DNA of 64,000 nt. Origin: Acidobacteriota bacterium (GTDB lineage Bacteria > Acidobacteriota > Blastocatellia > Pyrinomonadales > Pyrinomonadaceae). The notes below the pieces were generated by a model. The model saw nothing but the letters and a program-made list of their open reading frames with translations, made no database searches and had not been told where the DNA came from. How positions within the stretch are numbered: position 1 is the first letter of the stretch; each line of letters begins with the position of its first letter. The DNA is taken from the NCBI GenBank assembly GCA_032159825.1, contig JAVHWL010000011.1:84003-148002 (forward strand), written 5' to 3'. Shown here in pieces: positions 1 through 64,000 of the stretch. Both the position numbers and the translations under genes were made by a program.

Positions 1-2545
1 AGACGAAGTAGCCTCGCTGCTGAAATTCCAACGAGCGGAAAAAGGCTGAGGAGACTTCAATGCGGTCACAACTGGTGTCTCCGGGCTTGCAGTTATTCAA
101 GGTGTCCTGCCAGCCCTGATAACCGGCAGGCTCAGGCTCACGGTTTAGAAAATCATGATAATGCTGGCGGACGAAAACCGGCGTCTGGTTAATCGGATTT
201 GAAGATGTAGGCGTGCTGTCGTTGTCTATAATCGTCACAGTCGCCGCGCCTGCGCTACCTAGATTAGCTCCCTTCGGATTGTTGAGCATTAGATTCACCG
301 TCTCGTTGCCTTCAACGAAACCATCTTCCGTCACAAGCAAGGTCAGCGTTTTGCTTGTCTCACCATTAGCGAAGTGAAGCGTACCGACCAACGTGGTGAA
401 ATCGTTGCGCTCGGAAGCCGTGCCGCCGCTCGCAACGTAATCTACGAAGACTTCGCCGTTAGTGCCTCCCGAACGAGTAACGGTGATGAAGATACTCCCG
501 TCGCCCTCTCCGACGTTGTAGGCTGCCGCGCCGAATTGCAATGTCTGCTGTTGAGCCGTAAAGGTCGCTGTGAATGTTGTGTTGCTTGAGGGCGTAGAGA
601 TGTTATGAACGCTCGCGCCTGCATCCGACCAGGATGAGAATTGATAAACCACCCCGCCGACCGTTTGCGGCGAGACGGCTCCAAGAGAGCGTGTCATCCC
701 GACGACGCCGACGATCTGTGTTGGAGTGGCGATGGGCTGACCGTCCAGGGTCAGTTGAAGTCCCGCAGGGTTTGTCGCCAGCGTAATCGTAGATGTGCGT
801 GGGTTGATGTCGCGGAAAGATGTATGTGTCAACCCGGCGGAATCTTTCACCGTCAGATGGATGCGATACCAGACGTTGGCCGAAGTCTCGCCCGATGTCG
901 GTATAGTGAAGCTTCCGCTCTGAGAGCCGGTTGTCGCCGGGATGAAGGGATGAACGTGCGTGTCGTGATGAAAATCAACCTGCCAGGTAAAAGCGCTTGC
1001 CGGAAGATTGCCGTCCTCCGGGTCAGTCCCTGTGCCTGAGTAATTGATCGTATCTCCTGCGCTGTAGAGCGTGCCCGCTGCCGGTGTGGTGATGCTGCCG
1101 ACAGGCGGTTGATTCGCCGTCACCGTCAAAGTCGCCTCGCTGCTCGTGGCGTTTCCGAAAGAATTTGAAACGATAACGCGGAACTTCGCGCCGTTATCGG
1201 TTAACGAAACGGACGCCAGCATGTAACTCTGAGAGTTAGCCCCCTGGATGTCGCTGCCGTTTCTCTGCCATTGATAATTAAGCTGCGGCGTGCCGGAGGC
1301 CGCGACGCTAAAGGTCACAGGCTTCCCTTCCGAGATGGTCTGGCTCGCTGGCTGCGTGGTGATAGAGGGAGCTTGATTGCCAGTAAATTGAATTCTGAAA
1401 ACTGCGCCGCTGCCTCTGGCTAGATAGTAGAGATTACCGTCCGGGCCGACTTGTAAATCAACCGGGGAAGAAATGCCGGAGGCAAAGTCCGTCGCGGTGT
1501 TGTTCGCAGGGTCGAATAGCCTGACCCAGCCGCTGCAAAAATCCGCGAAGAAATATTTGCCGACGTAGCTGCTCGGAAACTGGTTAACCGAAGGGTTGTA
1601 GAATGTGCCTCCGGTAATCGCACAGCCGACAGTCGGCCCCGTCCCGTGACCATACGAGAAGAGCGGGCTTCGATAGCTTGGATTAGTAGTCGGGCCTTCC
1701 GTGTTGGGCCAGCCGTAATTCGATCCGGCAATGCCGTCGTCAATCTCTTCCCAGGTGTCTTGCCCGACATCATTGATGAACATCCGGCGCGTCTGGGGCT
1801 GAAAGGCGAATGTATAAGGGTTGCGTAAACCAAGCGCCCAGATAGCGCGGTTGACGCCAGTCGCGGTGTTGAAGAAAGGATTGTCCGACGGGATAGTGCC
1901 GTCCGAGTTGATGCGCAGGACTTTGCCTAGCAGGTTAGTGAGCGTTTGCGAGTTTGAGCTGTTGCCGTTTTCACCGACAGCGATATAGAGTTTGCCGTCT
2001 TCGCCAAAATGCATCGCTCCGCCGTTATGGTTCGACGCGCTGCTCAAATTATTCAACTCAAGGATGACAACCTCGCTATTTGCCGCTGCGACATCGCCGC
2101 TTGCTGTAAAGCGACTCACGCGGTTGTGTACGGGCGCTGCATTGACTGTGTAGTAAACGTAAACGAACTGGTTCGTCGTGAAATTAGGGTCAAACGCGAT
2201 GCCAAGCAGACCGCGCTCTCCCGTCTGGTCGGTGTTGACACTTAAAAACGGAGTTGTTAAGAGCGCGCCGTTCTTGATAACACGAAGCTGCCCTCCTTGC
2301 TGGCAGACGAATAATCTGCCGTCGGGCGCAAATGCCATCGCCGTCGGGTTGGTGAGTCCGGTCGCAACCTGCGTCTCGGCAAAACCCGCAGGAAGCGTTG
2401 CCGCACGCAAAGAAAGCCCGGAAGAGATGAAAACAAGAAACGCGCCGCTAAGAAACCGGATTGTTTTTATTAACCGGGAGGGCTGCTGTAATCGTCCAAC
2501 TCCAATGCGACTCGATTGCTCCGAAATCTCAATAAACAACTTCAT
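1..2545 (-). CDS. Secreted PQQ-dependent (soluble glucose/sorbosone) dehydrogenase-like beta-propeller protein with Ig-like, Calx-beta-like and DUF4214-like C-terminal modules. The 3' end lies outside the window.
   Basis: Absent from the ORF track because it runs off the window edge. My own minus-strand translation from the ATG at 2545 gives MKLFIEISEQ..., a signal-like segment, then GLLGIAFDPNF, NHNGGAMHFGEDGKLY and GLRNPYTFAF. Later come Ig-like repeats and GETSKTLTLLVTEDGFVEGNETV. The frame stays open to position 1. Confidence 0.75.
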   Translation of the reverse strand, partial: MKLFIEISEQSSRIGVGRLQQPSRLIKTIRFLSGAFLVFISSGLSLRAATLPAGFAETQVATGLTNPTAMAFAPDGRLFVCQQGGQLRVIKNGALLTTPFLSVNTDQTGERGLLGIAFDPNFTTNQFVYVYYTVNAAPVHNRVSRFTASGDVAAANSEVVILELNNLSSASNHNGGAMHFGEDGKLYIAVGENGNSSNSQTLTNLLGKVLRINSDGTIPSDNPFFNTATGVNRAIWALGLRNPYTFAFQPQTRRMFINDVGQDTWEEIDDGIAGSNYGWPNTEGPTTNPSYRSPLFSYGHGTGPTVGCAITGGTFYNPSVNQFPSSYVGKYFFADFCSGWVRLFDPANNTATDFASGISSPVDLQVGPDGNLYYLARGSGAVFRIQFTGNQAPSITTQPASQTISEGKPVTFSVAASGTPQLNYQWQRNGSDIQGANSQSYMLASVSLTDNGAKFRVIVSNSFGNATSSEATLTVTANQPPVGSITTPAAGTLYSAGDTINYSGTGTDPEDGNLPASAFTWQVDFHHDTHVHPFIPATTGSQSGSFTIPTSGETSANVWYRIHLTVKDSAGLTHTSFRDINPRTSTITLATNPAGLQLTLDGQPIATPTQIVGVVGMTRSLGAVSPQTVGGVVYQFSSWSDAGASVHNISTPSSNTTFTATFTAQQQTLQFGAAAYNVGEGDGSIFITVTRSGGTNGEVFVDYVASGGTASERNDFTTLVGTLHFANGETSKTLTLLVTEDGFVEGNETVNLMLNNPKGANLGSAGAATVTIIDNDSTPTSSNPINQTPVFVRQHYHDFLNREPEPAGYQGWQDTLNNCKPGDTSCDRIEVSSAFFRSLEFQQRGYFV

Positions 2546-2704
2546 AACTTTCACCCCATGCAGATAGTGCTACGCTCCTCGCCCGGTAAATTCAACGGGC
2601 AATTGAGGGCTAAATATTTAACTCAACTTGGGGCTGAGAGCTTTGGGGGTGGACGTGGAGTATTCTAAAGAAGTTTGGATTTAATTACCAGAAAGAAAAA
2701 ACGC

Positions 2705-2762
2705 GGAACGATGAATGATGAATAAAAGACGCTTGCTTTTCGGCTCATCATTCATCGCTCGG
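2705..2762. repeat. Heptad-arm hairpin, GATGAAY family
   Basis: Arm gaacgatgaatgatga (2707-2722) pairs with tcatcattcatcgctc (2745-2760). It is paralogous to the hairpins at 33196 and 33749. The right arm encodes the last codons and stop of the chelatase N-half gene. Confidence 0.7.
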
Positions 2763-5016
2763 CGTTCATCGTTTCAAAGTTTGCCGCACGCGCCGTTTCT
2801 TCAATCGCACCAAACAACTGTTCGCGCTCATGCTCGGCGGTCGCCTGCCTGTAAGCGGTCAACAACTCTTTGAGCGAGGCAAGCTCTTTGTAGAGACCTG
2901 CGCTTTCAATCGGCGGGGTCAGATAGGAGATCAACTCGGCGTAAGACCTGCGCTTGGCGATAGAGCCTTCCGATGGATTGTTGACGCTGTAGATGTAGAT
3001 GTTCGGTAGCTCTCCGATCAAGCGATCCGGCCAGCACTCGCCGGACAACCCCACCTGCTTGCCCGGCATAAACTCCGTCGCGCCGTGTGTCCCGATATGC
3101 ACGACCGCATCTGCCCGGAAAACTTTTTCGAGGTAAGTATAAAGCGCCATGAACCCGTGATGCGGCGCGCCGCTTCGCGCCATCAGGAGTCTCATCGGAT
3201 CGCCCTCATAGCCGAAAGTTGGTTGCACTCCGAGAAAGATGTTTCCAAGCCGGATGCCCTGAATTAAAAGCTCTCCGCCGAAAGAATTGATGCTACCGGG
3301 CGCGCTGCCCCACTCTTCTTCAATCTCCTCGACAAAGGGACACAGCCGCCTGTACTCGTCAACGCTCATCCGGTAAGCGACGTTTGCAGTCGCGCCGAAA
3401 CTCTCTGAGTTTCCGCCAAGCAGTAGCTCTCGCAACTCATCCGCGCTTGCTGGAACTTCAACTTCATAGCCGTCGCGTTTCAAAGTCCGCAGCATCTCCC
3501 ATGCGCTTGGAAAGACATCAAGATCGGCAGCCGTGCCGATGTTGCCCTTGTTCGGCGGGAAACAGAAAACCAGCAACGCAAGGCGCACATCCACGCGCGC
3601 CGCTGTCTGCAAATGATTCCAACGCTTCAAGCGTCGCGCCAGCCGGTGACAGCGATCTTCCAGGGGCAAGGGTTCGCATTCGCCCGCGCGCAAGCCGCCG
3701 TAAACGAAAGGCTCCGTCGCTCCGTCCAACTCAGGGATGGCGATCTGCATTCCCGCCTGCACAGGATTCAATCCAATCCCTGACTCCTGCCACGACTCAA
3801 CCGTCTGCATATCCAGACTGACGGCTGAGCGAAACGGGCGATTCAACTCACGTAAGAATTTCGCAGCCGCCTCACTATCATTCATCGCAGGCCCGCCAAC
3901 GAAACTGAACCCCGTCAGCGACACCACCTGACTCACACGCGATTTTATTTCAGTCTCAAACTCCCCTTCCTTCTTACCGCCAACTGCCAACTGCCTACTG
4001 CCTATTTCCTTCCGCCCATCGCCTTCAATAAAAAACTTCCCGCATGCCTCGCGGTTGTCCATCAAGGTCGAGATAGCAGGCAGCACAGCAAGTCCTTCGG
4101 CTTCAATCGCACGAATCAGCCCGTCGTAATGTTTTCGCGTGTTGCTCACGATCTGCGGGCGCATCAACAGCAAGCCGATTGTCCTGGCCGGGTCAAGCGT
4201 CTGTTGACCGTTCTTATTGCTTCGACGCTCATACCATTTTCGATATGCAGCGAACGACTCAAAAAGCGTTGGCGCATCCGGGTGATAAATCGCTACCGCA
4301 GGCATCGTCTCCGGCGGCGGGACTTTAATCTCAGCCCGCGTCACACGTTCATCCGGCACATACTGCTGGATCGCATAGAGCACCATCGAGCGAATATTGG
4401 CGGGTGTCGGTTGCAGGAAATAACAGAAGAGATAAAGATAATTCTTGATGTCTCGCAAGCGTCCTGCGCCCGGAACGAAACGCAACAAGCCTGGCAAGCG
4501 ATCAACGAGCTTCAGATACTGTGTGTGATTCCGACTTTTCTTAGCGCGATGAGCACGCGCCTGCTCGCCCATCCACGCGCCAATCCTGCCAGCAAGATGA
4601 TGCGCTCGCTTCTCACCCTCCTGACCCTTTGCCTCGTCTACGCCTTCAAGCGTCTCCGCGCCATCGCTTTTCTTGCCGCCGAACATCCGCCCGAAGTCCA
4701 GCTTCCCCATCCGCGTCCGCCGCATCAGGTCTGGCATACAGTTGATAACAACCACCGCACGATGCCGCGCTTTGTATCGCTCCAGAGAATCCAGCAATCT
4801 CGTCGCATTCTCTCCATCCATCACGTGAATCACGAACACCACATCCGCCCCGCTCAAGTCCCCCTCAACATCCCGCCACTCACCCTCCGTTAACGCCGCG
4901 CCGAAGTTGTACGCCGCAACCCGCAGGTCGAGCGCATACTCACGATTGATCTCGCGCTCCGCCTGCTTGAGAGGAGCGAGAAGACTAGACCCGACATAGA
5001 GAATCGTAACGTTCAT
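2752..5016 (-). CDS. ChlH/BchH/CobN-type chelatase large subunit, N-terminal fragment (about two-thirds of the protein), intact ORF
   Basis: 754 aa. MPDLMRRTRMGKLDFG, FPPNKGNIGTAADLDVF, GVQPTFGYEGDPMRLL, VHIGTHGATEFMPGKQ and NPSEGSIAKRRSYAELISYLTPP match the conserved ChlH/CobN blocks. The ORF stops in the linker just before the LxPxGLHxxG block. Confidence 0.85.
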   Translation of the reverse strand: MNVTILYVGSSLLAPLKQAEREINREYALDLRVAAYNFGAALTEGEWRDVEGDLSGADVVFVIHVMDGENATRLLDSLERYKARHRAVVVINCMPDLMRRTRMGKLDFGRMFGGKKSDGAETLEGVDEAKGQEGEKRAHHLAGRIGAWMGEQARAHRAKKSRNHTQYLKLVDRLPGLLRFVPGAGRLRDIKNYLYLFCYFLQPTPANIRSMVLYAIQQYVPDERVTRAEIKVPPPETMPAVAIYHPDAPTLFESFAAYRKWYERRSNKNGQQTLDPARTIGLLLMRPQIVSNTRKHYDGLIRAIEAEGLAVLPAISTLMDNREACGKFFIEGDGRKEIGSRQLAVGGKKEGEFETEIKSRVSQVVSLTGFSFVGGPAMNDSEAAAKFLRELNRPFRSAVSLDMQTVESWQESGIGLNPVQAGMQIAIPELDGATEPFVYGGLRAGECEPLPLEDRCHRLARRLKRWNHLQTAARVDVRLALLVFCFPPNKGNIGTAADLDVFPSAWEMLRTLKRDGYEVEVPASADELRELLLGGNSESFGATANVAYRMSVDEYRRLCPFVEEIEEEWGSAPGSINSFGGELLIQGIRLGNIFLGVQPTFGYEGDPMRLLMARSGAPHHGFMALYTYLEKVFRADAVVHIGTHGATEFMPGKQVGLSGECWPDRLIGELPNIYIYSVNNPSEGSIAKRRSYAELISYLTPPIESAGLYKELASLKELLTAYRQATAEHEREQLFGAIEETARAANFETMNAER
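3975..4002. repeat. In-frame run of four tandem heptamers (GGCAGTW on the coding strand) inside the chelatase N-half CDS
   Basis: Plus strand reads taccgcc aactgcc aactgcc tactgcc and encodes ...IGSRQLAVGG.... The same heptamer family occurs at 61602-61622. Confidence 0.7.
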
Positions 5017-5030
5017 TCGGCTCGTTTCAA

Positions 5031-5813
5031 TTACGACTTGGCCGCTTCCTTTTTATTTGCCTTCGACATGAGAATTTCAATTGCCTGGAGGATACGCTTT
5101 GCGAGACCCTGCGCTTCTTCGTCATACCTTTCAGGTTCGACGGGTTTGACCTGAATTGCTTGCTCCATCTTACCCGGCAACTCAGAAAGGTTTATTTGAC
5201 TGCTCAAGAGGAGTGGAATAATCGGGATTTTTCTTTCGAGAGTAGCCGCCAGCTCACGCCTCATCCAGGTACTCATAGATTCTGAGATGATAAACACGGC
5301 AACATCCGCTTGGCTAAGTAACTGGCTGATAGAAACCTCCCAGGGCAGCCCGCTCGTTTCGTTCCCCATCAGCAGGACGCGAGCGTCATGCGCGGCCAAG
5401 GCCCTGCTCAAGGCATTCGCAAATGGCGCGTCCGCAATGTTGCAGGAAAAAAAGATAAACCGAGGCGAACTTCCGGCTCCCGCTCCGCCACCTGCGGCCT
5501 CCGATGTCTCATCATCTTGCTTATCTTCTTCGGCAGAGGATTTTAGTTCGAGCCAGCGCTTGAGGCTTCTTTTAGAGCCATCCTTGTGGACGACCTGAGC
5601 GCGAATCAGGAATTCGCCCCAGCCTTCGGAGTCCAAACGAAATTTCGAGCCTCGATCATCAACACGACGAACAGGCTGCGGAAACGAGGGGTGTAAAGTG
5701 TATTCAACATATTCGATTCGATCCAGGGCGTCACTGTCGCCTTCAATCCAGACAGACCATCTCCACCAGTTGTCTTGCTCAGAAGTCGCCTTCTGTTTGA
5801 TGCTGATCCTCAT
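5031..5813 (-). CDS. Prokaryotic YEATS-like (pYEATS) domain fused to a TIR domain
   Basis: 260 aa. Residues 15-78, WWRWSVWIEG...VEYTLHPSFPQPVRRV...FRLDSEGWGEFLIRAQV, match the YEATS signature (LHxSF..P.R, GWGEF.I). An acidic/Gly linker follows. Residues 117-205, RFIFFSCNIADAPFANALSRAL...ADVAVFIISESMSTWMRRELAATLERKIPIIPLLL, match the TIR_2-type pattern (FISY-like start, S.W...E, K.IIP). A strong RBS (aggagaagg) overlaps the upstream stop. Confidence 0.75.
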   Translation of the reverse strand: MRISIKQKATSEQDNWWRWSVWIEGDSDALDRIEYVEYTLHPSFPQPVRRVDDRGSKFRLDSEGWGEFLIRAQVVHKDGSKRSLKRWLELKSSAEEDKQDDETSEAAGGGAGAGSSPRFIFFSCNIADAPFANALSRALAAHDARVLLMGNETSGLPWEVSISQLLSQADVAVFIISESMSTWMRRELAATLERKIPIIPLLLSSQINLSELPGKMEQAIQVKPVEPERYDEEAQGLAKRILQAIEILMSKANKKEAAKS

Positions 5814-5823
5814 TTGCCTTCTC

Positions 5824-6504
5824 CTATATCTGGCTTAACTCAATTTGCACCCATTGCGGTGTGGCGACTGACTGCCATTTCGCGTCTTGCAGCTTGACCT
5901 CAAGCTGGATTATATAGTCATCCCGCACGCCTACCAGATAGACGAACGTTCCACCGGTTTCACGAATGGCCTCCTCGGTTTCGTTCCATTTCGTCCACTT
6001 TTCGGCATAAAACCGGTAACGGCATTTGATTTCACCCTGACTTACGGTGCGCGCCAGATCGGGCGGTAAGATCATCACTTTGAGTGTGCGGCCAATCTCC
6101 CGCTTCCACAGCCCGATAGTATCGGAGAGCCTGAGAAAAGCCGGGAGAGGGTTCTGGCGATCAAAAGGAATGTACTCGTGCGCAGCGTACATGCCGCCAA
6201 CGTCCACATCGGTCTCTATGAGCGCGATAGTGCGCAGCTTATTATCCCGCGCGTAGTTCAACTCTTCCTGCACCCATTGATGGGTTGTATATCTGGTGTT
6301 TGTGATTTTGTCGCGTTGGGTAAGAAGAGCAATCAGCGCGTCCGAATCGGCAATGCGCTCCTTCACGGCTGGCGTGAGCGCGTCACCGCCCAGGTTTTCT
6401 CCGGTAACTGCCGGGACATCGTGGCTTCCAAGCAACTGTTGCACCTGGTTAGCCAACTCACGGTCATTGGGTCTGAAAGCGAATGCAAGGAATATTCTTT
6501 TCAT
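5824..6504 (-). CDS. TIR-like domain protein with an uncharacterised beta-rich C-terminal domain
   Basis: 226 aa. The N-terminal 115 aa, IFLAFAFRPNDRELANQVQQLL...SDALIALLTQRD...THQWVQEELNYARDNKLRTIALIE, follow the TIR_2/TIR-like flavodoxin-fold pattern. The C-terminal 100 aa (KVMILPP...CRYRFYAEKWTKW...FVYLVGVRDDYIIQLEVKL) are strand-rich and match no family I recognise. Confidence 0.65.
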   Translation of the reverse strand: MKRIFLAFAFRPNDRELANQVQQLLGSHDVPAVTGENLGGDALTPAVKERIADSDALIALLTQRDKITNTRYTTHQWVQEELNYARDNKLRTIALIETDVDVGGMYAAHEYIPFDRQNPLPAFLRLSDTIGLWKREIGRTLKVMILPPDLARTVSQGEIKCRYRFYAEKWTKWNETEEAIRETGGTFVYLVGVRDDYIIQLEVKLQDAKWQSVATPQWVQIELSQI

Positions 6505-6632
6505 AGTTCGGCTCCGTTGAGGGTTAGGTGAAAGCAGAGCGGGGTTTGCCTGCGGCCATAGGCTAATCGCTGAAAAGAGCAGTTAGCTAGTAAGAGCGAT
6601 ATTCCAGAGCAAGGCAGCTATCATTTCACAGG

Positions 6633-8387
6633 TTAATCAATCCCTTCAAGCTGATCTTCCAGCCCGGCGAAAATTTCTCGCAACCGCTCAAGGGCGTAAG
6701 TCTCCACAGCCCAGAAGCCGCGCCCGTGCGCTTCCAGCAGACGCCCGACGAGCGAACGCGCCGAATGTGGATTAAGCTCACGCAGGCGGTCGAGCATCTC
6801 TTTGTCAAAGACGAAGGTGTTCGCAACCTCCGTATAGACCCAATCATCAACCGCGTCTGCGGTCGCACTCCAGCCGAAGGTGTTGCTGATGTGGCTTTCG
6901 ATTTCGGCTACACCGCGAAAGCCGTGCTTGAGCATCCCTTCGTACCATTTCGGATTGAGCGTCTTGGCGCGCGTTTCCAGGCGCACAGTCTCTTCGAGCG
7001 AGCGTATTTTGGAATCGCGCGAGAGCGTGTCTGACAGATAAACGGCTGGGCGCACGCGCGCTCGATTCTCAACCGCCTTCGTGACGCCGCCCAGGTATTC
7101 AAAGTAATGATCCACGTCCGTGATGCCTATCTCGAACGTGTCTATGTTTTGATACGTAGCTTCGACCTTCGAGAGAGCGCGCTCCATCGCATGGCGCGCT
7201 TCGCGTCCTTCGACCGCTCTGCCCTCGGCGTCGCGCCCGTAAGCGAAACACTTGCGCGTGACGAAAAGATCGCCGAGCGTATCGTCCTGCTCCCACTGCG
7301 AATCCATCACCATGAAGTTGACGTTCGTGCCGTAGTTGCCCGGCGCGTTTGAGAAGACGCGCAAGGCCGCCTCGTCAAAGAGGCATCCGTCCTGTTTCAT
7401 CTGCTCATCAATGTTGCCCCGCACATAATTCATCTCCGGCGATTCGTCGAGTACGGCGACGGCGCGGACGGCTTTGTCCAGAAGGAGAATCGTCGCGCCG
7501 AAGAGATCGCGGAAAATTCCTGAAACCGTCATCACGACATCAATGCGCGGGCGTCCCAGCTTTTCGAGCGGGATTATTTCAACTCCGGTCGCGCGGTTCA
7601 AACTATCGCGCACGGGGCGCACGCCCAAAAGCCACAGAGCTTGCGCGACGCCTTCGCCCTGCGTCTTGATGTTGTCCAATCCCCAGAGCACTAAGGCCAT
7701 CGCACGCGGATATGTGCCATGTTCCGAGAGGTGTCGTTCGAGCAAACTGCTGACGACTCGCTCGGCTCGCGCGTATGCAACACGGGAAGGAACCAGGTAG
7801 GGGTTGACGGCGTGCGTGTTTCTCCCTGTCGGTAGAATGTCAGGATTCTGCACGATGTCCGCGCCCGGCCCAGGCTCTATATATTCGCCTCGCAAAGCGC
7901 GCGTCAGACTCTCAAGCTCGCCGTTGGTCGCCAACTGATCGCAGATTCTTGAGAGCAGGGAGAAAATGTTGCGCGAGGCTTCCCTCTTCACACGCGCAGT
8001 CGCTTCCAACCAGAGAGACGCAGCCTCCGCACCCTGCTTGATGAAAAGCTCTATCGCCGCATGGACAATCTCGTCAACGCGCTCGCGTTCCGACAATCGC
8101 TCAACATTCTCTTTACCGGCACGGAGCAGTTCAGTGTATCCGTTGAAACCTGAGCCTTCCGCAACCAGGTCGGGCAAAGCTCGCGCGTTCGCTTCGGGCC
8201 TGTCAAACGACGCTACCATCCTCAGCATGTCAACACGCGCCGCTTCCTCCGGCACACGACCGAAGACGTGCAAGCCCGTCGGTATCAGGCGCTGCTCAAT
8301 CTCCACCACCTGCTCGTAAAGCTCAAGCACGCGGCGGTCGCGCTCCTTCGACGTGAGCGTTTCAATCGTTGAGTTTTCTTCGCTCAC
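6633..8387 (-). CDS. ChlH/BchH/CobN-type chelatase large subunit, C-terminal fragment, intact ORF
   Basis: 584 aa. The GTG start overlaps the upstream TGA (GTGA). RLIPTGLHVFG, EYIEPGPGADIVQNPDILPTGRN, LWGLDNIKTQGEG, GRPRIDVVMTVSGIFRD, LNPKWYEGML and EAHGRGFW match the C-terminal third of ChlH/CobN. It begins exactly where the N-half (2752-5016) ends. Confidence 0.85.
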   Translation of the reverse strand: MSEENSTIETLTSKERDRRVLELYEQVVEIEQRLIPTGLHVFGRVPEEAARVDMLRMVASFDRPEANARALPDLVAEGSGFNGYTELLRAGKENVERLSERERVDEIVHAAIELFIKQGAEAASLWLEATARVKREASRNIFSLLSRICDQLATNGELESLTRALRGEYIEPGPGADIVQNPDILPTGRNTHAVNPYLVPSRVAYARAERVVSSLLERHLSEHGTYPRAMALVLWGLDNIKTQGEGVAQALWLLGVRPVRDSLNRATGVEIIPLEKLGRPRIDVVMTVSGIFRDLFGATILLLDKAVRAVAVLDESPEMNYVRGNIDEQMKQDGCLFDEAALRVFSNAPGNYGTNVNFMVMDSQWEQDDTLGDLFVTRKCFAYGRDAEGRAVEGREARHAMERALSKVEATYQNIDTFEIGITDVDHYFEYLGGVTKAVENRARVRPAVYLSDTLSRDSKIRSLEETVRLETRAKTLNPKWYEGMLKHGFRGVAEIESHISNTFGWSATADAVDDWVYTEVANTFVFDKEMLDRLRELNPHSARSLVGRLLEAHGRGFWAVETYALERLREIFAGLEDQLEGID

Positions 8388-10531
8388 AATACTTTATCTA
8401 CTGCGCTTCCAAGTTGAACGTAACGCGCGCCGATCTGGTCGGCCAGTTTCTGTCCTTCACCGCTTGAAGTGAAACGGTTCTGCGTATCAACTACAATTTT
8501 CGTCACACTCGATTGCTGCGCTGCCAGACCAAGCAGGCCAAGCTCCTCTTCAATTAACTGTCGGCGTGTGCCTTGATTCTGCGCCCTCTCGGTTCGCAGC
8601 GAAACATTAGCGCGGCCATCCGTGAAGAGCAGGAGGACGATTCGCTCTGCACCCTGACGCGCTGCGCGTTCAGCCAATTCGAGCGAGCGTGCCAGACCTG
8701 CGGCAAGAGGCGTTGCGCCGCCGACGCTCAACTCATCAAGCAATCGCCTGGCGCGCCATACACTCGCGCTCGGCGGCAGAAGCACTTCAGCATTTTGTCC
8801 GCGAAAGCTCACCAGCGCCACTCGATCACGCCTGATGTAAGACTGCTCAAGCAAACGCACGAGCGCGCCCTTCGCCTGCGCGATTCTATTGAGCGCCATG
8901 CTCCCGGATGTATCAATGGCGAAAATGAAAAGCGTGCCCGCCTTACGCTTGAATCGCTTGTAGCGGAGAGCGTCCGCAAGGATGGGGGCCGGGGAAGAAG
9001 GGCGGCCTGTTGCAGGCTTCGCAGCTTTTTTCACACCGATCCCCGGCCACCGACACCCGACTCCCCTCTCCTGTATCGCTGCTCTCAAGGTCGCATCAAG
9101 AGCGATTCTCGCGCCGGGTGTTTTGGTAGCTGTGGCGCGGACGTAGCGACCATGTAGGGCGCTTTCGGAAGTCCGGCGAGAGGCTGTGGAGCGTTGCCTT
9201 GAATGGTTACGCTCGATCTGTTTTGGATACTTGAGAGGATTCGAGTCGAAGGCATCATCAGGCAAGCGGGCTTCAAGCGCGGGAGGCGCTGTGCGTTCGA
9301 GTCCACCATTGCTCGCGCCTTCCGGGTCTTCGCCAGTTCGTTTGCCTGCAACGCCATTACCACCTGCGCTGCCCTGTGATGAAGATGTGGGCGGCCTATT
9401 TTGTTCATGCTTGTCTTGGGACTGCTCAGTCTCTTCATCAAGCGGGGCTGAAGGAAAAAGCTTGTCGAGGCGTTGTTCGATGCGAGAGCTTCCGCCAGCC
9501 TGCTCTAAAGGATCGCGGCGCAGGCGATGTCTGAGCGCCATCGTCGCCACTCGCCGGATGTCTGTGGCTGAAACTTCTTTGCGACCTTCAAAGGCAGCGA
9601 GAGCGCGTGCGGCGCGGGAGATGGTTAGCTCCCCGCGATGCCCGTCAACCTTGAGTTGCCCGCAGAGTTCGGCGATGCTGCGCAGGAGTTCGCCAGAGAG
9701 TTTTACCGCATTTAGATTCTTGCGTGCGCGCACGAGCCGACGACGCAAGCTCTCTTGCTCTTTCTCCTGAAGGGAGCGAAAACCATCAGGGTCGCGCTCA
9801 AAACTTTCGCGTTGCTCGACGATCCGCACACGCTCATCTAAATCATCAACGGTCTTTACCTCAACGTGTAGTCCGAAACGGTCGAGCAGTTGCGGGCGAA
9901 GCTCCCCTTCTTCCGGGTTGCCGGAGCCGACCAGCACGAAGCGCGACGGATGCTCAATTGAAATTCCCTCACGCTCAACCACGTTTCGCCCTGTCACCGC
10001 TACGTCGAGCAAAAGGTCAATCAAGTGATCTTCGAGCAGGTTCACTTCGTCAATGTAGAGGAAGCCACGATGAGAGCGCGCAAGCAGTCCGGGTTCAAAA
10101 ACCTTAACGCCTTCATGAAGCGCGCGTTCGATGTCTATTGTGCCGCAGACACGATCCTCGGTCGCGCCCAGAGGTAGATTAACTACGTGTACAGCCGAAC
10201 GCTCGCGCGGAAGTTTTTCATCCAGCACGAGACGCGCGTGGCAATCATCGCAAAGATTCATCTCATCGGCAGGGTCGCAGCCGTAGAGACAATCACGCAC
10301 GCGCGCAATGTGCGGCAGAAGGTCTGCGAGAGCGCGCACCGCTGTTGATTTCCCCGTGCCGCGATGCCCCATAATCAGCACGCCGCCGATTGACGGGTCT
10401 ATCACGTTGAGCAGCAGCGCGAGTTTCATCTCCTCCTGCCCGACGATTGCAGCGAATGGATAGACTGAAGGCCGTTTGCGGCGAAGCGTTTGATTATTCT
10501 TTGGCGCGATGTCTGCGCGGCGTTCCTTCAT
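8384..10531 (-). CDS. Chelatase ATPase subunit, ChlI/BchI AAA+ module fused to a ChlD-type vWA domain
   Basis: 715 aa. Contains [12 protein letters not shown], Walker [10 protein letters not shown], a Cys-rich CLYGCDP..CDDC insert and Walker [12 protein letters not shown] Pro/Ser/Gly-rich linker leads to a C-terminal vWA domain with MIDAS DTSGS. Confidence 0.85.
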
Positions 10532-10573
10532 CCAGACCTCTTCGCAGATTGTCGAATTCTAAATCCTGATGCC

Positions 10574-10698
10574 GGATTAACCACAGAGGCACGGAGGCAC
10601 AGAGAAGACAAATCACAGATTCAGAATTTGAAATCTCAAATCTGCTATCTATAATTTCCTATCTTCATGCTTCCTCGGTGTCTCTGTGGCTTGGTAAT
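10574..10698. repeat. Hairpin element, CACAGAG family
   Basis: Left arm ggattaaccacagaggcacggaggcacagagaag pairs with right arm cttcctcggtgtctctgtggcttggtaat. The loop carries the cagaatttgaaatctcaaatctg motif that is shared with the element at 28266. Confidence 0.7.
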
Positions 10699-10701
10699 TT
10701 C

Positions 10702-11505
10702 TTACCCGCCGTGACGGAATTCCGGGTAGAGGGTCATGCCGCCATCAACGTAGAGGGTTGCTCCCGTCACATAGCTCGCCTCGTCTGAGCAGAGAAAGGC
10801 TACGACTTTGGCGATCTCCTCCGTCTCTCCCATACGCTCGGTCGGAATTTTTCGCAGCAGATCGCTTAAGCCCTGTGGGTCGCCCCAGACGTTTTGATTG
10901 ATCGGGGTCTTAATCGCTCCCGGCGCGACCGCGTTGACACGTATCTTCTGTGTCGCTAACTCAAGCGCAGCGGTCTTGGTCAACATGTCCAATCCTGCTT
11001 TGGCCGCGCAGTAGTGAGCGAAGCCGCCCCAGGGAATAATCTGGTGAACGGATGAGATGTTAACGATTGAGCCGCCCCGTCCGGTTTCGACCATCACACG
11101 CGCCGCGCGTTGCGCGCAAAGAAACGCGCCCGTCAGATCAACTTCGATCACCTTGCGCCACGCATCCAGCGGCATTTCGAGAAACGGATGATTCGTTTCC
11201 ATCCCGGCATTGTTGACCAGAATGTCTAGCCCGCCGAATTCCGCGACCGCTCGCGCGATCATCGCATCCACCTGCTGCTCGTTTGAGATATCCGCCTGAA
11301 CCGCTACGGCTTTCGTCCCGGCTTCTGAAATCTCTTTCACAACCGCATCTGCGTCTTCGGGACGCGAAAGATAGTTGATGGCAACTGCCGCTCCTTCCTG
11401 CGCCAGGTGTAGAGCTATCGCGCGCCCGATGCCGCTATTTGCCCCCGTGACGAGCGCACGTCTTCCTTCGAGCCGACGACTGATTGAGCCACTGGTATCT
11501 CCCAT
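10702..11505 (-). CDS. SDR-family oxidoreductase (glucose 1-dehydrogenase-like)
   Basis: Contains TGANSGIGRAIA (TGxxxGIG), NNAG and the YxxxK region (HYCAAKAG). I prefer the start at the internal ATG 11505, which has an upstream aggaagggaag RBS. The ORF track start is 11547. Confidence 0.85.
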   Translation of the reverse strand: MGDTSGSISRRLEGRRALVTGANSGIGRAIALHLAQEGAAVAINYLSRPEDADAVVKEISEAGTKAVAVQADISNEQQVDAMIARAVAEFGGLDILVNNAGMETNHPFLEMPLDAWRKVIEVDLTGAFLCAQRAARVMVETGRGGSIVNISSVHQIIPWGGFAHYCAAKAGLDMLTKTAALELATQKIRVNAVAPGAIKTPINQNVWGDPQGLSDLLRKIPTERMGETEEIAKVVAFLCSDEASYVTGATLYVDGGMTLYPEFRHGG

Positions 11506-11552
11506 AGTTCTTCCCTTCCTCGTTAAAGATGAAAAGCATGCTGACAAAAACT

Positions 11553-12545
11553 TTAAGGCTCGATAGCCATTCGCAGGACGTTTGACATCGGCTGCCTGTC
11601 AATCTTGCCGTCTTTGGTGATGACGATGAGCTGACCGTTTTCCACCGTCACACGACGCACCGTCGTCATATAACGCTCGACTCTCATCCCGTCTCTCGTC
11701 TCTATGATAAGACGCGGCCCAGCAGCAGGCTCGACCGTTGGAGCAGGCTCGGCTGGTGTCGTAGTTCGCCTCGCTGTTGTTCCAGGTCGCGTGCGCGTTG
11801 TGCGCGGAGTCGTTGTGCGCGCGGACGGAGTGCGTGTTCGCCTGGTGCGCGGCGTTCGAGGCTTTGGCGGCGCGGGCTTTGTGGCTTCGGCTGTTGCCGG
11901 AGTCTCAGCCGGTGTCGGCGTTTCAGACGAAGGGGTCGCCGGAGTTTCTGTCGCGGGCGGTGTGGTTGCTGGCGGCTCAGGCTCTTCTATTCGCGCGCCG
12001 GTTGCCGTGACGCGCCTTCCGCTCTTGCTGGTAGATGAAACCGTCGGGACAACAGGCTCCACGTCAGGAACGTCACTGCTGATCGGCTCAAACGCCCCGT
12101 CGAAACGAATGCGAAAGCTGCCTTCATTATCGTTCGGCGTGCGCGCTTCGACGCGCAGAATCAAAGCCTCGCGTGTCTTCAAGTAGATGGTCTTTGAGCC
12201 GCTCGACGACGTTCCGACGGCGTACATGCTGACCTTGGCAAGCGGGCGCAGAGTGGCCGCCGTAAAGACATCCACATCGCCTTCCAGATTCTTGCTCTCG
12301 ACGCTAACGTTGAGATCGCCGGACGTACCCGTGAAGGAGTAGAAGTACCTGGTCGGGCGCGGGTCGCCCAAATCTCTCGGCGCGATTGCCCCGCTGATTT
12401 CGCTTGAGCGAACGAGAGTTGGAAACTCCATGTCGGTTGATTGCGCCGCTGCACTTATGCCCAGGAGAAACAACAAGGCGAGCGTACTCAAAGGCGCGAT
12501 CAATCTTTTCTGATGTTTGAGAGGAGCGTGGACTATCTTCATCAA
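11553..12545 (-). CDS. Secreted protein with a PPC-like N-terminal domain, a Pro/Thr/Arg-rich low-complexity linker and a small C-terminal domain
   Basis: Has a signal peptide (LSTLALLFLLGISAAAQ). The body is beta-rich with a DVDVF-type motif, followed by a long PTPRTRRTRTP tract. Confidence 0.55.
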   Translation of the reverse strand: MMKIVHAPLKHQKRLIAPLSTLALLFLLGISAAAQSTDMEFPTLVRSSEISGAIAPRDLGDPRPTRYFYSFTGTSGDLNVSVESKNLEGDVDVFTAATLRPLAKVSMYAVGTSSSGSKTIYLKTREALILRVEARTPNDNEGSFRIRFDGAFEPISSDVPDVEPVVPTVSSTSKSGRRVTATGARIEEPEPPATTPPATETPATPSSETPTPAETPATAEATKPAPPKPRTPRTRRTRTPSARTTTPRTTRTRPGTTARRTTTPAEPAPTVEPAAGPRLIIETRDGMRVERYMTTVRRVTVENGQLIVITKDGKIDRQPMSNVLRMAIEP

Positions 12546-12836
12546 TGCTCGCTGGATGTGATGAAAGTTTATGGCTCGAAGGGTAAGCCGGTAGCTCGCA
12601 TCGGCATCCCTCGTTAAACTATTGCTCGACGCGCTTAGGGTAACAGATTCGGAGTCAGAATCGAATCACAGAGAAACGATGCCATTGTGACCTGTTCAAA
12701 ATTCTCCTCTAAAATTCTTTTGCCTGCAACCATCTCTCTTGTAGTAAATTACTCCCTCGTTCGTGCGCCGCCTCACCGGTTTTGGCTGAAGGCGAAAAGG
12801 TCTGTGCTGGAATTCCACTCTCAGAGGAAGATAACC

Positions 12837-13466
12837 ATGCCCAACCGCTTCATCGTCGTCGTTGACAATTTTTATCCAAACCCCGATGCCGTTCGTCAGA
12901 GAGCTTTGAGCATGCCTTATACCGAGCCGGAGAACCTGACGGGTTGGCGAACGCAAGCTTACCAGCCAAGAGGAATCAAAGAGCGGATTGAAAAACTTTT
13001 CAAGGTTCGCATCAAATACTGGGAAGCAGACCTCACCAAGATCGAAGGCTGCAACGGAGTCTTCTTCAGCGCCTACTCAAAAGGCAATTATGCGGAGCGG
13101 GTCGGCATTCACTACGACACGCCGCCGGGCTGGGTCATGTTCCTTATCTACATGACGCCCGGCGCGCCCTTTGAGGCCGGGACATCTCTCTGGCAGCACC
13201 GCGCGACACGGCTGACGGCGATGCCGACCGCGAGAGACGCCGAACGCTTGAGGATACCTCTGGAGAAATTGTTTAAGATTCTGGAGAGAGACCTGCACGA
13301 CAAGCGGCGATGGAAAGAGATTGATCGCATCGGCAACGTCTTTAATCGAGCCGTGATGTTTCCGGGCGGACAGCTTCACTCCGCAAGCCGTCACTTCGGC
13401 AGCAATCGCCTCAACGGGCGGCTCTACCAATCATTTCATTTTCCGGTTGAGTGGAATCCCAAGTAA
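12837..13466 (+). CDS. Putative 2OG-Fe(II) oxygenase-superfamily protein (DUF6445-like)
   Basis: Begins MPNRFIVVVDNFYPNPDAVRQRAL, with an HxD motif (IHYD) and a distal His (LHSASRH). Start taken at ATG 12837, preceded by a gaggaag RBS. The ORF-track 5' extension was rejected. Confidence 0.6.
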   Translation: MPNRFIVVVDNFYPNPDAVRQRALSMPYTEPENLTGWRTQAYQPRGIKERIEKLFKVRIKYWEADLTKIEGCNGVFFSAYSKGNYAERVGIHYDTPPGWVMFLIYMTPGAPFEAGTSLWQHRATRLTAMPTARDAERLRIPLEKLFKILERDLHDKRRWKEIDRIGNVFNRAVMFPGGQLHSASRHFGSNRLNGRLYQSFHFPVEWNPK

Positions 13467-13544
13467 GAAGCTTGCCGATCTGCTGGAAAAATCTCTGGTC
13501 AAGTGTGATGTGCGAGTTTCAACCCGCTTCATGGCTAAGAGAGA

Positions 13545-15929
13545 TTATCGTGTGGTAAGCACAGAGCTAACGCCGATAAGAACGAAGAGGATGATGAGGA
13601 GAGGCAAAATAATTAAAGGCAATCTCGATACGGTTCGATTTACTTCGCCTTCATAAAAATCCGCGATTCTTCCCAGAGATGCGTCCAGACAACCGGTTTG
13701 CTCGCCAATCTCAACCGATACGCTGGCTATGGTTGGAAACACTTCGGTCATTGGCGCAGAAAAAGTCTCGCCGCGCTCCACGCCTGATCTGATCTTCTCA
13801 ATCGCTTCGGCGAAAACTGAATTGCCGACCATCTTCGCAGTGATGTCCAGAGAAGCAAGGATCGGCACACCTGACGAGAGCAGGGTTGCGAGGATGCGCC
13901 CAAAGCGTGCGGTAGCATGCTTACGTAGCAACGGGCCGACGAATGGCAAGCGCAACAGCAGAACATCTTTTTGTCTGTGCCCACGACTTGTTTTGCTATA
14001 CACGCCTAGCGCCAGCAACGCCGCGACGATGGCAGCCAGGAAAATCACGCCGCCTGTGCTGCCGAGGAATGATGCCGTAGCTGCGCCTACACTTGTCCAA
14101 AAGCGCAGATACCAGTTCAGCCCGCCCGCATTGCCCTGCGCGTTGTGTAAAGCGGCGGTGATCGAGAGCATCAGGATAACCAATAAGAGGGCAAGCGCCG
14201 AGAGCGGATACAATATCGCCAGCCAGATTTTTCGCCGCAGGCTGATGCTTTTTTCCAGAGCCGTATGGAGGCGTGACAGCACACGGTCCACAATCCCGCC
14301 CGTTTCGCCCGCCTCGACCATATTAACGTAAAACTCGTCGAAAACTTCCGGGTGGTGCTTCATCGCCGCTGCCAGGGTTGAGCCTTGGCCGACATCTGAA
14401 ATGACTTGATCGAGAACCTGCTTGAAGTATCTGTTCTTCTGCTCCTGGGCAAGCACTTCGAGAGATGATACGAGAGGGATGCCTGCTTCAACCATATATG
14501 AAAACCAACCCGTGAAGCTCACCAAATCACGCAGGCTGACTTTCTTCCGCCCCGTGCCGGAAGCGAAGAGAGATGATTCGGGACGTTCCTCACGAAAAGA
14601 GGTCAGGATAATTTGCTCGCGCCGCAGGAGCATTCTCAAGGCTTCACTACTTTCAGCTATGCGCTCGCCAGCGATGAGTTCGCCGATTCTGTTACGACCC
14701 TTATAATGATAATGCCTGTGGAATATTTTCTTCTTCTTTTTCCTGGCATCTTTAACCCGCAAGGCCCCGACCAGTTTTTTCTCAGCCGCCGAAGAAGAGA
14801 GATTAACCGCCAGAAACGGAGCATCGCTGCCACGCAAAGCGAGGCCGACTGCGACAGGCATCTCCGACCCGATCTCCGAGAGGCGCTCAGAGCTGAAGCG
14901 TCGCTCGTCGTACTTGATACGACGAAACGGGTCAAGCGGCTCAACCGGTATCATGAGCCGATGAGAAAGATTTTCTCTCAGTCCCTTGAGCCTGGAGCCT
15001 CCGCCGGAAATCAATATCTTTCCAACGCTCGTTTCCTCATCCGTTGAAATCGCGCTGTAGAAGTCCAGGCTCTTTTGAATTTCGAGCGCGAGATTTTCTG
15101 TGGTTGCTTCAGTCAGCTTCTCAAAGTCTCCTTCCAGTGCCAGGCGTTTAGCGATGACCTCTATCACCTCATTGATTTCCGTCCCTACCGTTTCAAGCTC
15201 ATCAGCCAGGCCAAGCTTGGCTGCCTCTGCCTGCTCGAACGTGAGACCCAACTCTTTACTTATTTGATCCGTATATTGGTCGCCCCCCATCGAGGCATCA
15301 TGGGTAAATGCTAAACGATTCCCTTTCATGATATGGATAATCATCAGAGAAGCGCCGATGTGAACCAACGCTACCAAAGAATCATCTGAAGGCTGGTAGT
15401 TAAACGTGTAGCAGTTCTGTAGAGCCAGAGCACAGCAGTCTATGATGTCAGCCCGTTTGCCCGCGAGTTGTAGGGTGTGCTCCAGATTCTGCACTCTTAT
15501 CTCCCTACAGATAGCGATCAAGACCTTGATTGAATACTCATCTGAATCAATGACCTGGTAGCCGAGCCGCACGTCCGACATATCGAAGGGGCAATACTCC
15601 TCCGCGTGCCAGTCAATAGATTCCCTCAACTCTTCTTCCGACATCGGCGGGACTTCAATAGTCTTGAGGATGACGGAATTGCCACTGACGCCGGATGCTA
15701 TGTTCCGCGTCGTTAGGTGATGGTCGCCGAAGAGTTTTGAAATAGCCCTGGCGGACTCCGTGTGGTCTAAAATCTGCCCCTCTTCTATTGTGCCGCGCGC
15801 GAGCGGCTCAACCCCTAACCCGGTCAAGGTGAGCTTGTCGTTTTTGCCCGACAACTCAACCGCCTTGACGGAGCTTGCGCCTACGTCCAAGCCGACGAAT
15901 CTTCTCTTGTGGAATATTCCCTTAAACAT
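13545..15929 (-). CDS. PilM-like actin-fold ATPase fused to a full PilC/GspF-type platform protein
   Basis: 794 aa. The N-terminal 350 aa (FVGLDVGASSVKAVEL..., ISGGGSRLKGL, PVAVGLALRG) match PilM. After a KKKKK junction come a PilC-type N-terminus (YKGRNRIGELIAGERIAESSEALRMLLRREQI) and two T2SS-F domains with three TM segments. Confidence 0.75.
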   Translation of the reverse strand: MFKGIFHKRRFVGLDVGASSVKAVELSGKNDKLTLTGLGVEPLARGTIEEGQILDHTESARAISKLFGDHHLTTRNIASGVSGNSVILKTIEVPPMSEEELRESIDWHAEEYCPFDMSDVRLGYQVIDSDEYSIKVLIAICREIRVQNLEHTLQLAGKRADIIDCCALALQNCYTFNYQPSDDSLVALVHIGASLMIIHIMKGNRLAFTHDASMGGDQYTDQISKELGLTFEQAEAAKLGLADELETVGTEINEVIEVIAKRLALEGDFEKLTEATTENLALEIQKSLDFYSAISTDEETSVGKILISGGGSRLKGLRENLSHRLMIPVEPLDPFRRIKYDERRFSSERLSEIGSEMPVAVGLALRGSDAPFLAVNLSSSAAEKKLVGALRVKDARKKKKKIFHRHYHYKGRNRIGELIAGERIAESSEALRMLLRREQIILTSFREERPESSLFASGTGRKKVSLRDLVSFTGWFSYMVEAGIPLVSSLEVLAQEQKNRYFKQVLDQVISDVGQGSTLAAAMKHHPEVFDEFYVNMVEAGETGGIVDRVLSRLHTALEKSISLRRKIWLAILYPLSALALLLVILMLSITAALHNAQGNAGGLNWYLRFWTSVGAATASFLGSTGGVIFLAAIVAALLALGVYSKTSRGHRQKDVLLLRLPFVGPLLRKHATARFGRILATLLSSGVPILASLDITAKMVGNSVFAEAIEKIRSGVERGETFSAPMTEVFPTIASVSVEIGEQTGCLDASLGRIADFYEGEVNRTVSRLPLIILPLLIILFVLIGVSSVLTTR

Positions 15930-16010
15930 AAATCTCTAACAGATGATTTCACAGGGTCCGCTTTAATTGGAGCAATTTCCAGTTGCGTGTGTGGAAAGTC
16001 GGAACTCACT

Positions 16011-16100
16011 ACCGCAGACACAGTGCCAGCATAGAGGGGGCACAGAGAAGTTAAAGCCTCTGTGCAATCTCTGTGTCCTCTGTGTCTCTGTGGTGAATTG
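16011..16100. repeat. Hairpin element, CACAGAG family
   Basis: Left arm accgcagacacagtgccagcatagagggggcacagagaag pairs with right arm cctctgtgcaatctctgtgtcctctgtgtctctgtggtgaattg. It is homologous, in inverted orientation, to 32119-32214. Confidence 0.75.
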
Positions 16101-16286
16101 TCATTCGTTATCCCTTACGTTCAATTGAAATCTGCTCTAAGAGATGGCGTGAAAGAAATAAAGCGGAGAACTTGGGAAAGGTTTGTAAAAACTAAGAGAC
16201 CGCGTATTGGCGGTCTCTCCATCTTTGTTTAGTGCTGAAGGTGGGGACTCGACTTGCGCTAATTAGTTATCCTACTCATCAATATG

Positions 16287-16373
16287 TGGTGGGGATGGAG
16301 AGACTCGAACTCTCAAGGGTTGCCCCACACGGCCCTCAACCGTGCGCGTATACCAATTCCGCCACATCCCCGC
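16287..16373 (-). tRNA. leuU: tRNA-Leu (anticodon GAG), class II with a long variable arm, CCA encoded
   Basis: The reverse complement is gcggggatgtggcggaattggtatacgcgcacggTTGAGGGccgtg...ccatccccacca. The anticodon loop is UUGAGGG. It lies directly downstream of secG, as the secG-leuU pair does in E. coli. Confidence 0.9.
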
Positions 16374-16492
16374 AAATTTACTTTATCAAATAGCAGCTAT
16401 TTCCCCTGGCTGCCAACCGCTTTCGCTTTTGCCTTCGATAAACTGCTCTTCTCTTACAAGTCGCCACATCCCTAGCTGCCATCAGCAATAAA

Positions 16493-16936
16493 CTATTTGC
16501 CAGGCGCGGGCGGTGTTCCCGTGTTGGCTCCGCTCGCAGGCGATTGCGCTGGCGTTGTTGCGGCAGGCGCGCTGGTGTTCTGCGGCGCACTTGTATTAGC
16601 TGCACCCTCCTGGGCCGGTGCTGTTGCCGGGGACGCGGCGGGTGAAGCCTGCGGTGAAGGCGCGGGTTTCTGTTCATCTTCCGAGACGGTTTGCAACACG
16701 GATCGCTGCCCGGTGATTGCCGGTAAAGAGAGCGAGAGCGCAACCAGCATGAAGAGAATAGCCGCGCCGATGGTAATCTTCGCCAGAAGGGTCTGCGTTC
16801 CGCGCGGCCCAAAGGCCGTGCTTGAGATACTGCTCGAAAAAAGCGCGCCCGCGTCAGACTTGCCAGGCTGCAAGAGCACCGTCACGATGAGCACGATGCA
16901 CGACAAGATAAAAAGTATGTATAAAACGCTGGTCAA
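16493..16936 (-). CDS. secG: Preprotein translocase subunit SecG with a long Pro/Ala/Ser/Thr-rich C-terminal extension
   Basis: Contains VLIVTVLLQPGKSDAGALF and a second TM segment. It follows tpiA, which is the conserved synteny. Confidence 0.85.
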   Translation of the reverse strand: MTSVLYILFILSCIVLIVTVLLQPGKSDAGALFSSSISSTAFGPRGTQTLLAKITIGAAILFMLVALSLSLPAITGQRSVLQTVSEDEQKPAPSPQASPAASPATAPAQEGAANTSAPQNTSAPAATTPAQSPASGANTGTPPAPGK

Positions 16937-16953
16937 TTAAGCTACTCCCAAAC

Positions 16954-17718
16954 CTATCTATTGTAATTAACAATCTCCGCGAAACTCTCCGCCTTGAGGC
17001 TTGCTCCGCCGACGAGCGCGCCGTCTATATCGGGTTGGGCCATCAGGCCCGTGATGTTGTCGGGTTTTACTGAGCCACCGTAAAGAATCCGTAATGCTCC
17101 GGTCGCTTCCGGCGAGTGTCTTTGCGCGAAAACGCGCCGGATGAAAGCGTGCATCTCCTGCGCTTGTTCCGGCGTCGCTGTGCGTCCTGTGCCAATCGCC
17201 CAGACAGGCTCGTAAGCTATGATGATACGGTCGAGGTCTGAGGCTGTCAACCCGCTAAGCCCGCCCTCCAACTGCCCACTCACCACCGACTCCGCGTTCC
17301 CTTGATCGCGCTGCGCCAGGCTCTCACCAACGCAGACGATTGCAGTCAACCCTGAGACAATCGCAGCCTGCACCTTCTTTCTCACAACCGAATCCAAGTC
17401 GAAGTAGTATTGCCGCCGCTCGGAGTGGCCGATGATGACAAAGGACGCTCCGGCATCCAACAGCATGTTGGCTGTGACCTCGCCCGTATGCGCGCCCTCC
17501 TCGATTTCCGTCGAACAGTTCTGCCCGGCCACCTTGATATTTGACCCTTCGAGCCGGTCGGATACAGTCTTCAAAGCCGTATAGACCGGAGCAATCACGA
17601 CCTCGCAATGATTGGCATTCGCCACCAAAGGCTTCAAGGCCAAAGCGGTCTCGACAGACTCCGAGATCGTCTTGTACATCTTCCAGTTTCCGGCGATAAC
17701 AGGTTTACGCATGGTCAC
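16954..17718 (-). CDS. tpiA: Triosephosphate isomerase
   Basis: Contains [18 protein letters not shown] and [10 protein letters not shown]. Confidence 0.95.
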
Positions 17719-17720
17719 AT

Positions 17721-18356
17721 CTAAAAATCCAAATCTCCGTCTATTGTTTCCAGTTCAATTTCTTGTGCGACAAGTTCGCGCCAAACTTGCAGAAGACTTT
17801 CGTCTGCGCCTGAGCTTCGCAAAATTTGCGTTACTTCGCCTGCTTCATTCTTCAACTCTGGAAAAGTTAAGAGCAAAACTGCTAAATCACGCCAGTCTGT
17901 GCCGGACTTAGGCTTTCCGCGACGGGCATGATACGAGACCACTTTGCTGGCAACCAACTCAGCAGGCGAGAGGACTTTGATTCCTTCGATTGTTCGCGTT
18001 CCCGGCAATTGCGCGACAGGTCTCACATCAGCCAAATGGCGATTCCCTGTTTTTTGCACCTGATAAATACGAAAACCTTTGCTTTGACCAACCTCGCGCA
18101 CACGCACGGCAATATGAAACTTTTCGCTCAACATCTGGCGCAGTTCTTCAGCAAACTCTTTGGCGTGGAGCGAGAGCAGATCAATGTCCTGTGTCATGCG
18201 CGGCTCATCAACGTAAGCGTTCACAGCCTGCGCGCCGAACACAGCGACATCCTCGCGCCCGCGCAAAAATTCAAGCATCGTCTCCTGAATCGTCGCCAGT
18301 GGCAGCGGCTCACGCATCGCAAACTCCCTGAATGTCAAAACTCCCGTACTGAACAT
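17721..18356 (-). CDS. Nucleotidyltransferase-fold protein, AbiEii/DUF1814-like
   Basis: 211 aa. Contains [22 protein letters not shown] (G-x-A...R.T.DID pattern) and a distal [26 protein letters not shown] (K...R...D..D..L). It abuts the pgk stop (0 nt) and the tpiA start (2 nt). Confidence 0.55.
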
Positions 18357-19550
18357 TTATTTATCGCTCAAAGCCGCCACACCTGGCAGCTCATCACCTG
18401 CAAGGAATTCCAAAGTTGCGCCGCCGCCCGTAGAGATGTGTGTGATCCGATCTGCGACGCCCGCTTGCGTGATAGCCGCAACGGAATCTCCGCCTCCGAC
18501 AATGACGGTCGCGCCTCTATCTGCTGCCTCCGCGACGGCCCGCGCAATTCCAACCGTTCCTTCATCGAAGGGCTTCTCTTCAAAGACACCCATCGGCCCG
18601 TTCCAGATAACCGTCTTCGCATCCTTCAATGCATTGCTGAAATGCGCGATGGTCTCAACGCCGATGTCTAAGCCGACCAGCCCGGCGTTCGTAAATTCAA
18701 TCGGAATGGTCTTACGACTGTGCAGCGGGTCGTAAGAGTCAACGACCTGATGATCCGTCGGCAGCAGTAGCTCAACTCCAGCTTCTGCCGCGCGCTTTTT
18801 GATCTGGCGCGCCGTTTCCAGCTTATCGTCTTCAACCAGGGATTTGCCAATGGTGAATCCTTCAGCTTTGAAGAACGTGTAAGCCATCGCGCCCCCGATC
18901 AGAAGTTTGTCAACGCGACGATCAATCAGCGCGTTGATGACCGCAATCTTGTCGGAGACTTTCGCGCCGCCGAGGATTGCCACAAACGGATGCTCAGGGT
19001 TGTTGATGACGCGGCCCAAATAATCCAACTCTTTCTCCATCAAGAGTCCCGCCGCAGACCTTTCAACAAATTTCGTGATGCCTGCGGTCGAAGCATGCGC
19101 GCGATGCGCCGCTCCGAAAGCATCGTTCACGTAAAGATCGCAGAGACTCGCCAACTCTTTTGCGAACCCCACGTCGTTCTCCTCTTCCTCTTTATGAAAA
19201 CGCAGATTCTCAAGCAGCAGCACTTCACCATTATGAAGCGCATCAACTTTCGCCTTCACTTCATCGCCAATGCAATCCACAGCAAACCCAACCTGCTTGC
19301 CAAGCAGCGACGATAGATGCTCTGCCACAGGCCGCAGGCTGTACTTCTCAACACGCTCGCCCTTCGGCCTGCCCAGATGCGACGCCAGGACGACGCGCCC
19401 GCCCTGCCCGGTCGCATACTCAATCGTCGGCAACGCCCCGCGTATCCGCGTATCATCCTCAACCTTGCCTTCCTTAATTGGCACGTTGAAATCCACACGA
19501 ATAAAAACGCGCTTGCCCTTGAGGTCGAGGTCTTTGATGGAAAGCTTCAT
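18357..19550 (-). CDS. pgk: Phosphoglycerate kinase
   Basis: Contains [21 protein letters not shown] and a GGGDS-containing C-terminal domain. Confidence 0.95.
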
Positions 19551-19555
19551 AAGAG

Positions 19556-19620
19556 CAGTGACAAGTGACGAGTGACGAGCAGGAACGAGGCTTTAACTCG
19601 TCACTTGTCACTCGTCACTG
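19556..19620. repeat. Heptad-arm hairpin, GTGACGA family, between gap and pgk
   Basis: Left arm cagtgacaagtgacgagtgacgag pairs with right arm ctcgtcacttgtcactcgtcactg. Confidence 0.8.
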
Positions 19621-19622
19621 CT

Positions 19623-20630
19623 TTACAGTCCCTTTTGTGCGATGTATTTCACCAGATCGCGGACGCGGCAGGAGTAGCCCCACTCGTTGTCGTACCAGGA
19701 AAGAACCTTGACGAGGTTTCCGCCGATGACTTTTGTGTACTCGGCATCAACGATGGACGAGTTTGAATTCTTGCGGAAATCCACCGAGACCAGAGGCTCT
19801 TCCGAAAAAGCCAGAATGCCGCGTAGCTCTTCGTTGGCCGCATCCTTCAACGCCTTGTTGACCTCTTCGGTCGTGGTCTCGCGCTCGACCTCCATCACCA
19901 CGTCAATGAGCGAAACGTTCGGCGTCGGGACTCTCACGCTGATGCCGTCAAACTTGCCTTTGAGTTCGGGCAGCACGAGCGCGACGGCTTTGGCCGCGCC
20001 GGTCGAGGTCGGAATCATCGAAATGCCTGCGGCGCGCGCACGCCGCAAATCGCTGTGCGGCAGATCGAGAAGCTGCTGGTCGTTCGTGTATGAGTGAATC
20101 GTCGTCATCTGCGCCGAGCGGATGCCGAAATGCTCGTGAATTACTTTGGCTACGGGCGCGAGGCAGTTGGTTGTGCAGGAGGCATTGGAAATGATGTTGT
20201 GCTCGCGCGGGTCGTACTGGTCTTCGTTAACGCCGAGCACAATCGTGATGTCCTCGTTCTTGGCCGGAGCCGAGATGATGACCTTTTTGACTGTGCCGTG
20301 CAGGTGCTTACGCGCGTCTTCGGCTTTGGTGAAATGGCCTGTTGATTCAATCACGATCTCCGCGCCGACCGATTCCCAGTCAATGCGGCCTGGGTCTCTT
20401 TCAGAGAAGACACGAAACTCATCCGATTCAACTTTGATTCCGTTCTCCGTTGCGCTGATCTCGTGATCTAGATTGCCGAGCACTGAGTCGTACTTGAGCA
20501 GATGCGCGAGTGTCTTTATGTCCGTCAGATCGTTGACGGCGACGAAATCAATGTCAGGGTCGCCGAGCGCGGTGCGATAGACGTTCCGTCCGATGCGTCC
20601 GAAACCGTTGATGCCGACCTTCACAGCCAT
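19623..20630 (-). CDS. gap: Type I glyceraldehyde-3-phosphate dehydrogenase
   Basis: Contains MAVKVGINGFGRIGR and SNASCTTNCLAP. Start taken at ATG 20630, about 11 nt after AAGGAGG. The ORF-track TTG at 20639 is too close to the RBS. Confidence 0.93.
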   Translation of the reverse strand: MAVKVGINGFGRIGRNVYRTALGDPDIDFVAVNDLTDIKTLAHLLKYDSVLGNLDHEISATENGIKVESDEFRVFSERDPGRIDWESVGAEIVIESTGHFTKAEDARKHLHGTVKKVIISAPAKNEDITIVLGVNEDQYDPREHNIISNASCTTNCLAPVAKVIHEHFGIRSAQMTTIHSYTNDQQLLDLPHSDLRRARAAGISMIPTSTGAAKAVALVLPELKGKFDGISVRVPTPNVSLIDVVMEVERETTTEEVNKALKDAANEELRGILAFSEEPLVSVDFRKNSNSSIVDAEYTKVIGGNLVKVLSWYDNEWGYSCRVRDLVKYIAQKGL

Positions 20631-20748
20631 TCTTTTCAAAGCCTCCTTAATGTATCAACACATCCCACACAGAGCGCAAACGCCTTCGCCAGGAAGCATC
20701 TCCGAAGTAGAACAGGAGCCGGTGCGCTTTGGTTTAGAGAAAGGAAAG

Positions 20749-20776
20749 ATTATGCGTGCAGTGCTTGAGTGTCAAG
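20749..20776 (-). promoter_or_regulatory. Candidate sigma-70 promoter for the gap operon
   Basis: The minus strand reads TTGACA (20776-20771), a 16-nt spacer, then CATAAT (20754-20749), about 120 nt upstream of gap. Confidence 0.3.
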
Positions 20777-20843
20777 CGAACGCGCTGATAGCGTATGCTG
20801 CATTACTTAGTCTTCAAAGCCTCAAGATTGGGGATGGGTGGTT

Positions 20844-21074
20844 TTACTTTTGGACAGTCTCTTTCAGGTGGGTGCGAAACTCTTTGAAGTCTGCGCGGGT
20901 CTCCAGAGCCATGCTTTCAACTCGGTCAAGCCGAATTTCGATTCGCTCAAGCTTTTGCTCGACGGAAGCAAAACCCTTACGTATCTCTTCAGCCAAAGTA
21001 TTGAATCGCTCAAGCAGCGTCTCAATAGTCGGCTTAGTGTCCGCGCCCATTTTAAGCGTTGGGTCTTCGCTCAT
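20844..21074 (-). CDS. Small coiled-coil hypothetical protein
   Basis: 76-aa ORF with heptad-like charged periodicity (EQKLERIEIRLDRVES). I recognise no family for it. Confidence 0.4.
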   Translation of the reverse strand: MSEDPTLKMGADTKPTIETLLERFNTLAEEIRKGFASVEQKLERIEIRLDRVESMALETRADFKEFRTHLKETVQK

Positions 21075-21336
21075 GTCGAATTTCCTCTACCCTCATCATA
21101 CCATCTGGAATGCTGATTTTGAATTCCAACAACTCATAGAGGGTTTCAAGCGCAAAGAATTTTTTGAGCATCTTAAACTATGCGCTGACCGATGGGCCGA
21201 TATTTTCATTTTTGAAACCGCCTGCTTGTCTTCCACGTAATAAGCTTGTGCTTCATAGCGTCTTGTCTTTACCATCATTCGGTTATACGCTCTCGGTCTT
21301 GCTTGCCGTGTTTGATTCAAGGAGTTTTCCAATTAG

Positions 21337-23325
21337 ATGCTGAAGAATAATGTTCACAGAGTTTCGAGGGCAGTTGCGCTTTCACTGCTGCTCTGTAGCG
21401 CGTGTGTCTTTGTGACGGCGCAGACGCCATCTCCTACGCCGCCGCCCGCGAGTCCTACACAGCAAGACGCCACCAGGCCGCCGGGCGCTGAACGCAACCA
21501 GCCTATCCCCGAACAGGTGCGACCCGTCACGCCAGACCCGACTGCGCCTCCTGGGTCGCAGCGCCCTGCCCCGCAGGCTCCGCCCGGAACAAGCGTCACA
21601 CCGCAATCCGGCCCGCCCGCATCGCCCAACACACAGCCGATGCCGACCACAGATGCGCTGCCTCGTGGGACATCTGAGACAACGCTTCAGCCCGTGCCCG
21701 AATCAACGCCCGTCGCCGGACAAGAGGAGCCGCGCGAGCCGAATTACCCGACTGAAACGCCGCGCTCTGCTCCGCCCCTTCCGAGCCTGTCGCGGCTCGG
21801 AGTTTCGAGCGACGACACACTGACGCTGACGCTCAACGAAGCCATCCGTCGCGCGCTTGAGAACAACAACGACATAGAAGTTGCGCGCAACGATGTTCGC
21901 CTGGCGGAAACCACCTTAAAAGCGTTTCAGGGTGTTTATGATCCGACGCTCAACTTCAACCCTCAGCTTTCAAATCTTGTTCAGTCGCAGCAGAGCACGC
22001 TCGGCGGAGGCTCAGGTCAGGCGAACACGCTGACGACAACAGATTTCACCTTCGATAACAACGTCAACAAACTTTTCAGCGTCGGCGGAGGCTCATACCA
22101 GGTCTTCTTCAACAACCTGCGCCGCACGACCAACTCGCGCTTCAATCAAATCAGTCCGTCTTATTCATCGAATCTCGGCGTAACTTTCACGCAACCGCTC
22201 TGGCGCGACCGCTCGATTGACAACAACCGCCGCCAGATACGCATTCAACGCAAACGGCTCGAACAATCCGACGCTGACTTTCGACGCCGCACCATAGATG
22301 TCATCTCTCAAGTGCAGCGCGCCTACTGGGATTTGGTCTTCGCCCTACGCGATCAGCAAAACAAGGTTGCCAACCTGAACCTGACGCGCGAAAACCTGCG
22401 ACGTGTTGAAGCGCAGATTTCCGCCGGTGCGATTGCCCCGCTTGCGCGTGCGGAAGTGCAGACGGAGCTTTCCAACCGCGAGTCAGACTTGCTGGTCACA
22501 ACGCAGAGCGTCTCGATAGCGGAAAACTTGCTCAAGCAGTTAATCCTGCGCGATTCGCAATCACGCGAGTGGTCTTCGCAACTGACGCCGACCGACGCGC
22601 CAACTTTTGATGCGACGCCCATCAATCTCAACGACGCGCTCGCAGAAGCGCGCTCTAACCGTCCAGAACTGCGTCGCCTGAATCTGGGCCGCGACATCAA
22701 CGACATTGACTTACAATATTTCAAGAACCAGACACGACCGCGCATAGACCTTCAATCAACTTTTGCTACAACCGGGGTGGCTGGCACACCCATCATCACA
22801 ACTGACCCGCTAACGGGGCAGGTGATTCCGAACACAGTCCCCACCAGTCTGATCGGCGGCTACGGGCGCGACCTGAGTAACTTATTCAAATTCGGCACGC
22901 GCAACGTAGTGGCCGGAGTCGCCATCCAGATTCCGCTTCGCAACCGGACGGCGGAAGCGAATCTCACAGGCGCACGCATTCAGCGGACTCAACTTGAAGC
23001 TACGACGCGCTCACAGGAACAGATGATCGAAGTCGAAGTACGCAACGCGGCGCAGTCGGTCGAGACAGCCAGGCGGCGCGTTCTCGCCGCACGCTCGGCG
23101 CGCGAAAACGCAGAGCTTCAACTCACAGGCGAGCAGCGTCTCTATCAGGTCGGACGCTCAACCACGTTTCTGCTCTTCCAGCGTGAGAACCAACTTGCCA
23201 ATGCTCGCAACCTGGAACTGCGCGCCGAGACCGACTACAACAAAGCTCTGGCAGACCTACAGCGCGCAACCTCCACCACACTGCGCGCCAACAACATCAT
23301 TGTCGAAACCCCGACTGTGCCGTAG
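21337..23325 (+). CDS. TolC-family outer-membrane efflux protein with a Pro-rich N-terminal extension
   Basis: Has a signal peptide and a roughly 140-aa P/T/Q-rich tract. Two TolC-type repeats follow (LTLNEAIRRALENNNDIEVAR..., LQRATSTTL). Confidence 0.8.
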   Translation: MLKNNVHRVSRAVALSLLLCSACVFVTAQTPSPTPPPASPTQQDATRPPGAERNQPIPEQVRPVTPDPTAPPGSQRPAPQAPPGTSVTPQSGPPASPNTQPMPTTDALPRGTSETTLQPVPESTPVAGQEEPREPNYPTETPRSAPPLPSLSRLGVSSDDTLTLTLNEAIRRALENNNDIEVARNDVRLAETTLKAFQGVYDPTLNFNPQLSNLVQSQQSTLGGGSGQANTLTTTDFTFDNNVNKLFSVGGGSYQVFFNNLRRTTNSRFNQISPSYSSNLGVTFTQPLWRDRSIDNNRRQIRIQRKRLEQSDADFRRRTIDVISQVQRAYWDLVFALRDQQNKVANLNLTRENLRRVEAQISAGAIAPLARAEVQTELSNRESDLLVTTQSVSIAENLLKQLILRDSQSREWSSQLTPTDAPTFDATPINLNDALAEARSNRPELRRLNLGRDINDIDLQYFKNQTRPRIDLQSTFATTGVAGTPIITTDPLTGQVIPNTVPTSLIGGYGRDLSNLFKFGTRNVVAGVAIQIPLRNRTAEANLTGARIQRTQLEATTRSQEQMIEVEVRNAAQSVETARRRVLAARSARENAELQLTGEQRLYQVGRSTTFLLFQRENQLANARNLELRAETDYNKALADLQRATSTTLRANNIIVETPTVP

Positions 23326-23328
23326 AAA

Positions 23329-23430
23329 AGTCTGGAGTCTGGAGTCTGGAGTCGAGAGTCAAAGGCTAAAAACAGATTGCTTTTGACATCGGACGCGCTC
23401 TTGACGTACCAGACTCCAGACTCCAGACTC
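23329..23430. repeat. Heptad-arm hairpin, TCTGGAG family
   Basis: Left arm agtctggagtctggagtctggagtc pairs with right arm accagactccagactccagactc. An inner stem pairs gtcaaagg with cttttgac. Confidence 0.8.
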
Positions 23431-23433
23431 TTT

Positions 23434-24201
23434 TTGAAGATTACAGCCACCATCATCACCTTCAACGAAGCGGACAACATTCGCGCCGCATGCGAATCCG
23501 TTCATTGGGCGAATGAGATTCTTGTCGTGGATTCGGAGTCAACCGATGAGACGCGAGAGATTGCTGAAGGGTGCGGGGCGAGAGTCATCAATCGTGTGTG
23601 GCCCGGCTTCACCGCGCAGAAACAGTTCGCGGCAGATGAAGCGAAGCATGATTGGGTTTTCAGTCTGGATGCTGACGAGCGCGTCTCGGATGAGTTGCGC
23701 CACTCAATCGAAGATTTGCTCTATACCAGCGAGGATCGCTTGGCCGACGGCTATCGCCTCTCGCGCCGCTCTTTCTACATGGAACGCTGGATTCGCGGCG
23801 GCGGATGGTATCCAGATCACCAGCTACGTCTCTATAAGAAAGCGCGCGGACGCTGGCAGGGAGCGTATATACACGAGTCCGTGAAGATGGATGAGGGTAC
23901 ACGCATTGAAACTCTGAAGGGCGACATCCTGCACTACACAGGGCGCGACGCCGCTTATCATCACCGCATGATCGGCGAACGCTACGCCCCGCTCGCCGCG
24001 CGCCAGATGTTCGAGAGCGGCCAACGCACCTCCCTTCCACGCATCATGACCGCAGGGCCAGCCGCCTTCCTCCGCAGCTACATTCTCAAGGGCGGCTTCC
24101 GCGACCGTTTCCCCGGCTACGTCATCGCACGCTTCGCAGCCCACCATGCTTTTCTAAAACATTTGATGCTCTGGGAAATGCAGAAGAACAGTGACGAGTG
24201 A
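23434..24201 (+). CDS. Family-2 glycosyltransferase
   Basis: Contains KITATIITFNEADNI, ILVVDSESTDETREIA and LDADE. I prefer the TTG start at 23434, just after the hairpin arm. The ORF-track start at 23377 reads through the repeat. The last codons (NSDE) lie in the next hairpin. Confidence 0.75.
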   Translation: MKITATIITFNEADNIRAACESVHWANEILVVDSESTDETREIAEGCGARVINRVWPGFTAQKQFAADEAKHDWVFSLDADERVSDELRHSIEDLLYTSEDRLADGYRLSRRSFYMERWIRGGGWYPDHQLRLYKKARGRWQGAYIHESVKMDEGTRIETLKGDILHYTGRDAAYHHRMIGERYAPLAARQMFESGQRTSLPRIMTAGPAAFLRSYILKGGFRDRFPGYVIARFAAHHAFLKHLMLWEMQKNSDE

Positions 24202-24257
24202 CGAGTGACGAGTTAAAAACTTCTTTGCTTGTCGCTCGTCACTTGTCACTCGTCACT
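24190..24257. repeat. Heptad-arm hairpin, GTGACGA family, between convergent genes
   Basis: Left arm agtgacgagtgacgagtgacgag pairs with right arm cttgtcgctcgtcacttgtcactcgtcact. It contains both flanking stop codons. Confidence 0.8.
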
Positions 24258-25471
24258 ACATTTGTTCCTGGTAGCAAGCGGCGGGGCGTCGGGCCAGCGA
24301 TGACTTGCGGTGTGGCATGTGTGGTGACGACTTCGGCGAGCAGTTGGTCTTCGAGTTGGCGATTGTCCCAGATGCGATTGCCCTGATCCATGATGGCGAA
24401 GAGGATGATGCCTTCGTCCTGTGTGTAGACGATTCCCGCGAGGCTCGCCATCCCGCCGTCAACTTCCGACGTGAGCGTTCCGGTCTTGGCGACGACTGCG
24501 CCTTCAAGCCCCGTGCCCGCGAGCCTGCGCCGGAGCGTTCCCGCATCGTCGCTCGCCACAGGCATGATGTCGGAAGGTTCAAGACCCTGCCGCTTCGCTT
24601 CTTCGATGAGAGCGCGAATCACCGTCAACAGGTCGCGCGGCGTGAGACGGTTGTGCTCGCGCCCCGACACCGTTTCAATCGTTACCTGGTCGGGATGTAG
24701 TTTCAGTTCCTCAACAAGAAACTGCTGAACCCCGTTTGCTCCGCCAATCAGCGCGCCGATCTTCTCGGCAATGAAATTGCTTGACCGCGCATTCATGTAG
24801 AGCAGCACATCGCTCAACGGATTTGAGTTGACGATGGTGAGCGACTCGCTGCCCGTTTCTGTGCCAATCGTTGTTTTCGGATTGCCGAGCTTTAGAGCTT
24901 TGACCAGACGTGTGGCGGAATCTTCGGGCGAGTTGGTGAAGTTGAAACAGAACTCAGGCGAAACTACTACTTCACCCAAACGCTCTATGCCGCGCTCATG
25001 AAGCTCTTTACCAATAAGAGCCGCGCCCGCATCGCCAAACGTCGGGTCGCTCCCCTGTACGTAGAGCGTGGCCTTGCTATCCGTCTTGCCATCTGTGAAC
25101 ACACGAGTCTGGAAATGATAGCTCGCGCCAAGTTTCTTCAAGGCGACCAGAGAGGTTGAGAGTTTGAGGAGCGAAGCAGGATTAAACGTCATATCCGCAT
25201 TGAGAGAAGCGAACACACGTTTCCCGTCCAGAGATTCAATCAGGACTCCGTGAGTTTCAGGCGTTTCGCCGCGCGCCGCATACCACGAAGCCGCGTCAAC
25301 AGAGGGCTTGATGTCGGCTGGCTTTGCGTCCGCCTCATCCGCAGACGGCGGGAGAGCGAAGGCTATCTCTATATTCGTTCGCGCTTTGATGAAATGAGGG
25401 ATTAAGGTCAGGACGACGATGACGGCCAGGCCGCAGGCGATCATCCAGTAGATTGGCTGGCGACGATTCAA
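24239..25471 (-). CDS. dacB: D-alanyl-D-alanine carboxypeptidase/endopeptidase (PBP4, S13 family)
   Basis: Contains SxxK (PASLLK), SxN (SGREHN) and KTG (AKTGTL), plus an N-terminal TM/signal segment. Confidence 0.8.
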   Translation of the reverse strand: MNRRQPIYWMIACGLAVIVVLTLIPHFIKARTNIEIAFALPPSADEADAKPADIKPSVDAASWYAARGETPETHGVLIESLDGKRVFASLNADMTFNPASLLKLSTSLVALKKLGASYHFQTRVFTDGKTDSKATLYVQGSDPTFGDAGAALIGKELHERGIERLGEVVVSPEFCFNFTNSPEDSATRLVKALKLGNPKTTIGTETGSESLTIVNSNPLSDVLLYMNARSSNFIAEKIGALIGGANGVQQFLVEELKLHPDQVTIETVSGREHNRLTPRDLLTVIRALIEEAKRQGLEPSDIMPVASDDAGTLRRRLAGTGLEGAVVAKTGTLTSEVDGGMASLAGIVYTQDEGIILFAIMDQGNRIWDNRQLEDQLLAEVVTTHATPQVIAGPTPRRLLPGTNVVTSDK

Positions 25472-25608
25472 ACCTTCCCTCCGCGCGTTTTACATCTTTC
25501 GCAAACAAAGACGAAGCCGTATGATGCTTAAAGGTTGAAGCGCGCGTCAAGCGGGGGTGCGGTTGAAGTTCCCGAAAAGCGCGCTGGCCTTGACGGGACG
25601 ATTCTCGG

Positions 25609-26514
25609 ATGAAACTTACCTTAGCCTTCTTCGTTGACGGCCTGCTGGGATTGCCTCTGTGGGTGACGTGCGTTTTCGTGGCCGCGTTCGGCGCAATCAT
25701 CGGCAGTTTTCTCAACGTCGTCATCCATCGTCTCCCGCGCGAAGAGTCTATCGTCTTTCCCAATTCGCGCTGCCCTTCGTGCGAGGCTTTGATCGGCCCG
25801 CTAGACAACATCCCGCTCATCAGCTACGCGATTCTGCGCGGGCGCTGCCGCAAGTGTCGCGCGCCTATCTCGTGGCGTTACCCGGCGGTTGAACTCTTGA
25901 CCGCGATCACCTACGCGGTTGTGTTCCTGTGCGACGTTTACTGGCGCGGCGGGATGACCTACACCATTCTTTTCGATCTCATCTTCGTCTCGGCGCTCGT
26001 CGCGCTCATCTTCATAGACGCCGAGCACATGCTGCTGCCGAACGCCATCACGTATCCGGGAATCGTATTCGCCATCATCGCGCGCCTCGCGCTCCCCTAC
26101 CTCGTCGGGCCTTATGCATTCGACGACCTGCCCTCGCTCTGGTATGGGCCGTTCTCTGCGTGGCCTATGTGGGCTGTGTCGCTCCTGGGCGCTTGCTTGG
26201 GCGCGCTCGCAGGCGGTGGAACCTTATGGTTGGTAGGCTGGCTGTGGGAACGCATTCGCGGTGTGGAAGCGATGGGGCTGGGCGATGTCAAGATGATGTT
26301 CATGGTCGGGGCATATCTCGGCTGGCGTTTGACGATTCTGACGATTTTCGCGGGCGTGCTTACAGGTTCGATTATCGGAGTAGGGGTAATGATGCGGCGG
26401 CGCGAAAAAGACATGCAGATGCAGCTTCCCTTCGGCATCTTTCTAGGCATCGGCTCGATCTTCGCGCTGCTCATCGGCTCACGCATCATCGCCTGGTATG
26501 TAGCGCAATTTTAG
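25609..26514 (+). CDS. pilD: Prepilin peptidase / N-methyltransferase (A24 family)
   Basis: Contains IIGSFLNVVIHRLP, CPSC...CRKC, GLGDVKMM and multiple TM segments. Confidence 0.9.
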   Translation: MKLTLAFFVDGLLGLPLWVTCVFVAAFGAIIGSFLNVVIHRLPREESIVFPNSRCPSCEALIGPLDNIPLISYAILRGRCRKCRAPISWRYPAVELLTAITYAVVFLCDVYWRGGMTYTILFDLIFVSALVALIFIDAEHMLLPNAITYPGIVFAIIARLALPYLVGPYAFDDLPSLWYGPFSAWPMWAVSLLGACLGALAGGGTLWLVGWLWERIRGVEAMGLGDVKMMFMVGAYLGWRLTILTIFAGVLTGSIIGVGVMMRRREKDMQMQLPFGIFLGIGSIFALLIGSRIIAWYVAQF

Positions 26515-26534
26515 AAGCTGTTAGATAAACGCAT

Positions 26535-26723
26535 GAAAGCCCCAAAGGGGCGAAATAAGATAGCCTGTGGCATCGCCACAAGGGTTAGATTCGAGTTCAT
26601 TCCGCAAGCCCTGTAAGGGCGAAATAACTTATTCCGCCCTTACAGGGCTTGCGATGAAAATCATCACTTGTATCCTGGGGCGCGTGCCCCAGGCTATTAC
26701 ATTGTCGCCCCTTCGGGGCTTTT
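26535..26723. repeat. MITE-like nested-palindrome element (mosaic of mini-hairpins), copy A
   Basis: Terminal inverted repeats gaaagccccaaaggggcgaaataagatagcc and ggctattacattgtcgccccttcggggcttt. Internal hairpins are tgtggcatcgccaca, gcaagccctgtaagggcg...cgcccttacagggcttgc and cctggggcgcgtgccccagg. The second copy is at 28352-28501. Confidence 0.8.
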
Positions 26724-26826
26724 TCAAACAACATCTAAAAGCAGAAGTCAGGAGTAAGAAGAAAAGAAAAGCTAAAGGCGATCTCAGCTTTATAAATTCT
26801 GGCTTCTGAATCCTGCCTTACAAACA

Positions 26827-28257
26827 ATGTTCTCTCGTCCCAAGAGTCGAACGCGGTTAGTGCTGGCGATGCTGGCGGGCATTGTGCTGCTCGCGGGTCT
26901 CTTCGCAGTCGCTCTATTCATTCTTGCGCCGGATGCGGCTTCGGCGCGTGGGCCGGTCCTGCTCACAGTCTTCATCATCATTCTCGTCGTCAGTCTTCTT
27001 TCCGTCACCCTGCTCTTGCGCCGCCTGCTCAGACCTTACAGGCAGTTGGTCGGCGAGGCGGAGCGCGCTCCCGTCGCGGCACGCTCGAATAAAGGGCGCG
27101 ATGAGGGACAGTTTGTGCTTGAGACTTTCAAGTCAGTCGTCGCGCAGTTGCAGGCGCAGCAGCGGGAGCTTGAGGCGTTGAGCGCAGAGGCCAGCCGACG
27201 CGCGGCTTCGGCAGAAAAGTTCAGCGAGCGAATCGTCGCCAGTGTTCCGTCAGGTCTTCTGGCTTTCGACGCGAGCGGGCGTGCGACTGTGGTCAACGCT
27301 CCGGCGCGCGCGCTTGTTGAAGCCAACGGTCAAGCCGAAGGTCGGAGCGTTCGTGAGTTGCTTGGAGCTGCGCCCGATCTGGCGGAGATGGTCGAGCGTT
27401 GTTTGCAGACGGGAGAGGTTTACAGGCGCGAAGAGGTGATGGCGAACGGCGCAAACGGGCAGGTGCGGCGATTGGGCGCAACCGTTGCTCCGATTGATCC
27501 CGCTCCAGACCAGACAGAGCGCGGCGCACTCTGTCTCGTTACGGACTTGACGGAGGTCTCGCAACTGCGTGAGCAGGTCGCGCTCAAGAATAATCTGGAG
27601 AGCCTGGGCGAGATGTCCGCCGGGCTTGCTCACGAATTCAAGAATGCGCTGGCGACGTTGCACGGCTACGCGCAACTGATGCAGAACCTCAAACCGGGCG
27701 AGAGCGGGCAGACGGCTTCAAGCGCGTTGCTTCAGGAAGTGCGTAACCTTTCAGAGATGGTGACAGCCTTTCTCAACTTCGCGCGCCCGCAGCCGCTCGA
27801 CCTGGCGGATGTGTCCTTGCGCGAGCTAATCGAAGATTGCGCGAAGGAGTTACAGGCGCTTTACGAGGAGCGGCGCGTTGAGCTAATCATCGCGGGCGAC
27901 TTCTCGGACGTGCGCGCGGACGAGCGCATGCTGCGTCAGGCACTGCTCAATCTCTTGCGGAACGCTGCCGAAGCAGTTAGCGAAGAAGATTCGCGGCGGC
28001 GCGTTACGGTGCGCGGCACAAGCAACCGCGATGCATCTGGAAAAGTCTGGACGGCAATCGAGATTCAGGATACAGGAGAGGGTATCCGGCCCAATGATCT
28101 GCAACGCATCTTCATCCCCTTCTTCACCACGAAATCGAAAGGTCATGGAGTCGGCCTCGCCCTCGCGCACCGCGTCGTCACAGATCACGGCGGCACACTC
28201 GCGGCAGCCAATGCTCCTGACGGCGGCGCACTTTTTACGATTAGATTACCGGAGTAA
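26827..28257 (+). CDS. Membrane sensor histidine kinase (PAS, HisKA, HATPase)
   Basis: Two N-terminal TM segments, H-box LAHEFKNALATL, N-box LLNLLRNAAEA and G-boxes DTGEGI / GHGVGL. Confidence 0.85.
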   Translation: MFSRPKSRTRLVLAMLAGIVLLAGLFAVALFILAPDAASARGPVLLTVFIIILVVSLLSVTLLLRRLLRPYRQLVGEAERAPVAARSNKGRDEGQFVLETFKSVVAQLQAQQRELEALSAEASRRAASAEKFSERIVASVPSGLLAFDASGRATVVNAPARALVEANGQAEGRSVRELLGAAPDLAEMVERCLQTGEVYRREEVMANGANGQVRRLGATVAPIDPAPDQTERGALCLVTDLTEVSQLREQVALKNNLESLGEMSAGLAHEFKNALATLHGYAQLMQNLKPGESGQTASSALLQEVRNLSEMVTAFLNFARPQPLDLADVSLRELIEDCAKELQALYEERRVELIIAGDFSDVRADERMLRQALLNLLRNAAEAVSEEDSRRRVTVRGTSNRDASGKVWTAIEIQDTGEGIRPNDLQRIFIPFFTTKSKGHGVGLALAHRVVTDHGGTLAAANAPDGGALFTIRLPE

Positions 28258-28265
28258 TGGCAAGG

Positions 28266-28599
28266 CAGATTAAACGCAGAGGACGCGGAGGGTCGCAGAG
28301 GGAAGAAGGGATTTGAAATTCAGAAGCTAAGAAGTTGTTTGAACATTCTCTGAAAGCCCCGAAGGGGCGCAATGTAATAGCCTGTGGCAACGCCACAGGA
28401 ACCGACGTTGCGTTATTTCATTAAGCCCTGAAAGGGCGACATAAGCATGTCCACCCAGGGCGTTGCCCTGGGCTATTACATGTCGCCCCTTTGGGGCTTT
28501 CATGGACTTTTCAATCAGCCTTCTCAGATTTGAGATTGCTCTGCTGCCTTCCTTCTCTCTTCCCTCTGCGTCCTCCGCGTCCTCTGTGGTGAACTGCTC
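28266..28599. repeat. Composite CACAGAG-family hairpin whose loop hosts the nested-palindrome element
   Basis: Left arm cagattaaacgcagaggacgcggagggtcgcagagggaagaagg pairs with right arm ccttccttctctcttccctctgcgtcctccgcgtcctctgtggtgaactgctc. The inner gatttgaaattcagaa and tcagatttgagatt motifs are split by the insert. Confidence 0.75.
28352..28501. repeat. MITE-like nested-palindrome element, copy B (shorter)
   Basis: Termini gaaagccccgaaggggcgcaatgtaatagcc and ggctattacatgtcgcccctttggggctttc. It shares tgtggcaacgccaca, agccctgaaagggcga and cccagggcgttgccctgg modules with copy A. Confidence 0.8.
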
Positions 28600-30371
28600 T
28601 ACTTCTCCCAACCCGCTCCATGCGGGAAATATTCTCGCCAGCGGCTGTCAACAAGCCTTGCAACATCAGGGCGAACAATCAACTCCGCCGGGAAGCCAGG
28701 CTTCATCCGAGCATCTATCACGATGGGCGCGCGGTAGGCTAGATGATGACGCACAACTTTCGTCTCCGCCGCATAGATGTCTGACGCAGGCTCAAAGCGC
28801 GTCCACGTCGCCCAGAGGAAATCTGCCGGTCTATTCGCAACGCTCGCATCGTCGTGCAGAACGACAAGCGGCCATTCTGCGAAAACATCTTCCCGCGCAA
28901 GCCTGCCAGCTTGCTCGGTGTCTTCCGCGTAAGGCAATCCTTCGACGACCAGGCAGCCCGCGCAGAAAGTTGCCGCTCGTTTGACATCACGCGGCAATTC
29001 TCCTTTGAACTCGCGCGGCAACTCGCGCCGGGCGTCTCCTAAGCCGAGCAGGATAGCTTTGCTTCCTTCGTTCACCTTGCCGCTCGTGTAATCGAGCGTG
29101 TCCATAGAGACGTTTGAGAAGATGAACAGGTCTGTCTCAGGAACAAAGCGCGCCAGCACGTGCTCAAGCAGCTTTGGGAAATCTCTGAGGTCCTGCGGCG
29201 TATCGGTCAGGATCAGGAATTTTGTTAGCGAGAGTTGTCCTTCACCCAGGATTCTAAAACCTGAGACCAGAGCCTCGCGTTTGTATCGCTCGCGCACGAC
29301 TGCCGCCGCCAGCGAGTGAAAGCCCGTCTCGCCATAAGACCAGAGGTCGCGCACGCTCGGCATGACGAGCGGAAAAAGCGGCGAGAGAAGTTTCTGCAAG
29401 TAGTCGCCGATGAAGAAATCTTCCTGTCTGGGTTTGCCGACGACGGTCGCAGGATAGATGGCATCGCGGCGATGAAAGACAGCCTCGACTTGGAATGTCG
29501 GGTAGTCGTGCCGCAAAGAATAGTAGCCGTAGTGATCGCCGAACGGCCCTTCCGCTCTTCTCTCAAAGGGCGGGACGTTTCCGACTAAAGCAAACTCCGC
29601 TTCGGCAACGAGCCTGTGCCCGCGCCCCAGCGGATTTTTCGTCATGGAGACTTTTTCGCCTGCCAGCACTGAAGCCAGCACAAGCTCCGGCACGTCTTCC
29701 GGCAGAGGCGCAATCGCAGCGAGTATCAAGGCGGGCGGCCCGCCAAGAAAGACCGTGGCGGGCAGCGACTGATTCATGCGCTCGGCTTCGTTGTAGTGAA
29801 AGCCGCCGCCTTTGTGTATCTGCCAGTGCAGCCCGGTCGCGTGCGCGTCGTAGCGTTGCATACGGTACATGCCCAGGTTGTGCTTACCAGTTGCCGGGTG
29901 CTCCGTGTAAACGAGCGGGAGCGTGAAGAAAGGCCCACCGTCTTCCTGCCAAGTCGTCAGGACAGGCAGCTCATCAAGACGCGCAGGCTTGTCCATGACT
30001 TGCGTGACGGGCGCGCGGCTGGTGTTGCGTGTGCCGAGCTTGAGAGCTTCGAGGGCAAGCGAGCGATGCTGCCAGAGCTTTGCCGGGCGCGGCGGAAGGA
30101 GAGCTTCGGCAACATGCACGACTTCCCGCACGAGGGCTTCGGGCTTAGGGCCGAAGGCGCGCTCGATGCGCCGCTCCGTGCCGAAGAGATTTGTGACTAC
30201 GGGGTAGCGGCTGCCCTTGACGTTCTTGAAAAGCAGCGCGGGGCCTCCGCGCTCGATGACGCGGCGATGGACTTCGGCGAGTTCGAGATAGGAGTCAACT
30301 TCCGCTTCGATAGTGGCGAGGTCGTTTTCGCGTTCGAGGAGGTCTAGGAATGAGCGGAGGTTCGGGTGCAT
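28599..30371 (-). CDS. UbiD-family (prenylated-FMN dependent) decarboxylase
   Basis: Begins MHPNLRSFLDLLERENDLATIEAEVD, then GGPALLFKNVKGS and LGMYRMQ. Start taken at ATG 30371. The ORF-track extension was rejected. Confidence 0.85.
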   Translation of the reverse strand: MHPNLRSFLDLLERENDLATIEAEVDSYLELAEVHRRVIERGGPALLFKNVKGSRYPVVTNLFGTERRIERAFGPKPEALVREVVHVAEALLPPRPAKLWQHRSLALEALKLGTRNTSRAPVTQVMDKPARLDELPVLTTWQEDGGPFFTLPLVYTEHPATGKHNLGMYRMQRYDAHATGLHWQIHKGGGFHYNEAERMNQSLPATVFLGGPPALILAAIAPLPEDVPELVLASVLAGEKVSMTKNPLGRGHRLVAEAEFALVGNVPPFERRAEGPFGDHYGYYSLRHDYPTFQVEAVFHRRDAIYPATVVGKPRQEDFFIGDYLQKLLSPLFPLVMPSVRDLWSYGETGFHSLAAAVVRERYKREALVSGFRILGEGQLSLTKFLILTDTPQDLRDFPKLLEHVLARFVPETDLFIFSNVSMDTLDYTSGKVNEGSKAILLGLGDARRELPREFKGELPRDVKRAATFCAGCLVVEGLPYAEDTEQAGRLAREDVFAEWPLVVLHDDASVANRPADFLWATWTRFEPASDIYAAETKVVRHHLAYRAPIVIDARMKPGFPAELIVRPDVARLVDSRWREYFPHGAGWEK

Positions 30372-30464
30372 GTGGTGTGTGAGCAGTATAGCCGGATTAG
30401 TTGTGTGTGTGACAAGGGAAGATTGGCTGCAACTGAATCTCAACTTACCTTATTGTTTGTTAGA

Positions 30465-30510
30465 GAGCAGTTCACCACAGAGACACAGAGGACACAGAGG
30501 GGGCACAGAG
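30465..30510. repeat. CACAGAG-family arm, left inverted repeat flanking the GxxExxY gene
   Basis: Sequence is gagcagttcaccacagagacacagaggacacagagggggcacagag. Its reverse-complement partner is at 30893-30936, with about 3 mismatches in 44 nt. Confidence 0.8.
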
Positions 30511-30948
30511 TTAGAGGATTTTACGGCGGATGCCTTGCTTGAGGACGGCGACGTTGAAGTTGATGAGGAGGCCGACGTGCCAGCCGCCGAGTCTGAGATA
30601 GGTTAGAAGCTGAGCTTCGTGGATAGGCGCGAGGGCTTCGACCGATTTGACTTCGACGACTACCGAACCGGCAACAAGCAGATCGAGCCTGTAGCCACAT
30701 TCCAAGCGAATCCCCTTGTACTCCAACGGCAGCGGCTTCTCACGCTCAAAAGCCACGCCGCGCACGCTCAACTCACGACACAAACACTCACAATATGCAG
30801 ACTCCAACAATCTCGGCCCAAGTGTTCTATGAATCTCAATCGCCGCCCCAATAATCGCTTCAGTAACCTTGTTGATTTGAGGAATCAACTTTCTGTGCCC
30901 CCTCTGCGCTCTCTGTGTCTCTGTGGTGAACTGCTCTTTATCCAACAC
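30511..30948 (-). CDS. GxxExxY-family protein (PD-(D/E)XK nuclease superfamily)
   Basis: Contains [53 protein letters not shown] and GLLINFN. The first 20 or so codons ([18 protein letters not shown]) are encoded by the right repeat arm, so the true start is uncertain. Confidence 0.8.
30893..30936. repeat. CACAGAG-family arm, right inverted repeat flanking the GxxExxY gene
   Basis: Sequence is ctgtgccccctctgcgctctctgtgtctctgtggtgaactgctc. Confidence 0.8.
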
Positions 30949-30967
30949 GCATGCAAAGTCAAAACTA

Positions 30968-31582
30968 CTATGGAGCAGTATTTTGCTCTACCTGCCTTGG
31001 ACGTGTCGAATTATTAGGCGGTGTTTGTCCGAGGCGTTGTTCAATTTCTCTTGCAGCTAGGTTCGCGGCTTCGGCAATTTTCGGGTCAAACGATTCAGAG
31101 TAGGGCTTGATGCGTTCTAGCGTTTCCGCGTTTCCGATTTTGGCTAAGACTTCGAGGAGCTTGACCTGCGTGTTGCCGTTCATGCGTTCGAGGAAGAGGT
31201 AGAGCGGCTCAGGATTGTCGAGAGTGATGAGATAGGCGTTGGCCTGTGTGCTGCGCGAAGAATCGAGCGCGCGGACGACCGCGAAGAGAGCCTCTGTTTT
31301 CCCCATTCGATAGAGCGCCCAGTCGAGAGCTAATTTAACGCGCGCGTTCTTTTCCTGAAGACGGTAGCCCTCGATGAGCCTGCGCTGGTCTGCGGCTTCG
31401 AGCCGTGCCAACTCCTCGGCAGCCTGTTGGCGAAGGAGCGGATCACGACTCGTTAATTGTTTCGCGGCAACTGCGGCGGGGTCTTCCGCGTTCGTCGTCT
31501 CTTGATTTGTCTGGGCAGAGGCGACTGCTGAGGCGCAGGCTATGACGAGCAGGAGGGTGAATGTCTGTTTGAGAAGTTTCAT
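30968..31582 (-). CDS. Secreted HEAT-like repeat protein
   Basis: Signal peptide [24 protein letters not shown] from ATG 31582, with a ggag RBS. The body consists of helical repeats. Confidence 0.5.
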
Positions 31583-31743
31583 AAGTTCTCCGTGAATCTT
31601 AGCGGGTGGCTCACACGCGCGGTTGGATGCGCTTCTCGTAAAGCAGTGTTGCACGGCTGGCGCATTTCATTGAAACGCGCCTCAGAAGCTCCATTAGGAG
31701 CGATTGAGGCGCGTGCTCCTAACGGGGCTTTTGAATGCTTCGA

Positions 31744-32040
31744 CTAATCAACATCCATCGGGTTGATGAAAGGTTTATCTTTATCCTTCTCGGCGCGCTT
31801 CATCGCCTCCTGGAATTTCTCTTCAAGCAATCGCTCGCGATCTTTTTGCGAGCCAAGCTCCTGCTGGAATATCTGCTCGCGCATCTGCTTCTGCTTGTCC
31901 AGGCCCTTGAGCATTTCGTCAAACGACGCCATCGGTTTCGCCTTCTCTTCATGCGAGAGGATCGCCCCTGTTTGCGCGTCTATCATCAACGTCGCCTCGC
32001 AGCAGGGGCATATCAATGTGAATCGCTTTGTGTCCGTCAT
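31744..32040 (-). CDS. Small conserved hypothetical protein with a Cys-containing N-terminus and a Lys/Glu-rich tail
   Basis: 98-aa ORF with a CPCC motif and a charged helical C-terminus. Confidence 0.45.
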   Translation of the reverse strand: MTDTKRFTLICPCCEATLMIDAQTGAILSHEEKAKPMASFDEMLKGLDKQKQMREQIFQQELGSQKDRERLLEEKFQEAMKRAEKDKDKPFINPMDVD

Positions 32041-32118
32041 CGCCTACTCCTTCATCTCAATTATGATGTGGGAAGTATAGCATTAGAGTGATGTTCAGTT
32101 GTGTGTAGGGTGAGAAAT

Positions 32119-32214
32119 ATTCGCCACAGAGACACAGAGGACACAGAGGGGACACAGAGAAGCTAAAGCCTCTGTGCGTCCTCTATGCTGGCACTGTGTC
32201 TCTGTGGTGAATTG
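32119..32214. repeat. Hairpin element, CACAGAG family
   Basis: Left arm attcgccacagagacacagaggacacagaggggacacagagaag pairs with right arm cctctgtgcgtcctctatgctggcactgtgtctctgtggtgaattg. Confidence 0.75.
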
Positions 32215-32319
32215 CCTGCTACCCAACAACAACGTGAAATGAAATGCTCTCCTGTGCTCAAACAAAAAGGCAGCCGTTATCAACGGCTGCCCTGATTCTT
32301 GTAGCTTGAAAAATTCGGG

Positions 32320-32934
32320 TTAAGGCGTGACGGCGTTCTTGATCGCTTTGCCCGTCTTCTTTGCGCCTTCAACAGTCTTTTCGCCAACGGTCTTCGCGCC
32401 CTCGGCTGTCTTTTCACCGACGACCTTAGCGCCCTCGACGGTTTTTTCGCCGATCTTCTTCGCGCCTTCGCCGGTCTTCTCGCCTACAGTCTTAGCTCCC
32501 TCAACAGCCTTCCCGCCTATGTCCTTGGCCGTGCTTCCAACATCCCCGGCCTTGTCCGCGACGAATCCGGCTGCATCGGCGATGGCGTTGCCGGACTTTC
32601 TCAACACATCGTCCACGTCATCCGTATGGAGTTCTCTGGCTTCGCCTGAAGCGTTGTAAACTGTTGCTGCGCGCTTTCCTGCGCGGGTCGTGATGACGAC
32701 CTTCGAGATGCGCGGGTTATCTTTGTAGGTGCGCGTCTCGGTCGTGACGCCGTTTTCGTCTGTTGTGGTAGTTGTATATTCGGTGTTGGTAACGGGTTCT
32801 TCGACACCGGCCTTCGTGTTTGAGTTGGTCACGGTGGTGTTCGAGTTGGAATTGGTATTCGACGTGTCACCTCCGCAGCCCATCATCAAAGACAAAGCCA
32901 ACGCGGATGCGCCAATCATCAGCTTAATACGCAC
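32320..32934 (-). CDS. Lipoprotein with tandem GEKT-x-EGAK repeats
   Basis: GTG start at 32934, 9 nt after AGGAGG. Lipobox LSLMMGC. C-terminal repeats are VGEKTGEGAKKIGEKTVEGAKVVGEKTAEGAK. Confidence 0.6.
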   Translation of the reverse strand: MRIKLMIGASALALSLMMGCGGDTSNTNSNSNTTVTNSNTKAGVEEPVTNTEYTTTTTDENGVTTETRTYKDNPRISKVVITTRAGKRAATVYNASGEARELHTDDVDDVLRKSGNAIADAAGFVADKAGDVGSTAKDIGGKAVEGAKTVGEKTGEGAKKIGEKTVEGAKVVGEKTAEGAKTVGEKTVEGAKKTGKAIKNAVTP

Positions 32935-33114
32935 GTTCGTTTTCCTCCTGCAATAATTTGAGCCTAAGCATAACGCTATCCGCAACCAATGTGCCAGCAG
33001 CGGAAGAAGAAAAAGACTCAGGTTATAGACTGAAAAAGAGGGAAAGCGCACCCGAATGTGTACGCTTGCTGGTCGCTCACGTTTCTTTCCGATACGTAGA
33101 GCCGGAAAGATTTT

Positions 33115-33189
33115 TGGAGCGGGAGACGAGGCTCGAACTCGCGACCCCCTGGATGGGAACCAGGTGCTCTACCACTGAGCTACACCCGC
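33115..33189 (-). tRNA. tRNA-Gly (anticodon CCC), CCA encoded
   Basis: The reverse complement is gcgggtgtagctcagtggtagagcacctggTTCCCATccagggggtcgcgagttcgagcctcgtctcccgctcca. There is one U:U mismatch in the acceptor stem. Confidence 0.85.
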
Positions 33190-33195
33190 TCACAG

Positions 33196-33279
33196 AAATG
33201 ATGAATGCGGAATGATGAACGATGAATGAAAGATAAACGACTTTTCAGTTCATCGTTCATCATTCCGCGTTCATCACTT
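33196..33279. repeat. Heptad-arm hairpin, GATGAAY family
   Basis: Left arm aaatgatgaatgcggaatgatgaacgatgaatgaaag pairs with right arm cttttcagttcatcgttcatcattccgcgttcatcactt. Confidence 0.8.
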
Positions 33280-33346
33280 CGTTGACCTGGCAAAGATAAT
33301 CAAAGGGCGGTTGAGTGTCAACCGCGAGGCAGATCACGGTTCACGC

Positions 33347-33730
33347 TTAATCCATTGTGCCGCCGTCAATCAGTTTGCGTGCGACTTCACCGATGCGGGC
33401 GGTGTCTTCGGGCTTACGCAGGCAGCCCTGCGCTCCGGCTTTGTGAGCTTCGTTCTGATCCAGCAACTCTGCGAAGGCCGTGTAGAAGAGAATCGGCGTT
33501 GTCTGGTCGAAGCGGCGTATGTCACGGCATAGCTCAAGGCCATCCTTATCAGGCAGCCCGATGTCCAGAAGAATCAGCGCGAACGTTTTTGTGCGGGCAA
33601 GCGAGAGTCCCTCGTCAGCCGTCTGCGCGCTAATCACCGTGAAGCCATCACCCTGCAAGCTGAACTCAACCAGATCGCGTGTGTCCGCCGTGTCTTCCAC
33701 AAAAAGAATCTGGCGCGAAGCATTATCCAT
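33347..33730 (-). CDS. Stand-alone response-regulator receiver domain (CheY-like)
   Basis: Contains ILFVEDTADTRD, ILLDIGLPDKDG and a conserved K (LRKP). Start taken at ATG 33730, after a ggaggg RBS. The ORF-track extension reads through the hairpin. Confidence 0.85.
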   Translation of the reverse strand: MDNASRQILFVEDTADTRDLVEFSLQGDGFTVISAQTADEGLSLARTKTFALILLDIGLPDKDGLELCRDIRRFDQTTPILFYTAFAELLDQNEAHKAGAQGCLRKPEDTARIGEVARKLIDGGTMD

Positions 33731-33748
33731 CCCTCCAACCCCCTTTTC

Positions 33749-33835
33749 GGAACGATGAACGCGGAATGATGAATGATGAATTAAAGAAAGACCATTGCTT
33801 TTCAGTTCATCATTCATCATTCCGCGTTCATCGTT
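33749..33835. repeat. Heptad-arm hairpin, GATGAAY family
   Basis: Left arm ggaacgatgaacgcggaatgatgaatgatgaa pairs with right arm ttcatcattcatcattccgcgttcatcgttt. Confidence 0.8.
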
Positions 33836-34368
33836 TACATCATATACCGTCTCATCAACTCAGACCAACGTCCCTGCGCTTTGAGGATCAACTCGCAGAC
33901 TTCACGCACAGCGCCGAAGCCGCCTTGAAGCTGTGTGACGTAGTGCGCGACTCCGCGAGTCTCTCCAACCGCGTCGGCAACCGCGACGGCCAACTCCGAC
34001 CGCTGCATCAGAGGAATATCTGTCACGTCGTCGCCAATGAAAGCTACTTCCTTCTCATTAACATCTGCCTCAGCGAGTAGCTCCTCAAAATCCTTGATCT
34101 TGTTCCACGTTCCCTGCCGGACGTGTTTAATTCCAAGCTCGCTTGCGCGGCGTTTGACTAGAGATGAAGTGCGCCCCGAAATGATGCCTGATTGAAGTCC
34201 GGCGCGATGCAGCAGCACCAATCCATGCCCGTCGCGCGTGTGAAAGCTTTTCTCTTCGTCGCCGTTCTCAAGCAAGGTGATACGCCCGTCCGTCAAAACG
34301 CCGTCGCAATCCATCAAGAGCAGCTTGATGCGCGCGGCTCGCCTCTCTATCTCCGCCAGCTCATACAT
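33835..34368 (-). CDS. kdsC: KDO 8-phosphate phosphatase (HAD-IIIA)
   Basis: Contains LLLMDCDGVLTDG, GIISGR and FIGDDVTDIP. Confidence 0.85.
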   Translation of the reverse strand: MYELAEIERRAARIKLLLMDCDGVLTDGRITLLENGDEEKSFHTRDGHGLVLLHRAGLQSGIISGRTSSLVKRRASELGIKHVRQGTWNKIKDFEELLAEADVNEKEVAFIGDDVTDIPLMQRSELAVAVADAVGETRGVAHYVTQLQGGFGAVREVCELILKAQGRWSELMRRYMM

Positions 34369-34378
34369 CTCAGGTCGT

Positions 34379-36760
34379 TTATTTCACCTCGAAGAGTTCT
34401 ACTCCGGCGAGTTTCCAACTGCTGCCGACACGTTGAAGAACCAGCACGGCTGTGCCCGCCTGTTCGCGGCCAAACTGTTTCATGTTGATGAAGACATCCG
34501 CCGCCAGGCGATTCGCATCAAGCTGCTCGGTGCGAACAACGCGCGTAGCCCATGCTTCCGGCTGCGTGCCCACGATTCCCGATTTGAATGAGACTAACTC
34601 TCCAGGCAGGATCATAGCGTCAAGCTCTGTTTCCCTCCCGCTCTTGATTGCCTGATCCAGTTGCCCGATAAAGGTTCGCGCCGATTCATCCGGGGCAGGC
34701 GCGGCATTCGCCCCCGTCTCTGCTTTAATGCGACCCAGCCGCGCCGCGAGCCTCGAAGCATACTCTGCATTGGTGCTCAGCGCTTCATTACGCGCGCCGA
34801 GCTTGGAGACAAACTCGGCTTCGGTGCGCACAGCCTCGTTGAAACGGCGAGCGGCTTCGGCAGCCTGCCCTTTTCGCAAGCTGATTTCTCCGAGACCTAT
34901 GTTGCCCCAGGCGAGAGCATTCGGTGTCGGCAACCTGTCATCCAACAGAGCGCGAAACTCTTTTTCTGCTTCGTCCATTTTGTTCTGCGCTAAAACGGAG
35001 CGCGCCAGCAGGATGTGCGCCTCCTGCAAATTGGGCGCGATTGCCAACAACTGGCGCGCAGACGCTTCAGCTCCCGGATAATCCTGCGCGATGAATTTTG
35101 TTGTCGCTTCCGTCAAAGGGTCTCCGGGGAGAACCGGGCGAGGCACAACGTCGTTCGCATAATCAAGCTGCGGGTAAAATTTATCCGCATCAACTTCGAC
35201 GCGGGCAATGCGAGAATTTGTAGTGAACAATGCTTCGCCGAAATTGCGCGCCGGGATGATCTGAGGCGAGGCCAGGCGCTCACCCGTCGCTGTCGTCGCA
35301 ACAACCGTCACTAACGCATCTATCGCGCCCGTGTTGCGCAAGGCGACGGCCCACTGCGCGCCTCTCTGCTGCGGCAATCCAACCAGCAAATCCATGTCGG
35401 TCGGTTGATCCAATTCGTAATCGAGCAGACTCTTCAACGTCGCGCCACCGCGCTCGACAAGCGCAGCGCGCAGCGTGGCGAGAGTCAAGCCCTGCGGGTC
35501 GCGCGCTCCTGCCTGCGAAGACGCACGCAATATATTCAGCAGGCTGTCGGTCCCCAGAGCGCGCTCGACAAGCCGCCAGAGCATGACACCTTTATTCGCA
35601 GTTGAAGTTGAGTAAGTTACGTCGAGCGGGTTGCTCTGCGCGAGCGCCCCGTCCGCTTTAGCAATCGCGGCGTAGGCGACGCGCTCGCGTGTTCTTTCAG
35701 CATCCGCCACCTCGCGGCCAAAGTGCTTCTCGAAAAACAGGGTCGCAAGATACCTGGGCAAACCCTCGCGCAGCACGCCGCCTCCTTCGCCGCGAACAGG
35801 TGTTGCCCCGCCAATCCACATTCGCGCGACCGCTTCGGCAATCGAGAGCGCAGTCACTGCATCAATCTTCGAGCGACGAAACGCCGATACATCCAGAAGG
35901 AGTGTTCCACCTTCGTTGAATCCCGCGCCGCGTTTGACCGCCACGAGCTTGACTGGAACATCGGGCGCTGTGCCGAGCAGCCCTGTGTAGAAAGAGCGCG
36001 CATTAGCTGCGAGCGCGATCAACTCGTCCGCGCGCTTTCGCTCATCTGCGCTTGCGCCTTTAGGCAGAAACGCAGCGATGCCTCTGGCCTCACCTGCGCC
36101 GTCATCTACGTCCCAGACACCTGTTAAGAAAAAGGGCTGGACGCTCAGCATCTGATCGAAACTTGAGCCTGTGCCTCGACCGGATGAGATTACCGTGTCG
36201 CCTCCTGCGCCGCTAACAGACAAACGAAGCGGAGCAACATCCGCGCCCCGCAGAGCATACGGAGCATTCGCCGCCGGATACCAGTAAGAGCGCGGGAGAA
36301 ACTGGCTACCGGCGGAAGAGAGCGCAGCAATAGCTGAGTTTTCTCCGACAGGTAAACGATAATCCACCACCACCGTCACACTCGTTCCGGGAGCAGCGGG
36401 CAACCCTAAGTTAATCGTCACACGTTGCAGCGTCGTGCCTGCGACCCCTTGCTGGCGTGCGCGGCTCTCTTCTCTGGAGGTGAAGGTCGCGGTCGCATCG
36501 TTGACGCTGACCGACTTAATCTCAGCTTTAGGGCTGATTCGCAAACTGAGAGTTGACCCTGCGCCACGTCCGACGTTGCGCGCTGTCAAAACGGCGTGCG
36601 CCGTCAAGACGCGCTCGGTCGGCGGAGCATTGACAGTAATATCAAACTTCGTGACCTGCCAGGCGGCAGTCACAGTGAGATCATCCTGAGCGCGTGCTGG
36701 AGGCGTCGAAGAGATCAAAATGAAGAGAGACAGAAAAAGAAAGCTGCGAATAATTTTCAT
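34379..36760 (-). CDS. Secreted M1-aminopeptidase-like protein lacking the HExxH motif, with C-terminal TPR repeats
   Basis: Has a signal peptide. A GAMEN-like GAGFNEGG is present. The position of HExxH-x18-E reads AEAVARMWIGG...LREGLPRYL. TPR-like helices follow. Confidence 0.6.
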   Translation of the reverse strand: MKIIRSFLFLSLFILISSTPPARAQDDLTVTAAWQVTKFDITVNAPPTERVLTAHAVLTARNVGRGAGSTLSLRISPKAEIKSVSVNDATATFTSREESRARQQGVAGTTLQRVTINLGLPAAPGTSVTVVVDYRLPVGENSAIAALSSAGSQFLPRSYWYPAANAPYALRGADVAPLRLSVSGAGGDTVISSGRGTGSSFDQMLSVQPFFLTGVWDVDDGAGEARGIAAFLPKGASADERKRADELIALAANARSFYTGLLGTAPDVPVKLVAVKRGAGFNEGGTLLLDVSAFRRSKIDAVTALSIAEAVARMWIGGATPVRGEGGGVLREGLPRYLATLFFEKHFGREVADAERTRERVAYAAIAKADGALAQSNPLDVTYSTSTANKGVMLWRLVERALGTDSLLNILRASSQAGARDPQGLTLATLRAALVERGGATLKSLLDYELDQPTDMDLLVGLPQQRGAQWAVALRNTGAIDALVTVVATTATGERLASPQIIPARNFGEALFTTNSRIARVEVDADKFYPQLDYANDVVPRPVLPGDPLTEATTKFIAQDYPGAEASARQLLAIAPNLQEAHILLARSVLAQNKMDEAEKEFRALLDDRLPTPNALAWGNIGLGEISLRKGQAAEAARRFNEAVRTEAEFVSKLGARNEALSTNAEYASRLAARLGRIKAETGANAAPAPDESARTFIGQLDQAIKSGRETELDAMILPGELVSFKSGIVGTQPEAWATRVVRTEQLDANRLAADVFINMKQFGREQAGTAVLVLQRVGSSWKLAGVELFEVK

Positions 36761-36896
36761 AAGCTAGAGATTATTTGATGAAGGGTTTTCACGCAAAGGC
36801 GCAAAGGAAAGCGAAAGGCGCAGAGAATGAATCATCTCCAGCGAGCTTTGCGGTTCTTTGCGTCCCGGCGTGACCTGCTATTTGTCGTTCTCAAAA

Positions 36897-37799
36897 TTAA
36901 CGTGTGCCCGGCTGTGCGTTGCGACCGACAAGCTCATGTATATCGCGCAGCATCTTCAACAATGCCCCGAAACGCTCAAGCGGAAGCATGTTCGGCCCAT
37001 CCGACGGGGCGACTTCCGGGTGGTCATGCACTTCCATGAAAACAGCATCAACGCCGCAGGCGACTCCGGCACGCGCGAGCGGTTCGATGTACTCAGGAGA
37101 GCCGCCCGTTGCATGGCCCAACCCGCCCGGCAGTTGCAGCGAGTGCGTCACGTCGAAGACTACGGGCGCGCCAAACTCGCGCATGATCGGGAATGAGCGC
37201 ATGTCAACGACCAGATTGTTGTAGCCGAAACTGACGCCGCGCTCCGTCAACAAAATTTTCCGGCAGCCAGCGGCTCTCACCTTCTCGACGATGTTGCGCG
37301 CATCCTGTGGCGCGAGAAACTGCCCCTTCTTGACGTTGACCACACGGCCAGAGCGCGCCGCCGCCGTAATCAGATCGGTCTGCCTGGAAAGAAACGCGGG
37401 GATTTGCAGAATATCTGCGACTTCAGCCACAGCCTCAATCTGTGAAATGTCGTGGACATCCGTCAACACGGGAACACCGACCTCTTCCTTCACACGCCGC
37501 AGTACGTCCAGCCCTGCCCCAAGCCCGTGACCGCGAAAACTTTTGACTGACGAGCGATTGGCTTTATCGAAAGACGACTTGTAAACAAAATCAAGCCCGG
37601 CATCACGCGCACGCTCTGCGCACTCGCGCGCCATCATCAAAGCATGCTCGGCTGATTCGATGACGCACGGCCCGGCAATAATCGTCAAACGTCCATCGCC
37701 AAAAGTGGCGTTGCCGACTGTGAATGTTTCTCTCTGCAAATTCCCTCTTCCCGCATCCATCATACGTTTGTCGAGATATGAAGACCAATGACGCTTCAA
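36897..37799 (-). CDS. kdsA: 3-deoxy-8-phosphooctulonate (KDO8P) synthase
   Basis: Contains [23 protein letters not shown] and [12 protein letters not shown]. The true start may be the internal Met at about 37763. Confidence 0.9.
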
Positions 37800-37817
37800 A
37801 TTATTTCCGAAGACAAA

Positions 37818-39446
37818 CTACTCGAAAGGGTTCTTAAAAATCTTATTGAAAATACGCTTGATCTTCGACTCCTTCTTCGGCGGTTGAATATTAACTGCTC
37901 TGCGCGGCTCTCTTGCGCCGCGCGCACCCTGACGCCTTGAACTGCCATCCTTACCTTCATCTATCAAAAGCGGCGCTCCGCCTTCTTTCGCCCTGAAGAC
38001 AGCCATACTACTCAACGCCTCGCTATTGCTCGCGGCCAGGATTTTTCCGTCCGAGCGTGTTGCTAGAAACGCGATAGAGAGAACCAGCAACAGAAGCGTC
38101 GTCATCGAGATTAAAAGAATGCGGATCGGGCGCGTCAGCCATTTGAACCAGGACTGTTTCTTCTCGAAGAAGACTCTGAAGCGAGCGATGGCGGGCGGGC
38201 GTTGCGGAATGAAGACCGGAGCAGGGTAAGAGACAACGCCAGCAGTAGGAACGGCTGCGACCGGAGACGTGTTGTTACCATTTCCTGCGTTCTGCCATCC
38301 TCCCTCAACAGCCGGAGGCGCTGTGGCAGCGGACGCTTGAGCGGCGACCGATGCCGCACGACTCTCACGCAATCTTTCGATGTCTATCACGAGGCGTCCA
38401 GATGGTGTTTCCGTTCCCGCGTTGCGAAGCGACTCAAGCGACGGCGCGCTGATGCTCGCTGCGTGTTCAAGTCCGAGACGTTCTGCGACCCCGTAGAGTT
38501 CGATGCGAAAGGCGTTCGCATCCTGGGGCCTGTTTTCCGGTCTCTTCTCAAGCGCGTGCAGCACTATCTCTTCAATGGCAGCCGGAATCGTTGCGACAAA
38601 TTCGCGCGGGCTGCGCGGGGGCGTCGAAGAATGCTTGACGGCAATGGCAAGCGGCGAAGTGCCGTTGAAAGGTGTCGTGCCTGCCAGCATCTCGTAAAGA
38701 ATGATGCCGAGGCTATAGACATCTGAAGCGGGCGTTAGTTTCGCACCGTCGCACTGCTCCGGCGACATGTAGCGCGGCGTGCCGATCATCGCGCCAACCT
38801 GGGTCAAAGTGTTCGTATCGTCGTCGTCCAAAGCATCTGCGGCGAGTTTGGCGATTCCGAAGTCGAGCACTTTGATATAGGGCGGCGCATCCTTGCGCTG
38901 AACAACGAAGATGTTCGCGGGCTTGAGATCACGATGGATGACGCCCGCATCGTGCGCTGCGCCGACCGCCGCAGCGGTTTGCAACATCATCGAGACAGCG
39001 CGAGCCGTGTCGAGCGGAGCTTCATGCGCGAGCACATCACGGAGCGTTCGTCCTTCCAAAAGCTCCATCACGATATAGACGAAGCCGTCTGACGTGCGAC
39101 CGAAATCCGTAACCGTGACCGCGTTCGTGTGCTGAATGCGCCCGGCGGCACGCGCCTCACGTCGAAAACGCACCTGCGCCGCTTCGTCTTCCACGTAGCG
39201 CGGGTTGAGCAACTTGATGGCGACGGGACGATCAATCAAAAGATGCGTCGCGCGGTAAACAGTCCCCATGCCTCCTGTTCCCAGGCGCTCATCCAGCCTG
39301 TACTTCTCGTCCAGCGTGCGCCCGATCAAAGGATCAGCGGGACCGGCAATCGCCACCGTTGGGTCAGCCTGCAAGAGCGTGCCGTCCTCCGGGCAGACTC
39401 TCACCTCCTCGGCGAAGTCCTGACCGCATGTGGGACAGTGCAGCAT
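37818..39446 (-). CDS. Ser/Thr protein kinase with an N-terminal zinc ribbon and a C-terminal TM segment
   Basis: Begins MLHCPTCG...CPEDG, then HRDLKPANI, DFGIAK and GTPRYMSPEQ. Start taken at ATG 39446. Confidence 0.85.
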   Translation of the reverse strand: MLHCPTCGQDFAEEVRVCPEDGTLLQADPTVAIAGPADPLIGRTLDEKYRLDERLGTGGMGTVYRATHLLIDRPVAIKLLNPRYVEDEAAQVRFRREARAAGRIQHTNAVTVTDFGRTSDGFVYIVMELLEGRTLRDVLAHEAPLDTARAVSMMLQTAAAVGAAHDAGVIHRDLKPANIFVVQRKDAPPYIKVLDFGIAKLAADALDDDDTNTLTQVGAMIGTPRYMSPEQCDGAKLTPASDVYSLGIILYEMLAGTTPFNGTSPLAIAVKHSSTPPRSPREFVATIPAAIEEIVLHALEKRPENRPQDANAFRIELYGVAERLGLEHAASISAPSLESLRNAGTETPSGRLVIDIERLRESRAASVAAQASAATAPPAVEGGWQNAGNGNNTSPVAAVPTAGVVSYPAPVFIPQRPPAIARFRVFFEKKQSWFKWLTRPIRILLISMTTLLLLVLSIAFLATRSDGKILAASNSEALSSMAVFRAKEGGAPLLIDEGKDGSSRRQGARGAREPRRAVNIQPPKKESKIKRIFNKIFKNPFE

Positions 39447-39452
39447 AACTAG

Positions 39453-39524
39453 AGTGACAAGTGACAAGTGACGAGTGACAAGCAAGAATTCTATCTCGTC
39501 ACTCGTCACTTGTCACTTGTCACT
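39453..39524. repeat. Heptad-arm hairpin, GTGACRA family
   Basis: Left arm agtgacaagtgacaagtgacgagtgacaag pairs with right arm ctcgtcactcgtcacttgtcacttgtcact. Confidence 0.8.
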
Positions 39525-39528
39525 GCTT

Positions 39529-41326
<1,798 letters not shown>

Positions 41327-41347
<21 letters not shown>

Positions 41348-41602
41348 ATCTTTGTCGTCTCCAGATTCCTGTTCGCCGTCGAGATAGCCCTGGCGAAAAT
41401 CCTCTCGCGCGATGGCTGCTTTCTCCACCGCAGGGTCGAGAATCTTTTGCAGTCCCATCACTCCCGCGCTGAGCATTCCCTGATTCTCATGGGCGCGCTT
41501 TTCAAACTCTTCGACCGTCAGAGGCTTCGTAGGCCGCGTCAACAGATACAGCCCGCCGAAGACGAGCAGAAGGATAAAACCTAAGCCGATTAAGTCTTTC
41601 AT
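41327..41602 (-). CDS. Small membrane protein, hypothetical
   Basis: 91 aa with an N-terminal TM segment (LIGLGFILLLVFGGLYLL). The last codons (NEKLKV) lie within the hairpin arm. Confidence 0.45.
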
Positions 41603-41619
41603 TGTGTCCTCAATCGTCT

Positions 41620-41685
41620 GTTCGTGAATCGTGAATAGATGAACCCGTTCGACGATTTACGATTCACGATTCACGATTCACGAAC
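41620..41685. repeat. Heptad-arm hairpin, CGTGAAT family
   Basis: Left arm gttcgtgaatcgtgaatag pairs with right arm cgatttacgattcacgattcacgattcacgaac. It contains the kdsB stop codon. Confidence 0.75.
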
Positions 41686-42478
41686 TAATAATCTTTCGCA
41701 CTCGCTCAAGGTCTTGCTCCGTGTCAACGCCTATCGAATGCGAGTCGGCTTCGATGACTTTGATTGTCACGCCGCGTTCAAGCGCGCGGAGTTGTTCGAG
41801 CGACTCGGCGCGCTCAAGCTCGGATTGCGGCCACCCTGTGTATTCTAGCAAAAAGGCGCGACGGTAAACATAAAGCCCCGTGTGCTTGCGAAAGTGCGCG
41901 AGCAGGCCGGGATCAATTTCGAGCGCCGCGTGAAGCGTTCCATACCTTTGCACGGCATCGCGCGGAAAAGGAATTGGCGACCGAGAGAAATAGAGGGCAC
42001 GCCCACCAGCGCCCGTAACCACCTTGACGACATCTGCGCTCACAACGTCAGCCACATTCGTGATCGCCTCTGACGTAGTCACAATCTGCGCGTTATCGTC
42101 TCTCAACAATTCGTCCACCGCGCGCTCAATCGTCAAGGGCGAAATCAACGGCTCATCGCCCTGCAAGTTAACAATCACGTCCGCCCCATCGAGCGTGGCT
42201 GCAACTTCGGCCAGCCGGTCGCTGCCGCTTATATGATCGCCACGAGTCATCTGGGCTTCATACCCGGCAGACTTCACGGCCTGGAGAATCCTCTCGTCGT
42301 CTGTCGCCACAATTGCGCGTGTGACGTTGCGGGCAGCTAGAGCGCGTTCCAGCACATGCAGAATCATGGGCCGTCCTGCAATTTCAAGCAGGGGTTTACC
42401 TGGCAATCGAGTCGAAGCGTAGCGTGCGGGGATGATGGCGACGGCGCGTTGTTGAGGGGTTGAAGCCGTGTGATTCAC
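41678..42478 (-). CDS. kdsB: 3-deoxy-manno-octulosonate cytidylyltransferase (CMP-KDO synthetase)
   Basis: Contains AIIPARYASTRLPGKPL and NLQGDEPL. Confidence 0.9.
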   Translation of the reverse strand: MNHTASTPQQRAVAIIPARYASTRLPGKPLLEIAGRPMILHVLERALAARNVTRAIVATDDERILQAVKSAGYEAQMTRGDHISGSDRLAEVAATLDGADVIVNLQGDEPLISPLTIERAVDELLRDDNAQIVTTSEAITNVADVVSADVVKVVTGAGGRALYFSRSPIPFPRDAVQRYGTLHAALEIDPGLLAHFRKHTGLYVYRRAFLLEYTGWPQSELERAESLEQLRALERGVTIKVIEADSHSIGVDTEQDLERVRKIISS

Positions 42479-42510
42479 GGGACAGCAAGATAACTCCCCG
42501 CATCAAGTAA

Positions 42511-42617
42511 GTCAAAAGAAAACGAGTGGATCGAAAATCGTGAATCGTGAATCGTGAACAGAGGAAACCGGTTTCCTCTATTCACGATTCACGATTCACG
42601 ACCTATTTGCTTTTGAC
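42511..42617. repeat. Long near-loopless palindrome, CGTGAAT family, in the divergent kdsB/cysK-like intergenic region
   Basis: Reads gtcaaaag...aatcgtgaatcgtgaatcgtgaacagaggaaacc | ggtttcctctattcacgattcacgattcacgacc...cttttgac. Confidence 0.8.
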
Positions 42618-42710
42618 TTTCATTCCTCTTGCGGGCTACCATGCCTGTTCCGAAATAGCCAGGGTTTGATGCTCTTTTTATCTGTTATTCTTGCTGGTAA
42701 GAAAACACGA

Positions 42711-43637
42711 ATGCCGACGGGTACGACCGAGAACATTATTGAGCTTGTTGGTAACACTCCGCTGCTTCACCTCGCGCGTTTTGCCAGACCGCCACTCGCG
42801 GATATTTACGCTAAACTCGAATATGTCAATCCGGGTGGAAGTGTGAAAGACCGCGCCGCGCTTGGGATGATTCTCGATGCTGAACAACGCGGAGACCTGC
42901 ATCCAGGCTCGACCATCATCGAGCCGACCGCCGGGAATACAGGGATAGGGCTGGCGCTCATTGGCATCGCGCGTGGGTATCGCGTTATTCTTTGCGTTCC
43001 AGAAGGCTACTCGCGCGAGAAGATGAAGATTATGGAAGCTCTGGGCGGCACAATCGAGTACGTCACCGAAGAGGAAGGAATGCAGGGAGCTATCGAGCGA
43101 GCGCGTGAACTCGCTGCCGAGATTAAAGACAGTTTCATCCCGCAGCAGTTTGAGAATCCTGCTAATCCATGTTTCCATGAAAAGACGACCGCGCAAGAGA
43201 TCATCAAGCAGATGGAAGGACGCATTGACGCTCTCGTCATCGGCGCTGGCACAGCCGGGACATTTACAGGCGTCGCCCGCGCCGTCAAGAAGGTCAAGCA
43301 GGATGTGTTTTGCGTACTCGTCGAACCGGAAGGCTCGATCATAGGCGGCGGCCCGCCTGGAACGCATAAGGTCGAAGGAATCGGCCAGGCGCAGTTTATA
43401 CCGAAGAACTGCGAGCTTAAACTTGCCGATGAAGTTATGATGATTACCGACAAAGAAGCTTTCGCAACCGTCCGCAAATTAGCGGAGACCGAAGGCGTGC
43501 TCGGCGGAGGCTCATCCGGCGCAGCCGCTGCCGCTGCCTACCGCATCGCCGAACGACTCGGTAGCGGCAAACGTATTGTCACACTCTTTCCCGACGGCGC
43601 AGAACGTTACATGAGCCAGGGAATATTTGACCAGTGA
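42711..43637 (+). CDS. PLP-dependent cysteine synthase / cystathionine beta-synthase family protein
   Basis: Contains GNTPLLHL, NPGGSVKDRAA and GTAGT. Start taken at ATG 42711. It is adjacent to cystathionine gamma-lyase, a MccA/MccB-like pairing. Confidence 0.85.
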   Translation: MPTGTTENIIELVGNTPLLHLARFARPPLADIYAKLEYVNPGGSVKDRAALGMILDAEQRGDLHPGSTIIEPTAGNTGIGLALIGIARGYRVILCVPEGYSREKMKIMEALGGTIEYVTEEEGMQGAIERARELAAEIKDSFIPQQFENPANPCFHEKTTAQEIIKQMEGRIDALVIGAGTAGTFTGVARAVKKVKQDVFCVLVEPEGSIIGGGPPGTHKVEGIGQAQFIPKNCELKLADEVMMITDKEAFATVRKLAETEGVLGGGSSGAAAAAAYRIAERLGSGKRIVTLFPDGAERYMSQGIFDQ

Positions 43638-43708
43638 TAAGTGATAAGTGATAAGTGACGAGTTAATAATCACTCTTTCTTATCACTTATCACTCATCAC
43701 TTATCACT
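43632..43708. repeat. Heptad-arm hairpin, GTGATAA family
   Basis: Left arm cagtgataagtgataagtgataagtgacgag pairs with right arm tcttatcacttatcactcatcacttatcact. It contains the upstream stop codon. Confidence 0.8.
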
Positions 43709-43714
43709 AACATT

Positions 43715-44854
43715 ATGGGATTCTCAACAACAGCCGTACATGGAGGACAGGAGGCCGACCCGACGACTGGCTCGGTCACTGTTCCGATTTATCAAACGTC
43801 AACCTACGAGCAGGATGGACTCGGAAAGCACAAGGGTTATGAGTACGCGCGAACGCAGAACCCGACCAGGGCTGCGCTTGAGCGCAACATCGCCGCACTC
43901 GAAGGCGCACGCTTCGGCTATGCTTTCGCTTCCGGGATGGCTGCCATTGATGCCACGCTCAGGCTCATCAAGGCGGGCGAGCATGTCATCGTCTCGGATA
44001 ACACCTACGGCGGCACGTTTCGTCTCTTCACGCGCATCCTGGCGAATTACAATATCGAGTTCGACTTTGTAGACACTTCGGACATCACCAATGTCGAGGC
44101 GGCGATTAAAGAGAACACGAAAATGGTCTTTCTCGAAACGCCCACCAACCCCGTGATGATCGTCACAGACCTTCAGGCCGTCTCGGATTTAGCGCACGCG
44201 GCGGGCGCTCGCGTGGTTTGCGACAACACTTTCATGTCGCCTTACCTGCAACGCCCGCTCGAATTTGGTGTTGACATTGTGGTGCATTCCACGACTAAAT
44301 ACTTGAACGGGCATTCGGACGGGATAGGCGGCATCGTTGTTCTGAACGATGAAGAGGATGCCAACTGGATTGGTTTCGTGCAAAATAGCGTCGGCGCGAT
44401 TCTGTCGCCGTTCGATTCATGGCTGGTGCTGCGCGGCACAAAGACGCTGGCGCTGAGGATGGAGCAGCACGACCGCTCCGGGCGCGCGGTGGCGGCATTT
44501 CTAGAAGAGCACCCGAAAGTGCAGAAGATTTATTATCCGGGGTCGCTTTCGCATCGCCAGCACGATCTGGCAAAGCGCCAGCAAAAAGGTTTCGGCGGGA
44601 TGGTGGCTTTTGATGTTGGCTCGCTTGAGGCTGCGCGCACCGTGCTAGAATCTGTTAAGCTATGCACACTCGCTGAGAGCCTGGGCGGTGTGGAAACATT
44701 GATCTCGCACCCGGCCACGATGACGCACGCTTCCGTGCTTGAGGAAACACGCACGCGGCTCGGCATCACAGACGGCCTCGTGCGTATCTCGGTCGGGATC
44801 GAAGATACAGACGATATTATTGCGGACTTGGATCAAGCGCTGAAAAAAGTTTAG
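43715..44854 (+). CDS. Cystathionine gamma-lyase / gamma-synthase family PLP enzyme
   Basis: Contains TGSVTVPIYQTSTY, HSTTKYLNGHSD (PLP lysine) and ESLGGVETLISHPA. Confidence 0.9.
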   Translation: MGFSTTAVHGGQEADPTTGSVTVPIYQTSTYEQDGLGKHKGYEYARTQNPTRAALERNIAALEGARFGYAFASGMAAIDATLRLIKAGEHVIVSDNTYGGTFRLFTRILANYNIEFDFVDTSDITNVEAAIKENTKMVFLETPTNPVMIVTDLQAVSDLAHAAGARVVCDNTFMSPYLQRPLEFGVDIVVHSTTKYLNGHSDGIGGIVVLNDEEDANWIGFVQNSVGAILSPFDSWLVLRGTKTLALRMEQHDRSGRAVAAFLEEHPKVQKIYYPGSLSHRQHDLAKRQQKGFGGMVAFDVGSLEAARTVLESVKLCTLAESLGGVETLISHPATMTHASVLEETRTRLGITDGLVRISVGIEDTDDIIADLDQALKKV

Positions 44855-44932
44855 TGATAAGTGATAGGTGATAAGTGATAAGTAAAAGCTTTTCACCCAT
44901 CACCTATCACTTATCACTTATCACTTATCACT
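44853..44932. repeat. Heptad-arm hairpin, GTGATAA family
   Basis: Left arm agtgataagtgataggtgataagtgataagtaaaag pairs with right arm cttttcacccatcacctatcacttatcacttatcacttatcact. It is a close paralogue of 59158-59233. Confidence 0.8.
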
Positions 44933-44936
44933 CTCT

Positions 44937-45872
44937 ATGAACATTGAGCTTCACGCAAAATCCGACGTTGGTCGTGTACGGCGTGGGAACGAGGACAACT
45001 TCCTCATCCTCGATCTGACGGCAGGACGAGCATGGACGGGCACGCAAGGCTCGGAATCTCCTGAAGAGCTGCACCGCTTTGATCTTGGGGAGAAGGGTCT
45101 GGTGCTGGTCGTCTCAGACGGGATGGGCGGCGCGCTCGCAGGCGATGTGGCGAGCCGCATGGCCGTCGAGACCGTCCGCGAAATGCTCATCGAGACTGAC
45201 GCTGAAGAACAAGCGCCAGGGGCCGACGGGGATAAATCCCTGGTTGATTTCCTTCGTCACGCCACAGTCTATGCCAACCTTGCGATTCATCACCGCAGCC
45301 AGGAAGACACGCGCTGCGCCGGTATGGGCGCGACATTTACGGGGGCAGCAATCAAGGATGATATGCTGGACCTTGTTCAAGTCGGCGACAGCCGCGCGTA
45401 TGTTATGCGCGGCGAGCAGATCAAGCTTGCGACGAAAGATCAATCGCTCGTCCAGCAACTCGTAGATGTCGGACAGATCAGTGAAGCTGAAGCCGAAACG
45501 CACATGTTTCGCAACGTGATCCTTCAAGCCCTCGGCGCGCAGAGTGAGCTAACCCCGGTTACAGGGAGGTTGCGCCTTCGACGTGGCGACATTCTGTTGT
45601 TGTGCAGCGACGGGCTATCCGGCAAGCTTCGCGCGGAAGATATGCGCCGAATCATCGAAGACGCTAAAGGCGATCTGGCAGCAGCCAGCAACGCCCTGAT
45701 TGATGAAGCTAACGAGCGCGGCGGGGAAGATAATATTACGGTCGTGCTGGCACGTTTCACCGGCGATAATCTTCAAGAGCCTGCATCCGACAGAATCACA
45801 ATCGAGTTGCCGCCGATGGAAGAAGACGCCACGCTCGGCGACACAGAACCTCCGACAGAACCCAATCCTTAA
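44937..45872 (+). CDS. PP2C-family Ser/Thr phosphatase
   Basis: Contains RRGNEDNF, VSDGMGG, CSDGL and GGEDNITVV. Confidence 0.85.
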   Translation: MNIELHAKSDVGRVRRGNEDNFLILDLTAGRAWTGTQGSESPEELHRFDLGEKGLVLVVSDGMGGALAGDVASRMAVETVREMLIETDAEEQAPGADGDKSLVDFLRHATVYANLAIHHRSQEDTRCAGMGATFTGAAIKDDMLDLVQVGDSRAYVMRGEQIKLATKDQSLVQQLVDVGQISEAEAETHMFRNVILQALGAQSELTPVTGRLRLRRGDILLLCSDGLSGKLRAEDMRRIIEDAKGDLAAASNALIDEANERGGEDNITVVLARFTGDNLQEPASDRITIELPPMEEDATLGDTEPPTEPNP

Positions 45873-46256
45873 AAGTATCAACGGTCTCTTCAGAGAAATT
45901 ATTGACAAGCGTGTGCTTTGGTCAGTAACATCCGCCCCGTCTCCAAAAAGTTGAATGCCGGACACGGAGATTCTCTTTTTTGCCCCTCTTGGCATCTTTG
46001 CGACTTTGAACTTATTTCAGCCGAAATCACACAGGGCAAAATCTAATATGCGGATGCGTCTGTCTTCCGGTCACATCGCAGTTGATTAAATCAATCTCAA
46101 AGGTAAAGCCATTTCAACCCTCGGAGATGAATTAGCCGGTTCCTAAGATTTGTAATTATCAATGGGTCGCTTCCCAACCCTTCAACCCCAGAGCGCACGG
46201 CTCGGGATGACGAATACGCAGAGACGTGCGAAAAAGATGAGGAGAAATTGCACACC

Positions 46257-47051
46257 ATGCTTCGACGATTAGTAAAATCAAAATCAATACTGCTGGCGAC
46301 TTGCTGCCTGGCCGTAACCCTCCTGGCAATTCCCGTCACCACACGCACCAGCAAAGCCGACGACCTGTCGGGTCGTGAGCTACTGAGCGTGACCAGAGTC
46401 GCGCAGGGCGGCGCTGAATACACAGGGCTTCAATATGTGACAGTGCGCGCCGAAGGCTTCGTCAACGCGGCTGCCTTCGCCGGAATCGGGGCCAATCCCC
46501 TCGGCGCAGCGGTCGAGGTCAAACTTAACGTGACGGATTACCAGGACAAGTCCATGCGCCGCAGGTTGGACGTTGCGCCGGGCGGCGGGCTGCTCGCCGT
46601 AGGGCCGACCTACCTTGTCTACACAGGCACGGAAGGTGGCGGGATGTTCGCTGGCAACCAGATTCGCGTGAGCGAGGTTGCCGCCTCTCGCCATTGGGCC
46701 ATGATGGGCTTCGACACACTCAATCGCGCCATCGAAGGCCAGCTTCAAACTGCGCGCCAGAAAGATGAAGGCAACGATTACGTTGTTGAAGTCAAGTTCA
46801 CCCCTGCGGACACCATTCGCTACTGGATTAACAAAAGCTCTTTCCTGATAGACAAAATCACCACCCGCTACAATAGCCAGGTGATGATCGAGGAAGACAG
46901 GAGCGACTACCGCAAGGTAAGCTGCATGACGCTACCCTTCCATGTAGTGACTAAACTGAAGGGTCAGCGTCTAGCAGACCTTTCGATTAATAACTACGAC
47001 CTGCAAACGGTCGTCCCCGCCGCACGCTTTTCGATGACGGCAATGCCGTAG
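46257..47051 (+). CDS. Hypothetical secreted protein
   Basis: ATG at 46257, 12 nt after a gaggag RBS. Signal-like LLATCCLAVTLLAIPV. The body is beta-rich and matches no motif I recognise. Confidence 0.5.
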   Translation: MLRRLVKSKSILLATCCLAVTLLAIPVTTRTSKADDLSGRELLSVTRVAQGGAEYTGLQYVTVRAEGFVNAAAFAGIGANPLGAAVEVKLNVTDYQDKSMRRRLDVAPGGGLLAVGPTYLVYTGTEGGGMFAGNQIRVSEVAASRHWAMMGFDTLNRAIEGQLQTARQKDEGNDYVVEVKFTPADTIRYWINKSSFLIDKITTRYNSQVMIEEDRSDYRKVSCMTLPFHVVTKLKGQRLADLSINNYDLQTVVPAARFSMTAMP

Positions 47052-47131
47052 TAATGCAAAATTAAAAATGTAAAATGCAAAAGTGAGGAAGAAGGGCGAA
47101 CCTTTCATCCTCACTTTTGCATTTTTATTAC
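47051..47131. repeat. Heptad-arm hairpin, AAATGCA family
   Basis: Left arm gtaatgcaaaattaaaaatgtaaaatgcaaaagtgaggaagaagg pairs with right arm cctttcatcctcacttttgcatttttattac. Confidence 0.75.
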
Positions 47132-47161
47132 GGTTTACAGATGAATGCGACCCGTTTAGAG

Positions 47162-47205
47162 TTCACGCTTTAGCGTGCTCAATTGATGCAGCCTCAAGGC
47201 TGTAC
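47162..47205. repeat. Pair of mini-hairpins resembling modules of the nested-palindrome element
   Basis: The two mini-hairpins are cacgc-ttta-gcgtg and cagcc-tcaa-ggctg. Confidence 0.4.
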
Positions 47206-47253
47206 TCTGAACATGGGCCGCACTCTATTGAAAACCGTAATAATTTTGCCTTT

Positions 47254-47757
47254 TTAATTCTTCTCTTCCGGCAGTGCTTTCCCGCGCCAGTCCATCTCTT
47301 GTTCGATGCGGCGGACGTAGATGGATGCGCCCTGTATGCGCTCGACCGTGACGCGCTCTCCTGCTTCGAGCGGCTCTTCGCCTTCCGCCGGGTATGCCGT
47401 CCACGTCGAGCCGTAAACTTTCACAGCCCCTTCATGTAGCGCGCCCTTGCTTGAGGAGACGACTGTCCCGACTTTACCCGGCAGCGCATCCACGCCCATT
47501 TTGAGATCATCTCCGTCACGAGCGCGTGAGAAGTAGTTAACGAAGATTGTGCGCGAAGCGGCGGTGAGCGTGACGGAAACGAGCGCGAAGATGAGAAATT
47601 GCAGCGCGAGGCTAGAGATGCCGACTAATCCGGCGAACGCTGCGGCGAGCGCGCCGATGCCGAACCAGAGCAGGACGAAGCCAGGCGTGAAGACCTCCGC
47701 GACAATCAGAATCACGCCGAGCACCGTCCAGATAATCCATGTCCAGGAAACATCCAT
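47254..47757 (-). CDS. NfeD-family membrane protein
   Basis: Three N-terminal TM helices and a C-terminal OB-like domain (GKVGTVVSS...AVKVYGSTWTA...GERVTVERIQGASIYV). Confidence 0.75.
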   Translation of the reverse strand: MDVSWTWIIWTVLGVILIVAEVFTPGFVLLWFGIGALAAAFAGLVGISSLALQFLIFALVSVTLTAASRTIFVNYFSRARDGDDLKMGVDALPGKVGTVVSSSKGALHEGAVKVYGSTWTAYPAEGEEPLEAGERVTVERIQGASIYVRRIEQEMDWRGKALPEEKN

Positions 47758-47820
47758 CTTCAGCTTGGACGATAGAACGTCCTTCTTTCATTGTCTATCG
47801 TTGGTCAATGGTCTCACGGG

Positions 47821-48741
47821 CTAACCCTTGAACATATTCTTCATGACGAACCAGATGTTCGCCGGACGCTCTGCCAGCCGCCTCATGAAATAAGGATACC
47901 AGTGTTTCCCGTATGGGACATAGACGCGCATGTTGTAGCCGTCTCTGGCAAGCTGCGCCTGTAGGTCGCGCCTGATGCCGTAGAGCATCTGAAACTCAAA
48001 CGCTTCTTTGCCGATCCCCTCGCGCGCGGCATATTCGATGGTCGCTTCGATCATCCTCGGGTCGTGCGTAGCGATGCCGTGATAGACGCCCGAAGAGAGG
48101 AGCGTCTTCATCACTCGCACGTAGTTTTCATCAACGTCTTTCTTATCGGGAAATGCGACTTCGGGCGGCTCATTGTAAGCGCCTTTGCAGATGCGTATGC
48201 GCGCCGGAATTTTCAATAAATCCTGAACATCGTCGTAGGTGCGACGCAGATACGACTGCATAACTATGCCCACCTCGTTCAAGCCAAATTCTGAGCGTAA
48301 ACGCTTGAAAATGTCTATCGTCGCTTGTGTGACCTGTGACGCTTCCATATCCACGCGAACGAAGTTGCCGCGACGCGCTGCATCCTCAACGATGCGGTGA
48401 GCATTTTTGTAAGCAAGCTCAGGATCAATCCCCAGGCCGAACTGCGTCAGCTTGATGGAGACATTCGAGCGGATGCCCGTGTCATCTATGCGGGAGAGAA
48501 TCTGTAAGTATTCACGAACCTCTTCTTCGGTCTCGGAGGCATCGGCGACCGATTCGTTGAGATGATCGAAAGAGGCCGTCGAGCCTTTCCCGTTGATCTC
48601 ACGGATGGCGGCAATCGCTTCTTCAATATCGTCGCCCGCAACGAAGCGGGTCGTCATCTTCTTGAAAAAGCGAAACCGCGTCGCAAAATCCTTCAAGCCT
48701 TCACGACGCGATAAGTAGAGCAGCGCGTTCCTTGTAACCAT
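47821..48741 (-). CDS. Monofunctional proline dehydrogenase
   Basis: 306 aa with PRODH barrel motifs (FVRVDMEAS, RICKGAY, ATHD, QMLYGIR). Confidence 0.85.
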   Translation of the reverse strand: MVTRNALLYLSRREGLKDFATRFRFFKKMTTRFVAGDDIEEAIAAIREINGKGSTASFDHLNESVADASETEEEVREYLQILSRIDDTGIRSNVSIKLTQFGLGIDPELAYKNAHRIVEDAARRGNFVRVDMEASQVTQATIDIFKRLRSEFGLNEVGIVMQSYLRRTYDDVQDLLKIPARIRICKGAYNEPPEVAFPDKKDVDENYVRVMKTLLSSGVYHGIATHDPRMIEATIEYAAREGIGKEAFEFQMLYGIRRDLQAQLARDGYNMRVYVPYGKHWYPYFMRRLAERPANIWFVMKNMFKG

Positions 48742-48746
48742 AGCGG

Positions 48747-48825
48747 AGTGATGAGTGATAAGTGATGAGTGAATGAGTAAAGGCTCTTGTTCTTACTCAT
48801 CACTCATCACTTATCACTCATCACT
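48747..48825. repeat. Heptad-arm hairpin, GTGATRA family
   Basis: Left arm agtgatgagtgataagtgatgagtgaatgagtaa pairs with right arm ttactcatcactcatcacttatcactcatcact. Confidence 0.8.
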
Positions 48826-48896
48826 GTCCTTTCATGTGATGCCGAGTTGAGATAGCTGCCAGCATAAGTGAAACTTTCGCCCGCACGCAAGCGCGG

Positions 48897-49475
48897 TTAT
48901 TGATTGAGCGGATTCAAGCCGATCTCTTGTTGAATAGGACGCAGGGCATCAATCACGAAACGTATGTGCTCATCCAGATCAACGTCCAGTTCCGCGACGC
49001 CCTGGCGAATGTCGTCGCGGTTCACCGTGCGCGCAAACGCTTTGTCTTTGAGTTTCTTCTTGACCGAAGATACTTCCAAATCATCAAGGCTGCGTGAGGG
49101 ACGCACGAGCGCGCACGCGACCAGAAACCCGCACAATTCATCGGTCGCAAAGAGCGCACGCGCCATCTGTGTATCGCGCGGCACGCCCGTGTAAGTCGCA
49201 TGTCCCATGATCGCGCGAATGATGCGATCAGGATAACCGCGCCCGCACATGATGCTCGCCCCTTTGAAGGGATGCTCGTCCGCGCTCGGAAACATCTCGT
49301 AATCGAAATCATGCATCAACCCGACCAATCCCCATTCGTCCACGTCCGCATCCGCGCCGCCGTACCGCAGCGCACAAGCGCGCATAGCAGTTTCGACAGC
49401 AAGCGCATGCTTTCGCAGGCTGTCTCCCTTTGTGTACTCACACAGCAATTCCCAGGCGTCTTTTCTATCAGGCAT
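48897..49475 (-). CDS. HD-domain phosphohydrolase
   Basis: Contains KHALAVE and GLMHDFDYE. Start taken at ATG 49475. The ORF-track extension reads through the hairpin. Confidence 0.75.
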   Translation of the reverse strand: MPDRKDAWELLCEYTKGDSLRKHALAVETAMRACALRYGGADADVDEWGLVGLMHDFDYEMFPSADEHPFKGASIMCGRGYPDRIIRAIMGHATYTGVPRDTQMARALFATDELCGFLVACALVRPSRSLDDLEVSSVKKKLKDKAFARTVNRDDIRQGVAELDVDLDEHIRFVIDALRPIQQEIGLNPLNQ

Positions 49476-49482
49476 AAAAGAT

Positions 49483-49550
49483 GTGATGAGTAATAGGTGA
49501 TGGGTGATAAGAGAAAACACGCTCTTTCTTATCACCTATCACCTATTACT
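49483..49550. repeat. Heptad-arm hairpin, GTGATRA family
   Basis: Left arm gtgatgagtaataggtgatgggtgataagagaaa pairs with right arm ctttcttatcacctatcacctattact. It contains the acyl-CoA dehydrogenase stop codon. Confidence 0.75.
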
Positions 49551-50691
49551 GTTTTAAGATTTCTCTTGAGATGACGAGGCGTTGAATCTCGCTCGTCCCT
49601 TCGTAAATTGTGGTGACGCGCGCGTCGCGGCACATGCGCTCTACTGGATAGTCGCGCGAGTAGCCGTTGCCGCCGTGAATTTGAACGGCGTCGGCGCAGA
49701 CCTTGTTTGCTGTTTCCGAGGCGAAGAGCTTTGCCATCGCTGCGTGATAGCCAGCCTGCTTGTGTCCTGCGTCTTTCATTGCGGCTGCGCGCAAGGTCAG
49801 TAATCGTGCGGCATCGGTTTCGGTCGCCATGTTAGCGAGCTTGAATTGAATCGCTTGAAACTCCGCAATCGGCTGGCCGAATGCCTGTCGCTCCTTCGCA
49901 TACTTCGTCGCCTCGTCGAGCGCGCCTTGAGCGATTCCGGTCGAGAGCGCGCCGATGCCGATGCGCCCGTTGTCCAGACTATTGAAGGCTACTTTCTTTC
50001 CCATCCCTTCGCCGCCAAGAACGTTCGCGGCAGGCACGCGCACATCCGCAAAGCTCATCTCGGCTGTCTGAGAGGCGCGCTGTCCCATCTTGTGTTCGAT
50101 GGCTGAGACTGTCAGCCCGGGCGTGTCGCCTTCGACGATGAATGCTGTCACCTTGCTCTTGTCGTCTTCACGTCCGGTTACAGCCATGACGATATACGTA
50201 TGCGCTTCACCGCCGCTAGTCACCCACGACTTCGTGCCGTTGATGACGTATGAGTCGCCATCGCGCACGGCGCGCGTTCGCAGGTTGGTCGCGTCTGAGC
50301 CAGCTTGCGGCTCTGAAAGACAGAATGCTCCGAGCGTCTCGCCGCGCGCGAGCGGGACAAGATATTTTCGCTTCTGCTCTTCAGTCCCAAAACTCAAGAT
50401 AGGATAGCAGCAGACGGAGTTTGTAACGCCGACGATCACGCAGACTGAAGCATCTGCGCGCGCAATCTCTTCGAGTGCGACGGCATAAGCAACCGCGTCG
50501 AAGCCAGCGCCGCCCCACTCTTCGGGGATAATCATGCCGAGGAGTCCTAACTCGGCCAGCCCTCGCAATTGCTCGCGCGGGAAACGCGACTGCTCGTCGT
50601 ACTCATGCGCGCGTGGTGCAATCTCGCCCGCGACGAACTCGCGCACCGATGCCTGCACCATTCGCTGCTCTTCTGTCAGTCCAAAATCCAC
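49546..50691 (-). CDS. Acyl-CoA dehydrogenase (short-chain/butyryl-CoA type)
   Basis: Contains FCLSEPQAGSD, IHGGNGYSRDYPVER and IYEGTSEIQRL. Confidence 0.9.
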   Translation of the reverse strand: MDFGLTEEQRMVQASVREFVAGEIAPRAHEYDEQSRFPREQLRGLAELGLLGMIIPEEWGGAGFDAVAYAVALEEIARADASVCVIVGVTNSVCCYPILSFGTEEQKRKYLVPLARGETLGAFCLSEPQAGSDATNLRTRAVRDGDSYVINGTKSWVTSGGEAHTYIVMAVTGREDDKSKVTAFIVEGDTPGLTVSAIEHKMGQRASQTAEMSFADVRVPAANVLGGEGMGKKVAFNSLDNGRIGIGALSTGIAQGALDEATKYAKERQAFGQPIAEFQAIQFKLANMATETDAARLLTLRAAAMKDAGHKQAGYHAAMAKLFASETANKVCADAVQIHGGNGYSRDYPVERMCRDARVTTIYEGTSEIQRLVISREILKQ

Positions 50692-50853
50692 CGCTTGTTT
50701 GCTCCCCTTTTTGTATGGAAACTAGCACGAGAGAGAACGCTGGACAAGTGCGCGAGCGCCAACTGACAATGCGTTGAATTGGTGTATTATCAAGAACCTT
50801 AGAGCAGATTGATGTATCGGTTAACATTCATTCCCGGACTTTTCAAGTAGAGC

Positions 50854-51936
50854 ATGTCAGACGACGTTCAAATCAAGCAGTTCGAGGCTTCTGATGAAGA
50901 CGCGCTGCTGTCTTTCCTGCGGTTGGCCTACGTGGACGAGCCAATCAAGAGCGACCCGGACTTCTGGAGGTGGCATTTTTTGGGGAACCCGTATGCCAGT
51001 TCCGATGATGTGCCGCTGTGGATCGTCAGAAGCGGCGATGCGGTTGTGGGACAAATGGCGACAATCCCTGTCCAGCTTAAAGTTGGTGAAGATGAAAGGC
51101 GCGCGCTCTGGATTATAGATTTCATACTGTTGCCTGAATATCGCGGGCGCAAACTCGGCAAGCGTCTGATGCAGGTTGCACGCGATACATATTGCCGGAC
51201 GATGATTGCGCTCGGCTACAACGAGCAGTCGGAAGCAGTCCTTCGCAGCCATAAATGGGTGTCGCTCGGCAGCATCAACCGCTACCATAAACTCTTGTTT
51301 CCGGGTAACGCCACCAAAGAGATTTACAGACTCGGCCCCGTTCGCCACGTAGCCAATCTCCTCTACGCCCCTTTGCGACCGCGCCTCTCAAAGCTCACGT
51401 CAAACAATGATGGCGCGCTGCGCGAAGTGACACGCTTCGACTCTTCATTCGACGAACTCTGGAAGGATGCTGCTGCACAGTGGCCGTGCGCCGTAGTACG
51501 CAACTCGCGCTTTCTGGAGTGGCAGTTTATGAAGCAGCCTGGAAAGAAGTATGACGTGCTTGCCTACTATGAACAGGAACGCTTGCTGGGCTATGTTGTT
51601 CTCTTCTTCAGGAAAGCAGAGCACGGTGGAGTTTCCCCTAAAGCCGCGATCAGTGATCTGTGCTACAGCAACAGGAATTCTGAGGAGGTGATTGATAGCC
51701 TTCTGAAAGGCGCGCTGCGATTGGCGATTGAGAGACGCGCTGGTAGCCTGGTGACGGATGTTTTGGACACGCGAGTCGAGCAGCGGCTCCGGCAGCTAGG
51801 ATTCTATCGCATCAAGGCTGCGCCGCCTTTTATGGCTGGCACAGATGAGCGCCAAGATTTAATCTACGCAAGAGACAACTGGTTTTTGACGCGCGCGGAT
51901 TCCGATGTCAGTATTTTCGAGCAGCCGAATTTGTAA
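50854..51936 (+). CDS. GNAT-family acetyltransferase with a C-terminal extension
   Basis: Contains LLPEYRGRKLGKRLM (the acetyl-CoA binding Q/RxxGxG/A-type loop). Confidence 0.65.
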   Translation: MSDDVQIKQFEASDEDALLSFLRLAYVDEPIKSDPDFWRWHFLGNPYASSDDVPLWIVRSGDAVVGQMATIPVQLKVGEDERRALWIIDFILLPEYRGRKLGKRLMQVARDTYCRTMIALGYNEQSEAVLRSHKWVSLGSINRYHKLLFPGNATKEIYRLGPVRHVANLLYAPLRPRLSKLTSNNDGALREVTRFDSSFDELWKDAAAQWPCAVVRNSRFLEWQFMKQPGKKYDVLAYYEQERLLGYVVLFFRKAEHGGVSPKAAISDLCYSNRNSEEVIDSLLKGALRLAIERRAGSLVTDVLDTRVEQRLRQLGFYRIKAAPPFMAGTDERQDLIYARDNWFLTRADSDVSIFEQPNL

Positions 51937-51955
51937 GAGAGATTGAAGCAACAAA

Positions 51956-52669
51956 ATGCTCGTTCCCGTTCTCCTTTATCACAAGATTGATAAGCCCGCT
52001 AAGGATTCCTTGGTGCGTGGCGGGTTCACGCCTCCCGCGCGTTTCGAGCGACAGTTGGCCTACTTAAAGAGGCGTGGATTTGTTTTCTACACCGCTTCGG
52101 AAATGATCGAGCATTACAAGGAGAAGGCCACGTTCCCCAATAACGGAATCACTCTGACCTTCGATGATGGTTGGAAAGACAATTACACAAACGCCTTTCC
52201 TATCTTGCGGCGGCTAAATATTAAGGCGACGATTTTTCTCGTCCCCTCCTGCATCGGCCAGGTTTCGGACAAGGCTCTGGCAAAGGGCGAAGGCGCGCGT
52301 GAGCATCTGACGCGCGCAGAGATTTTAGAAATGTCCGAGCACGGCATTGAGTTCGGCTCGCATTCGATGAACCACAGATTGCTGCATGAGCTTCCGGCTG
52401 AAGAAGTGAAGTTTGAGGTGTTGGAATCTAAACGCCAGCTTGAAGAGTTGCTGCAAAAGACTTGCAAGGTGTTCGCCTATCCCGCCGGATTTTTCAACGA
52501 AGAGGTGCGAGCTTTTGTTGAAGAGACAGGTCACGTCGGCGCATTCACGACTCACTACGGGCCGGATGATCGCCCAGACCCTTACGCCTTAAACCGCATT
52601 GAGATTCTTCGCCGCGACCGTTTCCTTTTTCAGTTCGCGCGCAAGGTTGCGCCGCTCGCGCACGCTTAA
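51956..52669 (+). CDS. Polysaccharide deacetylase (NodB/CE4)
   Basis: Contains LTFDDGWKDNY, GSHSMNH and YPAGF. Confidence 0.85.
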   Translation: MLVPVLLYHKIDKPAKDSLVRGGFTPPARFERQLAYLKRRGFVFYTASEMIEHYKEKATFPNNGITLTFDDGWKDNYTNAFPILRRLNIKATIFLVPSCIGQVSDKALAKGEGAREHLTRAEILEMSEHGIEFGSHSMNHRLLHELPAEEVKFEVLESKRQLEELLQKTCKVFAYPAGFFNEEVRAFVEETGHVGAFTTHYGPDDRPDPYALNRIEILRRDRFLFQFARKVAPLAHA

Positions 52670-52744
52670 TGGTTGGGCTGCTTGCCGCTCGTTTCCCTTC
52701 TCCATTACAATACGCACTGAGCCAATCGTGTCCTTGCCTGTACA

Positions 52745-53569
52745 ATGAAGCCTCTTCTCTTAACAGTTCTCGCGGCTTACGTGGTCGCGGCCATTCATGC
52801 GATTCTGGCGTTCGTCAACAAGCGGCGCACGCTGGAGCGTATTACGCTTGGCTCCTTGGCCTTCGGTTTCGTCCTGCACACGATTACGCTGATTACGGAT
52901 TGGACAGGAGAGGGGCGCTACCCGCTCTTTGGTCTGCGCGAGACTCTCTCCTTTCTTGCATGGACGCTGGTTGCGACTTACGGGCTTGTCATCTTTCGCT
53001 ACCGCACACAGGCTCTTGGGAGTTTTACGTTGCCGCTCGTCGCAGTCCTGACGTTCATCGCCAGCGTGACGCGCGACACTTCCGCTGCGGCTGCGTCAGG
53101 AACGGTGACGGATGCTAACGCTGCGTGGCTTTTCCCAATTCATACGACGCTCCTGATCTTCGCTTACGCCGCGTTCTTCCTGGTCTTCATCGCAAGCATC
53201 ATGTACCTGATGCAAGAGCGCGAGTTGAAACTTAAAACCTTCAGCGCGGTTTTCCATCGGCTGCCATCGTTGACTACTATCAACGACATCGCTACAACGA
53301 CGGTCGGAGTTGGTTGGACGCTGCTGACGCTCGGCATACTGACGGGCATGATCTGGTCTTCATCGCGCGACAATCATCTCTGGCACAACGATCCGAAGGA
53401 GATTTTCGCGGCGCTGACGTGGCTGCTCTATCTGCTGCTCATACTTTACAGGGCGTCCGCCGGATGGCGCGGGCGCAGGGCTGCATGGATGGGCGTCGTT
53501 GGCTTCGTCCTGGTACTCTGCACATTCTTCGGAGCGCGACTGTTGGGCAGCTACCACGTTTTCGGGTAA
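52745..53569 (+). CDS. Cytochrome c assembly (CcsA/HemX-like) membrane protein
   Basis: Eight TM-like segments and a W-rich motif (LWHNDPKE). It is located upstream of hemA, as hemX is in other bacteria. Confidence 0.75.
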   Translation: MKPLLLTVLAAYVVAAIHAILAFVNKRRTLERITLGSLAFGFVLHTITLITDWTGEGRYPLFGLRETLSFLAWTLVATYGLVIFRYRTQALGSFTLPLVAVLTFIASVTRDTSAAAASGTVTDANAAWLFPIHTTLLIFAYAAFFLVFIASIMYLMQERELKLKTFSAVFHRLPSLTTINDIATTTVGVGWTLLTLGILTGMIWSSSRDNHLWHNDPKEIFAALTWLLYLLLILYRASAGWRGRRAAWMGVVGFVLVLCTFFGARLLGSYHVFG

Positions 53570-53613
53570 GCTATCAGAAATTCTGACGCCTTTACTCCTG
53601 GCCCCTGCTTTTT

Positions 53614-54918
53614 ATGTCAATCGTTCTCGTCGGACTCAATCATAAGACCGCGCCCGTCGCGGTGCGCGAGCGTCTGGCTTTCACAGATGAAGCGTGCGCC
53701 GAATCTTTGCGCGCGCTTGTTGACGGCCAAATCGTCAACGAAGGCTTGATTGTTTCGACCTGCAACCGTGTTGAAGTTGTGGCTGCGACTGTCGGCGACC
53801 ATTGGGCGGAGGGTAAGGAGCGCATCACAGATTTCCTGAGCCAGTCACGCTGTATCGCTCACGAAGATTTCAGCAGCCATCTCTACTCACACGCCGACGA
53901 CGCAGCCGTGCGCCACATCTTCCGCGTCGCTTCTTCGCTCGACTCGATGGTGGTGGGCGAACCGCAAGTGCTCGGACAGGTGCGCCGCGCCTATTCTCTG
54001 GCGGTCTCGGCGGGCACAGCCGGGCGCGTCTTGAATCGTCTCGTTCATCAAACTTTTCACGTCGCCAAGCGTGTGCGAACCGAAACAGGCATCGCAGCTT
54101 CAGCCGTCTCGATCAGCTACATGGCCGTTGAGCTTGGGCGCAAGATTTTCGGCAATCTAAAGGGGCGCACCGTCTTGCTCATCGGCGCGGGCGAGATGGC
54201 CGAGCTATCCGCCAAGCACCTGGTGAGCGCCGGAGTCGCGCGCGTTCTTGTTGCGAACCGAACCGATGAAGCGGCTCGCCAGCTTGCCTCGCAGTTTAAC
54301 GGTGAAGCAGTAGAGTTCTCGCGCCTCCCTGCTCATCTCGCGGAAGCGGACATCGTTATCTGCTCCACGGGCGCGAGCGAATACTTGATTACGCCTGCCA
54401 TCGCACGCGAGGCTCTTGAGCTGCGCCGCAACCGTCCGGCCTTCTTCATAGACATCTCAGTTCCGCGCAACATTGATCCGGCGGTAGGCCAGATTCCCAA
54501 TCTCTTCATCTTCGACATAGACGATCTGGAATCCGTTATCGCTTCTAACATACGCGAGCGCGAGCGCGAGGCTGAGCGCGCGGAGTTGATTGTCGAATCC
54601 GAGGTCATGCAGTTTCAGCAGGCGCTTCGCACCCTGGACATCGGCCCGACCCTGGGCGCGCTCCGCCAGAAGCTGCACGACATTGCGAGCAACGAGATGG
54701 CGCGTCAAAGACAGCGCCTCGGTGATTTGACGCCGGAACAGGAGCGCGCCGTCGAGAGTCTTCTCAGGTCAACCGTCAATAAGATTTCTCATCCCATCAT
54801 CAATCGCCTGAAAAGCTCTTACGACGCGGGCGAATATGACGCTGTGAAAGCGTGGCGCGAAATTTTTGGACTGGAAACGGGAGATGAGAGTCAGGGGATG
54901 TTAGACGGTGAAGAATAG
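53614..54918 (+). CDS. hemA: Glutamyl-tRNA reductase
   Basis: Contains VGLNHKTAPVAVRE, STCNRVE and GAGEMAEL. Confidence 0.93.
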   Translation: MSIVLVGLNHKTAPVAVRERLAFTDEACAESLRALVDGQIVNEGLIVSTCNRVEVVAATVGDHWAEGKERITDFLSQSRCIAHEDFSSHLYSHADDAAVRHIFRVASSLDSMVVGEPQVLGQVRRAYSLAVSAGTAGRVLNRLVHQTFHVAKRVRTETGIAASAVSISYMAVELGRKIFGNLKGRTVLLIGAGEMAELSAKHLVSAGVARVLVANRTDEAARQLASQFNGEAVEFSRLPAHLAEADIVICSTGASEYLITPAIAREALELRRNRPAFFIDISVPRNIDPAVGQIPNLFIFDIDDLESVIASNIREREREAERAELIVESEVMQFQQALRTLDIGPTLGALRQKLHDIASNEMARQRQRLGDLTPEQERAVESLLRSTVNKISHPIINRLKSSYDAGEYDAVKAWREIFGLETGDESQGMLDGEE

Positions 54919-54959
54919 AGGTTCGTCAGTTATCTCCCTCCAACACTCTAAAATTTCAC

Positions 54960-55769
54960 ATGGCGCTTTCAACCGAAAAACTTCTAGCGGGGCGCACAAT
55001 CGTCATCACGCGCGCTCGCGCGCAGGCTGCGGAGTTTGCCACAGAGCTTGAGCAATTGGGCGCGCGTGTCATCAGTTGCCCGACGATTGAGATTGTCGAG
55101 CCTGAGAGCTACGCGCTGCTCGATGAAGCAATCGAAAATCTGTTTGGCTACGACTGGCTCATCTTCACGAGCGTCAACGGTGTTGACTATTTTCTACGCC
55201 GCTTTGAAAAGCTCGGCCACGATGTCTCCGAGCTAGACGAGTTGCGTGTCTGCGCCATCGGCGAGGCGACCGCTGTCCGCTTGCGTGAAGCGCGCATCCA
55301 CGTTGATGTTGTCCCGGAGCAGTTCAAAGCTGAAGGCGCATACGCTGCGATTGAATCTTATCTCGGCGGGAGCGATGGTCTAAACCGCCTGGTCTTTCTT
55401 ATCCCGCGCGCGGCTATCGCACGCGACTATCTCCCGAACGCACTCGTAGAAGCGGGCGCGCGGGCGGATGTCGTACCTGCCTACCGCACCGTCCGCCCAA
55501 ACACGTCCGAGCGCGGGCGCGTCGAAGCCATGCTCACCGGCGGCGCAGTTGATTGCATCACCTTCACCAGCTCCTCGACGGTCATCAACTTCGCTCAACT
55601 TTTCGACACCACCGACTTGAGCAAACTACTTGCAGGCGTACACGTCGCCTGCATCGGCGACATCACCGCTGCCACAGCCGCCGAGTATGGTCTGCACACT
55701 GACATCCAGCCAAACGAATACACCATCCCCGCGCTGACCCGTGCAATCGCCTCTTATTACTCAAAATAG
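54960..55769 (+). CDS. hemD: Uroporphyrinogen-III synthase
   Basis: Contains LAGRTIVITRA and WLIFTSVNGV. It sits after hemA. Confidence 0.8.
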   Translation: MALSTEKLLAGRTIVITRARAQAAEFATELEQLGARVISCPTIEIVEPESYALLDEAIENLFGYDWLIFTSVNGVDYFLRRFEKLGHDVSELDELRVCAIGEATAVRLREARIHVDVVPEQFKAEGAYAAIESYLGGSDGLNRLVFLIPRAAIARDYLPNALVEAGARADVVPAYRTVRPNTSERGRVEAMLTGGAVDCITFTSSSTVINFAQLFDTTDLSKLLAGVHVACIGDITAATAAEYGLHTDIQPNEYTIPALTRAIASYYSK

Positions 55770-55863
55770 ATTAACCGCAGAGGACGCAGAGGACACAGAG
55801 GGTCGAAGAGATTGAATCATTCTTATCTTCCCTCTGCGTCCTCTGTGTCCTCTGTGGTTAATC
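55769..55863. repeat. Hairpin element, CACAGAG family
   Basis: Left arm gattaaccgcagaggacgcagaggacacagagggtcgaagagatt pairs with right arm aatcattcttatcttccctctgcgtcctctgtgtcctctgtggttaatc. Confidence 0.8.
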
Positions 55864-55911
55864 TTGCTCGCTCACGCCTTCAAGCTCAAGGTCTGTGCTA
55901 AACTTCCAATC

Positions 55912-57348
55912 ATGGCGAAGGGTCGTGTTCTCATTGTTGATGATGAAAAGGCTGCGGGCGAGGGCTTGCGCGACCTACTGGCTGCTGAAGGTTATGAGAC
56001 TGTCTCGGAAGCCGATGGCCTTGCCGGACTCAAGCGCGTCGAAGAGTTTCTCCCGTCAGTCGTCATCACAGACATTTTGATGCCGCGCATGGACGGCTTC
56101 GGACTCCTGCGCGAGGTTCGCACGCGCTATCCCGAAACACCTGTCATCCTGCTGACCGGCCAGGGTTCTGTCGAGATGGCCTTGCGCGCCATTCAGGAAG
56201 AGGGCGCGTACCACTACTTCGAGAAGCCGATTGACATGAAGAAGCTGCGCATCGTCGTCGAGCGCGCGGTCGAATATTCGGAAGCGCGGCGCGAGAACGA
56301 GGCGCTGCGCCGTCAACTGCGTGATCGTGGAGCGTTCGGCGAGCTTGTCGGCAAGTCGGACCCGATGCGCCAGATTTATCACTTGATCGAACAGGTCGCG
56401 CCGTCGTCCGCCTCCGTTCTCATCACGGGCGAATCCGGCACCGGCAAAGAACTGGTCGCGCGCACCATACACAACCTCAGCCCGCGCCTGAGCGGTCAGT
56501 TTGTCGCCATCAACTGCTCTGCTATTCCTGAAACGTTGATGGAGAGCGAGCTATTCGGACACGAGAAGGGCGCGTTTACCGGCGCGGCTTCAAGGCGACA
56601 GGGTTGCTTTGAGCTGGCAAACGGCGGAACGCTCCTGCTCGATGAAATCGCAGAGATGCCGACGCTTTTGCAAGCGAAGCTGCTGCGCGTGCTCGAAGAG
56701 CGTTCCGTCAGGCGGCTGGGCAGCACGCAGGAGATTCCCATTGACGTGCGGTTGCTTGCGGCCACGAACAAGAATCCGCAGGAGGCCGTCAGGAATGGCG
56801 GGCTGCGCGAAGACCTCTTTTATCGTCTCAACGTTATCACGATTGAGTTGCCGCCTTTGCGCGACCGAAAAGACGATCTGCCGCTTCTGGCCCAGCATCT
56901 CGTCACGCAGTTGGCCGAGCGCCACAAGCGTCCCGCTCGTTTCTTAACACCCTCAGCGCTTCAGGTCTTGCAATCGCATTCCTGGCCCGGCAACGTCCGC
57001 GAGCTACGCAATGCGATTGAGCGCGCCGTCATCATCTGCTCCGGCGAAGAGATAGAGCGTCATCATCTCGCTCCTTATCCGGTTGACCAGCGAGCGCGCG
57101 TTCGCAGTGAAGATACTTTGTCTCTGCCTGTCGGCACGCCCATTGAAGAGGTCGAGCGGCAGATGATTATGCGAACGCTGCAAAAGACCGATAATAACAA
57201 GACTCGCGCCGCAGAGCTTCTAGGCATCAGCCTCAAGACCCTGCACAATAAACTTCGTCTCTACCGCGAGCGCGGGCAGATGCCCGACACAGACCAACTA
57301 AATTCTCCCGAACCTGAGTTTCAGCGAAGGACGGGCGAGCTAGCATGA
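55912..57348 (+). CDS. Sigma-54-dependent response regulator (NtrC family)
   Basis: Receiver domain ([17 protein letters not shown]), AAA+ domain ([29 protein letters not shown]) and a C-terminal Fis-type HTH. Start taken at ATG 55912. Confidence 0.9.
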
Positions 57349-59177
57349 AAGGCGGCAGCGCACTACTACGTCGCCAAATCACACTCATCACGCTTCTCGT
57401 CGCAACCGTCGCGTTCGTCCTCATCGTCGCTAACATTGCTCAACTGACACGCTCACTCGTTGTGGCACTGCGCGATCAGGCTGAAAGTGTCTCGCTGCAA
57501 GCGGCCACTGCCGCAGAGGGCGCGCTCATTGCCGCGCCGAACGATCAACCGCAGCGGGCCATCCGCGAATCACAAACAGCACGAGCATACGCAGAGGCAG
57601 TCGTTCGTCGCGGCGCACCGATTACATCGCTCGTTGTCGAAGACCAATCGGGCGCGCCCCTCTTGCAAGTTCCAGAAACAGCAGCCGACCGGCATCTTCC
57701 CGCGCTCGAAACTCTGGCGAACGCATCCGTCTTCTCCCGCCTTCGACAAATCCTTTCAGGCGGCGAGACACAGTATGAATACTCCCGCGCGCTCGTCTAT
57801 CACGGGCAGGAGTTCGGGCGCGTGCGGCTCAGCGTTTCGCTCGCGTCTGTCCGCAAAGAGGTCTGGCAAAGCCTGCTCACCAATCTGCTGCTCGCCTTGG
57901 CCGCCATCGCAGCCGCAACGTTCATAGCCATTAGCTCCGCGCGGTTGATTACAGCCCCCCTGCGCGCCATCGCGTCATCCATCGCTCAACTCGAATATGT
58001 TGAGAGCGGAGCTTCAGCCGGGGCGAAAGTTGAGAAGACCGGAAGGGCCGACATTGAAACCGTCACCGGCAGACTCGAACAATTGAGCCGCCAGATAGCT
58101 GGCAACCGTTCTGAGTTGCGAGAGACGCGTGGCGGGCTGCAACAAATTCTTCAGAATCTTCAGGAGAGGTTGCTGCTCGTCAGCGCAGACGGGCGCGTCA
58201 TGCTGGCAAGTCCCGGCGTTGACCAGCTACTCGGCTCCGAGCACGCAATGGAAGGACGCAATCTAGCGGAGATTGTCGGAGCTAATCATCCCCTTGTTGC
58301 GCTCACACAGGGCGCGCTCGCGTCTCATGAAACTTCGTCGCGTATCATGCTTCCGGCAACGAACGGCAACTCCACTCGCCCCGTAGTCGCTTCCGTTCAA
58401 CCCGTCAAAGATCGCGGCGAGATAGTCGGCGCGCTCGTCTCTCTGCACGACAAAGAGACGGTCGCAAGACTTGAATCGCAGCTTGATTACTCCGGGCGGC
58501 TGGCGGATTTCGCGCGCATCACTTCCGGCATCGCCCACGAAGTCAAGAATCCTTTGAACGCGATGGTCATCCACCTTGAGCTTCTTCGCTCGAAGCTGCA
58601 AAAAATCTCACCCGCTGCTGACGATGCGCGCCCGCAGATTGAGATACTGACTTCAGAGATTCAACGCCTCGACCGCGTTGTCCAAACTTTTCTTGACTTC
58701 ACACGACCGCCGCGCATTAACCTGCGCCCGCTCGACGTGAATCAAGTCCTGGAAGAGACGCTCGCGCTCGCCGCCCCTGAAGCCGAGCTTCGCGGCTCAA
58801 CCGTCTGGCGCTCATTCGAGCCTGACCTGCCGAGGATCGCAGGCGATGCCGATCTGCTTAAGCAAGCCTTCCTCAACATCATCATCAACGGCTTTCAAGC
58901 GATGGAGCAGGGTGGTCGCCTTCTAGTCTCAACATCTCAGGACAACGAAACCGACGTGCTTATCTCCATCAAAGATCACGGCACAGGAATCGAGCCTGAA
59001 GCCCGCGAGCGTATCTTTCATCTTTATTACACCACCAAGCCAGACGGCAACGGCATCGGTCTCGCCCAGGCGTTCCGCGCCGTCCAACTCCACAACGGTC
59101 AGATCACCTTCGACAGTCAACCAGGACTCGGCGCAATTTTTTACATCAGGCTGAAAGCAGTGATGAGTGATAAGTGA
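57345..59177 (+). CDS. Sensor histidine kinase (NtrB-like, TM/HAMP/PAS/HisKA/HATPase)
   Basis: The start overlaps the ntrC-like stop (ATGA). H-box [15 protein letters not shown]-box [11 protein letters not shown]-boxes DHGTGI and GNGIGL. The last four codons (MSDK) are in the hairpin arm. Confidence 0.85.
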
Positions 59178-59233
59178 TAGGTGATAAGTAAAAGCTTTAA
59201 TCTTATCACCTATCACTTATCACTCATCACTTG
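59158..59233. repeat. Heptad-arm hairpin, GTGATAA family
   Basis: Left arm cagtgatgagtgataagtgataggtgataagtaaaag pairs with right arm cttatcacctatcacttatcactcatcacttg. Confidence 0.8.
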
Positions 59234-59269
59234 TCTTCCGTCACTCATAAATGTTATTCATCGCGGCAC

Positions 59270-60169
59270 ATGTCTGTCATTCTTTTCTTTATTGATGGTC
59301 TGGGTATCGGTGCGCGCGGGGAGCAGAACCCGCTTGATGGATTGACTGAGGCCGCGCCGCTCGCCGTTTTTCGAGATGAGGAGCCGGAGATTATTTTTGA
59401 TGGAAGGCTTGTGAGAACCGATGCGTGCCTGGGTGTGGAAGGCCGACCACAGAGCGCGTCTGGACAAACAACCATCCTGACGGGCGTGAACGCTCCAGCC
59501 GCGCTCGGTTATCACAAGCAGGGATTTCCCAACGAGGCGCTGCGCGAAATCATCAGCGAGCATTCCATCTTCCTTCAACTCAAGCGCGCTCTTGTTGCGC
59601 CCAACACTTTCGCCAATGCTTATACGCCCAGATTCTTCGAGAGTCGCCCGCGCTGGATTTCTGCGACAACTGCTGCGGTCGAGGCAGCCGGAATGCGTTT
59701 CCGCGATCTTGATGATTTGCAGGCGGGCCGCGCAGTCTTTCAAGACTATACGAACGAAATGTTGATCGAACGCGGCCTTAACATCTCACGTTTCACACCT
59801 GAGCAGGCCGCTCACGTTCTCGCCGCGATTGCCCGTGAACATCGCTTCACGCTCTACGAATATTTCATCACGGACAAGATCGGGCACGCGCAGGACATGG
59901 AGGCCGCGCGCGCAGCTCTAGTCGGTCTGGCGAGGTTCATCCGGCACCTGCTCTCTGAACTCGACCTCGCGCGCACGACCCTGCTCATAACCAGCGATCA
60001 CGGCAACATCGAAGACTTATCACTGCGTAACCACACGCTCAACCTTGTGCCGACGCTCATCTGGGGCGAGCATCGGGAACAGATTGCGGCTCGCGTCAAC
60101 AACTTGGCGGACATTACTCCCGCCATCATCGAAGTCCTGACAGCGAAAGCAGCCATACCTGATGAATGA
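59270..60169 (+). CDS. Alkaline-phosphatase-superfamily metalloenzyme (phosphopentomutase / cofactor-independent PGM-like)
   Basis: Contains ILFFIDGLGIG and ITSDHGNIED. Start taken at ATG 59270. Confidence 0.6.
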   Translation: MSVILFFIDGLGIGARGEQNPLDGLTEAAPLAVFRDEEPEIIFDGRLVRTDACLGVEGRPQSASGQTTILTGVNAPAALGYHKQGFPNEALREIISEHSIFLQLKRALVAPNTFANAYTPRFFESRPRWISATTAAVEAAGMRFRDLDDLQAGRAVFQDYTNEMLIERGLNISRFTPEQAAHVLAAIAREHRFTLYEYFITDKIGHAQDMEAARAALVGLARFIRHLLSELDLARTTLLITSDHGNIEDLSLRNHTLNLVPTLIWGEHREQIAARVNNLADITPAIIEVLTAKAAIPDE

Positions 60170-61610
60170 CTCCCCGGCTTCAAATCAACAAACACCGGCA
60201 GAACGCTCAACGCACAAAGATTCCGCGCCGCGCCGCCAGCCAAACGACAGGCGCGAGATTTTCGGCTGGGTGATGTATGACTGGGCTAACTCCGCTTTTA
60301 GCACAACGGTGGCGACAACCTTGCTCGGAGTTTACCTGACGGGGCTGGCGCAAAGCATACTTGGCGAAAACGGCACTTTCATCAGCTTCGGGATACTAGG
60401 CAGCGTAACGGCAAAATCGTTCTTCCCTTTCTGTGTCATGGTGTCCGTCATCTTGCAGGCGCTGCTTCTGCCTGTGCTCGGCGCTATCGCAGATTATTCA
60501 AACTTGAAGAAACGTTTGATGGCTTTGTTCTGCTACACAGGCGTGGCTGCCACCTGCCTGCTCTTCTTCATCACAGGCAGCTTGTACTCGATAGGTGGTC
60601 TGATCTTTATCATCGCCAATCTTTGCTTCGGCGCTTCCATTGTCTTCTACAACTCGTTCCTTCCCGAAATCACGACCGAAGACAGGCGCGATAAAGTTTC
60701 GAGTCGCGGATTTGCGCTCGGCTATCTGGGCGGCGGATTACTATTGGCTCTGAATCTTGTGCTGGTGGTCTGGGCACAGAGCAAACATAATTCTGCCACC
60801 GTCAGTCTTGCAGTTCGCATCTCGCTTCTCTCTGCCGGACTCTGGTGGGGCGGATTCTCTATCCTGACTTTTACCAGGCTGAAGGAGCGCGGCACGTCTC
60901 GTCGTCTCCCGCCGGGCAAGAATTATTTGAGCATCGGCTTCTCTGAAACCATCAAGACCTTCCGCGAGCTTCGCCGCCTGCGCCACACTCTCAAATACCT
61001 GCTCGGCTACCTGCTTTTTAATGACGGTATACAGACTGTCATCGTCATGTCTGGAGTATTTCTTGAGCAGGAGCTTTTCATCTCGCGGGGACTGGAGCCT
61101 AATCGCTCCTTCCTGCTCGGCTTAATCCTGGTCGTGCAGTTCGCAGCCTTCGTCGGAGCTTTACTGTTCGAGCGAATCGCTAAAGCTGCGGGCACGAAAA
61201 ACGCTATTCTGCTATCGCTCGTGCTCTGGTCTGGAATTGTGATTTACGCTTACGGGTTTCTTGAAACGGTCACGCAGGCGTGGTTCATGGGCGTAGCAAT
61301 TGCGATTGTGCTCGGCGGCTCTCAGGCTCTCTCGCGCTCTCTGTTCTCACGTATGATTCCGGCGGGGCGCGAGGCGTCGTTCTTCGGCATCTACGAAATC
61401 TCAGAGCGCGGCACATCCTGGATTGGGCCGCTCGTCTTCGGCATCGTTGTCGGCGCGACGAACTCTTACCGGCAGGCGATTCTCTCTTTGATTGTCTTCT
61501 TCATCGGGGGGATGGTGATTCTATTTTTTACGGATACAGACAGAGCTGTTCACGAGGCAGGAAATGTTTTGCCGGAAGAAGTTGAAGAAAAGTTGGGAGG
61601 GGGCAGTTAG
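60162..61610 (+). CDS. MFS transporter, UMF1/Atg22-like
   Basis: Contains FGWVMYDWANSAFSTTV and 12 predicted TM segments. It overlaps the upstream gene by 8 nt. Confidence 0.8.
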   Translation: MNDSPASNQQTPAERSTHKDSAPRRQPNDRREIFGWVMYDWANSAFSTTVATTLLGVYLTGLAQSILGENGTFISFGILGSVTAKSFFPFCVMVSVILQALLLPVLGAIADYSNLKKRLMALFCYTGVAATCLLFFITGSLYSIGGLIFIIANLCFGASIVFYNSFLPEITTEDRRDKVSSRGFALGYLGGGLLLALNLVLVVWAQSKHNSATVSLAVRISLLSAGLWWGGFSILTFTRLKERGTSRRLPPGKNYLSIGFSETIKTFRELRRLRHTLKYLLGYLLFNDGIQTVIVMSGVFLEQELFISRGLEPNRSFLLGLILVVQFAAFVGALLFERIAKAAGTKNAILLSLVLWSGIVIYAYGFLETVTQAWFMGVAIAIVLGGSQALSRSLFSRMIPAGREASFFGIYEISERGTSWIGPLVFGIVVGATNSYRQAILSLIVFFIGGMVILFFTDTDRAVHEAGNVLPEEVEEKLGGGS

Positions 61611-61622
61611 CAGTTGGCAGTT
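61602..61622. repeat. Orphan single arm of three heptamers (GGCAGTT family) overlapping the MFS stop codon
   Basis: Reads ggcagtt agcagtt ggcagtt. No inverted partner is seen nearby. Confidence 0.6.
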
Positions 61623-61638
61623 TTTGCGCTCTTATTAT

Positions 61639-61953
61639 TTAGCTTGCTGCTTTTCGCTGGCTTCCCTCTGATGCGCGTTCGAGGCAGGCGTGGGAGCAGT
61701 AGGAAGTATTTGACGAGCGCAGCTTGATTGCGCGTCCCATCGGAACCCACGTCCCGCACGCGCCGCATCGCACGAGTCTTTCGCCTGACGCTCCCGTCTG
61801 CCTTGAAGATGAGGGTGCGTCGTTTCTCGTCACACGGCGCGCCTCATGCGCGAGGCCGAACATTTGCCGCGCCATGCGTATGAATGGCCGCAAGCGCAGG
61901 TAGAGCAGCAGGGAGATAAAAGCGACAATACTGAGAATGACCAGAAGTCTCAA
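61639..61953 (-). CDS. Small membrane-anchored zinc-finger protein (PP0621-like)
   Basis: N-terminal TM segment, then CGACGTWVP...YCSHAC. Confidence 0.5.
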   Translation of the reverse strand: MRLLVILSIVAFISLLLYLRLRPFIRMARQMFGLAHEARRVTRNDAPSSSRQTGASGERLVRCGACGTWVPMGRAIKLRSSNTSYCSHACLERASEGSQRKAAS

Positions 61954-62040
61954 ACTCGCTCCTGAAGATGCATGAATTACTTTGTCAGTTGCGTTTTATA
62001 GCCTGTCAAAGCTTCGCAGAAGTTTAGCAAATCGAAGTGT

Positions 62041-62086
62041 AAAAGGCGACGCGCGCCGCTCCATAATCTGAAGCGGCGCGCGTCCG
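62041..62086 (-). terminator. Rho-independent terminator downstream of the RHH gene
   Basis: GC-rich stem gacgcgcgccgct / agcggcgcgcgtc, followed on the minus strand by a ccttttac T-tract. It is a conventional hairpin, not the heptad type. Confidence 0.55.
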
Positions 62087-62115
62087 GCAATTTTATGTGG
62101 ATGGAGGTTGCGCTC

Positions 62116-62391
62116 TTAATCGTCGCCGGATGAGCGTTCGGAAGGGATAAAGGGCACATCGCCTTCACGACGACGCGGCAGAGGGTCTGTGGCGCGACGG
62201 CGCGGGCCAGTGGCTTCCGTGCGACGGTCAATGGTTCCCGGCGGTAGCCTCTTGCCTTTAATCGCTTCCTCTAAAATGCGCGTGATCTCTTGTGAGAGGG
62301 TTCGGTGCTCCGATTTGGCTCGCTGCTGCAAAGCCTCTTTGAGTTGATTCGGCACGTACGCGCCGATGAAAACCCCTTTGCGGTTCGCCAT
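62116..62391 (-). CDS. Ribbon-helix-helix (CopG/Arc-like) DNA-binding protein with a basic disordered tail
   Basis: KGVFIGAYVPNQLKEALQQRAKSEHRTLSQEITRILEEAI fits the beta-alpha-alpha RHH pattern. Confidence 0.6.
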   Translation of the reverse strand: MANRKGVFIGAYVPNQLKEALQQRAKSEHRTLSQEITRILEEAIKGKRLPPGTIDRRTEATGPRRRATDPLPRRREGDVPFIPSERSSGDD

Positions 62392-62467
62392 CTCCTAGTG
62401 CCTTTCCGTTGAAGTCTGAGGTGGAAAATCTAGCATGCTCTTTGTGAGTCAAAAACTGTCTTGCAAT

Positions 62468-62952
62468 TTGAGAGCAGGTCTGTAAGCCGAATTCTGTTCT
62501 CCGGTTTCCCGGAGCGGCGATCATTCATCTAGCCCAACCGTCGCCGGTTGGATCGAGCGACCTACCCGGAGGTCGTAGCATGTTTTTGAAAAAACACGCT
62601 TCGGGCGGGCAGCCCTTGTTGACGCCTCCCTATTTGGTCTTGCACTGCGAGGAGTTTGCCTGGCCGACGATGTTACCACCGACGCCGGTGCGCTCTTACT
62701 TTAAGCCCACAAGGGGCCGCACCGTTTCATCCATCACCCGCAACCATCACGCCTCGAAAAGCGCAATAGCCCGCTGGCTGGTCTATTTTCTGTTGCACTT
62801 GTCGTCATCAGGTAAGACGATCAGCAACTTAATGCCAGCCGTTTCTCGCCCGATGCCCAGCCGTTAGCTGGCTCGCTGCCCTGTAGTGTTCGGACTTTCC
62901 TCTCCTTCAACCCCGAAAGGTTTGAAGCAGCGACCGCCCGACCTGCTCTCTT
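62468..62952 (-). ncRNA. rnpB: RNase P RNA, bacterial type A
   Basis: The minus strand reads gagagcaggtcgggcggtcgc...GAGGAAAGTCCGaacacTACAGGGCAG...GTGCAACAGAAAA...GGTAACA...ACAGAATTCGGCTTACAGACCTGCTCTC. The P1 ends pair. Ends are approximate. Confidence 0.88.
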
Positions 62953-63000
62953 GCAAGGCTCCGGGATTATAGCAAACCAATGTTGAACACGTACAGCACA

Positions 63001-63087
63001 AAAATTAACCGCAGATAAACACAGATAGACACGGGTAGAGCATTCCATCTAATCTGCGTGTATCTGCGTTCATCTGCGGTTGATTTT
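63001..63087. repeat. Hairpin element, CACAGAG-related variant (CGCAGATAAACACAGATAG)
   Basis: Left arm aaaattaaccgcagataaacacagatagacacg pairs with right arm cgtgtatctgcgttcatctgcggttgatttt. Confidence 0.7.
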
Positions 63088-63092
63088 ATAAC

Positions 63093-63794
63093 TTAGCCGA
63101 AATACTTGATGCCGACGCGCAGGCTATTGATGGTCGCAGGCGGTAGCGAGAGCGCGAGCAGCATGGACATCAGGGCGTGAGATAAGGCGAGGGCGAGAAG
63201 ATTCGGTGTACGCTGGTAAATGTAAGCCCAGATAAGCCCGCCCGCGAAGGTGGCGACGCTCAACCAGGGATTTGGCAGATGAAGCAGCGCGAAGATAAGG
63301 GCAACGAGGAGGATGCTCTTTGAGCCTCGCCCGTACAGGATTTGAGCACGGCAATTGATGAAGCCTTGCAGGACGTATTGCTGCATCATTCCCCAGAGCG
63401 GCAGCCAGACAGCCCACTCCAAAACCTGCTGCCTGTCAAATCTCAGGCTCTTCATCATCAACCCGATTCCGACAAGGACGATTGCGCCGACAAGCATCGG
63501 CAGGATGAGCAATCGAGCCGCTTGCCCGAAATTATCTAAGCGCCAGCCGATCTCTCGCGCAGACTCTCCGCGCGCACGATGCGAGAGAAGGATTAGGGCA
63601 AAAGCGAGTCCGACGGGAAGGGCTGCGACCAGCTTACTGTTTCCGGCAAACGGCATCACCATCCACTCTGCGATCAAGAAAGACAAAGTGACAGACGCAA
63701 TCTCCCATGCGGCAAGCGACTTATCATTGGTCGCAACTTCGTCAGGCGAGCCGTCGTCTATTCGAGCAGCCATCTCTTCATTCGCATCCTTCAT
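63093..63794 (-). CDS. CPBP (CAAX) intramembrane protease-family protein with a degenerate first motif
   Basis: Multi-TM protein with FALLHLPN (FxxxH) and SHALMSML motifs. The EExxxR motif is replaced by QQYVLQGF. Confidence 0.55.
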
Positions 63795-64000
63795 TTTTGT
63801 TCCTGAGAGACTGTGTTTACGTCTCGTCCTTCGTTTGCGGCTACGCTGAAAATGAGCGGCTTGCCGATAAGCTGCAATGTCCGACGCTGGCCCTCACCGC
63901 TCTCGTGTACGGCATAGACACGCGCCTCATGCTCACCCGCAGAAAGCGGCGGCGTGTCGAAGACGAAGCCGTGCCCCTCATCTTCTGCGCGACCCGCAGC
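63791..64000 (-). CDS. C-terminal end of an upstream hypothetical protein (5' part outside the window)
   Basis: My own translation gives ...[61 protein letters not shown]. The stop overlaps the next start (ATGA). Confidence 0.5.

Follow-up and report, generated by a model that had tools for sequence, protein, structure and literature searches.

A predicted BchH/ChlH-type chelatase large subunit encoded as two genes in swapped order in Acidobacteriota

How does one enzyme subunit come to be encoded by two genes in reverse order, with other genes lying between them? This question arises from a locus in a Pyrinomonadaceae assembly (Acidobacteriota bacterium, GCA_032159825.1; contig JAVHWL010000011.1, positions 84,003-148,002 of the forward strand), a stretch of 64,000 nt that we refer to as the window. 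An earlier note on this sequence had described five ORFs, a GTGA overlap and a 128-bp spacer, all of which are present on the minus strand as follows:

8384-10531, minus strand: ChlI-vWA ("ChlID") fusion, 715 aa (Pfam and NCBIfam)
6633-8387, minus strand: C-terminal part of ChlH/BchH (C-part), 584 aa, GTG start (Pfam, BchH model, 4ZHJ and Foldseek)
6505-6632, minus strand: non-coding spacer of 128 bp, from the C-part stop to the first TIR gene
5824-6504, minus strand: cargo gene 1 ("TIRa"), 226 aa, TIR-like N-terminal domain and uncharacterised C-terminal part
5031-5813, minus strand: cargo gene 2 (pYEATS-TIR), 260 aa (Pfam)
2752-5016, minus strand: N-terminal part of ChlH/BchH (N-part), 754 aa, DUF3479 region and first half of the CobN/Mg-chelatase profile

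The GTGA overlap (8387-8384) joins the ChlI-vWA stop to the C-part start. An open frame of 856 codons lies 3' of the N-part, runs off the window start and encodes a GSDH/Calx-beta protein; since the same protein follows the N-part in related loci, the window shares their synteny. Bacteriochlorophyll (bch) and cobalamin (cob) genes are absent from all 64 kb of the window, extending the earlier remark that none lie nearby, and Rfam reveals no cobalamin riboswitch. The common-trunk genes hemA and hemD are located at 53.6-55.8 kb of the window, and an AbiEii-like insertion is seen between pgk and tpiA.

The two chelatase ORFs divide a single ChlH-type chain between them. The N- and C-parts cover positions 3-540 and 549-1084 of CobN-Mg_chel (PF02514, length 1090), 2-690 and 695-1271 of the BchH model TIGR02025 (length 1271), and 180-745 and 756-1351 of the Synechocystis ChlH chain (PDB 4ZHJ), and their in-silico join yields one continuous alignment (20-1310 of 1313). 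This agrees with the clean split at a linker and the exact complementarity proposed in the earlier note, which had also correctly regarded both ORFs as intact and their order as permuted, and had suggested a search for disrupted motifs. The N-part residues H644, E648, Y674, Y676 and E683 correspond to Synechocystis H621, E625, Y651, Y653 and E660, and H427 on the C-part corresponds to the catalytic histidine H1174; the roles of these residues in ChlH (PMC13297055) and the two facing histidine motifs of the chelatase family (PMC12583661) have been described. The N-part catalytic residues are invariant in 50 of 50 sequences, as are H427 and the DVDHYFE motif of the C-part in 55 of 55, and dN/dS values are low for both parts (0.13-0.16 and 0.10-0.14, respectively). 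Judged from these alignments, the predicted catalytic residues are shared out over two polypeptides (H644, E648 and E683 on one, H427 on the other), strengthening the proposal of a two-polypeptide enzyme. The best Foldseek matches of the C-part are ChlH structures (E 1e-34). When AF2 models the C-part by itself, several invariant motifs are predicted with low confidence, as would be expected for interface or active-site segments modelled without their partner.

The same arrangement recurs throughout the relatives of this locus. All 53 Acidobacteriota loci holding both halves encode the C-part and then the N-part on one strand, and the halves are adjacent, in this order, in every locus long enough for both, whereas all 27 Chloroflexi and cyanobacterial loci present a single N-to-C ORF. 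Two queries from opposite extremes of the clade gave the 240 best C-part cluster representatives, every one of them 513-650 aa long, and a 50%-identity library collapses the whole clade into one 582-aa representative. The other short matches that we inspected (P0123, P0227 and P0246) lack a start methionine and appear to be truncated ORFs, with P0123 starting on the very first base of its contig. The N-part is distributed over two or three ORFs in L002, L050, L055 and L095, which may stem from genuine decay or from mistakes in sequencing or assembly. Neighbor-joining trees of the N-part and C-part, which carry no support values and are rough, are congruent and place the split sequences in a monophyletic clade adjoining Chloroflexi BchH and the unsplit 1275-aa Chloracidobacterium BchH. 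Taken together, these data indicate, at the level of sequence, that the split and permutation date far back and extend over the whole clade rather than being peculiar to this genome, and the arrangement is fixed across a large group of soil bacteria within two classes of Acidobacteriota; we found no published description of it. No relic of a duplicated half was detected, and duplication with reciprocal deletion, a circular intermediate, and fission with rearrangement are therefore indistinguishable as routes.

The junction between the halves varies in length and content. It takes the form of a stop/start overlap (mostly ATGA, GTGA or TTGA) in 14 cases, a gap of 0-30 nt in 12, a gap of 31-200 nt in 16 and an insert of more than 400 bp in 12, with 41 of the 53 loci free of any insert. 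According to Pfam, the cargo comprises PD-(D/E)XK, VapBC-like, DUF2059 and caspase-DUF2059 genes, and it differs even among relatives with 90-92% C-part identity (DUF2059, VapBC-like or the TIR pair). In the window, pYEATS-TIR matches pYEATS (7.8e-23) and TIR_2 (2.5e-11), and TIRa matches TIR_2 only weakly, at E 1e-5 with 26.5 bits, short of the gathering score (28). Only 25 homologues of pYEATS-TIR were identified among 5.8 billion proteins, and TIRa is immediately upstream in every homologue context examined. The pair occupies the same junction in four other lineages (L088, L089, L090/L091 and L095), which answers the earlier question of whether relatives with the same split carry it, and lies off the junction, beside Peptidase_C14, in L092-L094. 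The TIR genes are secondary, exchangeable cargo, and the pair is mobile. The 128-bp spacer folds no better than random RNA (z -0.85) and shows no promoter or terminator signal above shuffled expectation. The ancestral junction was a translationally coupled stop/start overlap, which the TIR insert abolishes in the window. The gap between the chelatase genes now accommodates changing sets of immune and toxin genes.

The adjacent ChlID gene encodes a ChlI-like AAA+ motor, a long low-complexity linker and a ChlD-type vWA/MIDAS domain, with matches to AAA_lid_2, Mg_chelatase, AAA_5 and VWA_2 in Pfam. It scores above the cut-offs of both TIGR02030 BchI-ChlI (513.6 bits over residues 24-359; cut-off 467) and TIGR02031 BchD (504.4 bits; cut-off 499.6), and reaches 669.9 bits against TIGR02442, annotated as "putative cobaltochelatase". 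Its translation contains a Walker motif, the Walker B segment FLYIDEV and the MIDAS motif DTSGS, and its dN/dS is approximately 0.2. The AAA+ part shares 67-70% identity with the separate ChlI of L031, L042 and L046, but only 33-36% with their ChlD. In several relatives (e.g. L025, L044, L045 and L049) no ChlID gene adjoins the halves, and the motor must be encoded elsewhere.

Curated HMM cut-offs and the rough tree assign the large subunit to the BchH/ChlH Mg-chelatase branch and not to CobN. The joined sequence exceeds the cut-offs of all three Mg-chelatase H equivalogs (NF009140, 1494 bits against 1300; TIGR02025, 1401 against 829; NF009942, 1174 against 1166) and falls below those of all six CobN models. 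The earlier note had left the substrate as unknown; the family can now be narrowed to this branch. Family membership by sequence does not fix the metal or the substrate. One alternative is a cobaltochelatase, with the split protein in the CobN role and ChlID in place of CobS/CobT, or an enzyme inserting or removing Fe, Ni or Zn. Such a function is favored by hosts that are not known phototrophs and by the absence of Mg-branch genes (bchM, acsF/bchE, bchLNB etc.) from the 64-kb window and from 10 kb on either side of any related locus, which leaves Mg-protoporphyrin without an obvious fate. In several phyla, CobN is believed to work with ChlI/ChlD-type motors, and one chlD-type gene can be enough for both small subunits (PMC9227772). 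The TIGR02442 match of ChlID points the same way. Furthermore, the family includes a haem dechelatase (PMC12583661), HmuS, in which E660 is also present, and most related loci are flanked by cytochrome c maturation genes and a Rieske/cytochrome b/multihaem cluster. Against a cobalt enzyme, however, stand the HMM scores, a branching position inside phototroph BchH/ChlH and apart from CobN-like outgroups, and the lack of cob genes and cobalamin riboswitches in the window and six related loci. Against a dechelatase, the stretch over the break that stays unaligned measures about 180 aa here and about 310 aa in HmuS, and the difference roughly matches the 120-residue methionine-rich insertion of HmuS. 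We consider this group of alternatives unlikely on balance.

Far less probable is that ChlID and the ChlH halves form an NTP-dependent conflict (immune) system of the MoxR-vWA type, with TIR, caspase or PIN effectors, rather than a metabolic enzyme. The AAA+ plus vWA composition of ChlID resembles MoxR-vWA pairs, the junction cargo is rich in TIR, pYEATS, Peptidase_C14, PIN and PD-(D/E)XK domains, and the TIR pair elsewhere adjoins caspase and CHAT proteins. Yet about three quarters of the loci carry no cargo, the cargo is unlike between close relatives, the chelatase active-site residues are invariant in proteins with 43-49% identity to bona fide ChlH/BchH, and PADLOC assigned the TIR genes to no defence model, with no match for TIRa and just a marginal one for ChlID. 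The AbiEii-like insert between pgk and tpiA indicates that cargo also enters unrelated operons. It is similarly very improbable that the halves have separate functions, for instance with a porphyrin-binding or regulatory C-part: C-terminal ChlH fragments do fold and crystallise alone (6YS9 and 5EWU), but the constant adjacency and order of the halves, their congruent trees, the invariant catalytic residues on each side and the low-confidence conserved segments of the lone C-part model argue for a joint enzyme.

It is hardly credible that the gene was broken in this lineage by the TIR cassette or some other mobile element, even though cargo lies exactly between the halves here and in the four further lineages. 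An insertion would leave the order N-insert-C, as the earlier note had pointed out, and insert-free relatives, including those with overlapping stop and start codons, also encode C and then N; moreover, cargo is exchanged among close relatives, and no flanking direct or inverted repeats or transposase surround the TIR insert. Finally, an assembly artefact or decaying pseudogene, in which the gene would really be contiguous or the pieces would be left over from a disrupted chlH, is effectively refuted already: the window and all related loci apparently derive from metagenome assemblies and a few relatives show extra N-part frame breaks, but the same order and break point recur, over many samples and assemblers, in 53 independent loci and about 240 protein clusters, with purifying dN/dS values and precise stop/start overlaps, so that mis-assembly need not be checked by long reads or PCR.

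We therefore favor an ATP-driven class I chelatase of the BchH/ChlH branch, and think it likely that its large subunit of about 1,340 residues consists of two polypeptides encoded by swapped genes, in the order ChlI-vWA motor/adaptor, C-part and N-part. The two chains would join non-covalently and rebuild the ChlH cage, with the active site existing only in the heteromer. Stoichiometry would normally be held by translational coupling; in the window cargo separates the chains, and the five genes are probably still co-transcribed. Placing the C-part beside ChlID may aid assembly, given that the vWA adaptor of the homologous cobalt chelatase binds mainly to the surface of the C-terminal helical domain VI (bioRxiv 10.64898/2026.07.21.739949). 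In these bacteria, which are apparently non-phototrophic, the enzyme would insert a divalent metal (most likely Mg2+) into a substrate resembling protoporphyrin. The split and permutation presumably have a single origin, in an acidobacterial ancestor whose bchH-type gene was unsplit.

Among known systems, BchH/ChlH (Synechocystis ChlH, 4ZHJ and 6YSG; Chloracidobacterium BchH) matches the joined protein over its whole length, with H621, E625, E660 and H1174 kept and a ChlI/ChlD-type partner gene adjacent. In contrast, two genes are used here, neighboring bch genes are missing, and in Pyrinomonadaceae one ChlI-vWA fusion stands for the I and D subunits. The locus also resembles the permuted two-gene intermediate of circular permutation by fission/fusion or duplication/deletion, for which transhydrogenases and DNA methyltransferases are the classic subjects of discussion, in that adjacent genes encode, in swapped order, the C- and N-terminal parts of a chain that is single elsewhere; no fused, circularly permuted C-N protein was found in the 53 loci or the 150 best cluster representatives.

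With CobN systems using ChlID-type or frameshifted chlD motors (PMC9227772; CobSTN structure, bioRxiv 10.64898/2026.07.21.739949) it shares a class I motor, a vWA adaptor and a large catalytic subunit, the AAA+ and vWA parts coming from a single chlD-like gene in non-phototrophs; it differs in its CobN scores and lack of cob context, in its split subunit and in an uninterrupted ChlID ORF whose linker lacks an X_XXY_YYZ slippery heptamer. As in defence and toxin-antitoxin cargo hotspots, varied small accessory genes occupy a fixed site between conserved genes, but here the site lies between halves of one enzyme, within an operon, and has no integrase, tRNA or repeat boundary. Lastly, the haem dechelatase HmuS (PDB 9D26) has the same superfamily, overall fold (Foldseek match) and facing histidine motifs, with only about 25% identity and a region at its methionine-rich insertion that is some 120-130 aa shorter here; HmuS works without ATP, but a ChlID motor is retained at this locus.

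Annotation of the window with Pfam and NCBIfam reveals five ORFs in succession on the minus strand, with a further open frame beyond the last of them:

10531-8384, minus: ChlI-like AAA+ fused to a ChlD-type vWA domain (ChlID), 715 aa
8387-6633, minus: chelatase C-terminal part (C-part), 584 aa, GTG start
6504-5824, minus: weak TIR match (TIRa), 226 aa
5813-5031, minus: pYEATS plus TIR (pYEATS-TIR), 260 aa
5016-2752, minus: chelatase N-terminal part (N-part), 754 aa
1-2569, minus: open frame of 856 codons, cut by the window start and matching the GSDH/Calx-beta/DUF4214 gene of the related locus L083

The earlier note had described a ChlH/CobN-type large subunit split at a linker, with the C-half gene preceding the N-half gene, and this observation is borne out in all details (ORFs, domains, overlap and complementarity), including the GTGA stop/start overlap between ChlID and the C-part. 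The last frame shares 86% DNA identity with the gene downstream of the N-half in L083, and the window thus has the synteny of its relatives as far as it extends.

The two pieces are complementary, with nothing lost or doubled, covering positions 2-690 (N-part) and 695-1271 (C-part) of the BchH model, and 180-745 and 756-1351, respectively, of the Synechocystis ChlH chain 4ZHJ. Joined in silico (N+C, 1338 aa), they produce a single unbroken alignment to positions 20-1310 of 1313 in the ChlH model. We scored this join with curated equivalog HMMs, three for the Mg-chelatase H subunit and six for CobN. It exceeds the cut-off of all three H-subunit models (1494 for a cut-off of 1300, 1401 for 829 and 1174 for 1166), under which each half by itself falls short, and lies under the cut-off of all six CobN models (best score 675 vs a cut-off of 1468). 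Membership in the CobN cobaltochelatases was rejected on these scores and on the lack of a cobalamin riboswitch in the window and six related loci. Neither bch nor cob genes lie nearby, as originally remarked, the whole 64-kb window having none, and genes of the Mg branch (bchM, cyclase, POR etc.) were found neither there nor within 10 kb on either side of the related loci. The favoured reaction would be of the Mg/protoporphyrin type, an assignment made from sequence that constitutes the weakest part of the explanation; that the metal is cobalt or another seems doubtful.

A scan taking one genome per species yielded 55 Acidobacteriota loci, labelled Pyrinomonadaceae, Blastocatellia, Acidobacteriota and, in two cases, Bryobacteraceae, and spanning two classes. 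The same split, which the earlier note suggested looking for in relatives, is present in all 53 loci holding both halves, invariably with the C-part followed by the N-part on a single strand. In that scan, 27 loci of Chloroflexi and cyanobacteria carry an ordinary single N-to-C ORF. Protein searches started at opposite ends of the clade listed 240 C-part cluster representatives, all of 513-650 aa, and in a 50%-identity library the whole clade is condensed into one 582-aa representative, the next matches being full-length and 47-51% identical. Comparison with three relatives gave dN/dS values of 0.10-0.16 for both halves and of about 0.2 for ChlID. Independent splits elsewhere in the family were also considered, but the short protein matches P0123, P0227 and P0246 lack a start methionine, with the P0123 frame opening on base 1 of its contig, so that they look like truncated ORFs and provide no evidence for other splits. 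A single-chain, circularly permuted protein was likewise rejected: the C-part is closed by a stop codon in every locus, the C-part and N-part ORFs lie in different frames at overlapping junctions (-1 or -4 nt), and no permuted full-length protein occurs among the 150 best representatives of the 50%-identity library.

Residues H621, E660 and H1174 are essential in Synechocystis ChlH, and E625, Y651 and Y653 line its proposed proton channel (review, PMC13297055). After applying an offset for the 20 additional N-terminal residues of the PDB chain, the alignment maps H621, E625, Y651, Y653 and E660 to N-part H644, E648, Y674, Y676 and E683, and H1174 to C-part H427; all these catalytic and channel residues are invariant in the clade (n=50 sequences for the N-part and n=55 for the C-part). 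Across the superfamily, HFGTHG-type and DHxxE-type motifs stand opposite each other over the cavity (PMC12583661), and the motifs that face each other would hence be carried here by separate polypeptides. One active site would require both halves, and we infer that the two chains associate; independent functions for the two halves are very improbable.

The break corresponds in the alignment to native Synechocystis ChlH residues ~726-735, ~70 residues past E660 and 180-200 residues ahead of the start of the independently stable C-terminal ChlH fragments used for comparison (6YS9 'T_926' and 5EWU). Modelled by itself with AlphaFold, the C-part reaches only moderate confidence (mean pLDDT 64.8); the model matches ChlH in Foldseek (E ~1e-34) and is mainly helical over its first ~165 residues, with several low-confidence stretches falling on invariant motifs, as expected if the partner chain is needed. 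The cut is not simply between two halves of the ChlH body, and our initial idea of a cut separating domains III+IV from V+VI was unsupported.

The junction, taken from the C-part stop to the N-part start, was classed among the 53 loci as follows:

Junction classes in loci holding both halves
Overlap, mostly ATGA, GTGA or TTGA: 14 loci
Gap of 0-30 nt: 12 loci
Gap of 31-200 nt: 16 loci
Insert of 0.5-1.5 kb: 12 loci

The inserts code for a PD-(D/E)XK (PDDEXK_3) protein, a VapBC-like pair, DUF2059 proteins and a caspase-DUF2059 protein. Cargo differs among the closest relatives of the window, with DUF2059 in L083/L084 (C-part 92% identical) and a small ORF plus a PIN-domain gene in L085 (90%). Whether relatives with the same split also harbor the TIR cassette, a point raised in the earlier note, depends on the locus: the TIRa and pYEATS-TIR pair occupies the junction in L088 (C-part 91% identical), L089 (84%), L090/L091 (81%) and L095 (67%), with identities for the pair among junction carriers down to 56/49% and 60/45%, and the others carry different or no cargo. 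The pair is also found (50/38% identical) in an unrelated neighbourhood in L092-L094 (about 6294-8690), with a Peptidase_C14 caspase gene after it and a 1,880-aa CHAT/DUF7379 protein alongside, a context that suggests a larger conflict-system neighbourhood for the TIR module. The recurrence of the pair at several junctions and elsewhere, together with the variation of cargo among close relatives, indicates a mobile two-gene module and a C/N junction that acts as a cargo slot. A conflict system built on ChlID-ChlH is very unlikely. The split cannot have been caused by the cargo, and we give next to no credence to an origin of this kind.

PADLOC returned no match for either TIR protein, the pYEATS and TIR_2 domains being recognised by Pfam only, and known TIR defence systems such as Thoeris were discarded for the cargo, as no curated defence-system model matched. 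Around the TIR cargo, promoter or terminator signals did not rise above chance. Marks of an integron cassette or transposon were sought there as well: direct or inverted repeats were no longer than chance, the window annotation contains no recombinase gene, and the cargo spacer folds no better than its shuffles. A second case of toxin/defence cargo in an operon junction of the window is an AbiEii-like toxin ORF (211 aa; 17721-18356, minus) between pgk (18357-19550) and tpiA (16954-17718), which, unlike in the window, are adjacent in related genomes.

The N-half is divided into two or three ORFs in L002, L050, L055 and L095, breaks that could reflect indel errors or, in certain lineages, real decay; contig or bin names in L002 and L050 hint, at a guess, at long-read assemblies. 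Judged by sequence conservation, the split, permuted arrangement itself is neither artefact nor decay, a rival whose probability is negligible against an order and split constant in 53/53 loci and dN/dS values of 0.10-0.16.

Neighbour-joining trees were built separately from N-part and C-part columns. The two trees, which carry no support values, are congruent and show a monophyletic split clade next to the BchH of Chloroflexi and that of Chloracidobacterium, a phototroph of the same class whose BchH is an unsplit 1275-aa protein. Cyanobacterial ChlH is placed next out, followed by the ChlH-like proteins of Actinomycetota and Limnochordales and by CobN-like outgroups. Lenient tblastn revealed neither a pseudo-N upstream of the C-part nor a pseudo-C downstream of the N-part, and neither a fused C-N protein nor an N-then-C split occurs in the 53 loci or among the 150 best representatives. 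The arrangement could have come about by duplication with reciprocal deletion, through a circular intermediate, or by fission and later rearrangement. From the data it can be said only that split and permutation arose once, before the divergence of the sampled Blastocatellia and Bryobacteraceae, or passed between them by transfer. Taken together, these results are best explained by a BchH-type large subunit that is ancient and functional, consists of two polypeptides and is encoded in permuted order; its junction would originally have been translationally coupled and would later have been entered by exchangeable cargo. As a whole, we regard this explanation as probable.

Upstream of the split genes there is usually ChlID. 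Separate chlI and chlD genes are found in the deeper-branching L031, L042, L046 and L047, and a single gene, with a ChlI-resembling AAA+ part (67-70% identity) fused to vWA, in Pyrinomonadaceae (most loci and the window); the fusion would fit a loss of the AAA+ domain of ChlD. No X_XXY_YYZ heptamer indicative of a programmed frameshift was found in codons 300-540 of ChlID. The flank upstream of the C-half holds no ChlI/ChlD-type gene in L025, L037, L039, L044, L045, L049, L051, L052, L055 and L095, so that in these ten loci the motor must be encoded elsewhere in the genome; where neighbours were identified (e.g. L095, L045 and L049), the upstream place is taken by a DHOR-type dihaem gene and ccm genes. 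In the cobalt chelatase holoenzyme, the vWA adaptor is contacted mainly through the C-terminal helical domain VI (bioRxiv 10.64898/2026.07.21.739949), and by analogy we speculate that a C-part gene straight after ChlID would set interacting partners side by side.

Most relatives have cytochrome c maturation genes in the upstream flank, either ccmABCEF (system I) or resB/ccsA (system II), and a glutaredoxin-like gene with a Rieske/cytochrome b/multihaem cluster downstream. This downstream set, found across both acidobacterial classes, comprises (e.g. in L001 16889-21758, L009, L046 and L047) glutaredoxin-like, Rieske, cytochrome b and membrane proteins, a multihaem cytochrome of ~1,180 aa and a 300-aa protein; cytochrome b is present in 33 of 44 loci with sufficient downstream flank, including both Bryobacteraceae loci. 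The only other tetrapyrrole genes of the window, a cytochrome-c-assembly-like gene, hemA (glutamyl-tRNA reductase) and hemD (uroporphyrinogen-III synthase), lie ~45 kb away (52745-55769, plus). Pyrinomonadaceae, other Blastocatellia and Bryobacteraceae, a dominant soil group of Acidobacteria, might conceivably, though this is rather unlikely, keep a BchH-derived two-piece Mg-type chelatase for a non-photosynthetic use, or have a metabolism related to (bacterio)chlorophyll that has gone unrecognised. In the first case, a Mg-porphyrin or another metalloporphyrin might serve as cofactor or signal, perhaps linked to the flanking Rieske/cytochrome b/multihaem and cytochrome c maturation genes. If true, the permuted two-gene form would be both a fixed functional architecture and a site within an essential operon where immune cargo can land.

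The window also contains four Acido-Lenti-1 RNA motifs (26538-26582, minus; 26674-26720, plus; 28355-28399, minus; 28454-28498, plus), arranged as two inverted pairs on either side of a PAS histidine kinase gene (26827-28257), which support its acidobacterial origin. PilM and T2SSF/PilC are normally separate type IV pilus proteins; here an actin-like PilM domain and two T2SSF/PilC domains are fused in one 794-aa ORF (13545-15929, minus), a fusion shared by L083.

There is precedent for the enzyme family, for ChlID-type motors and for cargo hotspots, each taken singly. Full-text literature searches turned up no account of chlH, bchH or cobN in split or permuted form, nor of Pyrinomonadaceae chelatases, and a fixed two-gene, swapped-order large subunit in non-phototrophs appears undescribed. 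The mechanism of ChlH/CobN subunits, each a very large single chain, is only beginning to be resolved structurally. A naturally split form would mark where the ChlH cage tolerates a cut without loss of function and offer a handle to express and label each portion of the active site on its own, besides giving a clean and dated case of the state with two genes in swapped order that circular-permutation models postulate. Its junction would neatly illustrate how toxin and immune cargo can settle within an operon in nature, between the halves of one enzyme. Furthermore, strong purifying selection acts on this BchH-type chelatase in abundant soil bacteria for which chlorophyll synthesis is not known, and which metalloporphyrin they make becomes a concrete question that can be tested.

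Among known systems, the HmuS haem dechelatase, which is ATP-independent, has a methionine-rich insertion in domain IV and lacks a ChlI/D partner, was rejected: the stretch unaligned to HmuS 622-929 is ~180 aa here and ~310 aa in HmuS, and a ChlID motor is encoded next to the chelatase. Like the BchH/ChlH large subunit, the join passes the full-length HMM cut-offs, and AAA+ (I) and vWA (D) partners are also encoded, here as the upstream ChlI-vWA fusion. Unlike in BchH/ChlH systems, the Mg-branch genes are missing from the window and the flanks of its relatives, and what is there one chain of ~1,200-1,400 aa in N-to-C order is here encoded by two ORFs, with the C-part gene first.

Follow-up and report, generated by a model that had tools for sequence, protein, structure and literature searches.

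Long inverted repeats occupy many intergenic spaces on contig JAVHWL010000011.1 (GCA_032159825.1) of an uncultured soil bacterium of the family Pyrinomonadaceae, phylum Acidobacteriota, and raise the question of what such elements are, how they are maintained and what they do at gene ends. The stretch analysed here, 64,000 nt long, is referred to below as the window. A previous sequence-only reading had likened the repeats to the STRR sequences of heterocystous cyanobacteria while judging the host to be non-cyanobacterial, which is indeed the case.

With gapped and split cases included, the window contains 23 long hairpins of 62-117 nt, two of them split by inserts: 16 heptad hairpins, in which the arms consist of tandem 7-nt units, and 7 hairpins of the CACAGAG family, with units of 8-11 nt (Table 1). 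An ungapped scan (stem at least 16, at least 80% paired, loop at most 70) yielded 22 hairpins, 15 with period-7 arms, against a mean of 0.7 (maximum 3), none with period 7, in 30 dinucleotide shuffles of the window; folded as RNA, the hairpins reach -37 to -72 kcal/mol, with z-scores from -8.6 to -13.8. Thus, the long inverted repeats with tandem 7-mer arms are present where the sequence-only reading placed them, at a frequency far above chance, and its lists of families are correct, including the loop common to the copies at 44853 and 59158. Its count of about 25 included two GGCAGTT sites (3975 and 61602) that are single arrays, neither of which has an inverted partner; its description of the arms as 3-5 copies of a 7-mer applies to the 16 heptad hairpins but not to the CACAGAG family; and its placement of hairpins at nearly every gene boundary was too strong, as 23 of the 60 boundaries carry one, and roughly half of the 41 spacers that reach 50 nt or more. 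Beyond the window, an additional 12.6 kb of the contig contains 4 further heptad hairpins, and relatives carry them too. An assembly artefact can be rejected given the identical architecture in dozens of independent MAGs; some of the contigs concerned are as long as 2 Mb, and one record was deposited as a complete chromosome.

Table 1. Hairpins, solo arrays and the nuclease gene, in window coordinates
Feature	Position	Strand	Context
Heptad hairpin, GATGAAY family	2691..2775	.	overlaps stop codon of CobN-like N-terminal gene (minus strand)
Solo heptad array (GGCAGTT)	3975..4004	+	within CobN-like coding region; not a hairpin
CACAGAG-type hairpin, 8-nt units	10581..10689	.	3' of SDR gene
CACAGAG-type hairpin	16006..16096	.	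~190 nt 3' of tRNA-Leu
Heptad hairpin GTGACGA/GTGACAA	19552..19624	.	whole gap-pgk spacer; starts at gap stop codon, ends 3 nt short of pgk ATG
Heptad hairpin AGTCTGG	23323..23436	.	outer-membrane efflux gene/GT2 gene spacer; followed by TTTTT
Heptad hairpin GTGACGA	24190..24257	.	convergent genes; overlaps both stop codons
Split CGCAGAGG hairpin, CACAGAG family	28264..28598	.	loop holds a ~190-nt palindrome
Split CACAGAG hairpin	30465..30940	.	arms 30465-30510 and 30893-30940, GxxExxY gene between
GxxExxY/PDDEXK_3 nuclease gene	30511..30888	-	in loop of hairpin 30465..30940
CACAGAG-type hairpin	32108..32224	.
Heptad hairpin, GATGAAY family	33185..33290	.	3' of response-regulator gene; adjoins 5' end of tRNA-Gly
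Heptad hairpin, GATGAAY family	33750..33836	.	kdsC/response-regulator gene spacer
Heptad hairpin GTGACAA/GTGACGA	39453..39524	.	pyrG/protein kinase gene spacer; ends 6 nt before ATG
Heptad hairpin, AAATGCA/AAATGAA family	41242..41347	.
Heptad hairpin CGTGAAT	41620..41685	.	overlaps kdsB stop codon; arms of 2.1 and 4.6 unit copies
Heptad hairpin CGTGAAT	42525..42611	.	divergent (promoter) spacer, sole such case in window
Heptad hairpin GTGATAA	43633..43708	.	cysK-like/cystathionine-lyase gene spacer; ends 6 nt before ATG
Heptad hairpin GTGATAA/GTGATAG	44847..44932	.	cystathionine-lyase/PP2C spacer; ends 4 nt before ATG; several pairing registers
Hairpin with AAATGCA heptads	47045..47134	.	convergent genes
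Heptad hairpin GTGATGA/GTGATAA	48745..48829	.	ends 5 nt before proline dehydrogenase ATG
Heptad hairpin GTGATRG	49489..49550	.	overlaps acyl-CoA dehydrogenase stop codon
CGCAGAGGA hairpin, CACAGAG-type, 9-nt unit	55768..55864	.	TTAACC termini; starts at hemD stop codon
Heptad hairpin GTGATRA	59153..59238	.	arms 30/30 paired; overlaps histidine-kinase stop codon
Solo GCAGTTA heptad array	61603..61622	+	over MFS stop codon; not a hairpin
CGCAGATA-type hairpin, CACAGAG-type, 10-nt unit	63001..63087	.	TTAACC termini; Rce1-like gene/RNase P RNA 5' end spacer

The architecture of the heptad hairpins is strict and their sequence is not. Arrays of at least 3 copies number 209 with period 7, compared with 26, 22, 7 and 6 with periods 5, 6, 8 and 9, respectively. 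The stems are about 92% paired, with an interquartile length range of 23-31 bp, and are not GC-rich; a variant of the unit is mirrored at the paired position of the other arm in 192 of 308 cases, as against 10-21% in shifted registers. Among 118 hairpins there are 64 distinct heptamers with only a weak common pattern (3.26 bits vs a null of 2.82), and the 5' arm has more G than C in 98 hairpins and less in 13. The 16 heptad hairpins of the window are STRR-like palindromes made of mirror-image arrays of 3-5 7-nt units, which places the STRR type in a new phylum.

The comparison with the STRRs of heterocyst-forming cyanobacteria holds in that both have 7-nt tandem units with period 7 dominant, several unrelated heptamer families per genome, an intergenic location and inverted arrays between co-transcribed genes. 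Cyanobacterial STRRs have been reported as hairpins between genes such as hupS-hupL, and an effect of intergenic STRR hairpins on transcript stability or translational coupling has been proposed (PMC2670836). In 150 kb of the Nostoc punctiforme plasmid pNPUN01 there are three hairpins of identical heptad architecture; the 5' arm is G-rich in two of them, and the third has no G/C bias. The density here is about 10 times that of the plasmid sequence sampled. Apart from the host phylum, Acidobacteriota, the present elements differ from STRRs in that the hairpin form is the rule (for 141 of the 209 period-7 arrays, the inverted partner lies no more than 170 nt away), in that position is conserved while the unit turns over, and in that the hairpins substitute for canonical terminators; we found no description of the latter two for STRRs. 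Intergenic heptamer arrays are also known from Xanthomonas (GGGAATC, some as inverted pairs) and from Beggiatoaceae and cyanobacteria (TAACTGA) (PMC4692102, PMC4679880). These arrays, like those described here, differ in length among close relatives with the same flanking genes, but consist of one dominant heptamer per genome, mostly in direct arrays upstream of start codons, whereas here many heptamers per genome form hairpins that begin at stop codons.

Comparison with 80 related genomes indicates that the heptad hairpins are a lineage-wide feature of Pyrinomonadaceae: their density tracks phylogeny, from 2.5 per 10 kb through 1.3 in close relatives and 0.4 in distant relatives to 0.1 in unrelated soil contigs. 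Among 42 close relatives with an extractable gap-pgk spacer, 31 have a heptad hairpin there (period-7 stem of at least 14, arm periodicity of at least 0.64), built from about 20 different heptamers, and a further four carry a period-7 stem of weak periodicity, so that 35 of the 42 have some period-7 stem. Both arms change their unit in concert at the efflux-GT2 junction (AGTCTGG, AGTCAGG, GAGTCTAGC), and distant relatives have a canonical terminator (A-tract, GC-stem, T-tract) instead. Relatives thus retain the hairpin at a given gene junction although none of its sequence need be preserved; between orthologous sites, unit identity is near background by 85-90% PGK identity, and because of this decay, descent in situ and replacement by copying are not cleanly separable. 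At pgk-tpi, the hairpin is dispensable: about 40% of the relatives do without it, and in several of these the stop codon abuts the start codon or lies a few nt away from it.

Relative to the stop codon, the hairpins begin at -1 to +5 nt, and 0-20 nt separate their far edge from the following start codon; 98 of 108 classified hairpins face a gene 3' end on at least one side. As in the sequence-only reading, hairpins lie between convergent genes (24190, 47045), inside operons (gap-pgk, cysK-like/cystathionine-lyase/PP2C) and in a single divergent promoter region; of those it described as following structural RNA genes, only the one at 16006 lies 3' of a tRNA, whereas those at 33195 and 63001 precede the 5' ends of tRNA-Gly and RNase P RNA, respectively. 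One explanation of this placement is that the heptad hairpins are the Rho-independent terminators of this lineage, efficiently stopping transcription at each site. Like canonical terminators, they follow stop codons and stand at efflux-GT2 where distant relatives carry one; the window has few canonical terminators, terminator-like sites not being enriched there, and one hairpin, 23323-23436, does precede TTTTT. Unlike canonical terminators, however, these are repeat-built stems that are frequently operon-internal, and most, as the sequence-only reading noted, have no U-tract. Some nine of them take up an entire co-directional spacer of 70-110 nt, so that the 3-7 nt left ahead of the following ATG offer no room for a promoter; sigma-70-like matches inside hairpins are not enriched (8 vs 14.9 in shuffles), and at pgk-tpi the hairpin stands between stop and start codons that in several relatives are adjacent or a few nt apart. 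An obligatory terminator, one of the roles considered at the outset, is unlikely because most hairpins lack a U-tract and many abut the next start codon within operons, and we regard the terminator explanation as a whole as very doubtful.

The interpretation we favour, with roughly even confidence, is that the heptad hairpins are STRR-like elements maintained by slippage and homogenisation that act as generic RNA hairpins at gene boundaries. Unit-wise replication slippage would create the arrays and drive their turnover; work cited in PMC4692102 tentatively ties the over-representation of heptamer repeats to polymerase slippage. Complementarity of the arms would be kept either by selection for pairing or by repair of one arm with the other as template, with whole arms probably copied between sites now and then. 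Once transcribed, the hairpins would fold at the gene 3' end, most likely serving as barriers to 3' exonucleases, substrates of RNase III and sites of partial pausing or termination, a niche that in other bacteria is filled by canonical terminators and REP sequences. Among the roles suggested by the sequence-only reading, that of an RNA 3'-end stabiliser or processing hairpin appears to fit best.

Counting against this model are the dispensability at pgk-tpi, the location of about 9% of the hairpins in divergent spacers, and the lack of G.U bias: G.U pairs at stem mismatches are not significantly in excess on the sense strand (61 vs 52), so the stems give no direct indication that the sense RNA is under selection. 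The same observations, together with the fast turnover of units and the occurrence of the hairpins at terminator-type and operon-internal junctions alike, would be expected if they were functionless, self-renewing mutational "weeds", slippage-prone palindromes tolerated outside coding sequences and promoters. We consider this unlikely, given that the gap-pgk hairpin is kept in most close relatives despite full sequence replacement, with stems still well paired, that hairpin edges halt just before start codons, and that canonical terminators are scarce in the genome, yet a hairpin stands where relatives have one.

The model of gene-boundary RNA hairpins also leaves unexplained the exact period of 7 and the strong G>C polarity of the 5' arm. 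The strict period would follow if the arms were arrayed binding sites for a protein, such as one with a cold-shock domain, that occupies 7 nt of single-stranded nucleic acid and that melts or locks the hairpin, thereby controlling read-through or translation. According to the discussion in PMC4679880, each domain of the cold-shock protein CspB reportedly binds a single heptanucleotide and has weak sequence specificity, and GTCTTTG-type units are found in some relatives. The units are extremely diverse, however, no candidate protein was identified, and the sites would be occluded because the arms are paired; we hold this explanation to be highly improbable.

A further alternative is mobility: the hairpins would be REP/REPIN- or MITE-like elements that a dedicated enzyme, either a RAYT-type Y1 transposase or a structure-specific nuclease, spreads in trans. 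They resemble the proteobacterial REP/BIME/REPIN elements as extragenic palindromes of similar size, in genome-specific families, at gene ends and in operon interiors, and for REPs both mRNA stabilisation and termination have been proposed (PMC3733652). Copying between sites is suggested by the recurrence of the same unit about 3 times more often within a genome (19-23%) than between genomes (6.4%), by an identical 32-nt arm at two sites in L010, and by irregular unit order and loops common to paralogous copies, four window copies of the GATGAAY family being alignable through their loops; the CACAGAG family, in addition, is accompanied by a nuclease gene (see below). REPs, however, are conserved sequences with a GTAG or CGTC head (PMC3733652) and no internal tandem period, whereas the heptad hairpins have no such head and conserve the strict 7-nt period across their many units. 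The aligned paralogous copies show no evident target-site duplications, no gene was found inside a heptad hairpin, gene calls over 76 kb of this contig include no RAYT, Y1 or other transposase, and the hairpins persist at orthologous sites across genomes. Mobility therefore seems quite improbable as the general explanation, and the REP/RAYT-type target envisaged by the sequence-only reading finds no support in the heptad hairpins.

The CACAGAG family, by contrast, is compatible with a REP/RAYT-like arrangement, although the enzyme differs, being a GxxExxY nuclease. This family stands apart from the heptad hairpins, is more conserved and is tied to GxxExxY nuclease genes. The D...ExK motif of the GxxExxY/PDDEXK_3 protein is invariant among 23 relatives, and the palindrome inside 28264..28598 consists of two inverted Acido-Lenti-1 motifs (28355-28399 and 28454-28498). 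At 62 of 66 loci, a GxxExxY (PD-(D/E)XK) nuclease gene lies in or beside a CACAGAG hairpin, often inside its loop.

Extremely stable potential hairpins built of tandem heptads stand at the 3' ends of genes in this contig and are kept throughout the family while their sequence turns over. The long inverted repeats of the window are real: a repeat finder and Tandem Repeats Finder recover the elements listed in the sequence-only reading, with the sequences described there. A uniform ungapped scan (stem of at least 16, at least 80% paired, loop of at most 70) yields 22 hairpins, 15 of them with period-7 arms, against a mean of 0.7 hairpins, none with period 7, in thirty dinucleotide-preserving shuffles. 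Once gapped and split cases are counted, 16 heptad hairpins and 7 CACAGAG-type ones bring the total to 23, and Tandem Repeats Finder assigns period 7 to 16. Folding energies of 12 representatives range from -37 to -72 kcal/mol (z-scores -8.6 to -13.8). At least six heptamer families occur within the window, with the arrays outside coding sequence in all but one case. An assembly artefact is ruled out because the hairpins recur in many independent assemblies.

Several details of the sequence-only reading need revision. Both GGCAGTT sites that it took for hairpins are solo arrays, one of them inside a coding region. The CACAGAG elements do form the proposed family, with units of 8-11 nt instead of 7-mers, and two members are not simple hairpins, being split by inserts. 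Two hairpins placed after RNA genes actually lie upstream of them. The described occupancy of nearly all gene boundaries shrinks to roughly one in two when spacers of 50 nt or more are counted.

Positions of features in the window, bases 84003-148002 of a 188,552-bp contig (gene coordinates are the JGI gene calls for the contig, JGI metagenome 3300044734)
Feature	Position	Remarks
CobN-like magnesium-chelatase ORF, N-terminal part	2752-5016	
YEATS-TIR gene and TIR-domain gene	5031-6504	between the CobN-like ORFs
CobN-like magnesium-chelatase ORF, C-terminal part	6633-8387	
GC-stem terminator with T-run	16194-16219	terminator scan; one of the only two convincing cases in 16000-55999
AbiEii-like gene (weak similarity)	17721-18356	between pgk and tpi; spacers of 0 and 8 nt
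Heptad hairpin	19552-19624	gap-pgk spacer
Heptad hairpin	23323-23436	efflux-GT2 junction
Acido-Lenti-1 palindrome	26538-26720	
JGI-called ORF	26567-26809	over the palindrome
JGI-called ORF	28327-28611	over the palindrome
Acido-Lenti-1 palindrome	28355-28498	
Split CACAGAG hairpin	30465-30940	
GxxExxY/PDDEXK_3 gene	30511-30888 (-)	in the loop of the split hairpin
GC-stem terminator with T-run	32267-32293	terminator scan; the other convincing case in 16000-55999
Hypothetical gene	32320-32886	
33/66-nt tandem repeat	32358-32511	4.4 and 2.3 copies, 72-73% matches; inside the hypothetical gene
RNase P RNA	62467-62949	483 nt against a 367-position model; helix expansions include inserts of 41, 24, 24 and 21 nt

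The placement of the hairpins relative to genes is tight: measured from the stop codon's end, the first stem base is most often at -1 to +5 nt, and the last stem base mostly stands 0-20 nt 5' of the next start codon. In the window, co-directional spacers of 70-110 nt are taken up by about nine hairpins, which stop 3-7 nt short of the ATG; the genes directly downstream include those for pgk, cystathionine lyase, PP2C, a protein kinase and proline dehydrogenase. In the pooled set of the contig and its relatives, 82 hairpins stand between co-directional genes, 16 between convergent and 10 between divergent ones. Shine-Dalgarno sequences are little used by this genome in general, with even a weak SD-like sequence in only about a third of genes when all start codons of the window are considered, so that a missing SD is not peculiar to the genes that follow hairpins. 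Distant relatives carry a conserved TGCGA(A/C)AAT box about 10 nt before the GT2 start codon; together with the SD scarcity, this box hints at leaderless or very-short-leader mRNAs in the lineage.

The evidence for conservation comes from 80 loci of GTDB species representatives retrieved via PGK. This retrieval puts the contig in Acidobacteriota, Pyrinomonadaceae, with best PGK matches of 90-91% identity, all uncultured MAGs; four Rfam Acido-Lenti-1 matches are consistent with the placement. Synteny is kept around the gap-pgk-tpi and efflux-GT2 genes, allowing three orthologous spacers to be compared. Of the 42 close relatives (PGK identity of at least 76%) with an extractable gap-pgk spacer, 31 carry a period-7 hairpin there (stem of at least 14, arm periodicity of at least 0.64), and four more have a weakly periodic period-7 stem; the hairpin begins at the stop codon, ends 0-6 nt short of the ATG, and is built from roughly 20 different heptamers, among them GTGACGA, GTGATAG, GTGGTCA, GTTTTCA, GTGAGCA, AATGGTG, GCCGATT and GGTCTTT. 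At the efflux-GT2 junction, the closest relatives carry evidently homologous hairpins that differ from one another in the unit, in every copy and in both arms (AGTCTGG, AGTCAGG and the 9-mer GAGTCTAGC); in more distant relatives, a textbook A-tract/GC-stem/T-tract terminator occupies this position. Between pgk and tpi, a heptad hairpin sits exactly between stop codon and ATG in about 60% of relatives; in several that lack it, stop and start are adjacent or a few nucleotides apart, or the genes nearly abut. The three spacers thus indicate that position and architecture are conserved or recurrent and sequence is not, terminator-type and operon-internal junctions both being tolerated.

By 85-90% PGK identity, unit identity at orthologous sites is already near background. 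The same unit, allowing at most one mismatch, recurs about three times more often within a genome than between genomes (19-23% vs 6.4%), paralogous copies have irregular unit order and loops in common, and L010, one of the related loci, carries an identical 32-nt arm at two sites. These comparisons indicate some copying of heptad elements between sites. Exact-protein look-ups for strain-level copy-number variants gave only the source contig for one protein and no record for the other. Hairpin density per 10 kb tracks phylogeny, being 2.5 in the contig, 1.3 among close and 0.4 among distant relatives, and 0.1 for unrelated soil contigs.

The contig and the 80 related loci (1.17 Mb) together contain 254 hairpins, 118 of them with period-7 arms, from which a common anatomy emerges. 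The ungapped stem has a median of 26 bp (interquartile range 23-31, or 3.3-4.4 unit copies per arm) and the loop a median of 28 nt. Period 7 is specific: arrays of at least three copies number 209 for this period and 26, 22, 7 and 6 for periods 5, 6, 8 and 9, respectively, and for two thirds of the period-7 arrays an inverted partner lies no more than 170 nt away. Unit variants in the 5' arm are mirrored at the paired position in 192 of 308 cases, a count somewhat inflated by choosing the register for best pairing; shifting the register by one or two units gives 10-21%. The 64 distinct heptamers among the 118 hairpins show, upon rotational alignment, a weak common pattern (information content 3.26 bits against a null of 2.82 +/- 0.12), so that a single recognition motif shared by all heptamers is rejected as a strong constraint.

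Whichever strand is read, the first arm is rich in G and poor in C, with G exceeding C in 98 hairpins and the reverse in 13 (5' arm composition: A 0.31, C 0.11, G 0.31, T 0.27). As a consequence of this polarity, the first arm is rich in stop codons, which occur in all three frames in 40 of 118 hairpins and in at least two frames in 68 of 118; the second arm is G-poor, has no stop codons in 76 of 118 and is largely devoid of start codons, adjoining the downstream ATG in either orientation. A stop-rich first arm followed by a start-poor second arm would suit translational insulation, though the pattern is not universal. Three-frame stop codons are at best a partial explanation for the period itself because 35 of the 5' arms are stop-free and periods of 4, 5 and 8 would serve equally well. 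Among these 35 arms, G exceeds C in 22, the order is reversed in 9 and tied in 4.

The closest known elements are the short tandemly repeated repetitive elements (STRRs) of heterocyst-forming cyanobacteria. These are usually 7-bp repeats with the capacity to fold into intergenic hairpins, for instance between hupS and hupL; their function is unknown, with roles in transcript stability or translational coupling considered possible (PMC2670836). Heptamer repeats have also been reported from Xanthomonas and Beggiatoaceae (PMC4692102, PMC4679880). The hairpins of the window share with STRRs the 7-nt tandem unit, the dispersed intergenic copies with several heptamer families per genome, and the inverted arrays able to form intergenic hairpins; they differ in their host, a Pyrinomonadaceae acidobacterium, and we therefore call them STRR-like, the same kind of element in a new phylum. 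A literature search found no report of heptamer repeats in Acidobacteria. The same detector finds three hairpins of this architecture in 150 kb of the Nostoc punctiforme plasmid pNPUN01, two with a G-rich first arm and one without G/C bias. Knowledge of heptamer repeats in cyanobacteria dates back to 1990, and many bacteria show a statistical excess of them; STRR insertions have been reported in cyanobacterial RNase P RNA. By contrast, the window RNase P RNA, despite its 483 nt, has no heptad array among its inserts, and an STRR-like insertion is rejected. A second, unrelated phylum now presents this architecture more densely, and its hundreds of sequenced relatives open the origin, the 7-nt period and the function of heptamer repeats to comparative analysis. 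The acidobacterial set already adds that position and structure are conserved without sequence, that the hairpins can occupy the terminator sites of relatives, and that the G-rich arm leads on both strands.

The comparison extended to other element classes. REP/REPIN-RAYT systems have a conserved GTAG/CGTC-type head (PMC3733652); here no such head is common to all copies (64 units among 118 hairpins), and it is for this lack of conserved sequence that the hairpins do not qualify as REP elements. No RAYT (Y1 transposase) gene was found among the Pfam-annotated genes of 76 kb of the contig. Aligned paralogues of the heptad hairpins reveal no target-site duplication of the kind expected for MITEs. 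Genes embedded in heptad hairpins, with arms 0.2-2.5 kb apart, are rejected, the search turning up only adjacent same-family hairpins. Unlike Rho-independent terminators, the hairpins have stems with a median of 26 bp that are not GC-rich and mostly lack a T-run; in the 40 kb scanned (16000-55999), canonical terminator-like matches are no more frequent than in shuffled sequence. Operon and terminator predictors based on E. coli rules will fail in these genomes.

As to upkeep, slippage by whole units, with 3-5 units per arm, could quickly fix a variant unit, and arm complementarity may be maintained either by selection on pairing or by templated correction of quasi-palindromes, an established process in E. 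coli. The hairpins may be generic structures for 3' ends or processing that allow neighbouring cistrons to differ in stability, comparable to the RNase III sites between phage T7 cistrons and the REP elements within E. coli operons. We favour this role because bacterial RNase III accepts perfect RNA duplexes longer than 20 bp as substrates and exonucleases are blocked by 3' stem-loops. Partial termination would be expected where the hairpin is followed by a T-run, as at the efflux-GT2 junction; full termination at operon-internal hairpins is unlikely. Embedded sigma-70 promoters, in which the GTGACA arm would be the -35 and the AT-rich loop the -10 element, are rejected, with 8 matches against 14.9 +/- 3.5 in shuffles. 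Selection on the sense RNA should leave its trace in stem mismatches, but G.U and A.C pairs (61 vs 52) do not differ significantly and are uninformative; hence, the hairpins may have a purely DNA-level or neutral explanation. Neither the exact period of 7 nor the G-rich-first order is accounted for by the processing-hairpin model.

The CACAGAG family exists in gene-containing and gene-less forms. One split hairpin precisely encloses, in its loop, a gene that matches TIGR04256 / PF13366 PDDEXK_3 (E = 2.8e-41, 140 bits against a cut-off of 35). Both the G..E..Y motif and D69/E79/K81 (D...ExK) are invariant in 23 relatives of the protein, which, with the family model matched and the PD-(D/E)XK catalytic motif intact, is a predicted nuclease; a sequence search found no solved GxxExxY structure. 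Relatives with 66-83% identity are encoded in 80 metagenome loci (L086-L165), 66 of them evaluable and some of these orthologous, hence not independent. Split arms of the same RCNGAG type flank the gene in 29 of the 66, and a complete hairpin stands just upstream in 18; at least one arm occurs within 200 nt of the gene in 62 of 66 loci, against 3 of 246 background 400-nt stretches. The association places a large, functionally uncharacterised nuclease family in a genomic context for the first time.

The arrangement resembles REP/RAYT, but the enzyme class differs. It is the basis for a further reading that we regard as improbable, namely, that the tandem-unit hairpins are the cis part of a new type of self-propagating DNA system with GxxExxY, adopted by the host as gene-boundary punctuation. 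The structure-specific PD-(D/E)XK nuclease, encoded in the loops of some CACAGAG copies, would cut hairpin or cruciform DNA, and repair after cutting would copy or homogenise the hairpins, in a REP/RAYT-like partnership with the nuclease replacing the Y1 transposase; the host would use the hairpins, heptad ones included, as universal boundary punctuation in place of canonical terminators. If true, a mechanism common to both phyla would explain the same heptad architecture, the polarity having been checked in only three Nostoc hairpins.

The four Acido-Lenti-1 matches form two inverted pairs, each a palindromic element of about 190 nt, one bare and the other inside the loop of a CGCAGAGG hairpin. 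Acido-Lenti-1 here behaves like a dispersed palindromic repeat, not a single small-RNA gene, and the JGI-called ORFs over the palindromes are probably spurious. More generally, gene callers let ORFs run on into the arms or predict spurious ones over the inserts. The AbiEii-like gene between pgk and tpi is absent in all 80 relatives, which at this junction have a heptad hairpin, an unrelated insert or only a few nucleotides of spacer. The YEATS-TIR/TIR pair, flanked by the two parts of the CobN-like gene, resembles a defence-type cassette whose insertion point was within or between chelatase genes. The hypothetical gene with the 33/66-nt tandem repeat, accordingly, probably encodes a repetitive protein.

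Follow-up and report, generated by a model that had tools for sequence, protein, structure and literature searches.

The locus described here consists of two genes, A and B, which form a 1.5-kb cassette on the minus strand of a 64,000-nucleotide stretch of a Pyrinomonadaceae contig (the window) and are flanked on both sides by chelatase genes (Table 1). The two open reading frames and their tight coupling, as called in the first-pass annotation, were borne out by the sequence. Only 10 nt lie between the TAG stop of A (5824-5826) and the ATG start of B (5811-5813), and the junction reads ...ATA TAG GAGAAGGCAA ATG, from which we read an AGGAG-type Shine-Dalgarno sequence that overlaps the stop of A. 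Since dozens of full-length homologues exist for each, A and B are not chance ORFs. The GC content of the cassette is 0.50-0.55 versus 0.55-0.60 for its flanks. The minus strand of the spacer at the upstream edge (6505..6632) shows no consensus promoter or terminator, and no such signal delimits the cassette.

Table 1. Features of the two-gene cassette and of its chelatase flanks, in window coordinates
Feature	Position	Strand	Description	Basis
Gene A	5824..6504	-	226-aa TIR + FN3-like protein, constant cassette component	ORF
TIR domain of A	6094..6504	-	predicted, residues 1-137	TIR_2, Foldseek, hhalign
C-terminal FN3-like beta-sandwich of A	5827..6093	-	predicted, residues 138-226	AF2 and profile alignment
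A/B junction	5814..5830	-	A stop TAG, overlapping AGGAG Shine-Dalgarno, 10-nt spacer, B ATG	sequence reading
Gene B	5031..5813	-	260-aa pYEATS-linker-TIR protein	ORF
pYEATS domain of B	5538..5813	-	residues 1-92	PF20305, PF03366, Foldseek
Acidic/Gly-rich disordered linker of B	5472..5531	-	residues 95-114	pLDDT below 50
TIR domain of B	5169..5462	-	residues ~118-215	TIR_2
Long C-terminal helix of B, Lys-rich tail	5037..5135	-	residues 227-259	AF2
H_C, chelatase H-subunit C-terminal half	6633..8387	-	584 aa; flank, outside the module	
Spacer, H_C stop to gene A	6505..6632	-	128 nt; upstream edge of inserted cargo	
H_N, chelatase H-subunit N-terminal half	2752..5016	-	754 aa; flank, outside the module	

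Protein A has 56 homologues with 40-96% identity, nearly all of them 225-238 aa long. Its score against Pfam TIR_2 (26.5 bits, E=1e-5) is slightly below the 28-bit gathering cut-off, and sequence-level PDB searches with the A family profile and with its TIR domain alone returned nothing useful. The N-terminal TIR fold that had been proposed is nevertheless confirmed at the level of the AF2 model (pLDDT 90.4, pTM 0.80), which matches the TIR domains of SARM1, SPARTA, SfSTING, RPS4 and MyD88 with a Foldseek probability of 1.0; in addition, hhalign pairs the TIR of A with the TIR of B at 96% probability and places E81 of A on E187 of B. The top Foldseek match of A, to NAD kinase, was discarded as a spurious two-domain match (rmsd 17.9 A). 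TIR domains with a catalytic Glu, whether bacterial, plant or that of SARM1, are NAD+ hydrolases or cyclases. Across 44 A sequences reaching down to 26% overall identity, the residues D14, G35, G40, T62, R64, T74, H75, W77, V78, E81 and G104 are invariant (44/44), as is the motif T74-H75-x-W77-V78-x-[DE]-E81, which in the window copy ends in W77-V-Q-E-E81. Both Glu80 and Glu81 had been put forward as catalytic candidates; the conservation retains Glu81 (codon 6262-6264 by sequence reading) and drops Glu80, where D, E or G occurs. E81 is thereby predicted to be the catalytic Glu of the W-x-x-x-E helix motif found in enzymatic TIRs.

The strand-rich C-terminal region of A, which the first-pass annotation had left unassigned, is a beta-sandwich in the AF2 model, with seven strands plus one helix in a topology consistent with FN3. 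It has no Pfam match (fn3 included) and no PDB sequence match, but is tentatively assignable by profile. When its profile was run against 1.84 billion representatives, nearly all of the 187 matches had the same TIR-plus-domain architecture, and multi-stretch matches fell inside the FN3 repeats of three multi-FN3 proteins, at library-wide E values of 1e-8 to 2e-7 that sum several repeats, each single repeat being weak. The alignment carries the FN3 pattern 'Y-x-V-R-Y-R..W..W...G-L...Y-x-V-x-V'. Profile and model together now assign this domain as probably FN3-like. A reading of it as a second YEATS-like domain was rejected, its hhalign probability against pYEATS being 0.5%.

Protein B, for which 25 homologues were found and whose AF2 model has a pLDDT of 81.8, begins with a pYEATS domain. 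The YEATS signature noted in the first reading is well substantiated: residues 17-88 match PF20305 (pYEATS) with 80.6 bits (cut-off 26.9, E=8e-23), eukaryotic YEATS PF03366 is matched with 43.8 bits (cut-off 22, E=3e-11), and the top 50 Foldseek matches are all YEATS structures, with Yaf9, GAS41, Taf14 and AF9 at E~3e-7. Both loops of the reader pocket are intact (L40-H41-x-S43-F44 and G64-W65-G66-x-F68), with H41, S43, F44, G64, W65, G66 and F68 aligning by profile to Yaf9 'LHDTYPNPVR...GWGEF'. Among 47 partners of A, the pocket residues H41, F44, W65, G66 and F68 show little or no variation. On this alignment B is predicted to have an aromatic 'sandwich' pocket of the YEATS kind. The linker that follows, described earlier as acidic and Gly-rich, is indeed disordered in the model and varies in length and sequence among the aligned homologues. 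It leads to a TIR domain (TIR_2, 44.5 bits, cut-off 28, residues 120-215), again as had been read. A sequence-level PDB search with this TIR alone gave nothing useful, and only its profile reached RPS4 and the bacterial TIR 7uxr. In that profile alignment 'sswmkrE' pairs with 'SVWCVRE' of RPS4 and 'KNWTEYE' of 7uxr, so that the earlier candidate Glu187, which by sequence reading sits in S-x-W-M-R-R-E-L (codon 5253-5255), falls on the Glu of their W-x-x-x-E motif and is the predicted catalytic residue. Of 25 fused partners, 19 have E at position 187 and 4 have D. The C-terminal helix of B is kept only in close Pyrinomonadaceae homologues.

Co-conservation of the two genes, a check set beforehand, was found across 47 A loci in species-representative genomes. 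A pYEATS gene comes after the A-like gene in 44 of these, and the pairing is near-obligate. It spans Acidobacteriota, Proteobacteria, Nitrospirota, Chloroflexota, Desulfobacterota, Planctomycetota, Bacteroidota and Gemmatimonadota, and was also found in one archaeon, a Methanothrix MAG. The partner starts -4 or +1 to +6 nt from the stop of A in 43 of 46 loci. The second TIR is another matter. Stand-alone pYEATS proteins without it make up 22 of the 47 partners, and the system core is therefore TIR-FN3 plus pYEATS with the second TIR as an optional part, at odds with the earlier view of two TIR proteins as the defining configuration. The cassette also diverges incongruently with its surroundings: in one Pyrinomonadaceae locus (L001) A is 56% and H_C 81% identical to the window copy, in another (L010) A is 76% and H_C 72% identical. 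A was absent from IMG/VR, the INPHARED phages and the PLSDB plasmids, so none of these collections offers a vehicle for its mobility, and no integrase was seen flanking the cassette; both points count against the reading favoured below.

The first-pass annotation had found no canonical effector near the pair. This is true of the window, where tblastn with the neighbours of related loci detected no homologue of TPR-S, nSTAND1, patatin, CHAT or SLATT, but it does not extend to the family. A TPR-S protein is encoded on the same strand within two genes upstream of the pair in 22 of 50 related loci, immediately upstream in 15, and a TPR-S or STAND NTPase gene belongs to the operon or island in 22-26 of the 50. 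The company of the pair in such conflict islands includes TPR-S, nSTAND1-TIR, patatin, CAP12-TIR, CHAT, SLATT and LRR-Roc-COR-TIR. The pair also stands alone in several unrelated housekeeping contexts, for example in Methanothrix (L004) and, in Anaerolineales, between genes for an M16 peptidase and ACPS.

Several known systems resemble the pair in part. Thoeris combines a ThsB TIR sensor with a ThsA effector of the SIR2/SLOG or Macro-TM type. It shares with our cassette a compact operon and a small stand-alone TIR protein with a conserved catalytic Glu (predicted in A); several TIR genes may lie side by side in it, and NAD+-derived chemistry is expected of both. However, no ThsA-type gene (SIR2, SLOG, Macro) lies beside the pair, whose flanks are chelatase genes, and the obligate pYEATS partner of A is missing from Thoeris. 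A scores below the cut-off of Pfam ThsB_TIR (E=0.084, 13.7 bits, cut-off 21.2), which B does not match at all, and the ThsB models of PADLOC match neither protein. TIR-STING, SPARTA and SARM1-like assemblies couple sensor-driven oligomerisation of TIRs to NAD+ depletion without a further effector, a scheme that our favoured reading follows, and structurally the TIR of A is matched best by TIRs from this group (those of SARM1, SPARTA and SfSTING). The sensors would here be FN3-like and pYEATS domains in place of STING, APAZ/pAgo or ARM/SAM, sensor and enzyme are divided between two proteins, and no cyclic-dinucleotide synthase or Argonaute gene adjoins the pair. Against the TIR-APAZ chains of SPARTA only the TIR of A superposes, the rmsd being 19-27 A over more than 200 columns (Foldseek). 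As for CBASS and Pycsar, neither A nor B has a PADLOC match, a SAVED, STING or cyclase domain by Pfam, or a match to CAP12-PCTIR_TIR, and PADLOC gave no match of these families to the three flanking genes. The pocket loops LH-x-[ST]-[FY] and G-W-G-x-F, finally, are common to the pYEATS of B and the eukaryotic acyl-lysine readers AF9, ENL, GAS41, Yaf9 and Taf14, which have the same fold, and are identical in Yaf9; in contrast to these readers, the pYEATS of B has no histone context and is fused or coupled to TIR domains.

Taking these observations together, we favour, at a probability of roughly 0.6, the reading that the two genes form a self-contained conflict module which moves horizontally and most likely acts against phages in the manner of abortive infection. 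A would be the constant enzyme, a TIR with the T-H-x-W-V-x-[DE]-E motif carried on an FN3-like beta-sandwich. B, translationally coupled to A, would add a YEATS reader whose aromatic pocket is intact and also, in the version of the window, a second TIR that retains its predicted catalytic Glu. The A+B complex would be held inactive until a trigger, such as a phage protein, an acylated lysine or a small amide-bearing ligand, is sensed by the pYEATS pocket, the FN3-like domain or both, upon which the TIRs would come together as an active oligomer that cleaves NAD+. As no separate effector gene lies nearby in the genome, the likeliest output is that the TIRs themselves deplete NAD+. We infer this mechanism as a whole, including the NADase activity, the formation of the A/B complex and the phage defence.

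The strongest alternative is that the pair generates or relays a signal: the TIR of A would make an ADP-ribose-derived nucleotide, and cells would be killed by separate patatin-, CHAT-, trypsin- or SLATT-type effectors that are linked to TPR-S/nSTAND and in this organism encoded elsewhere in the genome. The frequency of TPR-S directly upstream in related loci speaks for it, as do the patatin, trypsin or CHAT domains borne by those TPR-S proteins or their neighbours, and rare fusions (TIR-nSTAND1-FN3-like, P0313) tie the FN3-like domain to a STAND NTPase. A lone small TIR with a reader, the form taken where the partner has no second TIR, would also look more like a signal generator than a depleter. 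Related copies sit in exactly such TPR-S/nSTAND islands, the 'NTP-dependent conflict systems' of multicellular bacteria (Kaur, Burroughs, Iyer and Aravind 2020, PMC7159879), from which the window copy differs in that its 64 kb contain neither a STAND NTPase gene nor one for TPR-S. The accessions of pYEATS (PF20305), TPR-S (PF20308) and nSTAND1 (PF20703) are neighbouring in Pfam and suggest a common curation origin; pYEATS and TPR-S are not named in the main text of PMC7159879. In genomes with TPR-S directly upstream, the pair may work as a sub-module of a larger system and not by itself, and the copy in the window could rely on genes encoded in other parts of its genome. Set against this are the occurrence of the pair by itself in several unrelated contexts, the lack of the candidate killers from the window, and the lack of any detected SLOG, Macro, SAVED or STING-type receptor domain in A or B. 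We consider a relay role possible but on balance unlikely.

The insertion site bears on the remaining alternatives. The neighbours had been recognised as chelatase subunits, and so they are, but the first reading missed that the two adjoining genes are halves of a single split and order-swapped H-subunit gene. H_C covers positions 549-1084 of the 1090-position Pfam CobN-Mg_chel model and 695-1271 of the NCBIfam BchH model, and has orthologues of 584-590 aa in more than 120 clusters; H_N comprises DUF3479 and CobN-Mg_chel positions 3-540 and starts 14 nt past the stop of B. A BchI-D fusion is also among the flanking genes, and further out lie an SDR and a GSDH/Calx protein. Pyrinomonadaceae natively encode the H subunit in two pieces, the C-half gene preceding the N-half gene, and H_C directly abuts H_N in most members (~57 of 69 informative loci, gap no more than 254 nt). 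An insertion that split the chelatase gene was accordingly rejected, as the C-half-then-N-half arrangement is present without an insert in most relatives. Also rejected was a reading of BchI-D/H as a MoxR-vWA conflict NTPase with TIR effectors, since the NCBIfam BchI and BchD equivalog scores are above cut-off and the chelatase locus is conserved without TIR genes. The closest relatives, with H_C 89-93% identical and the same synteny, bear VapBC, PDDEXK_3 or DUF2059 at the junction, the VapBC pair in a 90%-identical relative, and IS110 is among the cargo in others. DNA homology to the closest relatives stops exactly at the stop codon of H_C and resumes ~15 nt before the ATG of H_N. The H_C/H_N junction is a hypervariable cargo hotspot, and the TIR/pYEATS cassette is incidental foreign cargo there. 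The split, order-swapped junction that collects VapBC, PDDEXK_3, IS110 and TIR cargo is of interest in itself as a natural gene-internal insertion hotspot, and the large chelatase subunit is presumably assembled from two polypeptides.

At such a site the cassette could also be a selfish module of the toxin-antitoxin kind, in which a constitutively toxic TIR NADase is neutralised by the pYEATS protein and, without any role in phage defence, stabilises the cassette at the chelatase junction. The VapBC pair and the small selfish genes (PDDEXK_3, IS110) at the same junction in relatives are consistent with this, and a translationally coupled two-gene layout is typical of toxin-antitoxin systems. 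The cassette moreover persists at one chromosomal junction in several diverged Pyrinomonadaceae sublineages (L001, L010 and the window), which is less typical of fast-turnover defence islands. We nevertheless hold an addiction role to be improbable, as no DNA-binding antitoxin-type domain (RHH, HTH or AbrB-type) was found in A or B, both proteins of the window version bear TIRs that appear to be active, the strict conservation of the pYEATS pocket favours sensing over simple neutralisation, and frequent residence in multi-gene conflict islands fits immunity better. A housekeeping role as a chelatase accessory, in which the two proteins would control the split H subunit, help to assemble it or couple metal insertion to NAD status, might be read from the co-orientation and short gaps of all five genes and from the recurrence of their order in diverged Pyrinomonadaceae MAGs, but is effectively refuted by the distribution of the pair, which is in none of 80 metagenomic chelatase loci, has no chelatase gene nearby in 43 of 47 genome loci and meets chelatase genes only in Pyrinomonadaceae, where the closest relatives of the window locus carry other cargo or none at the site. 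That the pair travels independently of chelatase genes, the other check set beforehand, is thereby borne out.

We regard the pair as a real, mobile, widespread and uncharacterised TIR-based conflict module that is probably anti-phage. PADLOC holds no model for either A or B. Literature searches on pYEATS, prokaryotic YEATS, TPR-S and YEATS with anti-phage terms brought up no relevant paper, and none on pYEATS with TIR or on the TIR-FN3 plus pYEATS pair as a unit; in the Aravind-lab papers examined, YEATS domains and TPR-S are not mentioned in the main text. The earlier statement that pYEATS-TIR fusions had been noted but lack functional characterisation agrees with this, with the Pfam entry and with the JGI name of one B homologue, 'pYEATS domain-containing protein involved in immunity'.

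Innate immunity in bacteria, plants and animals has TIR domains as its common enzymatic core, and to our knowledge every new TIR sensor architecture so far has revealed a trigger or a signalling nucleotide not seen before. What is unusual here is a TIR coupled to a YEATS reader with a conserved pocket of the acyl-lysine type, in organisms without histones. Since the cassette is small and apparently self-contained in several contexts, and occurs in at least eight bacterial phyla and one archaeon, it should be easy to clone and test. One doubtful idea is that pYEATS is a ligand-gated immune sensor, whose pocket would read either an infection-made acyl-lysine mark or an amide-bearing TIR product, nicotinamide- or ADPR-derived, and thereby switch on NAD+ cleavage; the histone-reader fold would then have originated, or served, as a receptor in the NAD+-based immunity of bacteria and archaea. 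The coupling of TIR and YEATS where there are no histones therefore raises two testable questions: what the prokaryotic YEATS domain binds, and whether the 'chromatin reader' fold may have begun as an immune sensor.

The two ORFs that the first-pass annotation proposed as a TIR cassette, A (TIR plus a C-terminal beta-sandwich) and B (pYEATS, linker and TIR), are both present on the minus strand at the proposed coordinates, and we favour reading them as an autonomous TIR defence or abortive-infection module (probability about 0.6). The TAG stop codon of A is followed by GAGAAGGCAA and then by the ATG of B, so that the spacer is 10 nt, and the sequence bears out the proposal that the AGGAG ribosome-binding site of B overlaps the stop codon of A. 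Pfam assigns to B a pYEATS domain (PF20305, residues 17-88, 80.6 bits) and TIR_2 (residues 120-215, 44.5 bits), and to A a TIR_2 match with E=1e-5 and 26.5 bits, slightly below the 28-bit gathering score; no PADLOC or NCBIfam model matches either protein. An AlphaFold2 model of A with 55 homologues as input (pLDDT 90.4, pTM 0.80) has two parts, a TIR-type alpha/beta domain at residues 1-137 and, C-terminal to it, a beta-sandwich at residues 138-226, and Foldseek against the PDB finds the former similar, at probability 1.0, to the TIR domains of SARM1, SPARTA TIR-APAZ, SfSTING-TIR, RPS4 and MyD88. The model of B (pLDDT 81.8) runs from a YEATS-type Ig fold through a disordered acidic/Gly linker (residues 95-114) to a TIR domain and a long C-terminal helix, and eukaryotic YEATS domains make up its whole top 50 in the PDB.

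Together, A and B comprise two TIR domains with a predicted catalytic Glu and a putative reader domain with a conserved pocket. In enzymatic TIRs, the Glu of the W-x-x-x-E motif is the catalytic residue. Among 44 A-like proteins with overall identity as low as 26%, D14, G35, G40, T62, R64, T74, H75, W77, V78, E81, G104 and S212 are invariant. Glu80 and Glu81 had both been put forward as candidates; since E81 is invariant whereas position 80 is only D/E/G, the candidate is narrowed to Glu81. The TIRs of A and B are judged homologous by profile comparison, hhalign pairing them at 96% probability with E81 of A opposite E187 of B, and the B profile aligns its S-x-W-M-x-R-E with 'SVWCVRE' of RPS4 and 'KNWTEYE' of the bacterial TIR in 7uxr. 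The pYEATS profile aligns with 'LHDTYPNPVR...GWGEF' of yeast Yaf9, and the pocket residues H41, S/T43, F44, G64, W65, G66 and F68 do not vary among 47 partner proteins. In AF9, Yaf9 and Taf14, these two loops build an aromatic pocket around the acyl-amide of modified lysine.

The C-terminal domain of A has no sequence match in Pfam or the PDB and no similarity to pYEATS. Its profile, run against 1.84 billion representative proteins, recovered 187 relatives, nearly all 225-240 aa long with the domain at about 138-228, and TIR plus C-terminal domain forms a single fixed architecture across nearly all of them. Rare layouts are TIR-nSTAND1-FN3-like (P0313, 676 aa), A with an extra TIR behind (P0210, 415 aa) and TIR-TIR-FN3-like (P0263, 375 aa). 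The domain was seen only together with a TIR, except for weak matches to generic FN3 repeats; outside the family the profile matches only FN3 repeats of large surface proteins, in multi-stretch matches. We label it FN3-like because of these matches and the classical FN3 pattern in the alignments (Y-x-V-R-Y-R..W-T-x-W...G-L...Y-x-V-x-V), each single-repeat match being weak.

A and the pYEATS gene are a unit, and their genetic coupling is near-obligate. One genome per species was scanned for 185,579 species, yielding 47 A loci, and a pYEATS ORF directly follows A in 44; the other three are a contig end, a gene fragment, and a Geobacter island with A behind a patatin gene. In 43 of 46 loci the partner gene begins at -4 nt or at +1 to +6 nt relative to the A stop, a spacing that reads as the signature of translational coupling, and the two products may well form a stoichiometric complex. 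The partner is a pYEATS-TIR protein of 230-296 aa in the closer relatives (40-76% identity) and a free-standing pYEATS of about 100 aa in a distant subclass (26-37%) that comes mostly from Bacteroidota and Chloroflexota; the second TIR is therefore optional, and the invariant core is TIR-FN3 plus pYEATS.

The distribution of the cassette is mobile, patchy and cross-domain. The 47 A loci fall in Acidobacteriota, Gamma- and Betaproteobacteria (Nitrosomonas, Gallionella, Steroidobacteraceae), Nitrospira, Anaerolineales and other Chloroflexota, Geobacter, Desulfobacteraceae, Planctomycetota, Gemmatimonadaceae and Bacteroidota (Chitinophagaceae, Flavobacteriaceae, Saprospiraceae), and the pair is also present in a Methanothrix MAG. 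The Methanothrix A shares 52% identity with that of the window, a level close to the 56% of the copy in L001, another member of the Pyrinomonadaceae, which points to cross-domain horizontal transfer.

In other genomes the pair resides in conflict islands. A gene for a TPR-S (PF20308) protein precedes the pair on the same strand, within two genes, in 22 of 50 non-redundant loci, and occurs anywhere in the locus in 26. Recurrent neighbours include TIR-nSTAND1-FGE-sulfatase proteins, CAP12-type TIRs, CHAT-TPR-S proteins, SLATT, LRR-Roc-COR-TIR proteins and patatin phospholipases, the last matching PADLOC models of CBASS-type phospholipase effectors. Elsewhere the pair has only housekeeping genes around it, for example in Methanothrix, in Planctomycetota and in Anaerolineales, where it lies between M16 peptidases and ACP synthase, and the 64-kb window holds no homologue of these conflict-gene neighbours. 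That the pair generates a signal for distal TPR-S-linked effectors is the strongest alternative to autonomous defence, and we consider it unlikely.

The chelatase identity of the neighbouring genes, noted at first pass, holds, but their layout was unexpected: the BchH/CobN-type H subunit is split near its middle (about 540/549 of 1090 positions of the Pfam CobN model), with its halves in swapped order. Transcription on the minus strand runs BchI-BchD fusion, H_C (the C-terminal half), A, B, H_N (the N-terminal half). The fusion scores 670 bits against TIGR02442 ('putative cobaltochelatase'), under its cut-off, and the stop of the fusion and the GTG start of H_C share 4 nt. The C-half precedes the N-half in all 69 Pyrinomonadaceae loci where both are visible, and H_C forms more than 120 protein clusters (584-590 aa, identity at least 76%); the arrangement is native to Pyrinomonadaceae, implying a large subunit probably assembled from two polypeptides. 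The BchH-like enzyme belongs here to non-phototrophic bacteria.

Coordinates of the cassette, its junction in related loci, and other features
Feature	Sequence	Position	Strand	Remark
GSDH/Ig/Calx-beta gene	window	1-2545	minus	extends past window start
H_N	window	2752-5016	minus	DUF3479 + CobN model positions 3-540
Junction interval	window	5017-6632		holds TIR pair
B	window	5031-5813	minus	260 aa ORF
A	window	5824-6504	minus	226 aa ORF
H_C	window	6633-8387	minus	Pfam CobN model positions 549-1084
BchI-BchD fusion	window	8384-10531	minus	715 aa; above both NCBIfam BchI and BchD equivalog cut-offs
330-aa protein	window	11553-12545	minus	signal-like N-terminus, long Pro/Thr/Arg-rich low-complexity segment
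794-aa ORF	window	13545-15929	minus	by eye, PilM-type actin-like ATPase N-terminus + PilC/GspF-type polytopic membrane C-terminus
tRNA-Leu(GAG)	window	16287-16371
Four Acido-Lenti-1 RNA motifs (Rfam RF01687)	window	26538-26720 + 28355-28498		two convergent pairs, either side of ORF 26827-28257; in keeping with acidobacterial DNA
tRNA-Gly(CCC)	window	33115-33189
RNase P RNA	window	62467-62949		class A, 254 bits
Junction	L058	8756-9518		VapBC (82 aa + PIN)
Junction	L142	6756-7364		PDDEXK_3
Junction	L140	6738-7302		DUF2059
Junction	L141	6756-7328		DUF2059
Junction	L111	3308-5437		listed among cargo-bearing junctions
TIR-TPR protein	L057	11087-13822		911 aa
TIR pair	L004	10001-11582		Methanothrix sp. 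MAG JBAQXX010000036.1

The halves abut in about 57 of the 69 loci (gaps of 2-254 nt or overlap), and in 12 they enclose cargo of 370-2130 nt: a PDDEXK_3 gene (125 aa) in nine, an IS110 transposase, a DUF2059 gene and a VapBC-like pair. The PDDEXK_3 'GxxExxY' junction gene, of 125-134 aa, occurs in at least 10 loci, and none of 80 metagenomic chelatase loci holds the TIR pair. In the nearest relatives of the window (L058, L140-L142) H_C is 89-93% identical, the gene order is the same all the way from DUF6445 to GSDH/Calx, and the same junction carries DUF2059, PDDEXK_3 or VapBC. DNA homology to them ends precisely with the H_C stop codon and picks up again about 15 nt ahead of the H_N start, at its ribosome-binding site; the GC content of the cassette is 3-6 points lower than that of its flanks. 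The GSDH/Ig/Calx-beta gene is 90% identical to its L141 orthologue, confirming full synteny around the cassette, and the 330-aa protein gene is syntenic with an unannotated gene of about 330 aa in all these relatives. More distant Pyrinomonadaceae (L001-L003, L010) have the pair at the same junction, where its divergence is out of step with that of the flanks (A 56% and H_C 81% identical to the window in L001, 76% and 72% in L010), which suggests exchange rather than strict co-descent. In L057, a Pyrinomonadaceae genome of 5.5 Mb whose junction is empty, the TIR-TPR gene lies directly downstream of H_N, so the junction is not the only site of the chelatase locus that attracts TIR genes. The VapBC hosted at the same site speaks for a toxin-antitoxin-like addiction module, a reading we regard as improbable for the pair. 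We conclude that the cassette occupies a permissive hotspot as cargo and is not a chelatase accessory, and that it serves the chelatase is hardly credible.

The autonomous defence module that we prefer differs from the known systems. It lacks ThsA and a match to ThsB models and is not Thoeris; without a cyclase or a SAVED or STING domain, it is neither CBASS nor Pycsar; and the absence of an APAZ domain and an Argonaute sets it apart from SPARTA. In its predicted working mode it most resembles self-contained sensor-TIR NADases, and by its context in other genomes it belongs with the TPR-S/nSTAND conflict systems, which have been catalogued computationally (PMC7159879), although the main text of that paper names neither pYEATS nor TPR-S. 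A and B would form a complex in which the pYEATS pocket, the FN3-like domain or both sense a trigger, after which TIR assembly would lead to NAD+ cleavage. Because no effector lies nearby, we favour a scheme in which the TIRs themselves would deplete NAD+, in the manner of TIR-STING, SPARTA or SARM1.

The only descriptions found are a Pfam entry and the JGI product name 'pYEATS domain-containing protein involved in immunity', and our literature search found no experimental work on the pair. The first-pass finding is real and its interpretation essentially supported, with three refinements: a core of TIR-FN3 plus pYEATS, a cargo hotspot within a natively split chelatase, and frequent TPR-S islands. 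TIR-only NADase modules are familiar and the domain fusion is catalogued; what is new here is the sensor architecture of a probable TIR-based immune module, and the coupling of an intact YEATS reader pocket to a TIR is intriguing to the specialist and readily testable.
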